Source of the DNA: Chrysomallon squamiferum
Taxonomy: Eukaryota; Animalia; Mollusca
DNA length: 64,000 nucleotides
Direction: 5' to 3'
NCBI GenBank assembly: GCA_012295275.1
Contig: CM022677.1
Coordinates: forward strand, 7,316,001-7,380,000
Shown here: one piece after another, positions 1 to 64,000 of the stretch
Layout: each line of letters starts with the position of its first letter
How positions within the stretch are numbered: position 1 is the first letter of the stretch
The notes under the pieces: generated by a model
Databases searched by the model: none
What the model saw: the letters and a program-made list of their open reading frames with translations, nothing else
What the model was told of the DNA's origin: nothing
Position numbers and translations under genes: made by a program

Positions 1-375
1 TCGCCATGTTAATTAAGTATGCAGCATAGATTAGTATTCCAAAATTTTATTTTCAAAATATGATAATATAAAGCTACCATTACAAAGCACTTCTACAATT
101 TGTTATCTTTCGTTTTATCAATCTTACTGATGGAGGTATTTTTCTCTTTGACTTGCATTCGATGTGTATTTGTATATTAGAAATGAATCCGTATGTACTG
201 TACATATATATATATATATGTATGTATATAATGTATATAATGTATATATATATGTACATACATACATGTATGTATGTATATATGTATGTATATGTATTCT
301 CATATGTACCGATCTATATATAAGATGTGCATTTAGAGTACTATTACATTCAACTTATTTGTTTGTGTGTGTGTG

Positions 376-415
<40 letters not shown>

Positions 416-556
416 TATACGCTGAATGTAGTTGTACTCTAGATACACATCCTATATACCATACTAAAATGTACAGTAGGCTGTATATATCTAAGTACAC
501 ACTGTTAGACTATATCTGTAGCCAATATGTTTATATATCTGTACACTTGAGAATTG

Positions 557-571
<15 letters not shown>

Positions 572-646
<75 letters not shown>
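572..646. repeat. (AG)n microsatellite, representative of many (AG)n, (AC)n, (AT)n, (AAT)n and (AGT)n tracts in the window
   Basis: Directly visible. Other tracts include 19560-19775, 29286-29345, 36575-36850, 42655-43010, 46496-46566, 55768-55877 and 58890-58984. Confidence 0.98.
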
Positions 647-649
<3 letters not shown>

Positions 650-1160
650 AGTTTTACTGTATACTACATATATATCGAGTATGTATTGGATACTATATAA
701 TTATATATATATATATATATATATATACATACATATATCTTTACAAACATCAAGTATCTGTGAACAAACAAACAAACAAACCTACAAATAAATAAATAAA
801 TAAATAAAAAGAAGAAGATCTAATATATGCTACATACTTAATTGAGACATAAATATGTACTCAACACTAGATACATATCGATTGTGTACTTTATACGTAT
901 AAATCGAATATGTTCTCTAGATTTACATAGGCTGTAGATGTACACTAAATATATATAACGAGTATACAAACTATATGTGGAGTACATAAAATATCTGGTA
1001 TATGCTGGTGTGGTGGATGTACATCAAGTAAATAATGTACGTTAGGTATTTACTGGTACACACGATATGAATCCAGAAGCGTTAGTTTGTATGGACACAT
1101 AAGGTATGAATTTTTGTAATATAAAACATACAGTACGTGCATAGGTAATTGCATACTCAC

Positions 1161-1523
1161 CTTCATTTTCCTGCTTATATGTTGTTTGCGATACCTGATG
1201 AAGGTATCCCTTTTGTTGACTGTTGTATCAGAACAGCTTCCTCTACAACCATCAACAAAAAACACAAGTGTGATTCCAAGTGACTTTAGATCAGTGATAA
1301 ATTTACTGATGTAAGCCTCTATAGATGCATACTCTGCTCCACAGATTTGCAAATATGGATTCCGGTTAAAACTTTTCCAAAAAACTTCTAGCAGATAATA
1401 TCTGAATGAATTGAGATCAACAAGAATTTCAATTCCTTCCCGCTGCCTTGCTACCTCGACAAGGTCAAGTTTTTCCGTACAATTATTTCTGAAGCAGTAG
1501 TTGATCAGACCTTTGATTCCCAT
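1161..1523 (-). CDS. Asteroid/FAM120-like XPG/FEN1-type PIN nuclease, copy 1, coding exon 1 (gene continues left of the window)
   Basis: The translation has an MGIKGL start and ILVD and LVFFVDG motifs typical of the FEN1/XPG N region. There is an acceptor TTTGCAG just upstream of the ATG (exon starts 1539) and a donor AAG|GTGAGT at 1161/1160, giving 363 coding nt (121 codons). Positions 1-200 match the 3' end of intron 1 of copy 2 (47500-47700), so exon 2 lies just outside the window. Confidence 0.85.
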
Positions 1524-2791
1524 GTCTATTTTTGTTTTCCTGCAAATTTCAAAACGAATATCGTTTTAGAAAATTATGTAAACATTATTTTAAAATTAAC
1601 ACCGTCTATACTTATTATATATATATTTTTTCTTATTTTCTTTTATTATTATTATTATTATTATTATTTATTTATCTTTTTTGTGGAGGGTTACATTGAA
1701 AGGACACAAGAAATTTGCTTTAACAAAAAATAAAAATGTGTTTGTCATTACTACTACCACTATTATTATTATTATTATTAGTAGTAGTTGTAGTAGTAGT
1801 AGTAGTAGTAGTAGTATCCAGTTAATCCGTACAAAAGATGAATTGTCCTTGACATGGTAGGCAAGGGGGAATTGTCACGGGGGAAATGACCAAGGCGGAA
1901 GTCCCCAGGGGGTTAGTGACCATGGGAATTGACTGGGTGGAAATCTATCAATCTATCTAATCTATCTATAAATATTCAGTTTCATTTTTACTGATAACAG
2001 AATCAACGACTGTATTACGTGTATGAGTCACTCCTCGTTTCTTCTTCTCCTTCTTCTTCTTCTTCTTTTTTATTATTATTATTAGTAGTAGTAGTAGTAG
2101 TAGTATATTACGCTAGTTAGTAGGACTAGTAGCAGCAATATTAGTATATTTCTATATATATATATATATACACACACACACAAACACACACATATACACA
2201 TAGAGTAAAAAAAAATATAACGGAGATTAATGATGAACGTTAATAATTTAATATATTTTCAAGATCTAACCAAACACTTTACATTTTTTTTTTTAAAGGA
2301 GAAAACTTTCCAAGTATAAATTTGTGGAAATACACCATAATAAACTTCATTTTCCAACTTAATACAAGTTTTGTTTCGTTTCGAAAAATTAATTTTATTC
2401 TATGATTTATTATTCTTTACATTTGTGTTACGTACAACTGGCGCACCAAAATTGTTTTATAGTTTAGAGCCACTAAAGATCTTAATCCGACCATGGCGGT
2501 AGTTGTACGCCTAGTCAAACACAGTAACAGGACAGATGTTCACCACGTTTCTCACTGCTCTTTATTACTGATTATTTGTTAGTCATAAATACAGCTGGCC
2601 CCTTCTCTGATCTCAGCTAATAGTGGTGATAGCAGCACACCAAACTCACAATAACTTGAGAATTAACGAACTAAACTTAAATAATGTTTAATTAATAATC
2701 AATTAAAGTTTAACCAGCTTCTCGCATGACGTAAGATCGTACTCCGCTCTCGCGCCAGCGCACCTTGGTGACAGAGATTTGCTCCACCCAA

Positions 2792-2900
2792 TGCACTACC
2801 CACTGCACTACCCGCTGCACTACCCGCTGCACTACCCGCTGCACTACCCGCTGCACTACCCACTGCACTACACACTGCACTACACACTGCACTACCCGCT
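2792..2900. repeat. 12-bp minisatellite (CTGCACTACCCG) x ~9
   Basis: Directly visible tandem repeat in a locally CpG-rich segment. Confidence 0.95.
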
Positions 2901-4501
2901 GAGTTTTTCTACATTTTTAAACACTGCTTTAGGAGAGGCAGACGAGGAAATAGAAATGATATTTATTGTTATTATTGATTTGATCTCAATTATGACAAGT
3001 ATAATGTTTTGTTAACGAAACCGAAACTTGCCTTTAATTTACTTCCTCGTTGTAACTGCATGTAATAATTAATTAGTTTACAGTAAATTAATAAAGTTTA
3101 AATAATTAAAAATAAAAAGTGTTTAAAACACGAATGTTAAATGTTACTTGGGTAAAACTGGTTTTCCTTCCGCAGCGTGACACTCATATCACTGTTCTCT
3201 AATCGCTCATACGCCATTCATGATTATTAATTTACCTTTACTTCAGTCTTTGTAGGCATTTTGTCACAGTGACGTATCCGATTACTATCGACTGTTTGTA
3301 CATATCATACACCGGTACAGCTTGCATAATACGCAATATTTTAATAAATATTTAATGGACATATTGCCGACACAGGTATATAATAATTTAGCAAAACGTA
3401 TATTATATTAACAATGAAAGAAAAATAGTATATAACTGGAACTGCAAAAAAATGGCTTAAAGGTGACATCAGAATATTATGTTTATTTAAATAGTGTCGT
3501 AATATTACAGCTTATGTAAATAAATACTTATATAGTAATAATGATAATTATATTAATAATTATATGATAAAAACTATATTTTCACAAGAAATTAGAATGC
3601 TCAACGTAAGGCTCCCAAATAGTGCAATATTTTGAAAATGATAATTAAAGAATTTACAGAAGTGAAATTCTATTCGTTACTTAAAATGAACAATAATTAA
3701 TTTTATTTTAGAAATATTTCTGAAGTTTTGAATACAAATATCATACAAATAGCATCTTCATGTTGAAAAACCTTGGTCGCTTTGTATTCATACATAATCA
3801 TTTAAGTTTAACCGAAGGGAGGTGCCCCCTAGCATGTAGCATTGGAATAACATGATAATGATGATGATGATAATGATGATAATAATAATAAAAATAGTTT
3901 TACCATTTAATTTTATATATAAATCATTTTCATACCTCTATCTGACACAAAAGCCAAATTGTTTTGTGAGCTGGGATTTTGCTCTTATTTTTTGATAGAT
4001 GCAGACGTAAATACTCAAAATATCAATGGAAATACATCACATTTGGTTCTTAAAAAAACCTTCCTTAAAATTGCTGGTAAGTTATTTAGTTAAGAAAAAT
4101 ATTCATTTGATAAAAGTTTTATGTTGAAGTATATTATGCATCATTTCAAATTTTGTGTCTGTTTTCCAAACCCATCAAATTTCAGTTAATGACCAAGTCA
4201 ACAGAATAGTTTTAAAATATTTGCGTTGTGATGTCATCATGTAGAGATGGATCTTCTTGTTAAAGTTTCTACTAATGTCATAAAACCACAGTATCAATGT
4301 AAGTTATACATGTCTTGCAATATTATTAGTTATTTTTACTATCGCAAAATTTATGAATGATGATAATAAAAATAATTACTTGGAAGTATAAAGACTTTTA
4401 ATAGAACATATATTTGCCTAAAATACACATTAAAAGAGTAACATCATTAAAACAATAATAAATTTATATATTATTGTCTGATTTTGTTTTGTTCATTTCA
4501 G

Positions 4502-7316
4502 GAAACTTTTATCCAGGATGGGAATGAGAAGATGATACATCTATTGATATTCTTTACATGCTGGCTGATCAAGGAGCAAATCTCAAAATAAAAAACAAAG
4601 ATGGCAAGACACCCACAGACCTGATACAAAACAAAGAATTATCAAGGGTACCGATGAGGTAAATGCTAGGATTTCTTTATAAGCAGAATTATGAATTTCT
4701 CTTTTCCAAGTTATTTTTTTTAACACAGGAAGTAATGCAGTTTGCAAAATTCTGTATTAACACTTTAGCTAGTCACATGAAATTCAGTCACTTCCTCCTT
4801 TAGACTGCTCCAAGCTGAAAATTAAAAAAATTATCTTAGTTATAAGAGTTAAAACTGTTCATGTTCAGATACAGAATTGTTAAAAATTTATAACTAAGTA
4901 ATATTTCTTATCAAAATTGACTTCTACTTTCAGAACTGCTCAAAATGTTAAAACTAAATAAAAAAAAGCCACAGATTCACCCTCTTATTGGCAGTCCATA
5001 CAACAAGGTGTCAAGGTCCAGAAATCTCGCCGAGTTATAAACACTGCTTGACATCTGAAGAATTTCAGAACGTTTCTAATGATTTCAAGAGGACGCTCTC
5101 TAACAAATCTGTCATAGCAATACACAGAATTCAGAATCTTGACAGATGGGAACCTTTTTCCTTTGTATGTGTTCAATATTCTCAGCCTAATTTTCTTACA
5201 TTTTATATAAGTGTTTGAATGTGACATATTTTAAGATTTGAGAAAAATAAAAAGATAATTAATGATTTAGCTTTTGATAAAAGAAAAATCTGTGACTTCA
5301 GATCAGTGATGTTTTCCTAAAGCTGACATCAGATTTTATTGTAAATTATTATGTCATTTGCCTTCATGAGCAGACGTCCAAAGTCTTAATATTATAATTT
5401 ACTCCTATTAGACTGCATCCACCTTATCACATTACATCATTCATTTAAATGGGGAAATAAGAAAACCACATGTTCAAAGATATGTGGTCTGACATCATCG
5501 TTGAATCAAAGACTGCAGTTTAAAAAAAATATTAAAACTTATAAAATAATTCATCTGTCAAAAGATTAAAGAGAGAAATTACCTTTAATTATATAATATT
5601 AAAAAATACAAAAGTAAAGTATGAGGAATTTACCAGAAACAGTAAAATGAATTTTGAAATTCCATACTATACTTCCAGGATTTCCATATGAACCATGTTA
5701 TACTGATGTCCAAAGACATATATTTACAACTGATAAAATGGGTCAAACTTAGAACGAAATTATGGGGCGAATGAGCAACAACTGTTCCATGGTACCAAGA
5801 TCGCATTGTAAATCAAGGTACTGACTTTACAGTGGTAAAGCAAGCAATGTATGGTGATGGTGCCAACTTTGCTTCAGAATCCAAAACATCTGATGGCTAC
5901 ACTGAACCAAATGAAGAAGGAAACAGGTAACACACATTTTTGAAGTTTGATTAGAATAAACATGTCCAAAATTTAATTGAAAATAAATACAATTCAGTGT
6001 GTCTATGTGTGTAAATGTTTTGATAATCATATTACACATACAAAAATGGTTTTCAAAAGTTAATTTTAACATTTTAAAATTAACCTATTTAGAATGTTCA
6101 TTTATTTGCAAATAATTAATAATTGCATAGTATTTTAACCTCAATCTTTTATAAAATTGAACTGATAAAAGAAGCTACATCAAAACAAAAAGAAAAAATA
6201 TTATTTTTCATTTTATAGAAGCAAAAATGTCTATCTTTGAATATAAACATATCAATTTTATATAAAAAAAGAAAAAAGAAAAGAAAACAGTAGTCACAAA
6301 ACAGGCTGAAATGTTCATAGGCTAAAGTCATGCCCTTGTGGAATATGACCACATACAGTCTATTTTTCAGTGTAGTCCCTATTGCAGTCAATACACTTCT
6401 TCCAGTGATGCTGCAGTATTTGGGTCCCCTTGGCATAGAAGTACTCAACAGATATACTTCATCTGATATAACTGCTTCAGTATAGTTGTTGTTGGATTGT
6501 TTTCCAAATTTGAAAACATGATAATAAGATGGTGATAAAGCAGTAGAGAATGGAAGGTTGTCAATCAGTTCAAGGCCACATTGTAACCACAGATTTGCGT
6601 GCTGATAAAATAAGACCCCTTCATGAGTTTTCCTTGAATTTGATCTTGATAGAGTTGTGCAACTATGTCAGCATGAATATCTTCTGCAATATATTACTTG
6701 TTAATATATCAAATTTTGTCAGTTTTCTCTAAAAGTTGCTACTGAACTCCAGTACCTATCATATAATTGAGTTTATATGGAAATAAAAAGAATGGAGTAT
6801 GTCAGCAATTACAAGACTTAAAATTAACAAAGATTTGTTGTTTGTTACTTCTTCACATTTTTACTTTTCAACTTACAAAAGTTCCTCAATATCAGATTAT
6901 GATATCTGCTCTTAATAATTTGTCTTTTCTATTTCAATAAGGCAGTCAAAATCATGTTAAAACATGTATTTTTACTATATTTTTTAATCACTATTAATAT
7001 ATATTAATTCAATATAGAATTACATGTTTGAGCAATGCATATGTGTTCCTTTTTTCTTTTCTTTTTTTTTGTGCTTGAAGAGACATTAGTGTAATTAAGT
7101 TAAAGAAAATTTAATGAATATGATTATATTTTTCTAGGTTTATGTTCAGGGTGAGAGTACTTGTTGATAAATATACAAAAGATGAACAAGGAATGAAAAA
7201 ATCACCACCTGTTGACCAGTCTGTGCCAGATGAGCTCTATGACAGAGACCAACTAAGATGTTTGTAATTTTGACAATGCCCAGTGCTATGCAGAATACTT
7301 AATAAAATATCGTTAA
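4502..7316 (+). pseudogene. Ankyrin-repeat plus PARP catalytic domain gene (PARP12/14/TIPARP-like mono-ADP-ribosyltransferase), pseudogene
   Basis: Exon 4502-4658 encodes an ankyrin repeat (ILYMLADQGANLKIKNKDGKTPTDL) with an in-frame TGA. Exon 4934-5164 reads PSYW...SEEFQNVSNDFKRT...IHRIQNLDRW. Exon ~5720-5926 reads NEQQLFHGT...MYGDGANFA...SDGY. Exon 7138-7316 reads MFRVRVLV...PP...LYD...MFVIFDNAQCYAEYLIKY*. It carries several stops and frameshifts. Confidence 0.85.
6300..6720 (-). mobile_element. Decayed mariner (Mos1/SETMAR-like) transposase C-terminal fragment in the PARP intron
   Basis: The minus strand reads GKLMKG..., CGLELIDNLPFSTALSPSYYHVF (a degenerate HPPYSPDLAPSDY motif) and FYAKGTQILQHHWKKCIDCNRDYTEK*, the typical mariner C-terminus. 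Confidence 0.75.
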
Positions 7317-10300
7317 ACTGTTAATCAAAATTATAGCTAGACACAACATATTTGCTTGAACTCTTGTTTATAATATACTTGTGATGAAAATAGTCTAAAT
7401 ATTACATGTTGTTAACATACATTCTATTAGTAAAATATATTTTCTAAAACCAAAAGTATTACAAAACCAATATCCAGTATGATATTTAAAGTTAACAGTG
7501 ATAAAAATTAATTTTATTAAGACAATATATAACTGTGGTGCAGTAGTAATCATTTATATTTTAAATCTGTAGTTTTAAACAGGAACAACAGAAACTTTCA
7601 AACAATTATTAAAGTTTTTGAGTTAAAGTAATATTTCAAAAATTATATTTTCTAAAACTAATTACAGTTCAGGATTATTTGTATGACCAAATTTCTGACA
7701 TGCACTTTGTAGAAAGACAGAACATTTTATTTTTTAGTTAGAACATCACATCAATCCAACTGTTTGTAGTATTCGTAGTTTTCTCTTTGAGCATGTAATA
7801 TCAAAATTGGAAATATTTATTCATAGAAATATTTTATATGAAAAACTATATATAATTTGAACGTATTAATAGATAATATGACTGCATGATTCAAATGTAT
7901 CATAAGATAATAGCTGATAACACAGCTGAAAATACGTGATTGACAGATATTTTCTTGTCCAGTTTTAGCATTAGTTAACATAAACTTTTATTCAGTCAAT
8001 TAACACAAACATATTTGAAGGTGATAGATAAACAATGATACTGTAGGAAATAGATGATGTTCCAGACATCTCCACGTCAACATAACATGTTTCTACATTT
8101 GTTTATAGGAATGACTTCATAATGAGTTGTTGCTTTTAATAGTGTTTTTCTGTGTGATCTTATTTAAAGCACTTTAACAGCTTCAGTGTAAGTGGATCTT
8201 TATTTTGTTTTTAATAGATTTGAGTATAGTTTTACTCCAAGCACTAGACTTGAATCTTATTTACTTTGTTTCCTTTTCATAAGAATTTTATCTGTATTTT
8301 ATATTCTTTACTTTTTTTATAGGAATTTTATATAATCTTAATAATTTGTACTGATATTATTATTTATGGCTAAACAATATTGCTGATCATATACTCTGAC
8401 ATTTGTAACATTTTTAGTAATTGTGAATTATAATAAACAATTAATCAAATAAAAATCAAAGTTATGGCATTCATTGCAGTGGTTTTGTTGTTATTTCATT
8501 ATTATTATTTTTAATTATTATATTTTATTTATTTAACTTTTTGCTATTATTATTTATTTATTTATTTATTTATTTGACCTACTGAAAAATTAAAACTGCC
8601 AACAATTATAATGAATCCTGTAAAATAAAAACAGTTTAGAATATTATATTATTGTTTTGACTTTGAAGTTTTATTTTATGAAAAAACTAAAGGTAATTGA
8701 AAGCTACAGTTGTTTCAGTGTTTTGTTAAGAAAACAAACAAACAGAAAGTACATCAATAATTAACAAAATGAATTTACACACTGTACACGATGTGTTGGT
8801 TCCTATTTAAGGCTACAGTTTTGGGTGTAGCTAATAATGTCAGGATCTTACAGATGGTTACTGATAGTAAAAGTAAATAGATTACTGAAAAAAATGCATT
8901 TTGTATTTTTATCTCTGTTAAGGAACGCAGTGTACTTACAAGTATTTTTAAGTGAATCGTAGGATGTATTTCAGGTACTAATGACAGCTTGTGAATAGAA
9001 TGTATTTTAAGAACTTTCCAAATAAACACACAATTACACGGTTTTATGTGATAATTAAAGAGTGTATCTGACACTTTTAAATCTTATTATTTTATTTTAT
9101 TGCATCTATTTTATTAAATTTAAATCTTATTTTACATTATTTATTATTGTATTTTCATGCACCTGTTCTGTTGTTTTTAAATGTTATTTTACATTATTTA
9201 TTGTTCTATTTTCGTGCATCTGTTCTGTTTAATTTAAAAGCTATCCGTTTCTATATAGATGATTTCTGCATCAAAAAAAGTAACAGTATGACAGAAAATA
9301 AAAAAGAGATATTGCGAATCATCACCTTTTAAGGTGAAAAACTCCATTTGAGTTTCCAGGATATTCAGGTAATTAAATACCTGTTATAAATATAATATAG
9401 CGCAGTGAGTAATTTTGAAGATTAATATTAAATGAAGAAGAAAAAAAAAAATTATAATAAAGAAAATTGTCACAACTTAACTATTATTACTATATTTTAA
9501 ACTGTATCTTAACTGATCAACTAAACCAGTAACAATAATACAGAATATTTCCATGGTTTAAGTCAGTTTCAACCCTCTTTAATATTGTCATGTTAATTTT
9601 GTTTTTATTTCTCTCTTTTATTTTCTTATTAGTTTTGTTTATTGTAGTTTCTACACTTATACTGTGAGGTTGCTATGACAAAATCATACCACATTTTGGA
9701 GTGGGAGTTGTTTGTTGTGCATTTGTTTCTGAGTTAATTGGTCATATCTGGTTATTCTAACCTGCAAATATTTTTTGTTTTTACAGCCTGCCTGTATTTG
9801 TAACAAAAGATGTACATGGAAGATTTATTTTAATCTGTAGGTAATTCATGTACATAGGCTAAAAGAAAATTAATTAAGGCTGAAAACAATTTTGTAACGA
9901 AATCCAAATTACTTCTTTTTATCATCAGACAAAGATATCATGATGTGGCTGAAGTAGTCTTAAAAACTGTTTTTCTTTCTGTAATTACCTGTATAAATAC
10001 GATGTCTTCACTGAGTAATGATTGGTTTGTTAGTCAATTATTTAATTTCATGCTCTGAAATAGACAGAGCCAAGCTAAAATGAGGCAATGGTTTTATGAA
10101 TATATCTTTCCCCAGAAGCCAGTAGGTTGTCATAACTCCCTTACCCTGAAAAACCAAGTGAAGTTACATCTAGATTAAAACAAACCTTTTCTGTTTAAAC
10201 TGCTACAAATTATAGTACTTTCTTTTTTTATTAAAAAAAAATACTGCTTTGCAAATGATGTTTTTAATTATTTTATTTTTTCAATTCATTGCTAAACACA

Positions 10301-13300
10301 TTTTACAGACCCAAAAAATTGATCCAAGATGTTTTTAGTATTTTCACTCATCAGTATTCGTAAAGCTAAAATATATAAACAGAATAAACACTTTTAATTT
10401 GTAAATTCAAACAAAGCAATACTGTATAAGTTATTATTTATTAATTATATTTGGTTTAATATTAAACAATTTGATTATGTTATTGACATGAATATAAAAG
10501 TATTATTAAGCCATGCCTTCTTATTGAGATTTCATTAGTTTGCATACCTATATATAAATATATTTATATATTCAGTACACTTTCTTATCAGTTCCAGAGA
10601 CTAAGTAAGGATTGTTTATTTTCATTTGATGATGTATTATTCTGATATTTAACCTCAGGCAAACAAGAACAGAATGATATTTTCAGTAATTGTTAGATAA
10701 TACTAAAAACAAACCCAGTGAACTACTCTCCATTTGAGATGCTGTGTTGACAGTGTCTGCAAACAAACAATATCTAGGCATTTTAAGTCCAATAACACCA
10801 GCCACAATAGTTCCTGAAACAGTCAAAATGTTTTAGCGGATTACTAACTTAATAATTTATGAAAAGCATTTCAACTGATTTTAACATTTGCCCGATGATA
10901 TAGTACTCAGAACTGAATTTGAATAAATACTGATCAGTTTTTAAGTCTTAGTGTGTTTCAAAAATATTAAAAGTATTCTAAACAACTGTATTAATTTATA
11001 ATTTAATAATACTTGACTATTTACTAATATACTGACAATGCTTGACTGTTTTACATACCAGAATGTATTCCAACTTGGAGCTGAAGCATTCTGTCTGGCA
11101 TGTGTTTAATTTTAAAACCACTGACTGATGACAGCAGGTCCAGAGACATGGTAGCTATTTCTCCAGCATGTTTTGTCTCACTACGTATTGGCAAACCACT
11201 GACAACCATGTCTAGCAAAAAACAAAACAAAACAAAAACAATTTCCAAGACAGATATTCATGCTCTTGACAAGCAGCCACAGAAATGTATCTTCTGTAAT
11301 GATACTGTGTTAAACTGAAAATAAATCTATTAATTCTAGGGTGATTTAAATTGAAAATAATTAGAAACAGCTGAATTTTATATCAATATTTGTAAATTTG
11401 ACATTTATACGTATATATATATACATACATAAATAATTTTTTGCACTGTAATCTGTGGGATTCTTTTTATGTTAGCAATATAATTTTATGTTTAATAAAA
11501 AGAAACCACCAAATTACCAGGTAAAATGTTTGCCAGAGCCAACCTTAAATCAGATTTTCTGAATGTAACAAAAGTAGTGTTTTCATGTTGGCTATCAAGA
11601 GCATGGCTACTTTTCTTCAAAAGTGGAATAATTTATAGATGGGTGACAACATTTTATTTATAAACCCAATTACAGAACACAAACTATCATAACAACTTTT
11701 GATAATAACTTAGTCAGAAAAATACAACATATAATTTTGCATACAATTTCAAATACGTAAATAGAATACATGTGACTATATGATAACAAAATTAAATTTA
11801 AAAAATAAAATAAAAATCTCAACAGCTAGATGTTTGTTATCATTTTATTTACTGGAAAAAAAATAGATATTTAATTCACTTACAACCATAATGTACTGTT
11901 TGGGTCTTACACGCATCCCTATATTCATTTGAGAGATGTTTATGATGGCCATTTTATTAGTTCAGTTAAAAGTGATGTGGCATATAGAATTTTGAATAAT
12001 TCACTCACATGCATCACCAACTGTTTCTACTTTATATACATCATAACCATCAAGAATTCCATCAAATGTAGTGTACAGATCATTGAGTAATTCTACAATT
12101 TGTAGAGGAGTACTCTCTGTGGCAATTTTTGTAAAACCTACAATGTCACTGCAACATAAACAAAAATAACAGATGTGTAGAAAATCATTTGTATTTATTT
12201 CTGTTTTAAATTAAAGTATCAAAGTTATATTTCATATAAGAATGATGAATTATGATTATTTTGTTTGGAAAAATAAATTTCATAAAATTTCTGCATAAAT
12301 CCCAGTTTAAATAAATAAAATCCTTAAATATCACTGAAAAGATAGTTCTAGATATTGATATTTTTAAACTTCTCAGTTAACATTTAGAAAGAAACATTTT
12401 TATAAACTGAAGACCTGAAGAAGATGGTAATGCCGTGAAAGCTTTGAGGATCAACACTGTGCCCATATTTTAAATCTTCTTCAACTTGTTTTGGTAACAT
12501 CTGACGAATAAGCATTTCAGTTTTTTGTTTCTCAGCAATCAGATCCTTTGTTCTCTCAGCAACAATGCCCTCAAGATCTGTGGAACACTTCTGAAGCTTT
12601 AAGAAACATATCAAGCTAGTGTACATTAGATTCAGTGCAAAGAAAGTAACCACAATTTTGCATAATAATCATATAATTTACAAATATACATAAATTATTT
12701 AAAAAAACAACAAAACAAGGACAAATTTCAAGAAGTAATCAATAGTACTGATTTTTAGTTTAATAATTAATCTTAGCTTTTATTACTCCTCTGTAAGAAA
12801 ATGAACTGGCTTTAAAAATACATCATGATCCACAACACAAATTGTTATGTATGTGACCCCTATACAAAACATGTAACATCCTTATAATTTTTGTTAAAAT
12901 ATGGAGGCTGTAAACTTTATTCAAAATATAGATTCTATAGTAATAATCTGCTTTTGAAACACCAGTAAATGAACACACCATGTTTACAAGATTATCAGTG
13001 AGATCTCCTTTCATTGGGTAGATGCGATTTAGATTGCTCAGTAAGGTCTTGAAAGTTGGTCGTTCATGTGGCTGTTCATTCCACGTTTCTGACTAGAGAG
13101 ATAAAACATTATTTCAAAGTTTACTTATACTGTAGTCTTAATAACACACATAACAACAAATGCTCCTGTGAATGAAGCAATAAAATAGCAATTTTTAATA
13201 TCACACACACACACACACAAAACTGTATTATAAATTTTATTTTATTATTTTATCACTGTCACCTATTGTGGATTACTGAATTGTATATATCTTGCCTTTT

Positions 13301-16300
13301 CAATAACAGGATAGTAACTATGATGGCCTTTGAGAAACTGCTTACAGACAATCAGTTGGAACATGAAAAAGCTGAATGGGAGCACCACAGAAGATTAATA
13401 CAAAATTAAAAAATTCCGGAATGTAAGAAATACTTTCAGAGGACATGTGTCCATTATTTCCCATCCAGCCTGACTACTGAGAAAAACAATCTGCCTCACT
13501 TCTAGTTAAAATGAATGTTCATGATAAAATAGTTTTAGGTGTTTTATATTAGTTTTTCACATATCTTATAACACCTGATGGAACATTTTTCATTACAGTC
13601 AGTGCTTGGTGTCTAGTTTATCTATTTAAATAAAGAGATATATAGAAGGTCACTGATGTGAGGGGAGGTGTACAAAAAAAAGAAGATTAACAATAGCCCT
13701 GACCAGTAGATTAAAAAATGGTTGGATGTATCATTAATAAAAATACTCATATTTTGACACATGAAAGATAAATACTATTATTTATGAATTTACTAGCATC
13801 AAATTAAAATCTTTAATGAATACAATTAGGGATAAATTTGGCTTGACACTACATCTATTACCTTAAGTATTTGGGTCTCTTCTCTTATGTTTTCAGGCAA
13901 CATAGATCAATATGTGGTTGGAAATAATCTTCAACTTCAATATACAATGTACTCAACAGCTGGAGAAGAAACCATATATAGAAATATATTTTATTTGTTT
14001 TAGAATGTCTTAAAATAAAAAATAAATTAACAAGTAAATAAAAAATGAAAGAAATAATAAATAAATTCATTTATTCAATAATAAATTAAAATTACATTAT
14101 TTTCTGTTTCAATTTTTTGTTTGTTTTTCCTACCTTTAATGCAGGTTTACATTCTGGTGACTCTTTTGACCTAAGCAGATTGAGAATGTCATCTGAAGAG
14201 ATCATGGAGAGTTCAGCGCTGTATGGTTCTTCACGATTGATGATTTCAGTTAAAATGATTGCAAATCTGAAAGAACAATCATTTAAAACTATTACAAAAT
14301 GAAATAAATATTTCAATAAATTTACTTCTAATTCAAGAAAGGTCACTCTTGTTCAAACCATAACTGGATATAAGACTGAATTTTGTTGGTTCTTCTATTC
14401 AGTTATTTCCCTTTCTAGCCAGTAATTTCTGGCAGATAATTAAAGGAAATATTCATGAAATAAACAACATACATGTATATGAGCTCACAAAACTGAGTGG
14501 TATAATAATATTCTTAAAGATTGTCAAATTTCAACACTAAGGGTTCATCATCTGGTACTGATATTCTTGGAGCCAGATATCTCATCATCAGACATCCATG
14601 GCCTAAAATTATGATTATATGAACAAACCACTGCAAATCTATGAACATGTATTGTTAATAACTTAAACACAGAAGGGTAAATGGCAGCATCCATAATTTA
14701 GGTAATTCTATATTTTTTTTTTTTTTAACTATTTCATTAATTTATTTTATTTTATTGTACATTATGAGAAACTTTGAGACGTCCATGTGACTGGAGTGGA
14801 GACTGGTGAATGTAACTCATTCCACGACAGATATCTTTGAGAATAGAAAATCAAAAACTCCAGTCTAATGGAACTGAATCATTGGACAGGACATCTTCTA
14901 AGTTTCCCTCTTTGTAATAAAAACAAATAAGATAAAGAGACAAGTGGAGTTTTTTCTTACTTTTTGATAACGTTATCATACATGTAAGCATCAGACGACA
15001 GTTATAGTTTTTACATGACTTAAGAGTATACACAAACCTATTTATGCCCACAATTATTTAAAATATTATTAAACTATTTACAGGTGGAACTGGTGTCAGT
15101 TCAAATCTTTCACTAACCATCATTCCTGTTGAAGTATTAAATCTGCAATATATAAATATATCTCTCTTAAAATAAACTCAATATAAAAATAAATTATTAA
15201 AACAGTTAACACATTTAAAAGATTCATGATAATTATAGCTTTCCTTAAAGTTTTATAAAGTATAAGTGGATAACAATCAAAATGAATTATTATATTATGT
15301 ATTAAAAACAATATACTTGATGTGTAAACCATGTTTTTGAAGCAAACAATAGACACAAAATAAACCTGCTATGTATTACTACATCTCATGTAAACTCTCT
15401 TTATTAACAAACTACTGACATCTAAAGCTAACCTTGGTAGAAGTGGTTATATATGAGATAGTATATTCCAGAAATTCATTTTAAACTAAATGTATTAAGC
15501 AATACCTAAGTGATAAATTATAGAATTCAAATATCATATTTTATACTCTAGAAGTTAAAAGAATATAAAACTTAATTAACACAATGTACAGAAATAAACA
15601 AGTGTTGGTAAAACAAACTACAAAACTGTATCAAAAACACTGAACAATAAAATCTCACCAAAAAGTTTCAAAAAGGACACAAAATCACTTGAGAATGATT
15701 ATGATTCTAAATAAAATAGTAAAACTCTTCTCACAAACGCTTATTAACAAAGTTAGCATTGGGAAACCCTGCTGGAGCTACTTCATAACTCCAAGGTGGG
15801 GCGTCCAGTGGAGGAAGTGCTTGGACTCCTGCTGTGGATTCTTGTCAAGTTTATGTATGAAGCGGCTGAAAATTAAACATTAATTTGTAGACTGTAAACC
15901 ACTTCCAAAATATAAAGGTATTTATTTTTAATTCTGACAATTCTCTCAAGGTGGAATATGAATATACAGATGAATAATTGGCATTTCATTTGAACTCGGG
16001 ATTCATTAAACTGTAGACTCCTTGACTAATAAAAGTGTTTTAATTCTCTGACACTGTAATTTTAATCATAATGATACAAAAAAAAAAATGTTGTTCATGC
16101 AAAGAATTTTCCTAGTTATAGCCAAGAATACACAAGTAAATTAATAAAATAATTTGTCATAAATACTTACCAAGATAAAGTGAAAAAAAGGAGAAACTTC
16201 TACATTTTATTATTTTTTTAAATAACTTTTTTTTTTTAATACAGAATTGTTTATTAAGTTTATTTTACTTACAGTAGATATTAAAGTATCAGATGTTGAA

Positions 16301-18029
16301 GGATGTGGATATAAAGTTACTACATGTCTGATATATCCTGGTCTGTTTCCATTATTATCAAATTTTATTATTCCAGTTAAACCAACTGTCTTAGTCTAGA
16401 AAACAAAGAAATATAACTTCAGAAACATCTTAAACCACACACCTCCCACTTAAACCACCAGACACACAGAAACTATGTATACAAATATACATACACTCTC
16501 AGTTCCTATAATGCGTGATAAAAAAATTGGCAAATTTTGTATTTATAACTTTTTTATATTCAGTATTATGAACATGTTCAAAACAGAAACAAAAATGTTA
16601 CCTTTCGAATTTGGTGTGCAAGGTTTATACCAGTCATAGTTTTCTGATTTTTAATATTCACTGCAATGGCAAACGTCATCATGGTATCACAAAGAATATA
16701 TTCCAGTTATCTGTGTAATATCAGTAGTCATTTAAATACTTTTGATAATGTGTAATTTCAGCAATATTTCCTTATAAAACTGAAGACAAAAAAAGAAAAA
16801 AGTTATAATAATAAAATAAATAAAAATTTAAAAATGATGAAAGAAAAAATATTTTGCATATTATTTTTTTTTAAAGTGAAAACAAAAAGAAAACTGAAAA
16901 TATTATTTCATAAATAATAAGAAAACAATGAAATGAGAAAAAACAACCTGGAAATAAGAAAAGCATTAAACAAAAAAGTAAAAGGAATTATTTTCTTTAC
17001 TGTTTTCATTAAATGACATTATAAATGAATATTGAAATGTTCAGACACACAGGAACATTCATTCTAAAATTTCATTATTTTCTATGTCTATTGGTTCTGC
17101 CAGAGGATCCATAACTGGATATGCTGATAAAAATACATGAAGTCCTTTCAAAGCAAAAGTACATGTTGGAAACTGGCATTAGAAGAAAAACAATTACATT
17201 CATTATCATTTCCAGATAAACCGCAGAACAAATTTAATTACAAGATCTTTTAAAAAGTAGGAACCATAGCTGTTTCTAAAAAAATCTCACTGGGGATTAA
17301 AAATAATTTGTAATTTGGCACAAAACAGGTCAGTCTAAAAACATGAATTTCTTTCTCTTCACTTCAGGTATTTCTGTTTTTATTTATAAATTTCCTATTG
17401 ACATGAAAATTATTTACATGAACAAATGAAAATTATTAACTAAAATTTACTTCCTTGCATTCTTCATCCTTATTTGTCCAAGGAAACTCCCATGAAAATT
17501 TCTTATAATGTAACCCACTGATAACCATTTGATTTCTGAAAAAAAATAAAAATTTAAAATATTTTTAATGTATCCTTGGTGACTTACTGGGAAGCTTACT
17601 AATTGTTTTATTTGGGGTTTTTTCCCATTAAATTTAATTAATACAGAAATTAACAACAAAAGAGTATTGTGTAAACATACCTGGATGGCATTTTATTGTG
17701 CAGTTTTGCTTTAAAATTTTATTTAAAGGAGAGAGAATTTTTTTTTATAGATAATTATAACATAATGACTCAAGTTGTAAAGGGATTATAAGAAGAGCTT
17801 ATAAATATATTTTTTATTTTGTTGTCATAATGTGTTAATCAAATTCTTTCTACATTGTAATATTAACAATAATTTCTTAATTTATTTATCTTCATTTTAA
17901 TTCTGAAAATGTTAGTTAGCTTCATCAGAAATATATAAAACTAAAAAAAGCTGTAATATTTACTGAACTGCAGTTGATCAAAGGAAATGTTATTTGATTG
18001 TGGTTTATGTTTGAGACAAGTTTGGTCCT

Positions 18030-18245
18030 TACCACACCTGGATATTTGTGACCACTCCTATGATGACAGGGATGTCACACTTGGACATTAAGGGCTGTAC
18101 TTGTAATTTGTGCATGAACTGTTCGCTAATACAGATAATGGATGCACCTGTGTCTACAAGAGCCATCGTTTTAACTTGACCCACCTCAACTTGAACTGTG
18201 TTTTTTGTTAAGGGAGTACAAGTGAAACGTATTCTGGTTTGTGCC
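18030..18245 (-). mobile_element. LTR retrotransposon (Ty3/Gypsy-like) aspartic protease fragment
   Basis: The minus strand reads VQVEVGQVKTMALVDTGASIICIS, a retropepsin D-T-G motif at 18146-18154. No RT, integrase or LTR pair is recognisable. Confidence 0.75.
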
Positions 18246-19986
18246 TGAGATCAGATTCTCTATCAAGTTGAAACTCTAAAGTTTCTTGTCAGGATGTTCC
18301 TCTGTGTGAGATCGTAGGATCGAATCACGGCGTTTTCTGGAGGTTCCATTTATCCTGTACGGATAATTAACGTAAGGAACATAACTCTAATCTAAGCTGG
18401 TGAACCCCTATCACTAAAGGCAGATATAATTTTTACTTAGTGGAGTAAACTCCTCTCACTTCCTGTAACACATCATGGCTTATGTCACGTGACCTTATAT
18501 ATATATATATATATATATATGTATAAAGAATATGATTTTTCCACAATCTTTACGTGCTTCACAACAGCTTGCTCTGATTAGCATGTTAATTTTTTTCATT
18601 CATTTCATTAATTCCACAATCTGTCATAGATGAATCTGGGATCGGAAAGCACTGTTGTTTAACCGCCAAAAATTCCAAGATTCGATCACAGAATGCTGAC
18701 AAGAAACTTTAAAGTTTCAACTTGGGTCTTCACAGGCTGTATGAGGGCAGGGGACTAGGGTAAAAGGGCACGCGCACGCACCTCACCCCCTATCCAGACC
18801 CGAATTTGAATTATACTTAATATTTAATTCAGTACAATTATTCGTTTTTATTTCTTAAACATTTTTTTTATTCTGTTACAGTTTTCTATTATGTGAATAT
18901 TTTTTTTATTAAAATTATTTTTTGTTATCTTTGCTGAAAATTATTTTTTGTTATCTTCGCTGAATAATTAAACAGCATATCCCATACACGATAAAGAAAT
19001 ATAATAAATAAATTAAATGAAACAGAAATATAAATTTGAAAATATATCATTATTTTATTTTCCTTTTCCAAAATCTGTTTTTGTTAATATTGTTATTCAT
19101 AATCATTATATTCATTATTAATGGACAAAAGAGTTAATTCCCTTAGACTACCTAGTCTATGAAACTGACTAATTATTATTATTAGTAGTAGTATCTCTAC
19201 TTGTGCAAACTTAATTTATTTCATATATTTAAAATGTTTCTTTATTAAAATGTATAAAAATTTCAAATACATATAAATACTGTTTTTCAGCCTTTTCATA
19301 CTGACACATTATTTAAATTTCACAAATATAATGATTTCTCAAATGTGGTATGTAACATCAATTAAACTGTTTAAAAGTTTAATTATGTTTGTGTGTGTTT
19401 GTGTCTGTGTGTTTCATCTATCTTTAAGTTTCGTTTGTTTTTATTTTTATTGTTGATATTATTGTTATTATTGTTGATACTGCTGTTATAGCTGATGTTT
19501 TTGCTGTTGGCTAACTTTGGTTTCGGTAAAATTGTTAATTTTGTGTTGAGAGAAGAAAGCAAGTTAGAGAGAGAGAGAGAAAGACAGAGAAAGAGAAAGA
19601 CACTGAGACAGAGAGATAGCCAGAGAGACAGTGAGAAAGAGTCAGACAGAGTGAGGCTGAGATACAGAGAGAGAGGAAGAGAGAGAGAGAGAGAGAAAGA
19701 GAGATTCAGAGAGAAACAGAGAGATGCAGCTAGATAAAGAGATAGAGAGCAAGAAAGAGAGAGGGAGAGAAAGAGATTAACCAAATACTAACATTTGACA
19801 AATACAAATCATTAACAAAATACTAATCATTACGTATTCTGAACCTCACTTTGGTGTAGGTCCTCAAATCTACTGCCACCATATTTGCTTCTATCTATCT
19901 TCTTGTTTATATACTGAACCTGCTGACCTGCCTATCTGTTTAGCTATCTTTAGATATATCTGTCTGTCCTCCACCAAACTCCAAGT

Positions 19987-21815
19987 CAGTGTTTCCCAAC
20001 CGGGGCTCCTTGGAGCCCTCGTGCTCCATGGTGCATCATCAAGGGCTCCACGAGAGATTACATAACTAATAAATAAAAAAGGAGAAACGGGGGCAGTCAG
20101 ACGGACAGAATGAAATAGACAGAACAAACGAATACATCTACAATAACCTTACGATGATTACTATGTACAATGCATATGGATAATATGGATATCATGCCTA
20201 ATTTAAATAGTAATTTGTATAAATAAATAACTATTTAATTAGTTAAAGTGTAAATAGTTTCTAATATAAAAAAAACAAGTTTATTTTACTTTTCAGGTAA
20301 ATCATTAGTATTGCGCAGAAGCAAAACTATTCGTGACGTCACTGATGATGTACTGCCAACCCCTTGCATTAAGACGCAAGTGGTTGTTAGAAGTACACGA
20401 GTTAGTTGTGAATAAAGCAGTGTTGGTGCGTGTTGTGTTTTGTCTTCTCTGCCAATATCTTTAACGTGAAAGATGATGAGGTATTTGAAAAGAAGACGTG
20501 CAAATGAAGAAGAGGATAGTGGAGATGAGCAACACTTAGCACAGCAAAGTACAAGTAAGGTAGCTAAAGTGGGTGAGACAAAAAAATACCGCCTTTACAA
20601 TGAGACATATTTAGCCTTTGGGTTCACATGGACTGGAGAACAAAACTGTCAACTTCCATTGTGCATTGTTTGTGGGAAAACACTTGTTAACGCAGCTGTG
20701 TTTCCAGCCAAGTTACAGTGCCATTTCACAGCTAATCACAGTCAGTTGTTAAATAAAGATATTGATTACTTTCAAAGACTTCTTAAATCCAATGGTAAAG
20801 CCCATACGATGTTTGAAAAGAAGGTTACTGTTAGTAACAAAGACCAAGAAGCAAGCTATATGACAGCCGAGTTAGTTGCCAAACAAATGAAAAGCCACAC
20901 TATTGCTGAAAGCTTGATATTGCATGCTGGGTCAAGAAGCTGCAGACGAATTCTCAAAAGTTCCTCTTTCTGACAATACTATTAGTAGGCTTATCACTGA
21001 CATGTCCCACAACATTGAAAATGTTTGTCTGAAATAAAAAAATGTACAAACTTCGCTCTCCAAGTAGATGAGTCAGCAGACATAACTGGTAAGGCCCACC
21101 TATTAGTGTTCGTTCGATTTGAAAACAAAGGTAAAATTGTGGAAAATTTTATCTTTTGCAAAGAGCTGCCAGAAACAACTAAAGGTGAAGACATATTCAA
21201 TCTGGTGTCCTCTTACTTGTCATGGATGCGGTGTGTTGGTGTCTGCACTGATGATGCTCCCGCAATGATTGGATCGATAAAAGGATTTGTGACACTCGTC
21301 AAAGAAAAAAGCCTGCTGTGATAACGACTCACTGTTTCATCCACCAGGAAGTTCTGTTCACAAACGACTGGGGAGGATTTAAAAGAAGTTCTAGATGCAA
21401 CTGTTAACGTGATTAATTTTGTAAAGCAGTGCCCTCTTAAGACCTGCATTTTTGCAAAGCTCTGTGAAAATATGCACAAGTGACTCCGAAATGAAAACAT
21501 CCTTACTTCAACAGACAAAATTATTGCATTCCAGAACAAACTCAAAGTTTGGAAAAACTACATTTCAAGGTGAAATGTTGAAATGTTTCCCCTGCTATAT
21601 GAGCTTCGGGGTGCCACAACTGATATGGAGGTCGTAGCAGTAATTGGCATGCATTTGGAAATATTGTCAAATAGGCTTGACAACTACTTTCCTTCTTTGT
21701 CAGTAGAACTGTATGACTGGATTAGAAATCCTTTTAATGAATTATCATCGATTTCACTTAATATGTTCCGTCTGCAAGAAGAAGAAGAACTAACAGAATT
21801 ACAGTCTGACCAAAG
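19987..21815 (+). mobile_element. hAT DNA transposon (Buster/Charlie, ZBED5/ZBED8/SCAND3-like), degenerate and 3'-truncated
   Basis: The 5' TIR CAGTGTTTCCCAAC is at 19987. ORF fragments 20473-20973 (YLAFGFTW...PLCIVC...KLQCHF, BED-like), 21025-21321 (FALQVDESAD, VGVCTDDAPAMIG), THCFIH near 21326 and WIRNPF near 21720 are separated by frameshifts and stops. No 3' TIR was found. Confidence 0.9.
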
Positions 21816-23532
21816 CATCAATCAGAGGTCTGTCGCTACTTTCATCTTCAGAAGCGATCGATCCACAGCAAGCAAAATTTAATTCAGAATCAGTGTCATC
21901 GGCTGAATCTTTGTTGTTCTCTGTAATATCACCAGTGTCATTTATCACTTCAGTAACAGAAGAATCAGTAAAATAATCCTTGATCAAAAATCGTACGTCT
22001 TCTGAATCAGTACTGTCCAAAATACGTGCTCCATGTAGAGAACTGAAAGCCTTAGTTAAAATTACAGCATGCATACAGTTAAACGCCATCGTGGTTACAC
22101 ACAATTAGACATTCAACTCATTTCATGGTGGTGGGTCATAATTATGGAACAAAAACCAACAGTGGTAAAAGAAACAATAATAAGAATGACAAAATAATTA
22201 TAATTTTAATATATTATATATTATATAGTATACTTTTCCTGGAAACTTGACATCTTAGTTTTCTGTAATTCTCTGTTATCTAGTGGAGTAAAAAAAATAA
22301 ATCAATAAATAAATATGATATTACATATTTAAAGTTTTAAATACAAAAAGAAAATCAATATTAATATTGATAAAAATTGATGTTTTTAATTTTTTTTATT
22401 ATCATTATTATTATTATTATTTTTAACGAAAATTATTTTAGAAATGACTCACCAATATCAGTGTCTTGTAAAAGCTCAGAGTGGGGATCTTAATCTAACT
22501 GAATATCATGAATCCATATTCTCTGACAGCAACAGGGTATCCACTGAAAATTAATAACAAAAATCAGAAATTAAGAGAAAACAATTTCAACAAAAATACT
22601 GATAATAGACAAACATTTTACGTTATTCAAATAGTTGTGAATTCTGTAAATGAAATAGTGTAATAATTCAAAATATCTGTTTACTGTTAATTTTACACTG
22701 AGATACATTATTCTATAATATAACAATAAGTGTGTATATGTGTATGTTTTGGTATCTTTTTTTATTCATTAAGTTATTACCATTTCACATTATTATGCTC
22801 TAGAATCCATGTTTTGATTATCTTCTTGTAAAAGTTCTTTTCAACAAAAGGATCAACACCTTTTGGGTCCAGAATGTTCATCAGTCTGATGAGATATTCT
22901 TCAGGCTGAAAGTTAAGTAGAAACAAAAGTCAATGTATTAGGAAAGGAAAGATGTGTTACAAGAATTAAATAAAAATATAGATAACTAGGACAGTATATT
23001 TACACTGTAAACAGATACTTTACAGCATCTTAACTAAATATTAACTCAACTGGTCTGACAGAGTACAGCATTATATTTGTTGATTTAATAAACACTTACT
23101 TCAGTTTTTTATTTATTTAAGAACATACACAGCAGGTTTTTCTTCTAGACCTCCCGTTACCATAGTGAGGAGCTGAATTGACATTAATAAAAATAATAAC
23201 CCTGCAATGTAAACTGTCTGAAGAAATTTAACTCAGATGTATTCATTTAAAGATCCTTTAATATTAACTTTCTTTATTGGTATATGAAATACTGACCAGT
23301 ATAAAAGAATCTTTTAAAGCCTGAAATCCTCTATTTAAGTAATACAAATATATGTACAAAGGTCTGTACACTAAAACTGAATATTATACAGGAGATCCTC
23401 CTGACTGCTGGCAGTTCCAGACTAGTAAAAATAATGTTAAACATTTTATTGTACTCATAAAATGTAATGCTTCTTCTTTTATATTAAAATACAGAAATTT
23501 ACACCAAAGTAATCACATCTATATGAATGGAA

Positions 23533-23565
<33 letters not shown>

Positions 23566-24249
23566 TCCGAGAGAGAAATGTACATAATATAAAATATAAT
23601 GTGTGTCATAAAATATTAATGTATTACAAAATGCAATTTCCAACATTAAATTAAATCAAACTTCATTAGGTTTAGAATAATAAGAAATATATAAGAAATA
23701 CACAGAACTGACATAATTCAGACCTTGGACATTCATAGGTTTATAATGTATCAGTTGAACATTTTATTTGCATTTAAGACTCCTATGGCATATATACACA
23801 AATTAAAAAAAAAAATCATTTCAGTAGTGTTTTGTACAATAGTGTATTAATATCTCTTGTGATTATGATTACAAATTATTTATGTGTGTGTGTGAGTGTG
23901 TGTGTTAAATATTATTATAACAAATAATTTTATTAATATTTTACAGTGTCTACATACGAAATAACCTGATCATATTTTTCTTATTTTTTTACTCCTCATT
24001 ACTTGTTTTAGATGTTAACATACAGCTATATAGATATTTAGGTTAAATAATATGAAAGCAGTTAGGGCCCCACCCATTACAACCTTTAATATGGTTAAAA
24101 AATCATTTAAATATGTTTAATAATGTATAGAGCAAGTCAGCAATTTAAAAAATAAATAATAAATGAACTGACAGAAAACAACCTGTCAAACAAAATTAGC
24201 ATATTTTCTTTTAACACTTTTATTAGTTTATTTAAAAAAAAAAAAAAAT

Positions 24250-24760
24250 TAATCGAGTGTCTTTTGAAAAAAAATATAAATAAATAAATTTAAAAAATCA
24301 ATAAACCAATAAATTGATAAATAAATAATTATTGTTCCGAAATAAGATGGCTGCCATCACTTGGCTTTGACATGTAAATTACAATTAAATAAAACAACAA
24401 AATCTAAGTAATAATAAATAATAATACCTGTCTCCTGCACAAAATGAAACGCTTTAAGCAACTTTTTGTTGGATCATTATGCGATTACACCAATTCTGTA
24501 TAAGATTCATCGAACATCAAATAAAACAGTAAATCCGTAAAGACCGACAATCATCCCGCATTTATCCACAAATACAACACTAAAAAAATAAAATAATAAT
24601 ATAACAAAAATAAATAAATAAAGTTCAAAACAAATAAAATAAACAAAGGAACATAACAACCTTATTAAAATATACTAATTATAAATCGATGATTTTTTTT
24701 TTTTTTTTTTCTTTTGTTTGGTTTTTAATCTTATTATCAGCCAATCACAAAGCTTAGAAC
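24250..24760. promoter_or_regulatory. Duplicated promoter/first-exon-like module (inverted copy at ~39340-39870)
   Basis: It has a YY1-like AAGATGGCTGCC (24344-24355), a CCAAT box AGCCAATC (~24739) and a minus-strand donor GAGACAG|GTATT (~24427). All three recur in the reverse orientation at 39384-39763. Confidence 0.45.
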
Positions 24761-24924
24761 TCACTCTACAATAAGTTGCTTAGTATTGTCCAGGAATTTA
24801 CTAATGTTTGATATAGGTCTGAAAAAAACAAAAAAACTAATTATATATAAAACATTTACAACTATGACAAATACGGAAATAAATACTCCTTTTTTGTTGT
24901 TGTATATCTGCATTGTGTGTGTGT

Positions 24925-24972
<48 letters not shown>

Positions 24973-25599
24973 ATTTTCATAAGTACCAACTTTATATATA
25001 TTTTGGATGCAGACAAAATTGAAATTCCACAATGAATTTTCTTCACGTATAGAATCACTATACTATATAATCTTGGAAAAGAAAATTTCTGAAAGTGAGT
25101 TGATGTGTTTACATGTAAGAAATAATGTTTGATTCTGAAGTATATTTCTGAAGTTATTGTTTTTATTATTATCATTATTGTTATTATTATTAATACTGTT
25201 ATTACTACTGTTATTTTTATTATTACCGTTGTAATTATTGTTATTGTTGTTATTATTATTATAATATTATTTTTATATTTATTATTATTATAGTTATTAT
25301 TATTATTAGTATTGTTGATATTAGTAATTTTTAAACTTTTTCTTTATTCTCGACTAATTTGTAATTATTATTATTGTTCCTACAGTTGTAGCAGTAGTAG
25401 TGCTAGTAGTAGTATTAGTATGGTTGCTATTACCCATAACAGTGGTCTTAGTAGTAAATAAATAGTATTTAGTAACAGTTTATACAATAACATTTATGGT
25501 TACATGTGATGATTACAATAGCAGCTGTTATCATTTTTATTTTTGTTATAGATGTTGTACTATGTTATTGTTATAATTTCAGAACTGAGAAACTCCAGC

Positions 25600-25768
25600 A
25601 AAGTGCAAGAAAACTACAGACAAGATGAGACAAGAGCAAGAAACCTACAGATAAGATGAGACAAGAACAAGAAAACTACAGACAAGATGAGACAAGAACA
25701 AGAAAACTACAGACAAGATGAGTCAAGTGCAAGAAAACTACAGACAAGATGAGACAAGGTGAGACAAA
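25600..25768. repeat. 31-bp tandem repeat x ~5
   Basis: The unit is AGAAAACTACAGACAAGATGAGACAAGAACA. Confidence 0.9.
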
Positions 25769-27352
25769 CTGTGATTATTACATTTCTCATATTGTTAAAT
25801 ATTATAATAAAATATGTTTTTGTTGTGTTCAGAGTTGTGACAGTAAATTTCTATTTATTTTTTTTTTAGATTTTTCATGGAATATAAATTTGGCAGACTA
25901 AAAGTACATAAAACTGACAGAAGAAACATCACCTGGAGTCAATAGAAAAACTCAACATTTCAGATGATGACAACAGTTCTACATCAGCTGAGTTTGTTAA
26001 TGATTCTATTATTATTATTATAGTTATTATTATTATTTTTATTATTATTATCATATTATTATTATTTTATTATTTATTATTGTTATTATTATTAATATTA
26101 CTATTATTATTAGTAGTAATAATACCAGTAGTAGTAGTATCATTAATGCTTTTCTCATTATTCTTTATTTCCTTTTTTCTTTAATTCTTTTTCTCATTAT
26201 TATTATTGTTGCAGTATCTGTAAAACTAATAAATTTAGTACTAATCAATGTTTGTGAACACATATCAAAAGAGAATTAATAATCTGTTAATAGACTAGAT
26301 GTTTTATGTATTTTAAAGTCATACTTCTAAAACCGGTATTGAGAATATCTTTCGGAAATTTACCGGTATTCAGAATATCTGTCGGTAATTTGCAAACCGT
26401 AGTGCACACCAAATAAAGATGAAAGATGATAGCTAACGCCCTGATTTAAAACACGTGTTTGTAGTCCTCAAGTGAGGTATCCAGTTCCACATTTAGTCAC
26501 GTTTTCAAAACATCGATTGTGCATTTTTTATTTCTTGGCAATTTTCGTTTGTGCGGTAGTTTCTCTGAATTTATTTTTATTTTGTGTATGTGTGTGTATG
26601 TGTCTGTATGTGGGTTTTTTTCTTCTTTCTTTTTATTTGTTTGGATGAAGAAAATAAATATATTAAAAATAAATAAATACTTAAACTTAATTTCATGTTT
26701 AAGAGAGAGTTTTATTAAATATGTCAAGCAGAATAAAAAAGAAAAAAAGAAGAATGGTTGAGAATGCTAGGGATCCCCAAAACAATAATCTGTATTAGCC
26801 GTTAATAATAAATTTATAATAAATCTCAACAGTGAACTATTTTGTACTACACTTTTATTATACATTAATTATATTATACATTAATTATATTATACACAGA
26901 CATACAGACATACATACAGCTAGGTGAATATATAGGTAGCTATACAAACAAAAAGATCACGAAACAATGTAAAATAGTTTTAAAATTTAAATGAAATAAA
27001 GACAGAAGAATTTTATTTATTATCATATAAATATTTTATTACAGTTTTGTTTGTACAAGTATATTTTAAATAGCAAAACATTCTTTCAAATAAACCACAT
27101 TACAATAGATAGCATGGTTTAAATGTAAGTAGAGAGAGAGAGTTTGTTTTAAGTGAAATCTATTTTGTAACTTAGCAAGGTTAAACGATAAAGTAATTCA
27201 TAATAAAAAATAACATAAAGAAAGTGAAAAAAAAATTAACTAAATTTATTACCTTACAATAAATAAATAACTGATTTTCTGTTTATTTATCAGAAAGAAA
27301 TGTTTGTCAACTTTCAACTCCAAAACAGTTAAGTTAGCAGACCGTTTGAAGT

Positions 27353-28911
27353 TTACTTTTTACACCAAGTAAATATTTTTATTTCACTGTACTGTGCCAC
27401 GTAGAGTTTGTTGTCATCACAACAGACAGACCAAGGCACGGACAGTCCATCCCGGCGTGTGAGGATGTCACGTGTAATGTTACCATCTCGTGACAACTGA
27501 ACAACACAATTTCTGTCGTCACTACAAACAAAAATATTTCCCTCCCTGTCACATGTAATGCCTGCCAAGTCTCTCAGTCTGCGTGAATCACGTGACTTCC
27601 ATTTGACGTCACCTGATAACGTCACACAAACTAAACTGTTTACATTTGACACAACAATCAGACATTCATCGTGAGCTGTGAGATACGACGGTCTGAGGAT
27701 CAAATCTGCTGAGATAGAATTAATGAGCTGACCACTGTCTGTCAGTATGTCCAAGCACTGATTACTGAACTCAGTGACCGCGAGACGGTTGCCTGGTAAC
27801 ACAGCGATATACTGATACTTTTAACAGTTTTAACTTTTTTTACCAGTTTGAAGTTTTTCAAATTTAAAAACAATATTTTACTTTCCAATGGCAGAGCAAC
27901 AACAACAACACCATCACCCAGCTGATCACGTGATTCAGCAAGACCGAGTGGTGGAGAGGAAGTTTTGTATCTTTTTATCAGTGATTTTCTTTTTAAACAA
28001 AAACATTTTACACATTCATTGTTGTAATCACTAACAACAATTTTACTTTTGTCTGCACCTGACACCAGCATGGAAAACGGAACAGGATCTGTTTTATCTT
28101 CTTGTGTTTTTGTGTTAATGGTGTCTGTGTGTTTGAGTGTGTCTATCTGTCTGATTATCTGTGTATCTGTTTGGATGTTTGTGGATATTTTTCCAATGTG
28201 GACTGATATTTCTGCCTTTTTATCAGATTTTATCAGATTTACTTTAAACTTTGCTTTTTCTATTTGGGAACGAGATTTGGACAGAAACTCGGAAGTTTTG
28301 TTTTGAAGTTTGGTGAATTTTGAAATGTTATTTTTTACATCTGACTCTGATTTTCTTGTCAGCAAATCTTTCCCCAATTTTATTATTTTTTCGTTTTCAT
28401 CAATCAGATGTTTGTGTTGATTGAATAATTTGTCTATTTCTGAGTTTACAAAGTTCTGAGATTTTTCTATTTCTCTTATTAACCTGTCTTGTTCTTTGTG
28501 GACTGCGGCAGTAAAATCTGTGATTAGTGTGTTACCAATCCTTCTGACCTCTTCTGCAGTGTCCACGACGTTGATGTCGACGGCTTGGCGAAGTTGCTCA
28601 ATCATATCATCCATCTCTGTCTGAATAATTTCTTTAAAGGTTTTGAGACTTTCAGAAACAGAACTCAGAAGTGACATATGATCTCCCTTTTGAGCTGAAG
28701 TAAATAAAAAAATAAATAAATAATCAATTAGTCAATTAATTAATTAATTAATTAATTAAGATATGCCTACAATGTGAAGTTTTAGAATTTATGTTATCAA
28801 CTACTTTAAAAAATCTGAGTAGAAAAATGACATAAATACAGTGTCCTCTATTTCTTTAGGTTGTGATAGTTAATATACCGCATAAATATCTTTAGTTAAA
28901 CAATCATTATT

Positions 28912-28957
<46 letters not shown>

Positions 28958-29278
28958 ATTGTAACGAATCTAAACACAACACTGCTGACTCACAAAACTT
29001 TGATTGTAGCCGATCATTAGTGGCGTCCTGTAGTGAATGGTTTATAGGGAATTGATCTGCCCATGTATACACTGGTTTCGAGCTGTCTGGATGTGGACAT
29101 CCTGCCTGCAGAACGGGCAGGTGATTTGTTTGTCGTTGTTGTTGTAATTGTGACTTATATAGTCCTGCAGGCATTTGCTGCACAACGAATGTTCACAGTT
29201 TAACATTCGCGGCTTCTTGAAAAGTTCCGTACAGATGCAGCACGAAAGATTATCATCAGAGTTTGTAGCTGTTGCCAT
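27353..29278 (-). pseudogene. TRIM/NHL-like E3 ligase (RING, coiled coil, NHL beta-propeller; no B-box) with two 1-bp frameshifts
   Basis: Exon 29278-28994 encodes a C3HC4 RING (CCIC...CEHSLCSKC...CPFC) and ends at a T|GTGAGT donor. Exon 28694-27353 encodes a coiled coil and NHL repeats (IVVSDYNNECVK, GITCDREGNIFVC, PWSVCC). The frame is restored by adding one base near 29090 and one near 27820. Confidence 0.85.
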
Positions 29279-29283
29279 ATCTG

Positions 29284-29346
<63 letters not shown>

Positions 29347-29998
29347 TTAATATTAATGAAATGATAAAATAAATAAATAAACATGCGAACGTAACATTAT
29401 AAATAAATTAAATAAGCTGATAATTCGTTCATTTTATTTATTTATAAGAAAATAGAAAAAGTATTTAAGTGAATTACAAACTTGCAGAATTTAACCTTGT
29501 GACGTAGGTATGAGAAGGCAGATAACAGATCTACTGTAATAAGTTATATGAAGCAAAATAAATAAATAAATAAATAATGATACATTTCAATGAATGCTGC
29601 ACGGTAATTTTGTTTCATGCTCACACATTTTCATGATGAAACTCGTATGTGGACAACGAAAGAAACGTGACATTCACAGAAGTAATATATTCAATGTAAT
29701 AATTACGAAAATGTTCATAGTAAACGAATGAATGACTTATTGTTACGGAAGATTATTTTATTAACGTGAACTCAACAAATTTTTAATCTTCAGTTAAATG
29801 GCTTCATTCATTGATAAAGTAATCGAGAAGGATAAATGCGACAACACATCGCCAGACACTAATTTTCTCTGACCACTGAGCCACACCCTCCACTCTAACA
29901 CAAAACAATTTTATACAGAAATTTTATTATGAGAATAACATAGAGTACCCAGTTTTATTTTATAAGATCTTACACTAACGACTATAACAACAACAACA

Positions 29999-30056
<58 letters not shown>

Positions 30057-30825
30057 CTTCTTACCTTTGTCTTAAGGAATGAAAATTTAATCACCTGCAA
30101 AATAAATATCTTCTTTTCGTCTGCGATGTCACTCGGTTGAGTGGAATATTCCAATTTCAAACTCAGCAAAAAATAATCGTGAAAGTTTTAAATGCTTGTG
30201 GTAATGTAAACAGCAGTAAATTAACGACTACCTTAACATAGTGCAGTTCATTTATTTTTAAAATGTGTGTTACAGTCTATAACACATGTGGTAATACTAG
30301 ACACAGCAACTGGTTTGTAGAAGGTCAGAGAAAGATAATACATTTAGCCGCGAAAATTACTTCTTTAAACTCGGTTATTATCAGGTCTTTTAGTAAGATA
30401 TATGAAAAAAACGTGATACAAGGTGAATATATGATTTAACTCACGTTTACACAATAGTAATAAAATAATAATATTCCTTTAATATATAAATTTTATTTCA
30501 TTCTGTTTAAGATAATATAGGGTATATTATATTATTTAGCTAAACCAACAAGTATATTTCTGTTTGAATCAGAGAGTAATTCTCAAATGTTTGGAAATAG
30601 GCAATTAAACAGGGGATTTAACCTGAGTGTATTCTGTTACAGCCATGTCTCACGACATGTGTATCAGATAACTGTTATTGTGTTTCTTTTTATCCACACA
30701 GTGTAAACAAAGACATTCTTGCTGTGACTGATATGTGTAAAGTGTAGTGCGCCTGTAACCTACATTCTAATCATTACAGAATATTTGTCACTTATAAAAC
30801 GAAACAGAACTCAGAATTAAAGGTG

Positions 30826-30875
30826 ACCTCCCTTTTGAGCTGAAATAAATAAATAAATAAATAATTAGTCAGTTA
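30826..30875 (-). pseudogene. Remnant of a second TRIM exon-2 acceptor region
   Basis: CTCCCTTTTGAGCTGAA-TAAAT...ATTAGTCA matches 28683-28735, the intron end and first codons of TRIM exon 2, and then similarity stops. Confidence 0.6.
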
Positions 30876-31298
30876 TTCATTATTCATAATTACATTTCTC
30901 AACAGCAAAGAGAGGAACTTAGTGGATGCAGAAAGTAACTCTGTGTTATATCATTCAGATTGATCATAACAGAAGAAAAGTTTTGTGAAGTTATTTTGAT
31001 GACAGTTTTATTAATATTATTTCCTAATCTAAAAGAATTGTTAAGACTTTTAACATTATAATGTTTTCAGTGTTGCTGTTGGATTTATCTCTGTGTGTCT
31101 GTGTGTCAAGCTATCTCTTGTTTAAACTAACTTGAACGTGCACATTAAACAAAAGACGAAACATAATCGCATCTGGATTAAAACACGTGTCTAAGATATC
31201 CAGTGATATCTAATTTAATTTGTAGTCACGTTTTTCGTATGTCGGGTTTTCCTTTTGTTTTATTTAACCTACCAGTTCTCTTGATCTTACCTCTCTAT

Positions 31299-31329
<31 letters not shown>

Positions 31330-31407
31330 TGTTTGTATTTATTTATTCATTTCTGTGTCTTCCTTTACATTTTTTTTCGTTGTTTGCACGTGTGAAAGAG
31401 AGAGGCA

Positions 31408-31445
<38 letters not shown>

Positions 31446-31447
<2 letters not shown>

Positions 31448-31980
31448 CAGAACCTCGACTTAAGTGTGGTCTGACACGAGTTTTTCGAGTTACGAGCAGT
31501 CGCCTGTCGATTTTTTGCTTTGAGTTGCGAGCCAAAATCCGAGTTATGAGCGAGCTTCAGATACACCGCCGTTAGTTGGCGCAACCAACAACAAAACATC
31601 CGGCCAGCATCCCGCGTCTTACTCATTTACTTCACGTAGTTATCTCGCCGCGGAAACATCTCTGGTGTGTAGTGCTTGGTTTTCTGTAGTATTTTGCCAA
31701 ATTTCTTTTTTTTGACAATGGATCTTAAGAAAGTGATTGCAGAGGACAGTGCTGATAAGAAGAAGCGGATGATGTATATTGAATTAAAGCTTGAATTCAT
31801 AGAAATACAGGATCGAGGTATACTTGTAGTCAACTTGGCTAGGCAGTACGTGTGTAATACTGAAACTGAAGAAAACGATAAAAGCTTTTTGAGGGTCTGG
31901 AACAGATTAATGGTATTTCAATTAATTTCAGTTGGGGAAATTGATTTAATATAAGAGCAAATTGAGATACGAGCTCGGCT
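31446..31980 (+). mobile_element. Internally deleted Tigger/pogo-type (Tc1/mariner superfamily) element
   Basis: The end has ACCTCGACTTA and GAGTTACGAGC subrepeats. A CENP-B-like HTH N-terminus (MDLKKV...KKKRMMYIELKLEFIE...RGILVVNLARQY, 31718-31849) is fused directly to a Tigger-like 3' region (GGTCTGGAACAGATTAATGG). The right TIR is missing. Confidence 0.75.
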
Positions 31981-32149
31981 ATATATATAGAAGTTGTTGT
32001 TACTGCTCTTGTTACGTTAAAACGCTCGTGTGTGTGTGTATGTGTGTATATGTGTAACTGATTTCTATTGTAATCTATTTTAGAAACATAACTAAATAAC
32101 TAACTAAATAAATAATGAATTATATTAGTAGTAATAGTGCTAGTAGTAT

Positions 32150-32193
<44 letters not shown>

Positions 32194-32507
32194 ATAAAAC
32201 AACTAGGACTATAATTCTGTTACTTTTGTTTGCAATTATTATTATTAGTATTATTACTATTACTAATATTACTAGTTCTACTGTTACTATTACTACTACT
32301 GCTACTAGTATTAATATTAAAACTCAGCTATAAATAGTACTTTGCTAATATATATATATATTAGTTCAATGACAACTACTTCTATTACTTGCTAAGAATA
32401 ACTGTAATTAATCATGTATGAGCAGTATGTAAGGAACAGTACAAATAAATAATCAGAATCAAATAAAATGTGACTGCAATTAAATAAAACAACAAAAGAA
32501 CGATCGT

Positions 32508-32540
<33 letters not shown>

Positions 32541-33140
32541 TAGATAGATAGATAGATATAGATATATAGATATAGATATAGATATCGAGTTGTTGTCACT
32601 GTTCCTGTTACGTAAAAACTTATATATGTATATGTGTGTATGTGTGTGTAGTGTGTGTGTCTGTGAAAGTGATTTGTATTGTATTGTAATGTAGTTTAGA
32701 CATTTTCTGCAAACATCATAATCTCTCTACTTATAGGTTATGATGTGTTAGAAAACTTAAATCAACTTGAAAAGCAAAAAAAAACAAAATAAAATAAGTA
32801 AAAACAAAATAAATAATTAAATAAACAAACAAACAAACAAACAAAATAAACACTGAAGCCTCAGTACCAGCCCTGTTCCCCTCCTCTGTGAATATTGTGA
32901 ATCAGTCCCTTGCTCCAACTAACTCGAGTGTGCATAGAGAAGAAAAGACGAAATATGATTTGTAACTTTGGGCTTTAAAAGACGAGTTTACAGATCCCCA
33001 GTGTTTTATCCAGATTAGTATCTAGTCACGTTTTTGAGATATCAGTTACTAAGTTTTGTTGTTTGTACGTAGTAATGAGAGAGGGGTCAAAGATCATCCT
33101 TCATATGTGTGAACAGAATATTTTATACAATGCGTCATAC

Positions 33141-33180
<40 letters not shown>

Positions 33181-34709
33181 ATAATAATAATAATATTAAT
33201 AACAACAACAACAATATCAGCAACAACGACAATAGGATTAATACCAACAACAACAACAAAAATAATTATAATAAAACAGTAATAGTAATATTATTAAGCG
33301 ATCCTGGCATTTTAATATCGGCACTTTCGCTGACTGTCGTGTAAATTTCCTAGATACTATCGATAACCTGACTTAACTGAAGGAATTTTTTAATTTGATT
33401 ATTTTATTTCATTTATTACTTTATCATTTTCCCTCGAAGATCGTTATTTTGTTATTTTATTTAATTGCAGCGTTATTTGTTTAGATGTTGATTATTTATA
33501 TTGACTGTTCCTTATGATGTATATTACTGACATACTGTTCACACATGATTAAGTACAGTTCTTCTTAGTAGTAGTAGTAGCAGTAGTGGTCGTTGGAGTA
33601 GTAGTAATAACTAATAAAGATATTAGCAGTAGTATTTATAGTTGACTTTTAGTAGTAGTACTAGTAGCAGAACTAGTAATACTAGTCATAGTAATAATAC
33701 TAATAATAATAATAGTGCAAACAAAAGTAATTATAGTTGTTTTACTACTACTACTACGCTATAATAATAATAATAATAATAATTATTATTATTATTATTA
33801 TTATTATTACGTCATGCGATCTAGCTTTCTGTGACAACATGTTAGTTGACTGCATGATAAACGGAAGTGTAGCCAACATCCAAATGTCATCTGTCTGAAT
33901 ATCTACATGGAACTACTGCTCACAACGAGGCCATCCATGATACAACAATAGCACAGTGTTCCTGTGTATATAAAGATATTAGTTCCAGAACGCGATATTA
34001 TTTCACCTGATACAGCTTAACAAATCATATTACAACACACGTATTGTCTGTTTTTCTTTTAATTCATTTGTTTATTTATTTATTTGTTTATTTATTATTT
34101 ATTTGTTTGGTGGGTTTTTACAAGCCAATTTAACAAATATACATTTACACATTTAGGATGTTTTCAAAGAAATTTAACCAAACCATTTCCTATCACTCAC
34201 CTAACCTTAACAATGTTTCCAAATAAACTAAAGAAAAAATATTTTGATAAATGTATATTTAAAGCACCTAACTATAACCCACAGTGAAAAATGTACTGCC
34301 TTTATTTTTTTCTCTCTCACAATATTTAACTTTCAACATGTTTTATAATGTATTTAACATTTTGTATAAGCAGTAAAAAAAAATAAAAGTGGACTTCATT
34401 TGTGTCAGGAACTGAAGTTTCCATTAATTAATACTGAATCTCAACTATTTTTAGTCATAATAATTATAAGCTTTTCAGAGTTATGGCCCTTTGTTTATAT
34501 AAAAATGTGTTCTCAAGCCAGGTCAGTCAATGAATTCATCTTTACTCATTTCACTTCCATCATTAATTCCAGTTTAATCATTCCATCAACAAGAGATAAC
34601 GTTCTCCAGACGATCAAGTACACACTCCAGTTGTTTCATTTCTTTGTCACAGTTTTCTGAACTTGATCTTTTCCATTATCTTGTTTGTTATAAGCCAGTC
34701 TGTTATATG

Positions 34710-35324
34710 TAACATGGACAACGATACATCATCTCATAAGTCGGATTTGTACTGTCTTTGGTTGATGAAAATATGGTAACGCTATATATTATTACACCTA
34801 TGGCCATTGGGATATTCTGTAACGACTCGGATATACACTGAAGTTGACTTTTGCATATTTTGCAGAAATTATTGGTGTGATCAATACTGTAATGGTTTAA
34901 TCTGATTCTTTACCCCTAAAAACATGTGTATAGACACCAAAATTATTTTAATATCATGTGTAATTACTGAGATATTGACGAAAACGAGATTTTCAGTAAT
35001 GGCAGCCTTAATATGCCTATTCAGCACAAAATATTGGTGTGATCTTGACTGAAATGGCTTTATCCGATTCTTTACCGCTCAAAACATGGGGATAGACACC
35101 AAAATTATTTTGATACCATGCATAGTTACTGAGATATTGACGAAAACAAGATTTTCAGTAATGGCGGTCTTAATTTGCATATTGTGCGGATTGCCCAAGG
35201 ATCACAGAGTGGCATCATTCAGATTCTTAAAGAGCACATCTCGGAGGTATAGAAACAGCAAAAAAACTTTGTACAGACTGTATTGCAAGGTTCTCCAAAA
35301 ATCTGGGGTTTGGCAACCGGACTA
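34710..35324. mobile_element. Non-autonomous DNA transposon end with internal tandem repeat of about 147 bp (possibly an Academ-like terminus)
   Basis: Two tandem units containing ATAGACACCAAAATTATTTT...GAGATATTGACGAAAAC...CAGTAATGGC are followed by a terminus ...GGCAACCGGACTA. The family call is from memory of similar repeats, not from a search. Confidence 0.5.
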
Positions 35325-36681
35325 TAGATAGTGATTGCGGCGTTAAAACTTCAAGTGTTATTTTCATGTGGCCGTGTGAAGTTAATTCTAGTTTTTCGGT
35401 GAAACATGTTCTGGTGTTTATAAAATGTTACACTAGATGCGCCCTCTTTATTTCTCGTTATATTTTTGACGTCACATATAAAGCTACTGTTATTTTAAAG
35501 AATTACAACAAGGAAGCTCCATCTAGAGTGAAATCAGTGCAATTTGCCATTGACATTTCATTAGCAACTGTGATATTAATTGGATATTTCTCAACGGAAT
35601 TTATGTTGTGTTTACTACATCAGGTCAGAATAATTTGTTACTCAGCAACAATAACGTAGTGTTTTTGTTAAGACAAATACACTATTTACATTGATAATAT
35701 TACGCTGCTTAATTTTTACAAGTGAACACTGTCTAAATAGTGTTAGATGTTATAAGCTTGATCCACAGAATATATTGTGTGGTATCCTGAAAGATAACAG
35801 TGGATTTTTTAATAGTCTTGTCATTGTGATTGAGGCACATCATGTGATCCAGAAAAAAATGAGAACATATAAAAACATTTAATGACACAATCAAACTCTG
35901 CTAAAATTCGCTCAGTTTAAGTCTGTAAATTTAATTTTAAAAAGTTAACATTATCAAATTTGAATTGACGTTTTATTTACTTCAAGAATTAATTTGATTA
36001 ATCTGAAATACATAAATATGATTTTTGTTAGGTATATATTTGTTTCACAGGCATTATTATAATTACAAATAATTTAATTACTAAAGAATTTGAACTTTTG
36101 CGAAGGGAGACAACTGTAACAGAGCATTCCATACAACGTCATTCAATGAGGCGAACTCTTTCATAGAAAAAAAGAGAAGACATTGTTATCCTTGGCGATA
36201 TACATTCTTGTCCATACAAAATATGATGGAAAATAGAAAAAAAGTTAGATTCAATTAAATCGTATCTGTTGCTACAGCAGACGAAATCAGCTTCGCAGCA
36301 AAACAAAATACGGTTAAAAGAAAAAGATAAGTGACAATTTTAAATAATAATACAACGAGCTCGCTATCTGTGACAATAGCATTGATATTATAACCTGTTT
36401 TAATAATATTACAGAACACAACGAAACAAACTTTTTGTGGACAAACTGTCAATAAATAAATAAATAAGAGAAAAAAGAAATGCTAAAAGATAAATAACAT
36501 TGTACTAGAAACGGTGTAGAAGCCAGTGCGGTATCTCTCCCCTCAGCCTCAAAACAATTGTTAATGAATAACGATGTGTGTGTGTGTGTCTCTGTGTGTG
36601 TTAGTGTGTGTGTATGCATATGTATGTATGTGTGTTTGTGTTTGTGTACATATATTACATATATATCTGTATATATATATG

Positions 36682-36729
<48 letters not shown>

Positions 36730-36820
36730 CATGTATGTATATATGTATGTATGTGTGTATTATGCATATATTAATGTATGTATACATACAGATTATAAAT
36801 ATAGACAGATTGATGAAACC

Positions 36821-36851
<31 letters not shown>

Positions 36852-38018
36852 CGGGTAGTGTTTTTTTAAGCTGTTAACTTTATTTATAGATACAGAAGAA
36901 AAGGGATACTATGTAAACAGTTTTTGAAATGTTTTAAATATATTTATAAATGTATTGTTCTAGGAGTGTATTTCTGTACAATCCCGAATGCTTCTGTATC
37001 CATTTTTTTTTTTTTTTTTTTTTTTTTTATGTAGATGAATATATGTTTAGTAAAAACAGCAGAGAACTAGCTCTGTTATACAGATTAAATAAATTCGAAT
37101 GAAATTAGTAAATGATTACTTTTTAAAATAAAATTCCTAAGCAAACGCGTTTTCTAATTCTAAATATATGCATAAAAACATCAAAACAATAACATACATG
37201 AATATGTGTGTGTGCGTGTGTGTGTGTGTATGTGGAATTGTGCATTCATTATTTCCCATTCTTTTTCTAAGGTTGATTAAAAATAATGCGGATAATTTCA
37301 GAACTATTACATTTCTAAATTGTCTTGGATAGCTTCTTTAATAACAGGCTAGAGTTGTCTTTTAAAACAAACTATTTGAGGTACTACTTTTTCACATTAA
37401 ACTGATTATGACCATGAAATATGTACTTATATCTTGGCTTAAAACTGACTCCGTGTATGACGACTATACGTGAGTGTGTGCAAAACATTGACGGTAGTTA
37501 CAGATAGTTATGGAAATTATAGGCCTAACGTTGGGATTGATCTTTTCTCAAGATAGATCTGAGATATGTCTGTTTAGTCGACATATTTATATTTAGCGCC
37601 GATCTTTCTACGTCACTGAAAATGTTTCGTCGCAAATAGTTTCGTCATTTTCACATTGAGATCAATGGCTGAAAAGCTCAATCGTTTTGAAGAAAATAAT
37701 AGCTTATTTTAATAATTTTTATCAAAAGAATTTCATTGTTTTACAAGCAACGAAAATTAGGAAATATTGATCACAATACAAGTGAAAGTGAGACTAATTC
37801 CTACTAACTCTCGTGACAATGCAGATACCTGTGTGTAAAGGTGGGGTGTGTTTATTTGTTTTTGGTACCAATGGCAGTCTTCCAATTTACTTGTACCATT
37901 TTTTTTTTTTTTTACAAAGATTTGTTTTCTATTTCACTGCTTTGTTGAATAAAACTAATCAAATATATCAGTTTTCTCAACATTAATATAAGCAGTCGTC
38001 AATTCAGTCTAGTCAGCC

Positions 38019-38282
38019 CAGAGCCGGATTTCCCATACAGGCTTTCCAGGCTAGTGCCTAGGGCGGCAGTTTATGTTACATACATTCGTATTTTTACATT
38101 TGATTTATAAATAAATCATTATGTAAATATAAAACCATGTTTTTGCTTTCAACTAGATCATAAGTCATAACTATTCATATTATATAAACTAAGTGGAAAG
38201 GGTGAGGTGACTTGAGCCTTGAGGAGGGGGCGATAAAATTTCTTTTAGCCTATGGGCGACAAGCACATTAAATCCAAACCTG
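38019..38282. mobile_element. hAT-type MITE with 8-bp TSD
   Basis: Imperfect TIRs CAGAGCCGGATTT and AAATCCAAACCTG are flanked by the exact direct repeat AGTCAGCC (38011-38018 and 38283-38290). Confidence 0.85.
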
Positions 38283-38376
38283 AGTCAGCCACACGGAACT
38301 CTCTTTTTTCTTACTTAAGTACCTATCTTTTTTACTTTCCTGTTGTATTTATAACAAATAAATGTTAGTTTAGGTA

Positions 38377-38414
<38 letters not shown>

Positions 38415-38799
38415 GTTTTTATTATTTTATTGTTGTTATTATTATTTATTTATTTACCCTTGTTTAGAAGTTTTTAATCTTTGCAGACGCTAACAAAATA
38501 GATACATTCTGTAATAAAATATTCTATCGTTGTTAATCTTCATGTACTTAGACATTTAATATAAATGTATTTGTCTTGACTCATTATTTTATTACGTTGT
38601 GTCACTTTTCACTTGATTCACATTAAACACTCCTTAATACAGTTTTAAACACACACACTAATATTAATAATCAAAAGAAAGGTTAACACACTACTATTGA
38701 AATTTCAGAAATATACTAAAACATATTTACTTTCATATACACACGAAAACATGAATATACCCTTCATTTGATTAGTTTCTGCTCTGTTACTGACACTGA

Positions 38800-38847
<48 letters not shown>

Positions 38848-39776
38848 TTTTGTTTTAAGAGAAATAAACTTGAAATGTAGTGCTATTATGAATTGTTTGA
38901 TAGGATTATTTGTTGTTTTAACGCATACACAGTTTTAATATATGCGATATCTTACACAGACTACACAGTTTAAACTGCAATGCATATAAAACAAAGGAAA
39001 ATGATTATTTCCAATATCTGTGAGTTGTCATAGTCGTAAGTTTTTTTTTTTTGGTTGTTTTTTTTGACAATGTTTTAAGACCTATATCAAACCTTGGTAA
39101 ATTCCTGGACAATAATTAGCAACTTATGCGAGTTTCATTGTTTTGTGATTTTATTTGGTGCATTAACATAAATTAAGAAGAAGAAAGAAAAAATTAGGTG
39201 AAAAAATAACAACACCGTTTATTTGTAAAATGAACCATATCGATTTATAATTAGTACGTATATGTTAATAAAGATTATTATGTTCCTTTATTTGTTATTT
39301 GTTTTGAACTTTTGTTCTTTCTTGTTTTTAGTATAGTAGATGCAGAAAAATGCGTGATGATTGCCGGTGTTTACGGATTTACGATTGGCTAATAATAAGA
39401 CTAAAAAAGAATTAAAAAACTAACAATAATAATAATAAAAAAAAAAACATTTCGATTTATAATTAGTAAGGTTATTATGTTCCTTTTATTATTTAACTTT
39501 TTTTTTTTTTTTTTTTTTTCACTGTATTAGTTTCGGAAAAAATGCGGGATGATTGCCGGTCTTTACGGATTTACTTCGACGTTTGAAGAATTTTATTCAG
39601 AATTGGTGTAATCGCTTTATCATCCAACAAAGAAGTTTCTTAAAACATTGCAGGAGACAGGTATTACTATTTATTATTATTGTTGTTAATATGTTTGGAT
39701 TTTTTTTTTTGGTTTTATTTATTTATAATTTAAAAGTCATAGCCGCATGATGGCAGCCATCTTAATCGGGAACAAT

Positions 39777-39809
<33 letters not shown>

Positions 39810-40120
39810 TTTTAGTTTTTTTTATTATTATTATTTATTTTTTTCACATAACGACTCTCGATTATTAATAAAATTCACAAGTGTTTTAATTAATGTGAAC
39901 AACGTCATATAAAAGAAGAAATCATGTTTAGTCTTTTAATTTTGTTTTACCAATTACTAAATGATGTATCAGCCTATCGGGCAAATTTTGGGTGGCCAGT
40001 AATTAAATTTATTTTAAAAGAAAACACCATACAACAACTCACTGAGAATTTTAAATTTGTATTATTCTTATTCTTATTCTTATTATTATTCTTATTATTA
40101 TTATTTATTTTTTTTAAATA

Positions 40121-40840
40121 GACTAATTCCATCGTGATGGCATTCACAGAACTCCTGTAGACAAGAGTATTGTTTACACTAAAACTGGTGTTGCCAGGTA
40201 TAAAAAAAAACTTGTACAAGCTAAGCTGGAGATTGAACAAAAAGCCAAAAGGCTCAAGTTGAATCACAAGGCAAAACCAGTGAACAGAAGTGTAGGTGGT
40301 AAAACAACCTTGGTGCACAGAGCTGCTAAACAAATCAAAAACTGATTTAAAAAATATATCAACCCACCAGTGACAGCTTAGTGGTTCCCTAAGTTTTATA
40401 AAAATATTTTCCTGATTTGTTTTGTTAGGCTGTTCTCGTCAATGCCAGCGCATCATGAAATGCAGAGACCCTGCATCAGCAACACACAAATGCAGGCCAT
40501 TTTCCAGAGAAGGGATACAAGAGACTTATGAAACATCATCCAAGGAACAGGCTGGTGTCAGGTAATGTCAGGCCTGTGTTAGAATGTTTTCAGAAACCTC
40601 TCAACAGTGGCAGGGTATGTTTTGGATGGGTTTGTGTGTGTGTGAGAGAGAGAGGGAGAAATATTGCATGAATGATCATATTGCCAAAAAATACCATTTA
40701 TCATAAAAAAAAATAATAATAAAGTATCATTTTATGTAGGTCATGGCAGTATTGTTCAGTTGCTGTCTAGAAAGGGAATTTGCGTTAATGAGAAGGATGA
40801 ACAAGCTGGATAGAAACTGCAGACTGCACAGTTCCAAGTT
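40121..40840 (+). pseudogene. Ankyrin-repeat gene remnant (5' exons), running toward the gap
   Basis: Exon-like blocks read GGKTTLVHRAAK (~40295-40330), AVLVNASAS*NA (40428-40561) and HGSIVQLLSRKGICVNEKDE (40740-40840, AG/GT bounded). In-frame stops are present. Confidence 0.65.
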
Positions 40841-41029
40841 GTAAGTTTTTATCTTAGTTTTATTTCTCAGCAAGTAAAATAAGTTTTATAGTAACATCTC
40901 TTTAGTGATTGTAAAATAATAGCATAATGATAATCATTTATTTTCTTTTCTTTTTTTTAATTATTTAAATTATTAATATTACCATCATTATCATTATAAT
41001 GATCAAAAATATCAAAAAACCCACAACTG

Positions 41030-41229
41030 NNNNNNNNNNNNNNNNNNNNNNNNNNNNNNNNNNNNNNNNNNNNNNNNNNNNNNNNNNNNNNNNNNNNNNN
41101 NNNNNNNNNNNNNNNNNNNNNNNNNNNNNNNNNNNNNNNNNNNNNNNNNNNNNNNNNNNNNNNNNNNNNNNNNNNNNNNNNNNNNNNNNNNNNNNNNNNN
41201 NNNNNNNNNNNNNNNNNNNNNNNNNNNNN
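41030..41229. other. Assembly gap (200 N)
   Basis: Run of N. Confidence 1.
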
Positions 41230-41859
41230 AAATAGCAGAGACTAAATAAATAAATAAATAAATAAATATGAGTTTATGTAAAGTTAAGACTATAAAAATC
41301 TATTCTAGTAGTGAAAATCTAGAAATCAAGTTATATCCATTATCAGTAAAAATCTGTAACAAAGTTGACACCAGTCATCTTCATATAAAACTATAAGACA
41401 TTAAGTAGAAAACACAAATGTGCTATATATATATATATTGATGAAAATTAAATCTTAACAGTAAAATCTCAAAAATAAAAAGAGAAAAAATTAAAAGAGT
41501 AAATAATAATAAAAAACTAAATATAAATAAATAAATATGGGACAGTATTTAGTATTTATACATTTTTTTCATATTGTTGAAATCACTTAATTGTACACCT
41601 TTAATTTTTCTACTGCATAGACTTTATAAATTGTCACTGTAATTATGTAACAAATGATTTTAATTTACTTCTCACGACTTCACACAAAATGTTGTATTTA
41701 AGTTGACAGTGTAAGAAAAACAGTTTATACATTCGTGCAGCATCACATAGTTCCTTTTTTGTGACTATGGATTGCTATTGATAATAACCATCCTTACTAT
41801 AATTATGATTTATTATCGTTATTGTTCTTACAACAACACTTATCTCTATATACCTAATG

Positions 41860-42060
41860 TCATTATACACTGCTGTCAATAAACATCTCTGCATAATTAA
41901 TGTTATTACACACTCCTGATAATAAAGATATCTGCATAATTAATGTCATGACACACTACTGAAAATAAAGATGTCTGCATAATTAGTAGCATGACACACT
42001 ACTGACAATAAACATCTCTGAATTAATGTTATTACACTGCTGACAATAAACATATCTATA
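41860..42060. repeat. Degenerate tandem repeat of about 43 bp
   Basis: The recurring unit is ACACACTACTGACAATAAACATCTCTGCATAATTAATGTTATT. Confidence 0.8.
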
Positions 42061-42240
42061 TAGTTATTATTATTATATGCTATGGTTAGCAAACATCTAT
42101 GTATAAAGATCTGTGGTATAATTACTGTTATTACTTGCTATTAAAACAAGCATCTAAAATATTAGAATCATTATTATTGTTCCTTATATATATATAGAAA
42201 CCAAAAATAGTCACCATTTCACCAATCGAAGTGGGAGATT

Positions 42241-42880
42241 TCATTCCATTAGCTGTTCAATTATCTCACTTTGTTCAGAAATAATTTGTTTCATCCTCTC
42301 TTTTTTTTCATCCATCAAAGATTTAGTGTTGCTAGCTGGAACAAAAAATTAAGAGATACCCAAAATACAATATCGTTAGTAAAATCATAAATGTAATATA
42401 AATAACATTAGGAGACTCTGATTATATTCTAATGAGTATGTTGTCATCGTATCAATCACTTTAACATTTATATACCACAAAATGGACGATTTTGCAATGT
42501 CAGTTTACTGGAATAAAAGAGTGCGCACACTAGTAAGCATAAACCTCCTACTTTGGGAATACAGTAATGATTTGGTATGTGAAAACCCTGATACTTCTGA
42601 AACCTTTTTGGGCTTTAATACTTACTGTGAATGTTAATGATATGGTGCAATGGGTATGTGGATGTATGTATGTATGTATGTATGTATGTGTTTATGTGTA
42701 TGTATGTATGTAAGTATGTATGTGTTTATGTGTGTGTATGTATGTATGTATGTATGTGTGTGTGTGTGTGTATGTAAGTATGTATGTTTATGTGTGTATA
42801 TATGTATATATATGTATGTATGTGTTTATGTGTATATGTATGTATGTGTTTATGTGTGTATGTATGTATGTAAGTATGTA

Positions 42881-42911
<31 letters not shown>

Positions 42912-42974
42912 GTGTATGTAAGTATGTATGTATGTGTTTATGTGTGTGTGTATGTATGTATGTATGTATGTGTT

Positions 42975-43010
<36 letters not shown>

Positions 43011-43749
43011 CACATACAATCACACACAATCATAAATATGTAGATAGAGATATTCATACATACAAATATACAAACATATATACATACATATACAAAGATA
43101 TAAACAGAAAATAAAATTTTATATCAGTCTATTTTTAAACACTGAAGTGTTTGTTTTTTAAATTATTTTTAATTTACTTAATTATATTTTATTCTTTCTA
43201 AGTTATTACATTTTATATATACTTTATTTATTTTATTCTTTTTAATTTATTTAATTTTAAATATACATTATATTATTTATGTCTTAATTCATTACATATA
43301 CTTATTTTTACTAATCTATGGTTACCAGTAGTGTAATTTCAAAAATGAATATATTAACTTACACTTATCATCAGAACAATAATAAAATGTTGTCCAAACC
43401 GATCCTGAAAATGTTTCATGAGGAAGGGGAAACTCCTCAGACAAATACAAAATCTTTCCCAGTAATGTATAAGCATGGTAATAAATTTCCTAGAAGTAAA
43501 CATGATATTTTAAATTAGTTTTATCACTTTAAATATATATTAATATAAACTCTATCGTATATAAACATATGTATACAGACATCTATTTTATTTTATTGAC
43601 AATAACGGCGGTTTGCAATTTGACTAAAATAGGCCGATTTGGCCACAAGCAATTTTCGAATATATCTGAGATCCATGACTTTTGACACCCTTCTCTTTTA
43701 CACCCATTCTATAGTTGAATTTAGACAAACATAGAAAACTGATCCGATT

Positions 43750-43782
<33 letters not shown>

Positions 43783-46492
43783 GATAAATAAATAAATAAA
43801 TAATCATCCTCTTTTCCTACCTACCTTCCTTATTTGAAAATAAATACATTAACTGTAGCTGCTACCATTCTGAATAAAAAGACAGTTTGACAAGCCAAAA
43901 ATAATAATAATAATAATAATAGTAATAATTGTAATATAATAATAATAATAAATAAATAAATAAAATAAAATTATGATATTTAATGTAAATTTAATTTAAA
44001 AAAAAAAAATGATTTATTTATTTACTTTATTATTATTAGATTTATTATTATATATATAGTTTTTTTGCATCAAAAGAACAAATTATTTAAATTTTGAGAA
44101 ATAAATCTTATTTCTACTAACACGTCACACGGGTATGCAAACTTTATTTTACTAACACAAACGAACAATCTATTCTTGTTCAAACTTACAGAAATAGCTA
44201 TATATCTGTCCTCTCTATTTTAGTTTGATATTTGAAAATATTAACCTGAAACCAGGTTGAAATAGTTAAACAGCGAACATCAGGATTCAGACGAATTTGA
44301 TGGAAAGTTTTTTCATCTTCATTACCAAAAACGACGGCAACAAGGGCAGAGAACTCTTTTCTTTTTATTCTGAGATTCTTTTCCCGGTTTAATATCAAGA
44401 TAAATCTCAGAAGGTAACACTTGAAAGCCTTCTTTGTTTCATATCTCTCAAACCACGGTTTGCTAGAATCTGAAAAACACCCTATAAAAATAATAAATAA
44501 ATAAATAAAATATGTGTGTGTGTGTGTGTGTGTGTGCGTGCGTGTGTGTGTGAAATTAGGAATGAATATTCAGTTGTCGTGAAATTTTCTGATTAGACTC
44601 TGCACTTTGTATCTGGAAACGCACTGGTACAGAAAATCCAATAATCAAATGAGAAATACCAGACGCCGCTGACGAGACTCAAACGTATTACACCCTTTCA
44701 CCTCGATTCCAGAGGCAGACGACAATATTACCGTGACAACGCCGACTGCCTACATGTGTGTATGCGCATGCAAGCATGGGTATGTGTCTATAAGTAGGTC
44801 TCACGTAAATATATACGTGCTTATGTTATATAGCCTGCTATTGTTTCGTTATGAAATAATAATTACAATCTTCAAATTTCTCTTTATTCTTATTTAAATT
44901 ATTATTATCAAAACTATTTTTTCTCGGACAGAATAAAAAATAAATAAATAAATAAAAAGAAAACGAAAATAAGAAACAATCTAAAAAAAACAAAAAAACA
45001 AACAAAAAAACCCTATCAAAAACAAGAACAAGAAACAAACAAACAAAACAATTTTGCTTGTTTACCCAAGGCTCGATCCATGCAAGTCATGATACGGTGA
45101 AAATGTTTTTTATTTTCAGCAGTCCTTTCTTTGTCTATGTCCTGTATTCGTGGAACGTCACTGTCGTCTGCAGCATCCACCTAAACAAAATTCTAAGAGT
45201 TGTATATCTGATACAAGTGTATAGTGTTTGTAATTTAATTAGTGCAGATATTATTAAGTTCAATAATGTACCAAAATAGGTGCGCATATAATTGTGATGC
45301 AGGTGAGTAATATACATATTTGAGATTTATTTAACACAAGTGTTTGATGTAACAAGTACAGTTTATTTATTTCAGTTTCAGAATTTATAAGAATGTTATA
45401 TTTAGTTAATTATGGACTATGATAGTTAATTAGAAAAACAAAATCATAACAACAACAACAAATAAATCCAGTTCAGAAATACATCAAATGACACAATAGC
45501 ATTCGTTCGATTTAAATTCACTCAACATAATGTGCATCACATGTTTATGATCTTAGTCATACTTCACGATCAGCTCGGATATTCTTCTCAGTCAGGGTAC
45601 ATTTTGAATAATTAAAGCCGTACCTGAAACTCCATTACTTCCTCACAGGTTGATTCATATTCCGTGACACAGTTATTATCCCTCGGCAAAACCATCTTAG
45701 AGGAGCCAGCGCCTCGTGCACGCTTTGGTCTTCTAACAGCACAGGCCTCCAGAAGAATCCGTTGTTTAAACCCTTCACGATGCCGCTGAGTTGTCCACTC
45801 CTGATTCTTTCTTCAATGATTAAGGTAGTTTTATCTTTACCCGATCTATCCACGCCATCGGTTAATTCCAGTTTGTAAAATTTACGTGAGTGTTCTACAG
45901 CCTTCTGGAACTTTTCATTATCCGTCTACAAACAAAAATATTTCTAAGTATGTATATGCATAATATATATACATATGTAAGGAAATACACATAATGAAAT
46001 TAATTAAAAGTTATAAGTATCTTGGCACAGAATATGGAAGGATATAAACAAAACTGAAGAAAATATTTAAGAAACCACCGATATACAGAACAGAAAACCC
46101 GCATAATTATAATGTTCATTTTCGTGTGTGTGTCATGATGAAAAATATAAAATTAGTTTCAATAATGAATTCATAATAATTATTTCAACGCATCATTTCT
46201 TTGATATTCAATTACTAAAATACATTTTATATGTCTGTACTATTCTTTATTTAAACATACCTTAATGTCTGTATAATTCTTTATTTCACATGTTTGTAAT
46301 ATAAATTATCTGAATAAATCCTAACTTTAATATTTGTGATTTAAATACATCTTTCCTAACTATATCTTATCTGTATCTTCATAATATTCGTTAATTAAAT
46401 ACATTCACTTACTGAAAAATGTCCTACACTTTAGTAATATTTGTTATTTAAATGCATCTCACATGTATGTAATATTAGTTAAATAAGCCAGC

Positions 46493-46569
<77 letters not shown>

Positions 46570-49322
46570 GTAAAAATGTAACATACCATTGTTTTAGCTA
46601 GACGTGGATGGTTATCCAAAGTCCTGCATGCCTGTATCAGTTCAGCTGCCTCTTTAAAACGACACTGATAGTTAACATCCTGACCCAGTTCATCGAGAAC
46701 CGGGCGAGTGAAATCATTTCCAACTATAATGCTCATTTCCACAAGCTGATCGACATCATCAAACTGAAACAAAGATTCATTTTTCATATTCCAATATACA
46801 ATCTACATTTCTGTGAGTTGATATAAATGATCACACTGAAATAATAATGTATTCACTATTACAAAGTACTGTACTCATTTCTATGTGTTGAGATAAATGA
46901 TCAACAGTATCAGTCGTAACATAATACTAGTATAGACATAACATAATAACTGTAGAAGTCGTAATATAATAACAGTAGCAGTAATACAATAACAGTACAA
47001 GATGTGATATAATAACGATACCAGTGGTAATATAATAACAATAATACTAGCATCAGTTACAGTGTTAGCACATACTAATACAATTTCAAAATTATTTTAT
47101 TACTTTGAGTTGCTCTCTTAGTTTATCAGACGTTATCATCTCACAACGCAAATGTTGAAGATTCTTTGGCCATCTCATTTCTTCATTTATAGGCCAAATT
47201 CCTCTGAATGGAATCACCTTGCTTTCTCTAAATATACAGAAATCTGCGTCATTTGATAAAATGGCAAACGCTTTCTCCCGTTCCTGTAATTCTTTAGCTA
47301 TAACAGGATCAGCCTCAGAAAGAGACTGAACGATTTCACATTCACATTGTTTTATAATGGAGAACATTTCAGTGTCAAAATTAGCCGGGATTGGCGGCTC
47401 AACTGATCTGAGAGTAGAAATAGGTTTTTTTCGTGAACAAACATCAAGTATCTGTAAAGAAACAAATACAAATTATTATTATTATTATTATTAAATTTTC
47501 GCCGTGTTAATTAAGTATGCAGCATAGATTAGTATTCTAAAATTTTATTTTCAAAATATGATAATATAAAGCTACCATTACAAAGCACTTCTACAATTTG
47601 TTATCTTTGGTTTTATCAATCTTACTGATGGAGGTTTTCTTTGGCTTTGATTTGCATTCGATGTGTATCTATATTAGAAATGTATCCGTATGTACTTTAC
47701 AGTGTATATATATATATATATGATCCGAATATTTACCGTATGTTTCAAATTCCACGAAAACTAGTCATGTGTTATTTCACTTTGTTAATTTGCCAACATT
47801 ATCGGCCTAATTTCGTAGAAAATAAATATTGCATTAAAATATGTATTTGTTATCACATTTCTAATCCTGTATCTAGTTGCACAAAACAAATAAATTCGCT
47901 GAATGGATGTAAACTTTATTTTTGCATAACATTACCTTATTAGGAAACATTTCAGAATGATTTTCTAGTTTTACTGAACCAATTCGTGGAATTTAAAAAG
48001 GAAACTAGAAAGTAGTCGTTTATATAATACTGACTGTTCGTTTGAGAGTAAGGAACATCCAGCGAGAACGTGTAAGTTTGATTTAAAATTCTTATTCCTA
48101 TACTTTATATTTAACTGATAGATTATTCATTACTTGTTCATTAAATTATAACTAGGATTAACGAATAGTTTATAGATATATAAGTCATGACTACAAGGAA
48201 GTGTCATATACAAACACTAGAAGGAAACAACACAACACACCACACCAATTACAAATTCATCTTTGTTCAGTAAGATCTCGTAAATTAGTGGGAAAGTTTT
48301 TTGGACCCAGTCAGATTTTGATAGACTAGTAAAAATTGGTATTTACATAAGGATACCGCAAAGATTTTTTCTTTAATTATTTTACTTTTACATTATTGAA
48401 TTTAAAAACTAGATATTCTCAAACTAACAGAAATAGAAAAATCCAACTAAAAACTGCTTTACAAATATGTCTTACATCTTTCCGGTCTGTCTACTCGCTA
48501 TTATATAGAGTAGAATATTTATATACATACATACATACATGCATGTGTACCAATAAATACTCTTGAAATATATCTGTATCTTGTATAGACTATACCAAGT
48601 ACTGGATGTATACCTAAGGTACTTTACATACGTAATGTATAGCTACAATAACCAGATATTTTATACTGTTTACCCGTACACACTACATATATATATCGAT
48701 ATGTTTCGGATTCTATATAATTATATAAAATATCTCGTATATGCTGGAATGGTGGATGTGCATCAAGTGTATAATGAACGTTACCTATACATCTTGGTAT
48801 AGTCTATACAAGATACAGATATATTTCAAGTATTTACTGGTACACACGATATGAATCCAGAAGCGTTAGTTTGTATGGACACATAAGGTATGAATTTTTG
48901 TAATATAAAACATACAGTACGAACTGGTCATACACGTGCATAGGTAATTGCATACTAACCTTGTCTTTCTTTTTTATTTCTTCTTGGCGATACTCGGACA
49001 CTATTTTCCATTTGCTGTGTGTTTTATCAAAATAGTTTCCTCTACTACCATGAACAAAAAACACAAGTGTGATTCCAAGTGACTTTAGATCAGTGATAAA
49101 TTTACTGATGTAAGCCTCTATAGATGCATACTCTGCTCCACAGATTTGCAAATATAGATTCCGGTTAAGACTTTTCCAAAAAGGTTTTAGCAGATAATAT
49201 CTGAATGAACTGAAATCAACAAGAATTTCAATTCCTTTCCGCTCCCTTGCTACCTCGACAAGGTCAAGTTTTTCCGTACATTTATTTTCGAAGCAGTAGT
49301 TGAACAGACCTTTGATTCCCAT
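42241..49322 (-). CDS. Asteroid/FAM120-like PIN-domain nuclease, copy 2, 8 coding exons, about 575 aa
   Basis: Phase-compatible GT-AG exons: 49322-48960, 47451-47104 (SEAD, ILSNDADF), 46763-46587 (IIVGNDF), 45925-45647, 45180-45066, 44469-44246 (EFSALVAVV, DVRCLTISTWFQ), 43489-43363 (PLPHETFSGSVW) and 42335-42241 (TGA). Total 1728 nt. The exon 4 donor CCT|GTGAGG is the least certain junction. Confidence 0.8.
44575..44750 (-). mobile_element. Probable tRNA-derived SINE in an intron of PIN gene copy 2
   Basis: The minus strand begins GGCAGTCGGCGTTGTCACGGT (A-box-like), followed by GTTTGAGTC (B-box-like). It is GC-richer than its flanks. Confidence 0.45.
47722..48502. mobile_element. Unclassified insertion of about 780 bp in intron 1 of PIN copies 2 and 3
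   Basis: It starts GATCCGAATATTTACC right after a (TA)n tract and is absent at the equivalent site of copy 1 (~200-220). A more diverged copy of the same end lies at ~51600-51845. Confidence 0.6.
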
Positions 49323-49457
49323 GTCTATTTTTGTTTTCCTGCAAATTCAAAAACGAATATGAATATCGTTTTAGAAAATTATATAAACATTATTTTAAAA
49401 TTAACACCGTATTTACTTATTATAAATATTGTTTTTCCTTATATTGTTTTCATTATA

Positions 49458-49960
49458 AAAGAAAAATAATAGTTATATAACTGGAACTGCAAAAAAAAGC
49501 TTATTATGTTTATTATGTTTATTTAAATAATTGTATACTATTACTATTCGATCTTTGTACACACAATAATCGAAGTGTTACAACAGTGTCGTAATATTAC
49601 AGCTTATGTAAATAAATACTTATATAGTAATAATGATAATTATATTAATAATTATATAATAAAACTATATTTTCACGAGAAATTAGAATGCTCAACGCAA
49701 GCCTCCCAAATAGTGCATATTTTAAAAATGATAAAGAATTTACAGAAGTGAAATTGTATTCGTTATTTAAAATGAACTATAATTAATTTTATTTTCGAAA
49801 TATTTCTGCAGTTTCGAATACAAATAGCATCTTTATGTTGAAAAACCTCAGTCGCTGCATATTTCTCATAAATCGATGTACATAGCAAATCATTTAAATT
49901 AAACTGAAACTACATGCCTGTAGCATAGGAATAAAATGAAGATGATGATGATAATAATAA
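49458..49960 (+). repeat. Duplicate of 3417-3890 (upstream region of the PIN gene)
   Basis: Shared blocks include TATAACTGGAACTGCAAAAA, GAAATTAGAATGCTCAACG and GAATTTACAGAAGTGAAATT. Confidence 0.88.
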
Positions 49961-50268
49961 TAAAAGAAAGATAATATATTTATTATGCTATAAAAGTTAA
50001 GTGTTATGGAAGGAAAAAGAAGAAAAAAGAGAAATACTTTCTGAATGAGTTATGTATTAGGGATGAATTAATGGATGAAGTTTTATCATCTTTATTATCA
50101 CTGACAGTTAATACCAGGCAGTCTGTTTACACAACTTTGGATGGCCGTGAACAGATCATCTCAACAATTTGTCTCTGGATTACTTCACTCAATTAATTCC
50201 CCATGTGGTGAGGTGAGACTGCACTTTCAGATAAACATACATGACAGTTCCACAACTTCCAGAAATAT

Positions 50269-51207
50269 ATATCTCACTTAGCTGGAATGTACTGGAAGAG
50301 ATATCTCACTTAGCTGGACTGTACTGGAAGAGATATCTCACTTAGCTGGAATGTACTGGAAGAGATATCTCACGTAGCTGGAATGTACTGGAAGAGATAT
50401 CTCACTTAGCTGGAATGTACTGGAAGAGATATCTCACTTAGGTGGAATGTACTGGAAGAGATATCTCACTTAGCTGGACTGTACTGGAAGAGATATCTCA
50501 CCTAGGTAGATTGCATTGGAAGAGATATCTCACTTAGCTGGAATGTACTGGAAAAGATATCTCACTTAGCTGGAATGTACTGGAAAAGATATCTCACTTA
50601 GCTGGACTGTACTGGAAGAGATATCTCACTTAGCTGGAATGTACTGGAAAAGATATCTCACTTAGCTGGACTGTACTGGAAGAGATATCTCACTTAGCTT
50701 GAATGTACTGGAAGAAATATCTCACTTAGCTGGACTGTACTGGAAGAGATATCTCACCTAGGTAGATTGGATTGGAAGAGATATCTTACCTAGGTGGACT
50801 GTATTGGCGGAGATATCTCACCTAGGTGGACTGGATTGGAAGAGGTATCTCACCTAGGTGGATTGCATTTGAAGAGACATCTCACCTAGGTGGACTGTAT
50901 TGGCAGAGATATCTCACCTAGGTGGACTGTATTGGCAGAGATATCTCACCTAGGTGGACTGTATTGGCAGAGATATCTCACCTAGGTGGACTGTATTGGA
51001 TGAGACATCTCACCTAGGTGGATTGCATTGGAAGAGATATCTCACCTAGGTGGACTGTATTGGCAGAGACATCTCACCTAGGTGGACTGTATTGGATGAG
51101 ACATCTCACCTAGGTGGACTGTATTGGATGAGACATCTCACCTAGGTGGATTGCATTGGAAGAGATATCTCACCTAGGTGGACTGCATTGGAAGAGACAT
51201 CTCACAT
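50269..51207. repeat. 32-bp minisatellite, about 29 units, two variant domains
   Basis: The unit ATATCTCACTTAGCTGGAATGTACTGGAAGAG changes at ~50750 to ATATCTCACCTAGGTGGACTGTATTGG(A/C)AGAG. Confidence 0.97.
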
Positions 51208-53127
51208 AGATTCTATTTTTGAAAAAAAATACATATTTTATTAAGAGGAGAAAATCGTTGTAAAAGCTAGTACGAAATATTTCCTAATAAAGTAATGTTA
51301 TGTGCACATTTAAATTCTAAAGATATTTGCAAAGCTAAATCACAGTGCCTTTATAAAATTTCAACCATCCAAATCTTACCGATTCCAAAAAATATTCCCG
51401 TCGATTTACGAGATTTTGTCTTTTGTCAGCTAGGCGCAATTTCTATTTAACGTGTTGTTATTTGCTCCTTATGTAAGTGTTTATTATACTTTTTTTTTAA
51501 ATTAAATAACATATATGAAAAGGCAATTCGTGAACCGGAAGTGCATTTTATTTCTCATTTATGTTATTTAGCGAACGTGAGTAAAGAAACTGAAAAAACG
51601 CATTAGGAATTTTCGTGGAATTAGAAAAAGAAAGTGCATATTCGTTCAGCGAATTTATTTGGTTTCTATAACTGGATGCTGGATTAAAGAACACATTTAG
51701 AAATGTGATATAAAATACATATTTTAATGCGAAATTTATTTTGTGCGGAATTTATCTATACATTTTGGCGAACTTGGTTAAACAAAGAGAAAGCACTCAT
51801 GACTGTTTTCGTCGAATTAGAAAAATGAGGTAAATATTCGGATCAGTGAACATATCAGGAAATATCTTCTCTACTGAGTGGGCTCCCTTCGCTCACTCAG
51901 CACAAAAATAATAATAATAATAATAATAAAAATATAGCGACTCTTCAAGTTTCTTTTTGTTTTGTTAATATGAAATAACTCCTAACCTGTACATAACACA
52001 TATTTCTACCTTTTATTTAACAAAACTATGACAGTTCTACATTCTTATTCACTTTTATCAGTCATGTAGACTTAAATGTGACAATTGTCAGCCGATATAT
52101 AACAATACAGAAAGAGAAATTAGGATACTGAGATATGAAAGAAAAATAGCGAGTAGACAGACCGGAAAGATGTAAGACATATTTGTAAAGCAGGTCTTAG
52201 TTGGATTTTTCTATTTCTGTTAGTTTGAGAATATCTAGTTTTTAAATTCAATAATGTAAAAGTAAAATAATTAAAGAAAAAATCTTTGCGGTATCCTTAT
52301 GTAAATACCAATTTTTACTAGTCTATCAAAATCTGACTGGGTCCAAAAAACGTTCCCACTAATTTACGAGATCTTACTGAACAAAGATGAATTTGTAATT
52401 GGTGTGGTGTGTTGTTTCCTTCTAGTGTTTGTATATGACACTTCCTTGTAGTCATGACTTATATATCTATAAACTATTCGTTAATCCTAGTTATAATTTA
52501 ATGAACAAGTAATGAATAATCTATCAGTTAAATATAAAGTATAGGAATAAGAATTTTAAATCAAACTTACACGTTCTCGCTGGATGTTCCTTACTCTCAA
52601 ACGAACAGTCAGTATTATATAAACAACTACTTTCTAGTTTCCTTTTTAAATTCCACGAATTGGTTCAGTAAAACTAGAAAATCATCTAATGTTATGCAAA
52701 AATAAAGTTTACATTCATTCAGCGAATTTATTTGTTTTGTGCAACTAGATACAGGATTAGAAATGTGATATCAAATACATATTTTAATGCAATATTTATT
52801 TTCTACGAAATTAGGCCGATAATGTTGGCGAATTAACAAAGTGAAATAACACATAACTAGTTTTCGTGGAATTTGAAACATACGGTAAATATTCGGATCA
52901 TATATATATATATGTACTGTAAAGTACATACGGATTCATTTCTAATATAGATACACATCGAATGCATGTCAAAGTTGAAAAAAAACCTCCGTCAGTAAGA
53001 TTGATAAAACGAAAGATAACAAATTGTAGAAGTGCTTTGTAATGGTAGCTTTATATTATCATATTTTGAAAATAAAATTTTGGAATACTAATCTATGTTG
53101 CATACTTAATTAACATGGCGATTGAAA

Positions 53128-53167
<40 letters not shown>

Positions 53168-53202
53168 CATAATCATAATCATTTTTATTTGTTTCTTTAC
53201 AG

Positions 53203-53549
53203 ATACTTGATGTTTGTACACAAACGAACATTTTTCTACTCTCAGATCAGTTGAGCCGCCAATCCCGGCTAATTTTGACACTGAAATATTCTCCATTATA
53301 AAACAGTGTGAATGTGAAATCGTTCAGTGTCTTTCTGAGGCTGATCATGTTATAGCTAAAGAATTGCAGGAACGGGAAAAAGCGTTTGCCATTTTATCAA
53401 ATGACGCAGATTTCTGTATATTTAGAGAAAGCAAGGTGATTCCATTCAGAGGATGTTGGCCTATAAATGAAGAAATGAGATGGCCAAAGAATCTTCAACA
53501 TTTGCGTTGTGAGATGATAACGTCTGATAAACTAAGAGAGCAACTCAAA
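53203..53549 (+). pseudogene. Asteroid-like PIN nuclease copy 3: isolated, inverted exon 2 with a 1-bp deletion
   Basis: It has a TTACAG|ATACTTGAT acceptor and an AAA|GTAATA donor as in copy 2 exon 2, but is 347 nt rather than 348, with the frameshift in the first 11 codons. No exon 1 or exon 3 homolog lies in the duplicated arm. Confidence 0.85.
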
Positions 53550-53659
53550 GTAATAAAATAATTTTGAAACTCTGTTTGTATGTGCTAACACAGTAACTGC
53601 TGCTAGTATTATTGTTATTATATTACCACTGGTACTGTTATTATATCTCACTAAACTCA

Positions 53660-54047
53660 TATTACTACCATTTCTACAGTTATTACATTCAAATAAGAAA
53701 TATAACAGAAAACTCATAGTGCAGCTTCTATTACTACCAGCTCAACATTTATTACATCCAAATAGGAAATATAACTGAAAACTGCAGCTTCTGCTACTAC
53801 TACGTCTATAGTTATTACATCCAAATAAGATATACAACTGATAACTCATGTAGCTTCTATTACTACCAGTTCTACAGTTATTACATCCAAATAAGAAATG
53901 TAAGTGAAAACTCATCGTGCAACTTTTATTATTACTACTTCTACAGTTATTTGGATGTAATAACTGTAGAACTGGTAGCAATAGAAGCTGCACTATGAGT
54001 TTTCAGTTATATTTCTTATTTGGAGGTAATAACTGTAGAAGTAGTAG
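53660..54047. repeat. Tandem repeat of about 60-70 bp that flips orientation at ~53950
   Basis: CTACAGTTATTACATCCAAATAAGAAATATAACTGAAAACTC units are followed by their reverse complement (TTGGATGTAATAACTGTAGAAC...). Confidence 0.85.
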
Positions 54048-54246
54048 ACAAATATCTTAATTCTAAAATTTAAAAATTATTTTGAAAAGTTCATCATCGA
54101 GTATTTTCCCGTATTTTCCCGTAGTATGGTTAAAGAGAAATTTATTTATTTACTTATATTGGCAGTTTATTGTTACTACTTATTACAGTTACATAAGTGT
54201 TTGTGTGTGTGCGCGCGTGCGTGCGTGCGTGTGTGTGTATGAGTAT

Positions 54247-54283
<37 letters not shown>

Positions 54284-55290
54284 TGTGTGTGTGCTTTTTC
54301 TAATGTTTACAGTTGCTTTATATTCCGCCTGTCACTTGTATGATGAAAAGCGGAGGAATTGCAGGAGTAATTATCAGCTCGGGAGTGGTGGGTGTTACGG
54401 GTTCTTGTTTCACGTCTAGCGACAAGGTTCAACACGTTGCCAAGTAACGCGAGTTCCTTTTCTTTTTCTATAAAAGAAGCGAGATTGTTTTAAATTATTA
54501 TTTATTAGTGGAGAAGTGTCGACAAGTCGCTGTCCACTGAAAGCTCTGGGTAACAAGTTTTATATATATATATATATATATACATACATACATACATATA
54601 TTTACTGTTAATTTTATCCATCTATGATATTCTTTACTGATAGTGAATGTTCGGCAATAACCCGAATACAGTTTTAAAAATGACTTGTGTCTGTTGCTTC
54701 TAGTGTATAAAAAGGAGATATGGTATCCGTCTATCTATCTATCTATCTATTATATATATAATACTATTACAGCTACAGCAACAACTAATATTGTTGTTTG
54801 AGTGTGTGTGTGGGTGTGTGAAAGTGATTTGTTCTGTAATCTATTTTAGAAAGATGACGTCACAATATTTATTTTTAGCATCATATCTCTCTACTTTTGC
54901 TTAGGAAGTGTTAGAAAACTGAAATCAAACTGAATATGAAAAAAAATAAAAATAAAAATAAATAAAACAAAATGAAACAATAATATATGGTTTTGTTCGT
55001 CATCCTAAAAATTCTCAAGTCTCAGTACCGGCCGTTCCCCTCCTCTGTGATTATTGTGAATCAGACCCTTGCTCCAACTAACTCGAGCGTGCAGAGAGAA
55101 GAAACAATTAAATATGCTTTGTAACTTTGGGCTTTAAAAGACGAGTTTACAGATCCCCAGTGTTTTATCCAGTTTAGTATCTAGTCACGTTATTGAGATA
55201 TCAGTTACTATATTTTGTTGTTTGTAAGTAGTAGAGAGAGGGGGTCAAAGACCATCCTTCATATCTGTGAATAGAACATTTTATACATAT

Positions 55291-55336
<46 letters not shown>

Positions 55337-55814
55337 CAGTGATAGTAATAACATCGTTTATTAAGCGATCCTGGCATTTTAATATTGGCTGTTTGGCTGA
55401 CTGTCGTATAAATTTCCTAGAGAAATTGTTATTTTATTTAATTGCAGTGTTATGTTTTTAGATGTTGATTATTTATACGTACTGTTCCTTATGATGTATT
55501 ACTAAAATACTTTTCACACATGATTAATTACAGTTCTTAGTAGTAGTAGTAATTGTAGTAATAGCAGTAGCAGTAGTGGCCGTTGGAGTAGTAGTAATAA
55601 CTAATACAGATATTAGCAGTAGTATTTACAGTTGACTTTTAGTAGTAGTAGTACTAGTAACAGTAGTAGTAATAGAAGTAGTAGAACTAGTAATACTAGT
55701 AATAGTAATAATAATAATAGTATGCAAACAAACGCAAACAGTTGTTTTGCTACTACTACTGCCACTATAATAATAATAATGATAATAATAATAATAATAA
55801 TAATAATAATTATA

Positions 55815-55879
<65 letters not shown>

Positions 55880-56809
55880 GTCATGCGATCTTGCTTTCTA
55901 TGACAACATGTTAGTTGAGAAGCCAATTAAACAAATATATATTTACATATAAAACATTTAAAAGAAGAAAAATTTCGAAGGTTTTCGTTAAAACGACGTT
56001 CTCTTTCAGAACTGATTCACTTTTACCAAAAATCTATAAATTGTCAGTTTGTGCTGAATGAAGACACGCTTCAGATTAACTGATATTTAAATCTGCACAA
56101 AAGTTGGACTAACCTAAACCTAACCAAAACCCTAACCAAAATGCTAACCATACTTCTGAAACTCCTCATATGATTTTCCAGGTCTTGCAGCTTTTTCAGC
56201 TATTTAAATTAACCCTGGGCATAAACCTTACTCGAAACAGTGTGATAAAATTAAGGATGTTTTGAAATAAATCTAACCAAATAATTTCCTATCATTTAAC
56301 AATGTTTCCAAATAAACTAAAGACAAAATATTTTGATAAATGTATATTAAATCACCTAACTTTAACCCACTATGAAAGATTTACTAAAATAATAATTTTT
56401 TTCTCTCTCACAATATTTAACTTTCAACATGTTTTATAATGCATTTAACATTTTGTATAAGCAGTAAAAATTTAAAAACTGGACTTCATTTGTGTCAGGA
56501 ACTGAAGTTTCCATTAATTAATACTGAACCTCAACTATTTTTAGTCATAATAATTATAAGCTTTTCAGAGTTATGGCCCTTTGTTTATATAAAAATATGT
56601 TCTCGAGCCAGGTCAGTCAATGAATTCATCTTTACTCATTTTACATCCATCATTAATTCCAGTACAGTCATTCCGTCAACAAGAGATAACGTTCTCCAGT
56701 CGATCAAGTACACACTCCAGTTGTTTTATTTCTTTGTCACTTGAACTGTTTTCTGAACGTGATCTTTTCCATCTTCTTGTTTGTTATAAACCAGTCTGTT
56801 ATATGTAAC

Positions 56810-57421
56810 ATGGACAACGATACATCATCTGATTAGTCCGATTTGTACTGTCTTTGGTTGATGAAAATATGGTAACGCTATATATTATTACACCTATGGG
56901 CCATTGGGATATTCTGTAACGACTCGGATATACACTGAAGTTGATTTTTGCATATTTTGCATAAAATATTGGTGTGATCAATACTGTAATAGTTTAATCT
57001 GATTTTTAACCCCTAAAAACATGTGTATAGACACCAAAATTATTTTGATACCATGTGTAGTTACTGAAATATTGACGAAAATGAGATTTTCAGTAATGGC
57101 AGCCGTAATATGCCTATTCAGCACAATACATTGGTGTGATTTTGACTGAAATGGCTTAATCTGATTCTTTACCCCTCAAAACATGGGAAAAGACACCAAA
57201 ATTATTTTTATACTATGTATAGTTACTGAGATATTGACGAAAACAAGATGTTCAGTAATGGCGGCCTTAATTTGCATATTGTGCGGATTGCCCAAGGATG
57301 ACAGAGTGGCATCATTCAGATTCTTAAAGAGCACATCTCGGAGGTATAGAAACAGCAAAAAAACTTTGTACGGACTGTATTGCAAGGTTCTCCAAAAATC
57401 TGGGGTTTGGCAACCGGACTA
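56810..57421. mobile_element. Second copy of the 147-bp-repeat transposon end, carried in the segmental duplication
   Basis: It is collinear with and highly similar to 34710-35324, with the same flanks. Confidence 0.5.
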
Positions 57422-58887
57422 TAGATAGTGATGGCGGCGTTAAAACTGCAGTGTTATTTTCATGTGGCCGTGTGAAGTTAATCCTAGTTTTTCAGTGAAT
57501 CATGTTCTGGTGTTTATAAAATGTTACACTAGATGCCCCCTCTTTATTTCTCGATATATTTTTGACGTCACATATAAAGCTACTGTTATTTTAAAGAATT
57601 ACAACAACGAAGCTCCATCAATAGTACAATCATACCTGTAATATTCAGTGCAATTTGTCGTATAACTACCTGAATATCATCTCGTTCAAGAAGGATAGTT
57701 GAGAAATTTAGAAATAAAGAGGCCTTCCAGATTCCAATTCTCTGTTACTAACAAAATCAGGATTAGTTTTTAGCTGCACCTGAGATGGTGTTGATAATTA
57801 AATATTGATTTTTTTTTCTAGACAGGAGTGTATTTAAAAGCTGAGGTTACACTTGAAATATTAGCAAATAGTTAATTACATTTGAGTGATATTAATATTT
57901 CTAGTTGGAAGTGCAGTGAATATTCAGGAATAAAATGTAGCAGCCAGATACAAATGACATTTCATTAGCAACTGTGATATTAATGTGATGTTTCTCAACG
58001 GAATTTGTGTTTTTTTTACTATATCAGGTCAGAATAATTTGTTACTCAGCAAAAATAACGTAGTGTTTTTGTTAAGACAATACACTATTTACGTTAATAA
58101 TTTTACGCTGCTTAATTTTTTCATGTCAACATTGTTTAAATAGTTTTAGATGTTATTAGCTTGATCCACAGAATATATTGTGTGGTATCTGAAAGATAAC
58201 AGTGGATTTTTTAATAGTCTTGTCATTCTGCTTGAGACATGTGATCCAGAAAAAAATGAGAACATATAAAAACATTTAATGACATAAAATTCGCTCAGTT
58301 TAAGTCTATAAATTTAATTAATAAAAGTTAATATTATCAAATTTTAATTGACGTTTTATTTACTACAAGAATTAATTTGATTAATCTGAAATACATAAAC
58401 ATTTTGAGGTTTATTAAACGATTTTTATTAGGTATATATTTGTTTCACATTCATTATTATAATTACAAATAATTCTTTTACTAAAGAATTTGAACTTTTG
58501 CGAAGGGAGACAACTGTAACAGAGCATTCCATACAACGTCATTCAATGATGCGAACTCTTTCATTGAAAGAAAAATAAAAGATATTGTTATACTTGGCGA
58601 TATGCATTCTTGTCTATACAAAATATGATGGAAAATAGAAAAAAGTTAGATTCAACGAAATCGTATCTGTTGTTACAGCAGAAGAAATCGACTTCGCAGC
58701 AAAATAAAATACGGTTAAAAGAAAAAGATAAGTGACAATTTTAAATAATCATACAACGAGCTCGCTATCTGTGACGATAGCATTGTTATTATAACCTGTT
58801 TTTTTAATATTACAGAACACAACGAAACAAACTTTTTGTGGAAAAACTGTCAATGAATGTGGGAAATAAATAAATAAATAAATAAAT

Positions 58888-58988
<101 letters not shown>

Positions 58989-59326
58989 AACTACTAAAAG
59001 ATAAATAACATTGGTAATTGAAACGGTGTAGCAGCCAGTGCGGTATCTTTCCCTCAGCCTGAAAACAAATATTAATGAATAACGATGTGTGTGTGTGTGT
59101 GTATGTGTTTGTAGGTGTGTTTATCTGTGTGTGTGACTGTGTGTTTGTGTGTATGTGTGTATGTGTGTATGTGCGTTTGTGTTTGTGTATATATAATATT
59201 TACTTGTACCATTTTTTTTTTTTACAAAGATTTGTTTTCTATTTAACTGCTTTGCTGAATAAAACTAATCAAATATATCAATTTTCTCAACATTAATATA
59301 AGCAGTCGAATTCAGTCTAGTCAGCC

Positions 59327-59505
59327 CAGAGCCGGATTTATCAATAAATCATTATGTAAATGTAAAACCATGTTTTTACTTTCAACTAGATCATAAGTCA
59401 TAACTATTCATATTATATGAATAGGTGAGGGGGACTTGAGCCTAGAGGCGGGGGCGGTAAAATGTCTTTAGCTTATGGGAGGCAAGCTCATTAAATCCAA
59501 CCCTG
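59327..59505. mobile_element. Duplicated, internally deleted copy of the hAT MITE
   Basis: It has the same TIRs and the same AGTCAGCC TSD as 38019-38282, so the insertion predates the duplication. Confidence 0.8.
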
Positions 59506-60187
59506 AGTCAGCCACACGGAACTCTCTTTTTTCTTACTTAAGTACATATCTTTTTTACTTTCCTGTTGTATTTATAAAAATAAATGTTAGTTTAGGTATA
59601 TGTTTGTGTGGGTGTCGTTTTTATTATTTTATTGTTGTTATTATTATTTATTTATTTACCCTTGTTTAGAAGTCTTTAATATTTACAGACGCTAACACAA
59701 TAGATATATACTGTAATAAAATATTTTATCATTGTTAATCTTCATGTACTTAGACATTTAATATAAATGTATTTGTCTTGACTCATTATTTATTTACACT
59801 GTGTCACTTTTCACTTGATTCACATTAAACACTCCTTAATACAATTTTAAACATTGATCGCACACACACACAAACACACACACACACACACTTTTGTTTT
59901 AAGAGAAATAAACTTGAAATTTAGTGCTATTATGAATTGTTTGATTGGATTATTTGTTGTTTTAACGCATACACAGTTTTCATATATGCGATATCTTACA
60001 CAGACTACACAGTTTGGTAAATTCCTGGACAATAATTAGCAACTTACTGTAGTGTGAGTTCTAAGTTTTGTGATTTTATTTGGTGCATTAACATAAATTA
60101 AGAAGAAGAAAGAAAAAATAGGGTGAAAAAAAATAACAACACCGTTTATTTGTAAAATGAACCATATCGATTTATAATTTGATTAAA

Positions 60188-60387
60188 NNNNNNNNNNNNN
60201 NNNNNNNNNNNNNNNNNNNNNNNNNNNNNNNNNNNNNNNNNNNNNNNNNNNNNNNNNNNNNNNNNNNNNNNNNNNNNNNNNNNNNNNNNNNNNNNNNNNN
60301 NNNNNNNNNNNNNNNNNNNNNNNNNNNNNNNNNNNNNNNNNNNNNNNNNNNNNNNNNNNNNNNNNNNNNNNNNNNNNNNNNNNNNNN
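60188..60387. other. Assembly gap (200 N)
   Basis: Run of N. Confidence 1.
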
Positions 60388-60801
60388 CCAACTTCATATA
60401 AATATTTTACAAATAAATATCTGCATTCTATTACTATCATCACCGTCACCATCATTGCCTTTTTACATCATCATCACTGTTTTATTCTACATTATCATCA
60501 TCATCATCATCATGACATCTTTTACATCATGATCATCATCACTGCCATTTTCTACGTCAACATCGTCATCATCATCCCATTATTATTATTACTATGAACA
60601 TAAGAATAAGAACTTTTTGAAATAGTTAAGTTCAGCCATAGCAGCAGAATAAAATATATAATAGAATAGTAAAATATATAGTAGAATATATAGATGAATA
60701 AATATTTCTATTTTTGATCAGTAGAATAAAAAAAAAAAAAAGATGGATACCAGCTGAAGGAAAACTAATACACCTAGAGTGATGTTGTAAGGCTTCAAAT
60801 A

Positions 60802-61830
60802 TTACTCATATCCTAGTAGAAGACAAAATTCGATTAGCAAAGAAGTTTTTCCAAAACAGAGAAGTAAATATACGACTAATAACAGACTGATTGTTAATGT
60901 GTCCAGCTGGAAAATTTCGTCCGACTTTCCTGACTCTGAGACGTGGCAATTTCCATTTCTTGTGGTGTGCACGATGATGGTGAATCTTTCAGAGCAAACT
61001 GGACAATTTATTCTGCTTCTAGACCACCTCAACAAACAGCTGAAAAAACCCCTCATGTAAACATGAGTCTTCATGACATCCATCATCCTCTGCTTTCCGT
61101 TTTCTAGATGTTGATATCTCTGGTCCTCCACATGATGTTTCTCCAGAGTAACTTTCTGAAATTATATTTTTTGTTGTTTGAACTATTTCTATTTTTATTT
61201 TATTTTATTTGCAGTAAACTGGATTCAGCAATGGTGAGTGATGCTGATGTTGATGTCCCTGAAATTTCTCCTTGTGATGTTTCTCCAGAGTCACTTTCGG
61301 AAGACATTCAAACTTTTGGAGGCTTCTCCGGGCATTCATCATCCTCTGCTTTCCGTTTCCTAGATGTTGATGACCCTGGTCTTTCTCCACGTGATGTTTC
61401 TCCTGAGTCACATGTTTAGTTTCAGACTGTTGTATTGATTCAGCAGTGGTGGTTGATGCTGATGTTGATTTCCTTGGTCTTTCTCCAAGTGATGTTTCTC
61501 CAGAGTCACATTTTGAAGTTTCAGACTGTTGTATTGATTCAGCAGTGGTGGTTGATGCTGATGTTGATGTCCCTGGTCTTTCTGCTCTGTGATGTTTCTC
61601 TAGAGTCACATTTTGAAGTTTCAGACTGTTGTGTTGCTTCCGCAGTGGTGGTTGATGCTGATCTTGATGTTCTTGGTCTTTCTCCACGTGATGTTTCTCC
61701 TGAGTCACTTTCGGAAGACTTTAGAACTGTTGGAGTCTTCTCCGGGCATTCATCATCCTCTGCTTTCCGTTTCCTAGATGTTGATGTCCCTGGTTCTCCA
61801 CATGATGTTTCTCCAGAGTAACTTTCTGAA
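60802..61830 (-). pseudogene. TOPORS-like RING remnant preceded by Ser/Thr-rich coding repeats of about 99 bp
   Basis: It reads DSCLHE-[frameshift]-FFSCLLRWSRSRINCPVCSERFTIIVH, resembling the second half of the TOPORS RING (CLHKFCFRC...W...CPLCK..F.SI.H). The first CxxC is absent. Upstream are repeats SGETSxGERPRxSTSASTTTAES and RKRK motifs, with frameshifts. Confidence 0.6.
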
Positions 61831-61895
61831 ATTATATTTTTGTTGTTAGAACTATTTCTATTTTTATTTTATTTTTTATTGCAGTAAACTTTCCT

Positions 61896-61937
<42 letters not shown>

Positions 61938-63959
61938 CTACTGCTAGTAACAAAAGGATAAGTACTCCTGCGTTATTCGAGTTATCGGCAGAAAATTAGG
62001 TTTTGCATATTCGTTTATTTTTTTTATCCATCTGAAGACACTGTTTGTTCCAGTAAGTCTATTTTACACGTGTACACTAGTGTGAAATTTATAAATTTAT
62101 TAAAATGTTATAAAGAAGATTCCCACTGAGCTATTGCGAGTTAGTTCTAGTTCAGAAATTTGATTTACAGTGAAACTAGAAAATCGGGGAGCGTCGTGGG
62201 TACGACCTCCATTTCCATATTTCTTATGTTTTATGCATCTTCAGCATCACTTAATGAAGAATAAATACATAAAATAAAAACTAATTTAACTTGTCTCATA
62301 ATATTTTATTATCATTTAGTGGATTTTTAGAAATGCATCTTGTAGTAATTATTGTAGATATATAGCATTTGTAGTTTAGTTCCCTTTAATATTAATAAAA
62401 AAATGTATTATTAATTAGTTATTTCTGTCATTGTCATTATTGTAATTTTATTATTACTTTTTTATTCATTTATTTATAAATTTATTATTAATTTGTTATT
62501 GTCATTATTGTAATTTATATATCATTTTTAATATTATTTTATTATTTATTAAACTTTAAAAAAAATAAACATAAACTGATAATTTACACAATTATTATTA
62601 CTTTTGAATTTACATTAATATTGCTTGATTTGCTTGTAATACAGTTTAATAGAATGTTCTATTTAATTGATATACAAGACATTAAATGTTATAATATAAT
62701 AAATATACATTATAAACTATGTAGAAATTAATATAAATATGTTTTTGTTTGTGTGTTTTTGTATATATTAGTGTAAGTTTGTTCTTGTTTAGTCAGAAAC
62801 ACAAATGCACATACACACATACATAAATGTGCACAAGCATGCACATGCACACAAACACACACACACACACAATAGTTTTACATTTTTAATTCTGTAAATA
62901 TTTAAATAGATTATTACTGTTATAATTTTTGAGTCTTCCATGAAATAAATATTTGATAACAACACTTTTTATTCCATTTAAAATTTATTTTAATTTGAAA
63001 ATTTTATATTTCATTGACTATTATTCCTTATCATTTTCGTTAACTTGAAAATTTGTATTTACTCCTATATATATATATATATATATATTCCTTTGTTTCC
63101 TTTTGAGTAATATTTAAGAATAAGTATAACTTTTCCAGCAACTATTATTTATATGTTGAGAATTGAGTTAAAATTCAAAATATTCTTAGACTCAATTTTA
63201 TACAATTATTGCCTTCACAAAGTATACAAATCATTTCATTTTATTTTGTAATTTGTCCTGTTTTGTGTGAATGAATACCCCAATTATTTATTTATTCATT
63301 TATTCATTATGATATTATAAGTAACTGACCATGGATAATAATTTTCATAACATAAGGGAAATAACTCTCTTTTGATAAAACTTTAGTTATATTGTTAAAA
63401 ACATATGAAATAAATAAAGAATACAATTTCCCACCCAAATTAAAAACAAAAACAATAATAATTAACACCCTGAAAACAATTTTATATCTTTTTTATTTAC
63501 CAAGAAACAGTAACAATGAATTAAAAAATCAAATTCAACAGCAAAATTGTAACAAATATAAAAATTAATTAATTAAAAATAACAAAAATATCATAAAAAG
63601 AAAATATAATTTAACTACAGCTGTTACTAATTTATGACCTGTTTTAAATTAGTACATCGAATAATTAATTACTTTATTTAACAGGAGCTAGTAATAAAAA
63701 TTGATCTAGACATCTGTTTTGTATTAAAGTTTACTAAATAAATTGATTTAATGCTTTATCTTCTGAGTTTATATTCTATTTTGTGCAGACATAAATGCAT
63801 GCACTCATATAACACAAGGAAAAGACACTAAAGAAACTAACACATATACAAACATTACAATACTCACACAACAGAAAATACACAGTCTCACACACAAACA
63901 TTCACTTAGGCAAAACTGACACAAACAGACATACCAACATACATACTGACACATACACA

Positions 63960-64000
<41 letters not shown>

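Follow-up and report, generated by a model that had tools for sequence, protein, structure and literature searches.

Three pieces of a PIN-nuclease gene lie together with PARP, TRIM-like and RING sequences in a stretch of 64,000 nucleotides from Chrysomallon squamiferum (the window), and the locus raises the question whether these genes form a defence island, as the initial annotation proposed, or have been gathered there by duplication. We lean, with some reserve, towards a duplication zone with FEN-type PIN copies that have likely been reshaped by conflict with viruses or transposons, and in which the adjoining PARP, TRIM-like and RING sequences are probably bystanders. Little is understood of the Mkt1/ASTE1/FAM120 group of PIN proteins, and most molluscan antiviral effectors have been recognised by their likeness to vertebrate genes. 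The PIN clade offers a concrete candidate effector: its nuclease fold is conserved, it has relatives fused to helicases, and one structural element shows strong diversifying selection.

The PIN family and its copies in the window

The three PIN pieces expected from the initial annotation are present, but only one of them is a near-complete gene; the other two are a first exon and an orphan exon. Copy A (1161..1523, minus strand) is coding exon 1, with 121 open codons and both exon-1 Asp retained; the remainder of the gene lies off-window, past the left edge, and window bases 1-219 correspond to the last part of copy B's intron 1. Copy B (42241..49322, minus strand) is a full gene of eight exons (49322-48960, 47451-47104, 46763-46587, 45925-45624, 45180-45066, 44469-44246, 43489-43363 and 42335-42241), and its junctions after exons 1, 2 and 3 agree with spliced paralog RNA contigs. 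As read in the assembly sequence it has one frameshift, near 45694 in exon 4, and its catalytic Asp, Asp91, is replaced by His, whereas Asp91 is present in the RNA paralog. Copy C (52145..53650, plus strand) is an inverted duplicate of 47003-48502 that includes an orphan exon 2 (about 53203-53549), in which the frame is shifted by 1 nt. Both A and B have lost the family's Trp and Arg of the arch, which together with the lost catalytic Asp in B suggests that these two copies may not cut.

The family forms a lophotrochozoan clade of its own, with proteins of about 620 aa that are annotated as 'uncharacterized'. No function was reported for it in the literature searched, where the locus ids of six orthologs were not mentioned either. 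The model of a homolog, P0003, and not of the window protein itself, has the FEN1/EXO1 fold with a helical arch and H3TH region (Foldseek E~2e-6, pLDDT 90). FEN-1 is also matched by the profile (E=0.0015), and the acidic metal-binding residues, the basic arch residues and a GNDF motif are conserved in most members. The fold and acidic motifs are shared with the structure-specific 5' nucleases FEN1 and EXO1, but the identity is only about 16%, there is a C-terminal extension of about 250 residues, and the arch is rewritten in the window copies.

An N-terminal FEN-like PIN domain followed by a long helical C-terminal half is also the arrangement of the Mkt1/ASTE1 (Asteroid)/FAM120A-C group of the Rad2/XPG proteins (PMC12345631). 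The Atlas clusters nearest to the family carry Asteroid_N, FAM120A and XPG_I_2, and the best viral fold match is an Asteroid-domain protein, over 613 columns. Unlike that group, to which the Pfam domain XPG_I_2 is tied (PMC5499597), the window gene does not pass the XPG_I_2 cut-off (12.3-15.5 bits against 24.2), and the family falls in its separate clade, in trees that contained no named ASTE1 or FAM120.

The nearest relatives outside the clade are fusions to DEAH RNA helicases. A DEAH/RHA Walker A motif was found in 25 of the best 150 profile matches, that is in 25 of the 36 that are at least 700 aa long. In the fusions (Sycon 'spindle-E-like' P0111 and Cyanophora P0170) the N-terminal part is the whole module of about 600 aa (E=1.8e-65 for P0111), and the helicase part matches Spindle-E at E=2e-68 and DHX29 at E=1e-67. 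The mollusc genes, in contrast, end after the module, and no helicase remnant was found in the window. Further duplicates of the family are seen in the lineage of P0014 and in Mya, where a single 76.8-Mb record has five entries.

Probable selection on the first exon

A comparison of exon 1 between copies A and B showed differences at 41.3 of 288.7 nonsynonymous sites as against 1.7 of 74.3 synonymous sites (Fisher p=0.004). Codon maximum likelihood rejected omega=1 (LRT 14.7, p=1.3e-4), also when six ambiguous codons were left out (p=4e-5), and the adjoining intron differed at one base in 115. About 30 of the 43 exon-1 differences fall within codons 91-121. These codons map to the long helix that follows the FxDG strand (103-131 in the P0003 model) and, by the FEN-1 alignment, form the arch region; pS is also raised in this patch (1.7/16 sites). 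Codons 1-90 have 13 nonsynonymous changes and no synonymous ones (LRT p=0.003), but their nonsynonymous rate was not above the divergence of the flanking non-coding DNA (p=0.45), which implies that much of the signal depends on one patch, possibly a product of gene conversion. In a quick tree the branch of copy B was 1.13 long, compared to 0.29 for its sister.

Spliced contigs from RNA runs X8 and X9, both of one study, revealed a paralog of about 90% identity (2125 nt) and a second paralog at low depth. Among the 40 of 318 listed variants that were covered, 30 are exon differences between the first paralog and B, with nonsynonymous changes in 26 of the 27 codons affected (p=0.012). Nine of the ten exon-1 sites that separate this paralog from B also separate it from A, so the selection signal is not carried by the pseudogene B alone. 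The 5' leader end of the paralog had no match within the window.

The signal does not itself name the cause of the selection. Our reading is birth-and-death evolution, within a zone of duplication, of a nuclease family that is likely driven by conflict. Local duplication would give birth to PIN copies, the new copies would then change the helical arch, which is predicted to thread the substrate, and some of them, such as B and C, would die afterwards; selection in a conflict with viruses or transposons is likely what keeps reshaping the predicted RNA-directed nuclease. The suggestion that the Asteroid-like nuclease serves in conflict or defence gains support that the initial annotation did not have, from the excess of dN over dS, the DEAH-fused relatives and trout aste1; its membership of an island is not supported.

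In trout, aste1 is a typical interferon-induced gene, induced together with rsad2, mx and isg15 (PMC12934228). It resembles the window family as an Asteroid-type PIN gene, but the low XPG_I_2 scores make orthology unlikely. In a zebrafish preprint on interferon-stimulated genes (10.1101/693333) aste1 is absent from the main text, and the literature search found nothing on FAM120A in connection with viruses and the PIN domain. Against the conflict reading, the one oyster gene labelled 'asteroid 1', which may not be an ortholog, was 'not regulated' by poly(I:C).

PARP, RING and cyclase neighbours

The ankyrin gene with a mono-ART-like PARP could be recognised as a pseudogene (3998..7336, plus strand) of five exon pieces, four of them with frame changes. 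The ankyrin exon at 4528-4659 matched 275 PDB sequences at E<=10, with ankyrin repeats on top. The PARP-catalytic pieces are collinear and PARP12/14/15-like, with weak matches for two of the three (E=0.005 and E=0.47; Pfam PARP E=0.034) and none found for the middle one. By eye, the His of the PARP motif is present, the Tyr is changed to Asn and the third position is Met; the reading frame is not intact. A full-length relative was looked for and not found, so the architecture rests on the pieces. A second ankyrin remnant could not be confirmed, as neither 50105-50278 nor 40127-40342 had a PDB match and no ankyrin Pfam match appeared in 102 frames. Pfam can miss short decayed ankyrins, and it missed the real exon at 4528-4659 likewise.

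The gene annotated as TRIM-NHL is a RING-coiled-NHL (TRIM2/3-like) gene at 27353..29278 on the minus strand (exons 29278-28994 and 28694-27353). Its RING, which is over the Pfam cut-offs, and its NHL repeats were both found, but a B-box had no Pfam match in the frames scanned, and exons 1 and 2 are phase-compatible without it. Short homopolymer runs can accommodate both of its 1-nt frameshifts, which may be assembly errors. The accompanying remnant is a short exon-2 acceptor piece (30801..30892, minus strand; about 97 bp, 83%). At the other end of the window (60805..61830, minus strand) the C-terminal half of a RING stands behind a Ser/Thr-rich repeat of about 100 bp. It is weak, with Pfam E=0.006-0.01, below cut-off, and a herpesvirus RING as the best RING chain in the PDB (E=0.056). 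The TOPORS label given to it in the initial annotation was not confirmed on this half RING.

The receptor guanylate cyclase pseudogene was seen as annotated, a broken gene with in-frame stops at 10030..23232 on the minus strand, its 5' extent approximate. Inside it lie an LTR-retrotransposon-type aspartyl protease remnant (18032..18250, minus strand; gag-asp_proteas E=5e-7) and broken DNA-transposon-like ORFs (20470..21879, plus strand; DUF4371 E=0.006, below cut-off), presumably hAT-like.

Defence cluster, other selection or decay

The proposed defence island is not supported, since most of the partners are dead, co-duplication explains part of the arrangement, and the cyclase pseudogene and two transposon remnants lie amid the cluster. 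The block upstream of PIN A (3490..3877) recurs upstream of PIN B (49582-49961, 81%), so part of the co-location is one co-duplication. Co-duplication and decay can create the impression of a defence island, as the window shows, and the duplication sink that the initial annotation offered as its own alternative fits the PIN neighbours well. Nor did synteny favour an island: in a weak test on 13 loci, most of them short, no PARP or TRIM gene stood beside the two family loci with identifiable neighbours, which were housekeeping genes (the acetyl-CoA transporter Acatn at L001, TPR and talin genes at L007). Nothing on this subject was found among the defense-island papers listed.

A bolder possibility, which we consider doubtful, is that the family is an unrecognised group of invertebrate restriction factors: a free-standing descendant of an ancient RNA-destroying PIN-DEAH helicase machine, amplified and arch-diversified by snails and clams against RNA viruses or transposons, and placed here within a true PARP and TRIM-like immune cluster.

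That the PIN, ankyrin-PARP and TRIM-like genes are retained side by side and regulated jointly as one antiviral module is in our view unlikely. Members of all three kinds are found in a span of 50 kb, where PIN A and the ankyrin-PARP are divergent and 2.5 kb apart with a block between them copied along with PIN B, and two of three oyster PARP14-like rows were 'sustained' after poly(I:C). Macro-PARPs are also described as undergoing birth, loss and positive selection (PMC4038475). Yet of 34 oyster TRIM rows the first six were 'not regulated' by poly(I:C), the PARP is dead, the RING pieces are fragments, the cyclase and transposon remnants are interleaved, and housekeeping genes are the neighbours at L001 and L007. 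Macro-PARP/TRIM birth-and-death clusters resemble the window in their local duplication, their losses and their positive selection, but in the window it is the PIN nuclease that bears the mark of selection, and the PARP, a pseudogene, has ankyrin instead of macro domains.

Still less probable is that the selection is real and non-immune, with duplicates of an Mkt1/FAM120/ASTE1-like factor for mRNA regulation or DNA repair, which may have lost catalysis, adapting to a partner, a symbiont or an environment that is new to them. The structural group does include mRNA regulators and repair nucleases (PMC12345631, PMC9879193). The arch and active-site residues altered in the window copies would also fit. 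Repeated birth and death and the diversification of paralogs would suit antagonism better than one-way adaptation.

The direct and inverted duplications that had been annotated were confirmed and cover 12,940 of the 64,000 bases (20% of the window). This, the broken copies B and C, and the clustering of differences in one patch where pS is raised too would fit a plain duplication sink, in which every copy is under neutral decay and the excess of dN is spurious, owing to few sites or to conversion by a distant paralog, but we hold this to be the least probable reading, as neutral decay predicts omega near 1 and not the avoidance of third positions seen here (7/43 and 3/30), nor the purely nonsynonymous changes of codons 1-90, and the RNA contigs contain spliced paralogs. 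The direct segmental duplicate at 32111..39252 corresponds to about 54799-60179 (78-97% in pieces) and had no family match among the scanned frames. A 32-bp tandem repeat is present in 29 copies at 50269..51209.

PIN gene copies and selection on exon 1

We lean slightly towards birth-and-death evolution with diversifying selection in an unstudied FEN-type PIN family, likely engaged in nucleic-acid conflict. Exon 1 as query returned five homologs of about 250–640 aa, and the gene models were made by mapping homologs back onto the window. The three copies claimed in the initial annotation are present as three pieces, of which B is an eight-exon gene. Copy B (49322 to 42241, minus strand) has GT-AG borders, a single frameshift near 45694, at a site lacking some six conserved residues, and FVHG in place of FVDG. 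Copy A (1161–1523, minus strand) is an open exon 1 whose intron 1 continues past the left edge of the window, and copy C (52145–53650, plus strand) is an orphan, inverted exon 2 with a 1-nt frameshift. The arch Trp and Arg of the family are lost in both A and B; the equivalence of family residues to the FEN1 arch Lys/Arg is our assumption. The intron after codon 121 (48960/47451) is missing from the related loci L001–L003, whose exons 1 and 2 run on without a break.

In the A–B comparison of exon 1, differences fall on 41.3 of the 288.7 nonsynonymous and on 1.7 of the 74.3 synonymous sites (Fisher p=0.004), and the following 115 intron bases hold one difference. A GY94 fit rejected omega=1 (LRT 14.7, p=1.3e-4), with omega itself poorly bounded, and did so also without six ambiguous codons and on codons 1–90 alone (p=0.003). 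Speaking against selection, pN in codons 1–90 was not above the divergence of the flanking non-coding DNA (p=0.45). About 30 of the 43 differences lie in codons 91–121. In the structure model of homolog P0003 these would form a long helix following the FxDG strand, and this helix aligned to the FEN-1 arch region. The helical arch is described as orienting the substrate in PMC5499597.

The stretch was wholly or partly present in 9 of 11 listed sequencing runs. The RNA runs X8 and X9, which are contigs only and from one study, were compared over 46575–49400 and gave spliced contigs with junctions at the predicted exon borders of B, among them a 2125-nt record and a second variant at low depth; depth was 53–257 in exons against mostly 0–6 (maximum 19) in intron bins. 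Since these contigs are about 90% like B, while the DNA run X1, possibly the source sample, carries exon 1 of B with 0–1 differences, they represent further paralogs. Against B, 26 of 27 changed codons are nonsynonymous (p=0.012), counted on 40 of 318 variants, 30 of them in exons; among these 40, 9 of 10 exon-1 sites differ from A too.

The PIN family and its helicase fusions

Among named homologs, that of the gastropod Gigantopelta comes closest to the PIN gene (44%), which makes a gastropod source likely. Family proteins are about 620 aa, annotated "uncharacterized" or "Asteroid domain-containing", and the 31 matches come from gastropods, bivalves, a nemertean and an annelid, with a cephalopod found separately. 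In a quick tree the branch of B was about four times as long as its sister. Mya arenaria has five entries (P0019, P0028, P0029, P0031, P0032) on a single 76.8-Mb record, and in another duplicate set, P0004/P0005, FVNG replaces the catalytic FxDG. A full-length member on a GC-rich, intron-rich eukaryotic contig (L007:8771–14134) suggests that the family extends beyond lophotrochozoans.

The P0003 model is confident (pLDDT 90); its predicted fold matches FEN1/EXO1 and also a viral Asteroid-domain protein, the latter across 613 columns. The Atlas neighbours of the family bear Asteroid_N, FAM120A and XPG_I_2; the window gene did not reach the Pfam cut-off for XPG_I_2, a domain of unknown function according to PMC5499597. 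In trout, aste1 is called a typical IFN-induced gene in PMC12934228.

A profile search with the family matched 865 representatives. Among the best 150, 36 are at least 700 aa, and 25 of these carry the DEAH/RHA Walker A motif, as do 25 of the 150 overall; helicase domains were confirmed in the long matches, for instance in Sycon and Cyanophora. The PIN module of about 600 aa is the N-terminal part of DEAH/RHA helicases of 2400–3450 aa (P0111, P0167, P0170, P0176, P0201 and others), in many divergent versions from sponge, glaucophyte and further assemblies, some with weak PAM2 matches. A FastTree was built on 89 rows, each covering 380 or more profile positions, and places the free-standing lophotrochozoan clade next to such fusions; the root is arbitrary, and the tree therefore does not establish helicase loss.

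Neighbouring genes and the defence-island proposal

The observation behind the proposal that PIN, ankyrin-PARP, TRIM-NHL and TOPORS-like RING genes form a defence island was partly borne out: most gene pieces were found, but the second ankyrin remnant could not be substantiated in the window. The island itself is unproven. One ankyrin exon is firmly identified, followed by three collinear PARP pieces, two matching PARP12/14/15 weakly and the remaining one returning no match in the search; four of the five exon pieces have frame changes, and the mono-ART triad label is presumptive. In the TRIM-like gene (27353–29278) a good RING is joined by NHL repeats, but the B-box sought in it was not found; as RING-coiled-NHL, its two exons are phase-compatible without one. 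The gene may be intact, since short homopolymer runs can accommodate both of its 1-nt slips, and the frameshifts may be assembly errors. The separate TRIM remnant measures about 97 bp. The putative TOPORS-like remnant at 61 kb gave a RING-like match, but of half a domain and below cut-off. Stops interrupt the guanylate cyclase gene, inside which lie a fragment of a retrotransposon protease and a broken DNA-transposon-like ORF that we take to be hAT-like.

Among 13 related loci compared for neighbours, most of them short, L001 adjoins an acetyl-CoA transporter gene and L007 TPR and talin genes. In the table of PMC7064767 on oysters given poly(I:C), the response is "sustained" for two of three PARP14-like rows; "asteroid 1" and the first 6 of the 34 TRIM rows are classed as not regulated.

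Self-comparison showed direct duplications of 1046–1649 with 48830–49456, 3490–3877 with 49582–49961 and 32.1–39.3 kb with 54.8–60.2 kb, and inverted ones of 47003–48502 with 52145–53650 and 24.2–24.9 kb with 39.0–39.9 kb (about 70% identity); 12,940 of the 64,000 bases are non-tandem duplicates. As the block upstream of A (the second pair) recurs upstream of B, part of the layout is one duplication. The window is AT-rich (GC 0.23–0.38), with abundant microsatellites and two gaps of 200 N. Short ORFs of coding-like composition and a Cys-rich piece lie at 39977–40668, where Pfam and PDB gave no identity. About 1 kb upstream of B, a 32-bp tandem array of 29 copies (50269–51209) shifts between two unit subtypes along its length. 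Each arm of the large duplication holds two copies of a 162-bp repeat (34852–35183 and 56949–57280), probably a dispersed repeat element.

What the first reader, a model, noticed from the sequence alone, without database searches (positions are those of the whole stretch)
48960..49322. Asteroid-like PIN nuclease paralogs differ only by amino-acid-changing substitutions, a strong sign of diversifying selection
Seen: hand codon alignment of exon 1 of copy 1 (1161-1523) and copy 2 (48960-49322) is gap-free over 121 codons. 31 codons differ and every one changes the amino acid. None of the 90 codons with a shared amino acid has a silent change. The adjacent intron (1050-1160 vs 48833-48959) is nearly identical apart from one short indel, so the exon is more diverged than its intron. 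Established: dN far above dS between young paralogs is typical of host-pathogen or host-transposon arms-race genes, and unexpected for a housekeeping FEN1/XPG/ASTE1-type nuclease. Inference: this is an expanded, rapidly diversifying PIN nuclease family that may act in defence.
Basis: partly seen in the sequence, partly recalled or inferred. Interest (0 to 1): 0.9.

Follow-up and report, generated by a model that had tools for sequence, protein, structure and literature searches.

The report
Snail nuclease duplicates diversify substrate gate
Two neighbouring copies of an unstudied gene for a predicted DNA/RNA-cutting enzyme, likely from a snail, differ at 31 codons that all change the protein, mostly in the predicted substrate gate, which likely reflects selection for new targets and possibly a role in defence.

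Summary
Observation confirmed: 31 of 121 codons differ, all change the amino acid, and none of the 90 shared codons has a silent change. Both haplotypes of the variable patch occur in 3 of 4 runs laid. dN/dS is about 20 (p 3e-5 to 1e-4) and survives multi-nucleotide-mutation and neutral-simulation controls. That ratio overstates the case. Flanking non-coding DNA differs by 8%, silent sites lie below that (likely gene conversion), and codons 1-95 show no excess. The robust excess is codons 96-121 (40% of replacement sites, p 2e-11), the predicted helical arch that gates substrate in FEN1/EXO1-type nucleases. Most arch changes fall on copy 2, which also carries segregating loss-type variants (Asp91His, a 16-bp frameshift). 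The gene belongs to an uncharacterised lophotrochozoan Asteroid/FAM120-like family, not shown to be ASTE1. Duplicates in other lineages also tend to diverge in the arch, orthologue pairs do not. Selection on amino acids is about 70% likely; defence is plausible but untested.

The parts
1161..1523 (-). Copy 1, exon 1 (121 codons; N-terminal half of the PIN domain plus arch)
1161..1238 (-). Copy 1, arch patch, codons 96-121
1..1160 (-). Copy 1, intron 1; bases 1-224 match the 3' end of copy 2 intron 1, so exon 2 should lie just outside the window (inferred)
48960..49322 (-). Copy 2, exon 1
48960..49037 (-). Copy 2, arch patch, codons 96-121: 18 of 26 codons differ from copy 1; predicted helix 99-120
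49050..49052 (-). Copy 2 codon 91: His where 30 of 33 homologues and copy 1 have Asp; His form seen in runs X1 and X2, Asp form on the copy-2 haplotype in X5
49053..49154 (-). Codons 57-90, identical between the two assembled copies (likely conversion tract or constraint)
47104..47451 (-). Copy 2, exon 2 (acidic motifs at residues 167/169 and 189/191)
46587..46763 (-). Copy 2, exon 3 (GND motif, Asp254)
45624..45925 (-). Copy 2, exon 4; 302 bases in the assembly, out of frame
45694..45698 (-). Point of a 16-bp deletion between two 5-bp direct repeats; stops the assembled copy 2 at residue 393; the longer form is present in runs X1, X4, X5
45066..45180 (-). Copy 2, exon 5
44246..44469 (-). Copy 2, exon 6
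43363..43489 (-). Copy 2, exon 7
42241..42335 (-). Copy 2, exon 8 with stop codon (least certain exon; profile E 0.011)
52145..53650 (+). Inverted partial duplicate of copy 2 (part of intron 1, exon 2 at 53203-53549 one base short, start of intron 2); no exon 1; 3 silent and 4 replacement codon differences from copy 2 in the last 100 codons
3490..3877 (.). Upstream non-coding block shared with 49582-49961; 33 of 363 aligned bases differ; used as neutral yardstick

Best explanation
These are two tandem copies of a predicted FEN1/EXO1-fold, Asteroid/FAM120-like nuclease gene whose amino-acid differences cluster in the predicted helical arch, likely because selection, probably from a conflict with viruses or mobile elements, favoured new substrate-gate residues, mostly in copy 2, while gene conversion likely erased silent differences. 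Shown: the duplication, the 31:0 pattern, its clustering, the lopsided change, the segregating Asp91His and frameshift forms, and the fold of an orthologue model. Inferred: by analogy with FEN1 the protein would bind a nucleic-acid junction, pass a free 5' end under the arch helix and cut it with metals held by seven acidic residues; changing the arch and helix 2 would change which ends are accepted, or remove a surface that a viral inhibitor recognises. Copy 1 stays nearer the ancestral form. Copy 2 has lost family-conserved arch residues and exists in intact and broken forms, as is usual for genes under birth-and-death evolution. The defence step has no direct evidence here.
For: dN/dS 19-24 under six codon models, p 3e-5 to 1e-4; significant separately for codons 1-95 and 96-121 and with double/triple mutations allowed (p 2e-4, 0.004, 0.007). 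Arch replacement sites differ at 26 of 65 against 74 of 926 non-coding bases, p 2e-11. No frameshift pair or inverted template explains the patch. Both patch haplotypes lie on contigs in X1, X2 and X5, two studies. An orthologue model (pLDDT 93.6) matches EXO1 (Z 15.1, rmsd 3.5, 294 aligned) and FEN1 (Z 14.6, rmsd 4.6, 288 aligned); 26 of the 31 differing codons map to helix 2 with its loop (6) and to the strand-2 Asp plus the following long helix (20), the elements that form wedge and gateway in FEN1 (PMC5490271, passages). The branch to copy 2 is about three times that of its sister, the Gigantopelta protein (0.99 vs 0.31; 0.93 vs 0.34). The arch diverges faster than codons 57-90 at p<0.05 in 5 of 8 other duplicate-like pairs and 0 of 5 orthologue pairs. 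Further variants in reads are mostly replacements: 7 of 8 codons in exon 1 and 14 of 16 in exon 4. Five of 30 proteins scanned, all distant relatives, carry a DEAD/DEAH helicase domain pair behind the nuclease part, a hint of an RNA-related role.
Against: No expression, induction or activity data. The extra read variants are not clearly above neutrality (pooled p 0.04-0.25). Codons 1-95 show no excess over flanks (p 0.35-1), so the ratio of 20 depends on low dS. Only 8 shared codons (4.3 silent sites) lie in the patch, so its own test is modest (p 0.0006-0.009). Copy 2 carries loss-type variants, which fits decay too. Differing sites are on average more variable in the family than other sites (entropy 2.04 vs 1.40, p 0.001). 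The pair was picked from a large scan, so p-values are uncorrected. The other duplicate-like pairs are protein-only and not independent, 3 of 8 show no arch bias, and P0002-P0006 are unnamed, so they may not be paralogues of one species. Most named species gave a single hit, which suggests an ordinary conserved function for the ancestral gene. The helicase fusions fall outside the group that holds the mollusc orthologues, except one on a very long branch.
Confidence: 0.45

Rival explanations
1. Positive selection is real but was a single shift of function after duplication, not an arms race: copy 2 changed its gate for a new housekeeping substrate or became a binding-only form, within DNA repair or RNA metabolism.
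For: Change is lopsided towards copy 2 (8 vs 1 matches to the outgroup) and hits residues kept across the family: Asp106 24/33, Thr107 30/33, Trp108 32/33. The nearest characterised relative, ASTE1, is a DNA-repair endonuclease (PMC12599495, passages). The family is present once in most named lophotrochozoan genomes hit.
Against: Copy 1 has also left the consensus (Arg111 to Tyr in both copies; 9 of 26 arch residues match the outgroup). Copy-1-type contigs in the runs differ from the assembled copy 1 by further replacements, and X1 holds at least three exon-1 types. Null-type variants of copy 2 fit an essential new role poorly.
Confidence: 0.25
2. Copy 2 is decaying under relaxed selection; conversion removed silent differences, and a large scan picked out a chance extreme.
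For: Frameshift and Asp91His in the assembled copy 2; a broken third fragment nearby; codons 1-95 at the non-coding rate; exon 4 variants not significantly above neutral (2 silent of 18 bases, p 0.08-0.19).
Against: Decay predicts 5-9 silent-only codons and 0 are seen; the broken fragment does show silent changes, 3 of 7 differing codons. It does not explain 40% change in the arch against 8% in flanks. The 18 differing arch codons contain no stop and no indel, and the longer exon-4 form exists on a copy-2-type contig (X1 record 3).
Confidence: 0.15
3. The arch patch is a conversion tract from an older, more distant paralogue, so its divergence reflects age and not selection.
For: The differences are sharply bounded (0 of 34 codons, then 20 of 31). 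X1 holds contigs with 16 and 11 differences from copy 2 where copy 1 has 8 and 7, so another type exists. In the unnamed protein set, P0214 carries a short arch stretch like that of P0003 on a P0004 background.
Against: An old donor should bring silent changes: about 5 expected at the patch's rate, 1.67 seen; LRT p 0.0006-0.009. The intron next to the patch is almost identical. No donor lies in the window.
Confidence: 0.12
4. The differences are assembly or consensus errors, or the two copies are uncollapsed alleles.
For: The assembled copy 1 differs from the copy-1-type contigs of all four runs at codons 101 and 118; 17 of 43 sites were not among the rows shown.
Against: 25 of 43 sites are confirmed letter for letter, copy-2-type contigs carry 0-2 differences, both patch types occur together in three runs, and the copies lie 47.8 kb apart with unalignable intron middles.
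Confidence: 0.03

Closest known systems
FEN1 / EXO1 / XPG / GEN1 5'-nucleases (FEN-like PIN group)
   Same: Fold of an orthologue model (Z 12-15); Gly2, acidic motifs and an arch Lys at matching places.
   Different: 10-18% identity; no PDB hit by sequence or profile; about 620 residues with a long C-terminal part; here duplicated with a fast-changing arch, and both copies lack the family's arch Arg.
Asteroid / ASTE1 (Pfam PF12813) and FAM120 proteins
   Same: Nearest Atlas clusters by features are Asteroid/FAM120-type (0.93-0.98); UniRef names some homologues 'Asteroid domain-containing' and one 'Constitutive coactivator of PPAR gamma'.
   Different: Scores stay under the PF12813 cut-off (at most 15.5 bits against 24.2); NCBI calls the homologues uncharacterised; orthology to ASTE1 was not tested; no report of positive selection turned up.
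Uncharacterised lophotrochozoan family of XP_041378105.1 (Gigantopelta aegis LOC121390373)
   Same: Best match, 44% over 613 columns; sister in both trees; several intron positions agree with relatives' loci.
   Different: Arch identity is 3 of 26 (copy 2) and 9 of 26 (copy 1) against 35-42% between Gigantopelta and three other orthologues; an intron after codon 121 is absent from loci L001-L005 and L007.
Positively selected, duplicated host-defence genes (TRIM, APOBEC3, OAS, RLR families; seen in search listing and abstract starts only)
   Same: Tandem copies, dN above dS at a predicted substrate surface, broken copies, likely conversion.
   Different: No antagonist, induction or phenotype is known for this family.

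Membership tests
FEN-like PIN nucleases (group 1 of PMC5499597) | PIN core fold with FEN-like elaborations | tested here: met
   Model of the Owenia orthologue matches EXO1 and FEN1 at Z 14-15; tested on an orthologue, not on the window's full protein
FEN-like PIN nucleases (group 1 of PMC5499597) | Acidic active-site residues after S1, S2, S4, before H4/H5 and in the H2TH region | tested here: met
   Asp36, Asp91, Glu167, Asp169, Asp189, Asp191, Asp254, each kept in 30-33 of 33 homologues; position 91 is His in the assembled copy 2 and Asp in copy 1; correspondence to FEN1 residues is by motif and strand position, not by atomic superposition
FEN-like PIN nucleases (group 1 of PMC5499597) | Helical arch after strand 2 with a conserved Lys | tested here: met
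   Predicted helix 99-120 in copy 2 and 103-131 in the orthologue; Lys104 in both copies and 31 of 33 homologues
FEN-like PIN nucleases (group 1 of PMC5499597) | Arch Arg seven residues after the Lys (FEN1 Arg100) | tested here: not met
   Arg in 29 of 33 homologues, Tyr111 in both window copies, with Arg at 112; met for the family, not for these copies
FEN-like PIN nucleases (group 1 of PMC5499597) | H2TH/H3TH motif | tested here: inconclusive
   GND motif present and structural alignments span the region, but the motif was not inspected on its own
FEN-like PIN nucleases (group 1 of PMC5499597) | Metal-dependent nuclease activity | not testable with these tools
   Needs purified protein
Asteroid/ASTE1 (PF12813) | Reaches the Pfam XPG_I_2 gathering score | tested here: not met
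   At most 15.5 bits vs 24.2 in five close homologues; 23 of 46 alignment members match at E<=0.1, best E 2.2e-4; window exons 13.4 bits at best
Asteroid/ASTE1 (PF12813) | Orthology with ASTE1 in a tree that includes ASTE1 and FAM120 | not tested
   No named ASTE1 or FAM120 sequence was returned by the searches; Atlas features place the family near both
Arms-race (host-defence) genes | dN/dS above 1 at a predicted interaction surface | tested here: met
   pairwise only, exon 1 only
Arms-race (host-defence) genes | Recurrent diversification in several lineages | tested here: inconclusive
   Protein-level arch bias in 5 of 8 other duplicate-like pairs, 0 of 5 orthologue pairs; no DNA for those pairs
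Arms-race (host-defence) genes | Induction by infection or effect on a pathogen or transposon | not testable with these tools
   One small RNA run only, no raw reads

The most novel reading that the evidence does not exclude
An unrecognised family of animal defence nucleases: a conserved Asteroid/FAM120-like 5'-nuclease, related to nuclease-helicase fusions of sponges and other eukaryotes, that is duplicated again and again in molluscs, each time retuning its helical arch and sometimes losing the strand-2 Asp, to recognise changing viral or transposon nucleic-acid ends or to act as a decoy for viral inhibitors.
Probability: 0.3. Interest if true: 0.78.

Novelty: new variant of a known kind. 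Interest (0 to 1): 0.52.

Why it matters
FEN1-type nucleases are known as slowly evolving repair enzymes, and their arch is the part that selects the substrate. A family in which duplicates rewrite that arch under selection offers natural variants for testing how the gate sets specificity. It is also a concrete candidate for a missing effector in mollusc antiviral or anti-transposon defence. The case also shows how gene conversion can inflate pairwise dN/dS: the ratio of 20 shrinks to about 2 over the exon, and about 5 in the arch, when flanking DNA is the yardstick.

Tried and rejected
No whole genome is held, so paralogues could not be counted and the proposed family-wide codon models could not be run. 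Frameshift-pair and template-switch origins of the patch: a gapped alignment gains at most one point, and the longest reverse-complement match nearby is 9 bases. RNA run X9 gave no contig on exon 4 (one 40-base, low-identity piece in the intron); this is no evidence against expression. X4 lists no copy-2-type contig over 48984-49121; a hole proves nothing. The contigs that carry the exon-4 deletion (X4 record 11, X5 record 18; 0 other letters, 0 gaps) run only 25-30 bases past the junction, short of the tool's 31-base bar for bridging, so its presence in those runs is likely, not firm; 37 pieces were not shown. Metagenome scan with exon 1 found nothing; with the family alignment it gave 15 loci, none from this organism. 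L004 vs L005 differ at only 4 codons (3 replacement, 1 silent), too few to serve as a control. The exon-1-only model found no fold at Z 5 or more, as expected for half a domain. PDB sequence and profile searches gave no relevant hit. The careful tree did not finish; the quick tree is quoted. Four look-ups of earlier findings returned nothing. Ten literature searches showed no paper on this family or on selection in a nuclease arch among the listed titles; subscription papers are not covered. The supplement of PMC5499597 (cut when stored) does not list the Capitella member under three identifiers; the part not stored could. PMC8195603 passages held nothing relevant. No complex prediction was sent, as no binding is claimed.

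Full report
1. The observation. The two exons align without gaps over 121 codons. 31 codons differ at 43 bases, all 31 change the amino acid, and none of the 90 shared codons differs. Counted by base, about 1.7 steps are silent, all within multi-hit codons. Nei-Gojobori gives dN 0.159 and dS 0.023. Six codon models give dN/dS 19-24, p 3e-5 to 1e-4, and stay significant for codons 1-95 and 96-121 separately and when double and triple mutations are allowed. In 20 neutral simulation settings of 5000 runs, 5-9 silent-only codons were expected and zero occurred in at most 0.62% of runs. These p-values are not corrected for the scan that picked this pair.

2. The differences are real. Eleven runs were listed; four were laid on copy 2 exon 1. 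X1, X2 and X5, from two studies, each hold a copy-2-type contig (1-2 other letters) and a copy-1-type contig (29-31 other letters) across the variable patch. Of 82 variant rows 40 were shown and 34 are exonic: 25 give the copy-1 letter, 1 gives another letter at a differing site, 8 are new sites. The nine non-matching bases fall in eight codons, seven of them replacements. X1 holds contigs with more differences from copy 2 than copy 1 has (16 vs 8; 11 and 11 vs 7), so at least a third allele or paralogue exists.

3. The neutral yardstick changes the reading. Against this, silent sites are low (0 of 61 in codons 1-95, p 0.01), replacement sites in codons 1-95 are level (15 of 224, p 0.58), and those in codons 96-121 are far higher (26 of 65, p 2e-11). 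Codons 57-90 are identical. The simplest reading (inferred) is a duplication old enough for about 8% neutral change, later conversion over exon 1 and the intron start, and strong selection in the arch. An old donor for the patch should have brought about 5 silent changes and 1.67 are seen, which disfavours but does not exclude it.

4. The gene. Copy 2 has eight exons from 49322 to 42241 with GT-AG introns; copy 1 lies 47.8 kb away in the same orientation and runs off the window. An inverted fragment at 52145-53650 repeats exon 2 with a one-base loss, lacks exon 1, and shows 3 silent and 4 replacement codon differences. As assembled, copy 2 stops at residue 393 because exon 4 lacks 16 bases between 5-base repeats. 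Loose ends in X1, X4 and X5 show the longer form, in X1 on a copy-2-type contig; contigs matching the short form occur in X4 and X5 but only just pass the junction. Codon 91 is His in the assembled copy 2 and in X1 and X2 contigs, Asp on the copy-2 haplotype of X5. Exon 4 variants are 16 replacement and 2 silent bases plus a 6-base in-frame insertion, not significantly above neutral alone.

5. The family. Searches found full-length homologues of about 620 residues in gastropods, bivalves, a cephalopod, annelids and nemerteans, named 'uncharacterized' or 'Asteroid domain-containing'; Mya arenaria has five entries on one chromosome-size contig. The closest is the Gigantopelta protein (44%), sister to copy 2 in both trees with a branch three times shorter, so the source is likely a related gastropod (inferred). 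An AlphaFold model of the Owenia orthologue (pLDDT 93.6) matches EXO1 and FEN1; the best viral matches are Asteroid-like proteins of giant viruses. Atlas features point to Asteroid/FAM120 clusters. Pfam PF12813 is not reached. Five of 30 proteins scanned carry DEAD plus Helicase_C domains, and one of them aligns with the family profile at probability 99.4%.

6. Where the changes fall. By segment: 5 of 36 codons at the N-terminus, 6 of 20 in helix 2 and its loop, 0 of 34, then 20 of 31 from the strand-2 Asp through the long helix. PMC5499597 (passages) defines the arch as the insert after strand 2 that sets structure specificity. PMC5490271 (passages) places the wedge in helix 2 and its loop, the gateway in helices 2 and 4 with Lys93 and Arg100, and reports a 530-fold rate loss for D86N; PMC11574390 (passages) agrees on the gateway. 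Matching Asp91, Lys104 and position 111 to FEN1 Asp86, Lys93 and Arg100 is inferred from motif, strand position and spacing. Both copies keep Lys104; both have Tyr for the family's Arg111; copy 2 also replaces Asp106, Thr107 and Trp108. In codons 91-121 copy 1 matches the outgroup at 8 of 20 differing codons, copy 2 at 1.

7. Other lineages. Using the same two segments (57-90 and 91-121, chosen on the window pair), five orthologue pairs differ at 32 of 170 and 25 of 155 residues, none biased to the arch. Of eight other duplicate-like pairs five are biased at p<0.05, for example P0004/P0003 at 0 of 34 and 14 of 31; two of three Mya pairs are not. P0004 and P0005 have Asn at both the strand-2 Asp and the arch Lys, a parallel to Asp91His. 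These pairs share members, lack DNA, and the unnamed set may span species.

8. Verdict. Selection on amino acids, about 70%: conflict-driven 45%, single functional shift 25%. Decay plus chance 15%, imported patch 12%, artefact 3%. The defence role rests on analogy with other duplicated fast-evolving genes, on broken forms segregating, and on distant helicase fusions; ASTE1, the nearest characterised relative, is a repair endonuclease (PMC12599495, passages). Ten searches showed no paper on this family among listed titles. It is a new variant of a known nuclease kind, real and worth testing, but less extreme than the ratio of 20 suggests.

Noticed in passing
window 27353-29280 (-): TRIM-like gene between the two nuclease copies: RING exon, coiled-coil region and NHL-type propeller, with a frameshift in an A run near 27815; real or an assembly slip.
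   Followed up: partly
window 11500-12670 (-): Exons of a receptor-type guanylyl cyclase (kinase-like end, linker with weak HNOBA match, start of a cyclase domain; label from recalled motifs).
   Followed up: partly
window 20470-21900 (+): Broken DNA-transposon-like reading frames, one with a weak DUF4371 match; hAT type by recall.
   Followed up: no
window 32111-39252 and 54799-60179: A second, apparently non-coding duplication; three blocks differ by 6.0-6.8% and one by 14.5%, similar in age to the nuclease duplication.
   Followed up: partly
window 47452-48959 and 1-1160: The intron after codon 121, right beside the variable patch, is absent from relatives' loci L001-L005 and L007, so it was likely gained in this lineage.
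   Followed up: partly
window 48544-48846: Element with 38-base perfect inverted arms inside copy 2 intron 1, like a small non-autonomous transposon.
   Followed up: no
window 50269-51209 and 61363-61708: A 32-base minisatellite of 29 copies upstream of copy 2, and a roughly 100-base repeat of 3.5 copies with open frames.
   Followed up: no
L006:416-1052: A relative of the family with several in-frame stops in the first exon, a pseudogene in another organism.
   Followed up: no
proteins P0094, P0146, P0148, P0166, P0193: Unnamed or mis-named long proteins (Sycon, Cyanophora and others) with this nuclease module in front of a DEAD/DEAH helicase; an architecture worth its own look.
   Followed up: partly
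window 45624-45676: A contig in X1 and X4 skips 51 bases at the end of exon 4, with only 23 letters on the short side; unexplained.
   Followed up: no

Follow-up and report, generated by a model that had tools for sequence, protein, structure and literature searches.

The 64-kb window analyzed here (the term denotes the whole stretch of DNA under study, at its full length) is AT-rich, contains microsatellites and two N gaps, and carries pieces of three copies of a single FEN1-like nuclease gene. The question raised by this locus is why two of these copies are identical over one part of the first coding exon and sharply divergent over another, and what this pattern implies for the encoded proteins. 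To address this question, we examined the layout of the copies, the predicted position of the divergent segment in the protein fold, the state of the catalytic residues, and the variation among homologs and in public sequencing runs. The features are collected in Table 1. Copy 1 is represented by its first coding exon, with an AG acceptor 16 bases before its start codon, and the remainder of the gene lies beyond the left end of the window. Copy 2 is the entire gene, with eight coding exons extending from 49322 to about 42241 on the minus strand. Copy 3 is a fragment for which neither exon 1 nor the later exons were found within the 64-kb window, and a 1-base deletion near 53222 shifts the frame of its exon 2. 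The preliminary description of the locus had treated copies 2 and 3 as working genes, which does not hold for the sequence as assembled: each carries a frameshift, in exon 4 and in exon 2, respectively. Neither of these lesions, nor the His that replaces the FVDG Asp of copy 2 (D91H), was mentioned in that description. A homologous block is located upstream of copies 1 and 2 (3490-3877 and 49582-49961) and, together with the AG dinucleotide shortly before the start codon, suggests the presence of an untranslated first exon.

Table 1. Coordinates of the nuclease gene copies and of the codons discussed in the text
Feature	Position	Strand	Remark
Copy 1, first coding exon, 121 codons (M1-K121)	1161..1523	-	GT donor at 1160
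Copy 1, arch patch, residues 96-121	1161..1238	-	
Copy 2, first coding exon, 121 codons	48960..49322	-	
Copy 2, arch patch, residues 96-121	48960..49037	-	loop 96-103, helix 104-120 (exon-only model)
Copy 2, codon 91, His replacing the catalytic Asp of FVDG	49050..49052	-	
K104, equivalent of FEN1 K93, kept	49011..49013	-	
Y111, column of the conserved gateway Arg of the family (equivalent of FEN1 R100)	48990..48992	-	
Copy 2, exon 2, residues 122-237; EAD (E167, D169) and NDAD (D189, D191)	47104..47451	-	
Copy 2, exon 3, H2TH GND motif (D254)	46587..46763	-	
Copy 2, exon 4, frameshift near 45694-45698	45624..45925	-	public contigs carry a form with 16 more bases
Copy 2, exon 5	45066..45180	-	
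Copy 2, exon 6, acceptor at 44481 or 44469, both in frame	44246..44481	-	
Copy 2, exon 7	43363..43489	-	
Copy 2, probable final exon, including the stop codon	42241..42335	-	weak profile match, E 0.024
Copy 3, inverted fragment: part of intron 1 and exon 2	52145..53650	+	exon from 53203

The first coding exons of copies 1 and 2 differ at 18 of the 26 positions in residues 96-121, are identical in residues 57-90, at the DNA level as well, and have K104, Y111 and R112 in common. At the protein level, the preliminary description was accurate on these points down to the residue strings, and the signal is stronger than originally reported. When the 31 residues that differ over the exon were shuffled, none of 100,000 replicates placed 18 of them in any 26-residue window, and 28 of the 78 bases of the patch are different (36%) vs 16 of 423 (3.8%) in three stretches of flanking intron (Fisher p = 1.5e-14). 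The patch changes are distributed between residues 96-103 (6 of the 18) and residues 104-121 (12 of the 18); a second, weaker cluster of changes covers residues 37-56, in the helix that follows the first catalytic Asp, on the wedge side. Exon 2 likewise begins with a short divergent segment, as previously described: between copies 2 and 3, a stretch of 16 bases contains five substitutions and the 1-base deletion, compared to eight substitutions in the other ~320 bases. Two trivial origins of the patch were considered and rejected, namely, a compensated frameshift (the identity is 0.64 at shift 0 and at most 0.38 at other shifts) and a tract borrowed from elsewhere in the window (no 16-base match).

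In the nucleases of the FEN1/XPG class, the segment after the FDG motif forms the gateway through which the substrate is threaded and which contains a conserved Lys and a conserved Arg (K93 and R100 in FEN1). The AlphaFold2 model of a full-length homolog of the window proteins, P0003 (pLDDT 94.6), predicts a FEN-like PIN fold in which the wedge, the arch and the H2TH element are all present; Foldseek matched this model to EXO1 and FEN1 (E 1.7e-6), and in the VIA comparison, EXO1 (5V0A) was the best match (Z 15.2, rmsd 3.5 A over 296 residues), tied with FEN1 (3Q8M; Z 14.9). The profile of the family matched EXO1 with an E-value of 7.5e-8, and a profile made from seven sequences gave no match in the PDB. 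In the P0003 model, a 7-residue loop connects the FVDG strand to a helix formed by residues 103-131, which correspond to residues 98-126 of the window proteins, all with pLDDT above 90; in the model built from exon 1 of copy 2 only, residues 90-103 form a low-confidence loop (block means 53-68) and residues 104-120 a confident helix. The earlier assignment of the patch to a FEN1-type helical arch is thus borne out by the P0003 model, which puts it in the predicted arch helix after the FVDG strand. As described in a classification of these nucleases, the arch is an insert after the second strand that is partly disordered without the substrate (PMC5499597). Projection on a helical wheel put changed residues on every face of the arch helix, so that substrate contact and binding of an antagonist are not separable by this approach.

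P0003 and its family resemble EXO1 and FEN1 in the predicted fold, the acidic motifs, the Lys at the start of the arch and the K-x6-R spacing, and differ from them in that the sequence identity is about 13-19%, the loop between FVDG and the Lys is about 6 residues longer, and there are about 300 additional C-terminal residues. Furthermore, the copies in the window contain a Tyr in place of the gateway Arg and belong to a tandem cluster that changes over time, instead of being a single conserved gene. FEN1 and EXO1 are single-copy genes.

A profile search with an E-value limit of 0.001 detected 483 proteins, the 150 best-scoring of which were considered, and the alignment used below consists of 98 rows spanning the N-terminal region, out of 154 sequences tried. 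The family comprises uncharacterized lophotrochozoan proteins of 610-650 amino acids from molluscs, an annelid and nemerteans, several of which are named "Asteroid domain-containing protein" in UniRef; examples are LOC121390373 of Gigantopelta aegis, LOC110456509 of Mizuhopecten yessoensis and MAR_003937-003949 of Mya arenaria. The lophotrochozoan Asteroid-domain proteins are collinear with copy 2 across all exons, and the nearest ones are about 45-52% identical to it in exon 1; searches with the exon-1 protein returned nothing above 49% identity, and the best local match among all the proteins compared is 52% identical, so that none of them represents the gene itself as a full-length annotated protein. 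The homolog from Argonauta scores 333 bits vs 511 bits for the gastropod and bivalve homologs; the cephalopod origin initially suggested by the repeats was dropped for this reason, in favor of a lophotrochozoan, likely molluscan, host. The matches of the family to the Pfam models XPG_I and XPG_I_2 are mostly below the cut-off; for XPG_I_2 (cut-off 24.2 bits), exon 2 scores 12 bits and the close homologs 12-21 bits, and some distant members exceed the cut-off, for example, P0089 with 39.6 bits. The Asteroid_N and FAM120A models were not returned for any window protein in the scans run. The Atlas clusters nearest to P0003 by features are annotated as Asteroid_N, FAM120A or XPG_I_2 (scores 0.93-0.98), with Asteroid_N/FAM120A-type families on 11-99% of the members, and the best match in a viral library is an Asteroid-domain protein. 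The likeness to ASTE1 and Drosophila asteroid (Pfam XPG_I_2) and to FAM120 thus comes from the Atlas neighbors, the UniRef names and the viral-library match, with XPG_I_2 itself below the cut-off here. The family tree was built from search hits only, which include no human ASTE1, and its deep branches are weakly supported. We regard the family as a putative FEN1-superfamily protein that sits near the Asteroid/FAM120 group. The 2017 classification lists the Asteroid-type family as having no known function (PMC5499597), and no paper on selection or expansion in the family was found in the literature searched, mostly the main texts of non-subscription articles. In five homologs (P0085, P0137, P0140, P0158 and P0185; 1324-3455 amino acids), one of them from the sponge Sycon ciliatum, an Asteroid-like domain is located N-terminal to a DEAD/DEAH helicase; the automatic name of the helicase-fused sponge homolog is spindle-E-like.

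As assembled, copy 2 retains six of the seven acidic metal-binding residues (D36, E167, D169, D189, D191 and D254), with a His at position 91, and copy 1 contains both acidic residues that fall in the window (D36 and D91). The proposed equivalence of K104 with K93 of FEN1 holds, and column 104 is Lys in 80 of the 98 homologs. R112, which had been taken for the retained gateway Arg, turned out to be off by one: the R100 column is 111, and this residue is a Tyr in both copies. Column 111 contains an Arg in 77 of the 98 homologs and a Tyr in none of them, and only 6 of the 98 have an Arg in column 112; in 66 of the 67 homologs that have both residues, the conserved Arg follows the Lys by seven residues. 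When P0153 was aligned to the Methanopyrus kandleri FEN-1 (4WA8), both the Lys and the Arg seven residues on were matched, with a 5-residue gap in the loop. A different arch register, in which K85 of EXO1 falls in another column and the arch contains a gap, was obtained from the HMMER profile alignment to EXO1 and was rejected because the K-x6-R spacing is fixed, the length of the preceding loop varies, and the pairwise alignment to the archaeal FEN-1 agrees with the register adopted here. The register of Y111 is set by sequence alignment, and the conflicting EXO1 profile register is the main source of uncertainty on this residue. By this alignment, the gateway Arg is lost, not retained, in copies 1 and 2. 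The Trp that the family has at position 108 is replaced as well, by Phe or Val: the close homologs mostly keep the K-x-x-T-W-x-x-R pattern (W in 38 of 45, R in 40 of 46), whereas the window copies read KRDTFIRY and KWKIVSEY. R112, or R110 of copy 1, might act as a partial stand-in for the gateway Arg; in the alignment with P0153, the archaeal FEN-1 carries Arg at these neighboring positions as well.

All 31 codons that differ between copies 1 and 2 in the first coding exon replace the residue and none is silent. For the whole exon, the Nei-Gojobori estimates are dN 0.163 and dS 0.021, with a Fisher p-value of 0.001 (0.006 on the most synonymous paths), so that an excess of amino acid change between the two copies, as previously suggested, is upheld over the exon as a whole. 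Among the codons changed at a single base, 0 of 20 are silent (p = 0.007), and codons 1-90 harbor 13 replacement and no silent changes (p = 0.029). For the patch alone, pN is 0.41 and pS 0.12, and the excess of dN over dS is at the border of significance (p = 0.055; 0.17 if the paths with the most synonymous steps are taken); moreover, this pS exceeds the background, which counts against diversifying selection. Synonymous sites diverge at the level of the introns (about 2 of 80 vs 16 of 423), and the patch at a level ten times higher. The entropy of the family alignment also counts against diversifying selection, the arch being the least conserved segment (mean 2.65 vs about 1.97), but among entropy-matched sites, 14 of 20 differ in the arch compared to 10 of 52 elsewhere (p = 0.0001). 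A metagenome scan for dN/dS in another lineage yielded one locus only, too few for an estimate.

We further compared the contigs from five of 11 public runs (X1, X2, X4, X5 and the RNA run X9), which are not phaseable to individual copies. A third arch type is present in the contigs of X1, X4 and X5, that is, in three runs from three studies; it is copy-1-like and adds, among the differences listed (30 of 34 for the X4 record and 10 of 12 for the next record), eight replacement codons and one silent codon that neither copy has, three of these lying within codons 57-90. The copy-2 arch type has His91 in X1 and Asp91 in X5, so that D91H is not fixed; this arch type was not among the contigs of X4, which are filtered and may miss forms that are present. 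For exon 4, a form that is 16 bases longer and restores the homologous frame was found in all four runs compared. Exact matches to the shorter exon 4 of the window were found in X4 and X5, extending 25 bases past the joint, where the rule of the tool is 31 bases, and the deletion form was not among the contigs of X1 and X2, to which the same caveat of filtering applies. Because the contigs of X4 and X5 match the shorter form exactly, the frameshift in exon 4 of copy 2 is likely to be real rather than an assembly slip. X2 contains an 8-base deletion elsewhere in exon 4. Two of the 19 exon 4 variants in the public reads are silent, which is indistinguishable from neutral (p = 0.18), with no sign of purifying selection outside the arch. 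The RNA run X9 yielded only two short, imperfect contigs at a depth of about 3. The run data read as a cluster of apparently living and dying copies. Two further differences concern exon 4 (45624-45676 and 45727): some contigs of X1, X2 and X4 lack 51 bases from its end, and a paralog with a 6-base in-frame insertion is present in all four runs.

A second lineage (P0001-P0039) was sampled with 16 hand-picked proteins, compared over their N-terminal 200 residues. In this set, variability peaks in a 26-residue window that overlaps the arch (17 of 26 positions; 54 of 20,000 shuffles); in the exact equivalent of the patch, 14 of 26 positions are variable, and the equivalent of residues 57-90 is the least variable segment, with 2 of 34. 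One full-length class of this lineage (631-636 amino acids) contains Asn in place of the FVDG Asp, Asn in place of the Lys and mostly Lys in place of the gateway Arg; the Glu of GEAD is missing from it. This class of full-length paralogs devoid of three catalytic or gateway residues is represented by several sequences (P0004, P0005 and P0024-P0038) and is a candidate for a kept pseudo-nuclease. In Mya arenaria, several paralogs with neighboring locus tags are located on one contig; these retain the catalytic residues, which we count against the interpretation favored below.

In our assessment, with chances slightly better than even, the locus is an array of tandem Asteroid-like FEN1-superfamily paralogs in which the first exon has diverged by diversifying selection on the nucleic-acid-gating surface and from which copies are being lost, an immune (antiviral) driver being the likeliest. 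Of the components of this interpretation, diversifying selection on the gating surface of a nuclease that is itself likely weakened is probable, and an immune contest as the driver is more tentative, at somewhat short of even chances. Under the proposed scenario, the ancestral, single-type gene would have encoded a structure-specific 5' nuclease that had all seven acidic residues and the gateway pattern K-x-x-T-W-x-x-R, and after duplication, the gateway Arg would have been swapped for Tyr in the lineage of copies 1 and 2. In a study of human FEN1, the K93A and R100A mutants cut about 2000- and 7000-fold more slowly (PMC3837164). Because of the R100A effect, we infer that catalysis would be sharply reduced by the Tyr, so that these copies could be mainly binders or slow cutters. 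Selection would then have kept altering the arch and, more weakly, the helix of residues 37-56, while copies died by frameshift and new ones arose. The clustered Mya paralogs and the helicase fusions of distant family members are in keeping with this interpretation; the broken copies and the neutral-looking exon 4 variants, which would also fit relaxed constraint, speak against it. Primate TRIM5, OAS1, MxA and APOBEC3 are paralog clusters under host-pathogen selection, and the present locus resembles them in the replacement-only divergence packed on one surface, the tandem arrangement and the dead copies, all of them features seen here at the sequence level. The immune lead itself is indirect and comes from a fish gene of presumed orthology to the lophotrochozoan family: trout aste1 is listed among interferon-induced genes (PMC12934228) and among the genes checked after vaccination (PMC8619301). 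A broader proposition, that invertebrate Asteroid-like FEN1 proteins are an unrecognized class of antiviral restriction factors or decoys, appears unlikely at this point; under this proposition, duplicates in separate lineages would lose catalytic or gateway residues and turn into pseudo-nucleases or nucleic-acid clamps, with the helical arch diversifying so as to follow viral nucleic acids or evade inhibitors made by viruses.

The same abrupt boundaries of the patch could arise if old, divergent arch haplotypes were kept, with or without balancing selection, and the flanks were homogenized by gene conversion, such that the patch would be a mosaic tract and not the outcome of recent adaptation one site at a time. 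The 64%-identical patch is indeed adjoined by 102 identical bases in codons 57-90 and by an intron stretch in which 114 of 115 bases match, two or three bases differ in 9 of the 18 patch codons that changed, and the third arch type mixes copy-1 and copy-2 letters, with at least four of eight sites outside the listed differences matching copy 2. Old haplotypes fit less well with the fact that all eight residues shared in the patch use identical codons, without a single purely silent change, and with the replacement-only pattern that extends to codons 1-90. We therefore consider such an origin improbable as the principal explanation, although mosaic tracts produced by gene conversion may contribute alongside diversifying selection. 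A driver from within the genome is quite unlikely in our estimation: selection would be real, with transposons, satellite DNA or meiotic drivers as the opponent, or else the copies would have acquired new substrates unrelated to immunity, in the repair of germ-line DNA or in the control of RNA. The trimming of 3' overhangs by human ASTE1 together with shieldin (PMC9879193) is compatible with a repair or germ-line driver, and the helicase-fused sponge homolog points in the same direction, but the name spindle-E-like was assigned automatically and is not a test.

Decay of pseudogenes or relaxed duplicates, with the patch as a local hot spot of mutation in a helix that is variable by nature, would account for D91H, Y111, the two frameshifts in the window and the deletion in X2, as well as for the neutral appearance of the exon 4 variants and the peak of family entropy in the arch segment. 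Yet, the neutral expectation is about 22% silent changes, against 0 of 31 codons observed; the public runs contain a copy-2 arch with an intact D91 (X5) and frame-intact forms of exon 4 (4 of 4 runs); and the excess of changes in the arch survives entropy matching. Accordingly, we judge pure decay to be distinctly unlikely. In FEN1 and EXO1, the arch is part of the catalytic machinery and is under tight constraint. Proteins that are otherwise almost identical and carry most of their differences in this element provide a natural set for the study of how it determines the choice of substrate, and diversifying selection on the gating surface would offer a lead on roles of Asteroid-type proteins beyond DNA repair. 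If the immune reading fails, the locus would represent ordinary paralog turnover.

The rest of the window contains several other features. Between copies 1 and 2, on the minus strand, there is a TRIM-type gene (27353-29280) with a RING, a coiled coil and an NHL propeller, which looks broken because its coding pieces overlap in frames shifted against each other near 27790 and perhaps 29190. A second duplicated block (32643-39252 and 54799-60179) consists of pieces that are 78-97% alike; it contains no exon of the nuclease gene, and the open reading frames scanned in it gave no Pfam match. A 167-codon frame on the plus strand (20470-20973), for which the Pfam scan also gave no match, resembles a fragment of a hAT/ZBED transposase. 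A minisatellite with 29.4 copies of a 32-base unit is located between copies 2 and 3 (50269-51209), and repetitive open frames composed of degenerate repeat units are present on both strands at 61205-61821.
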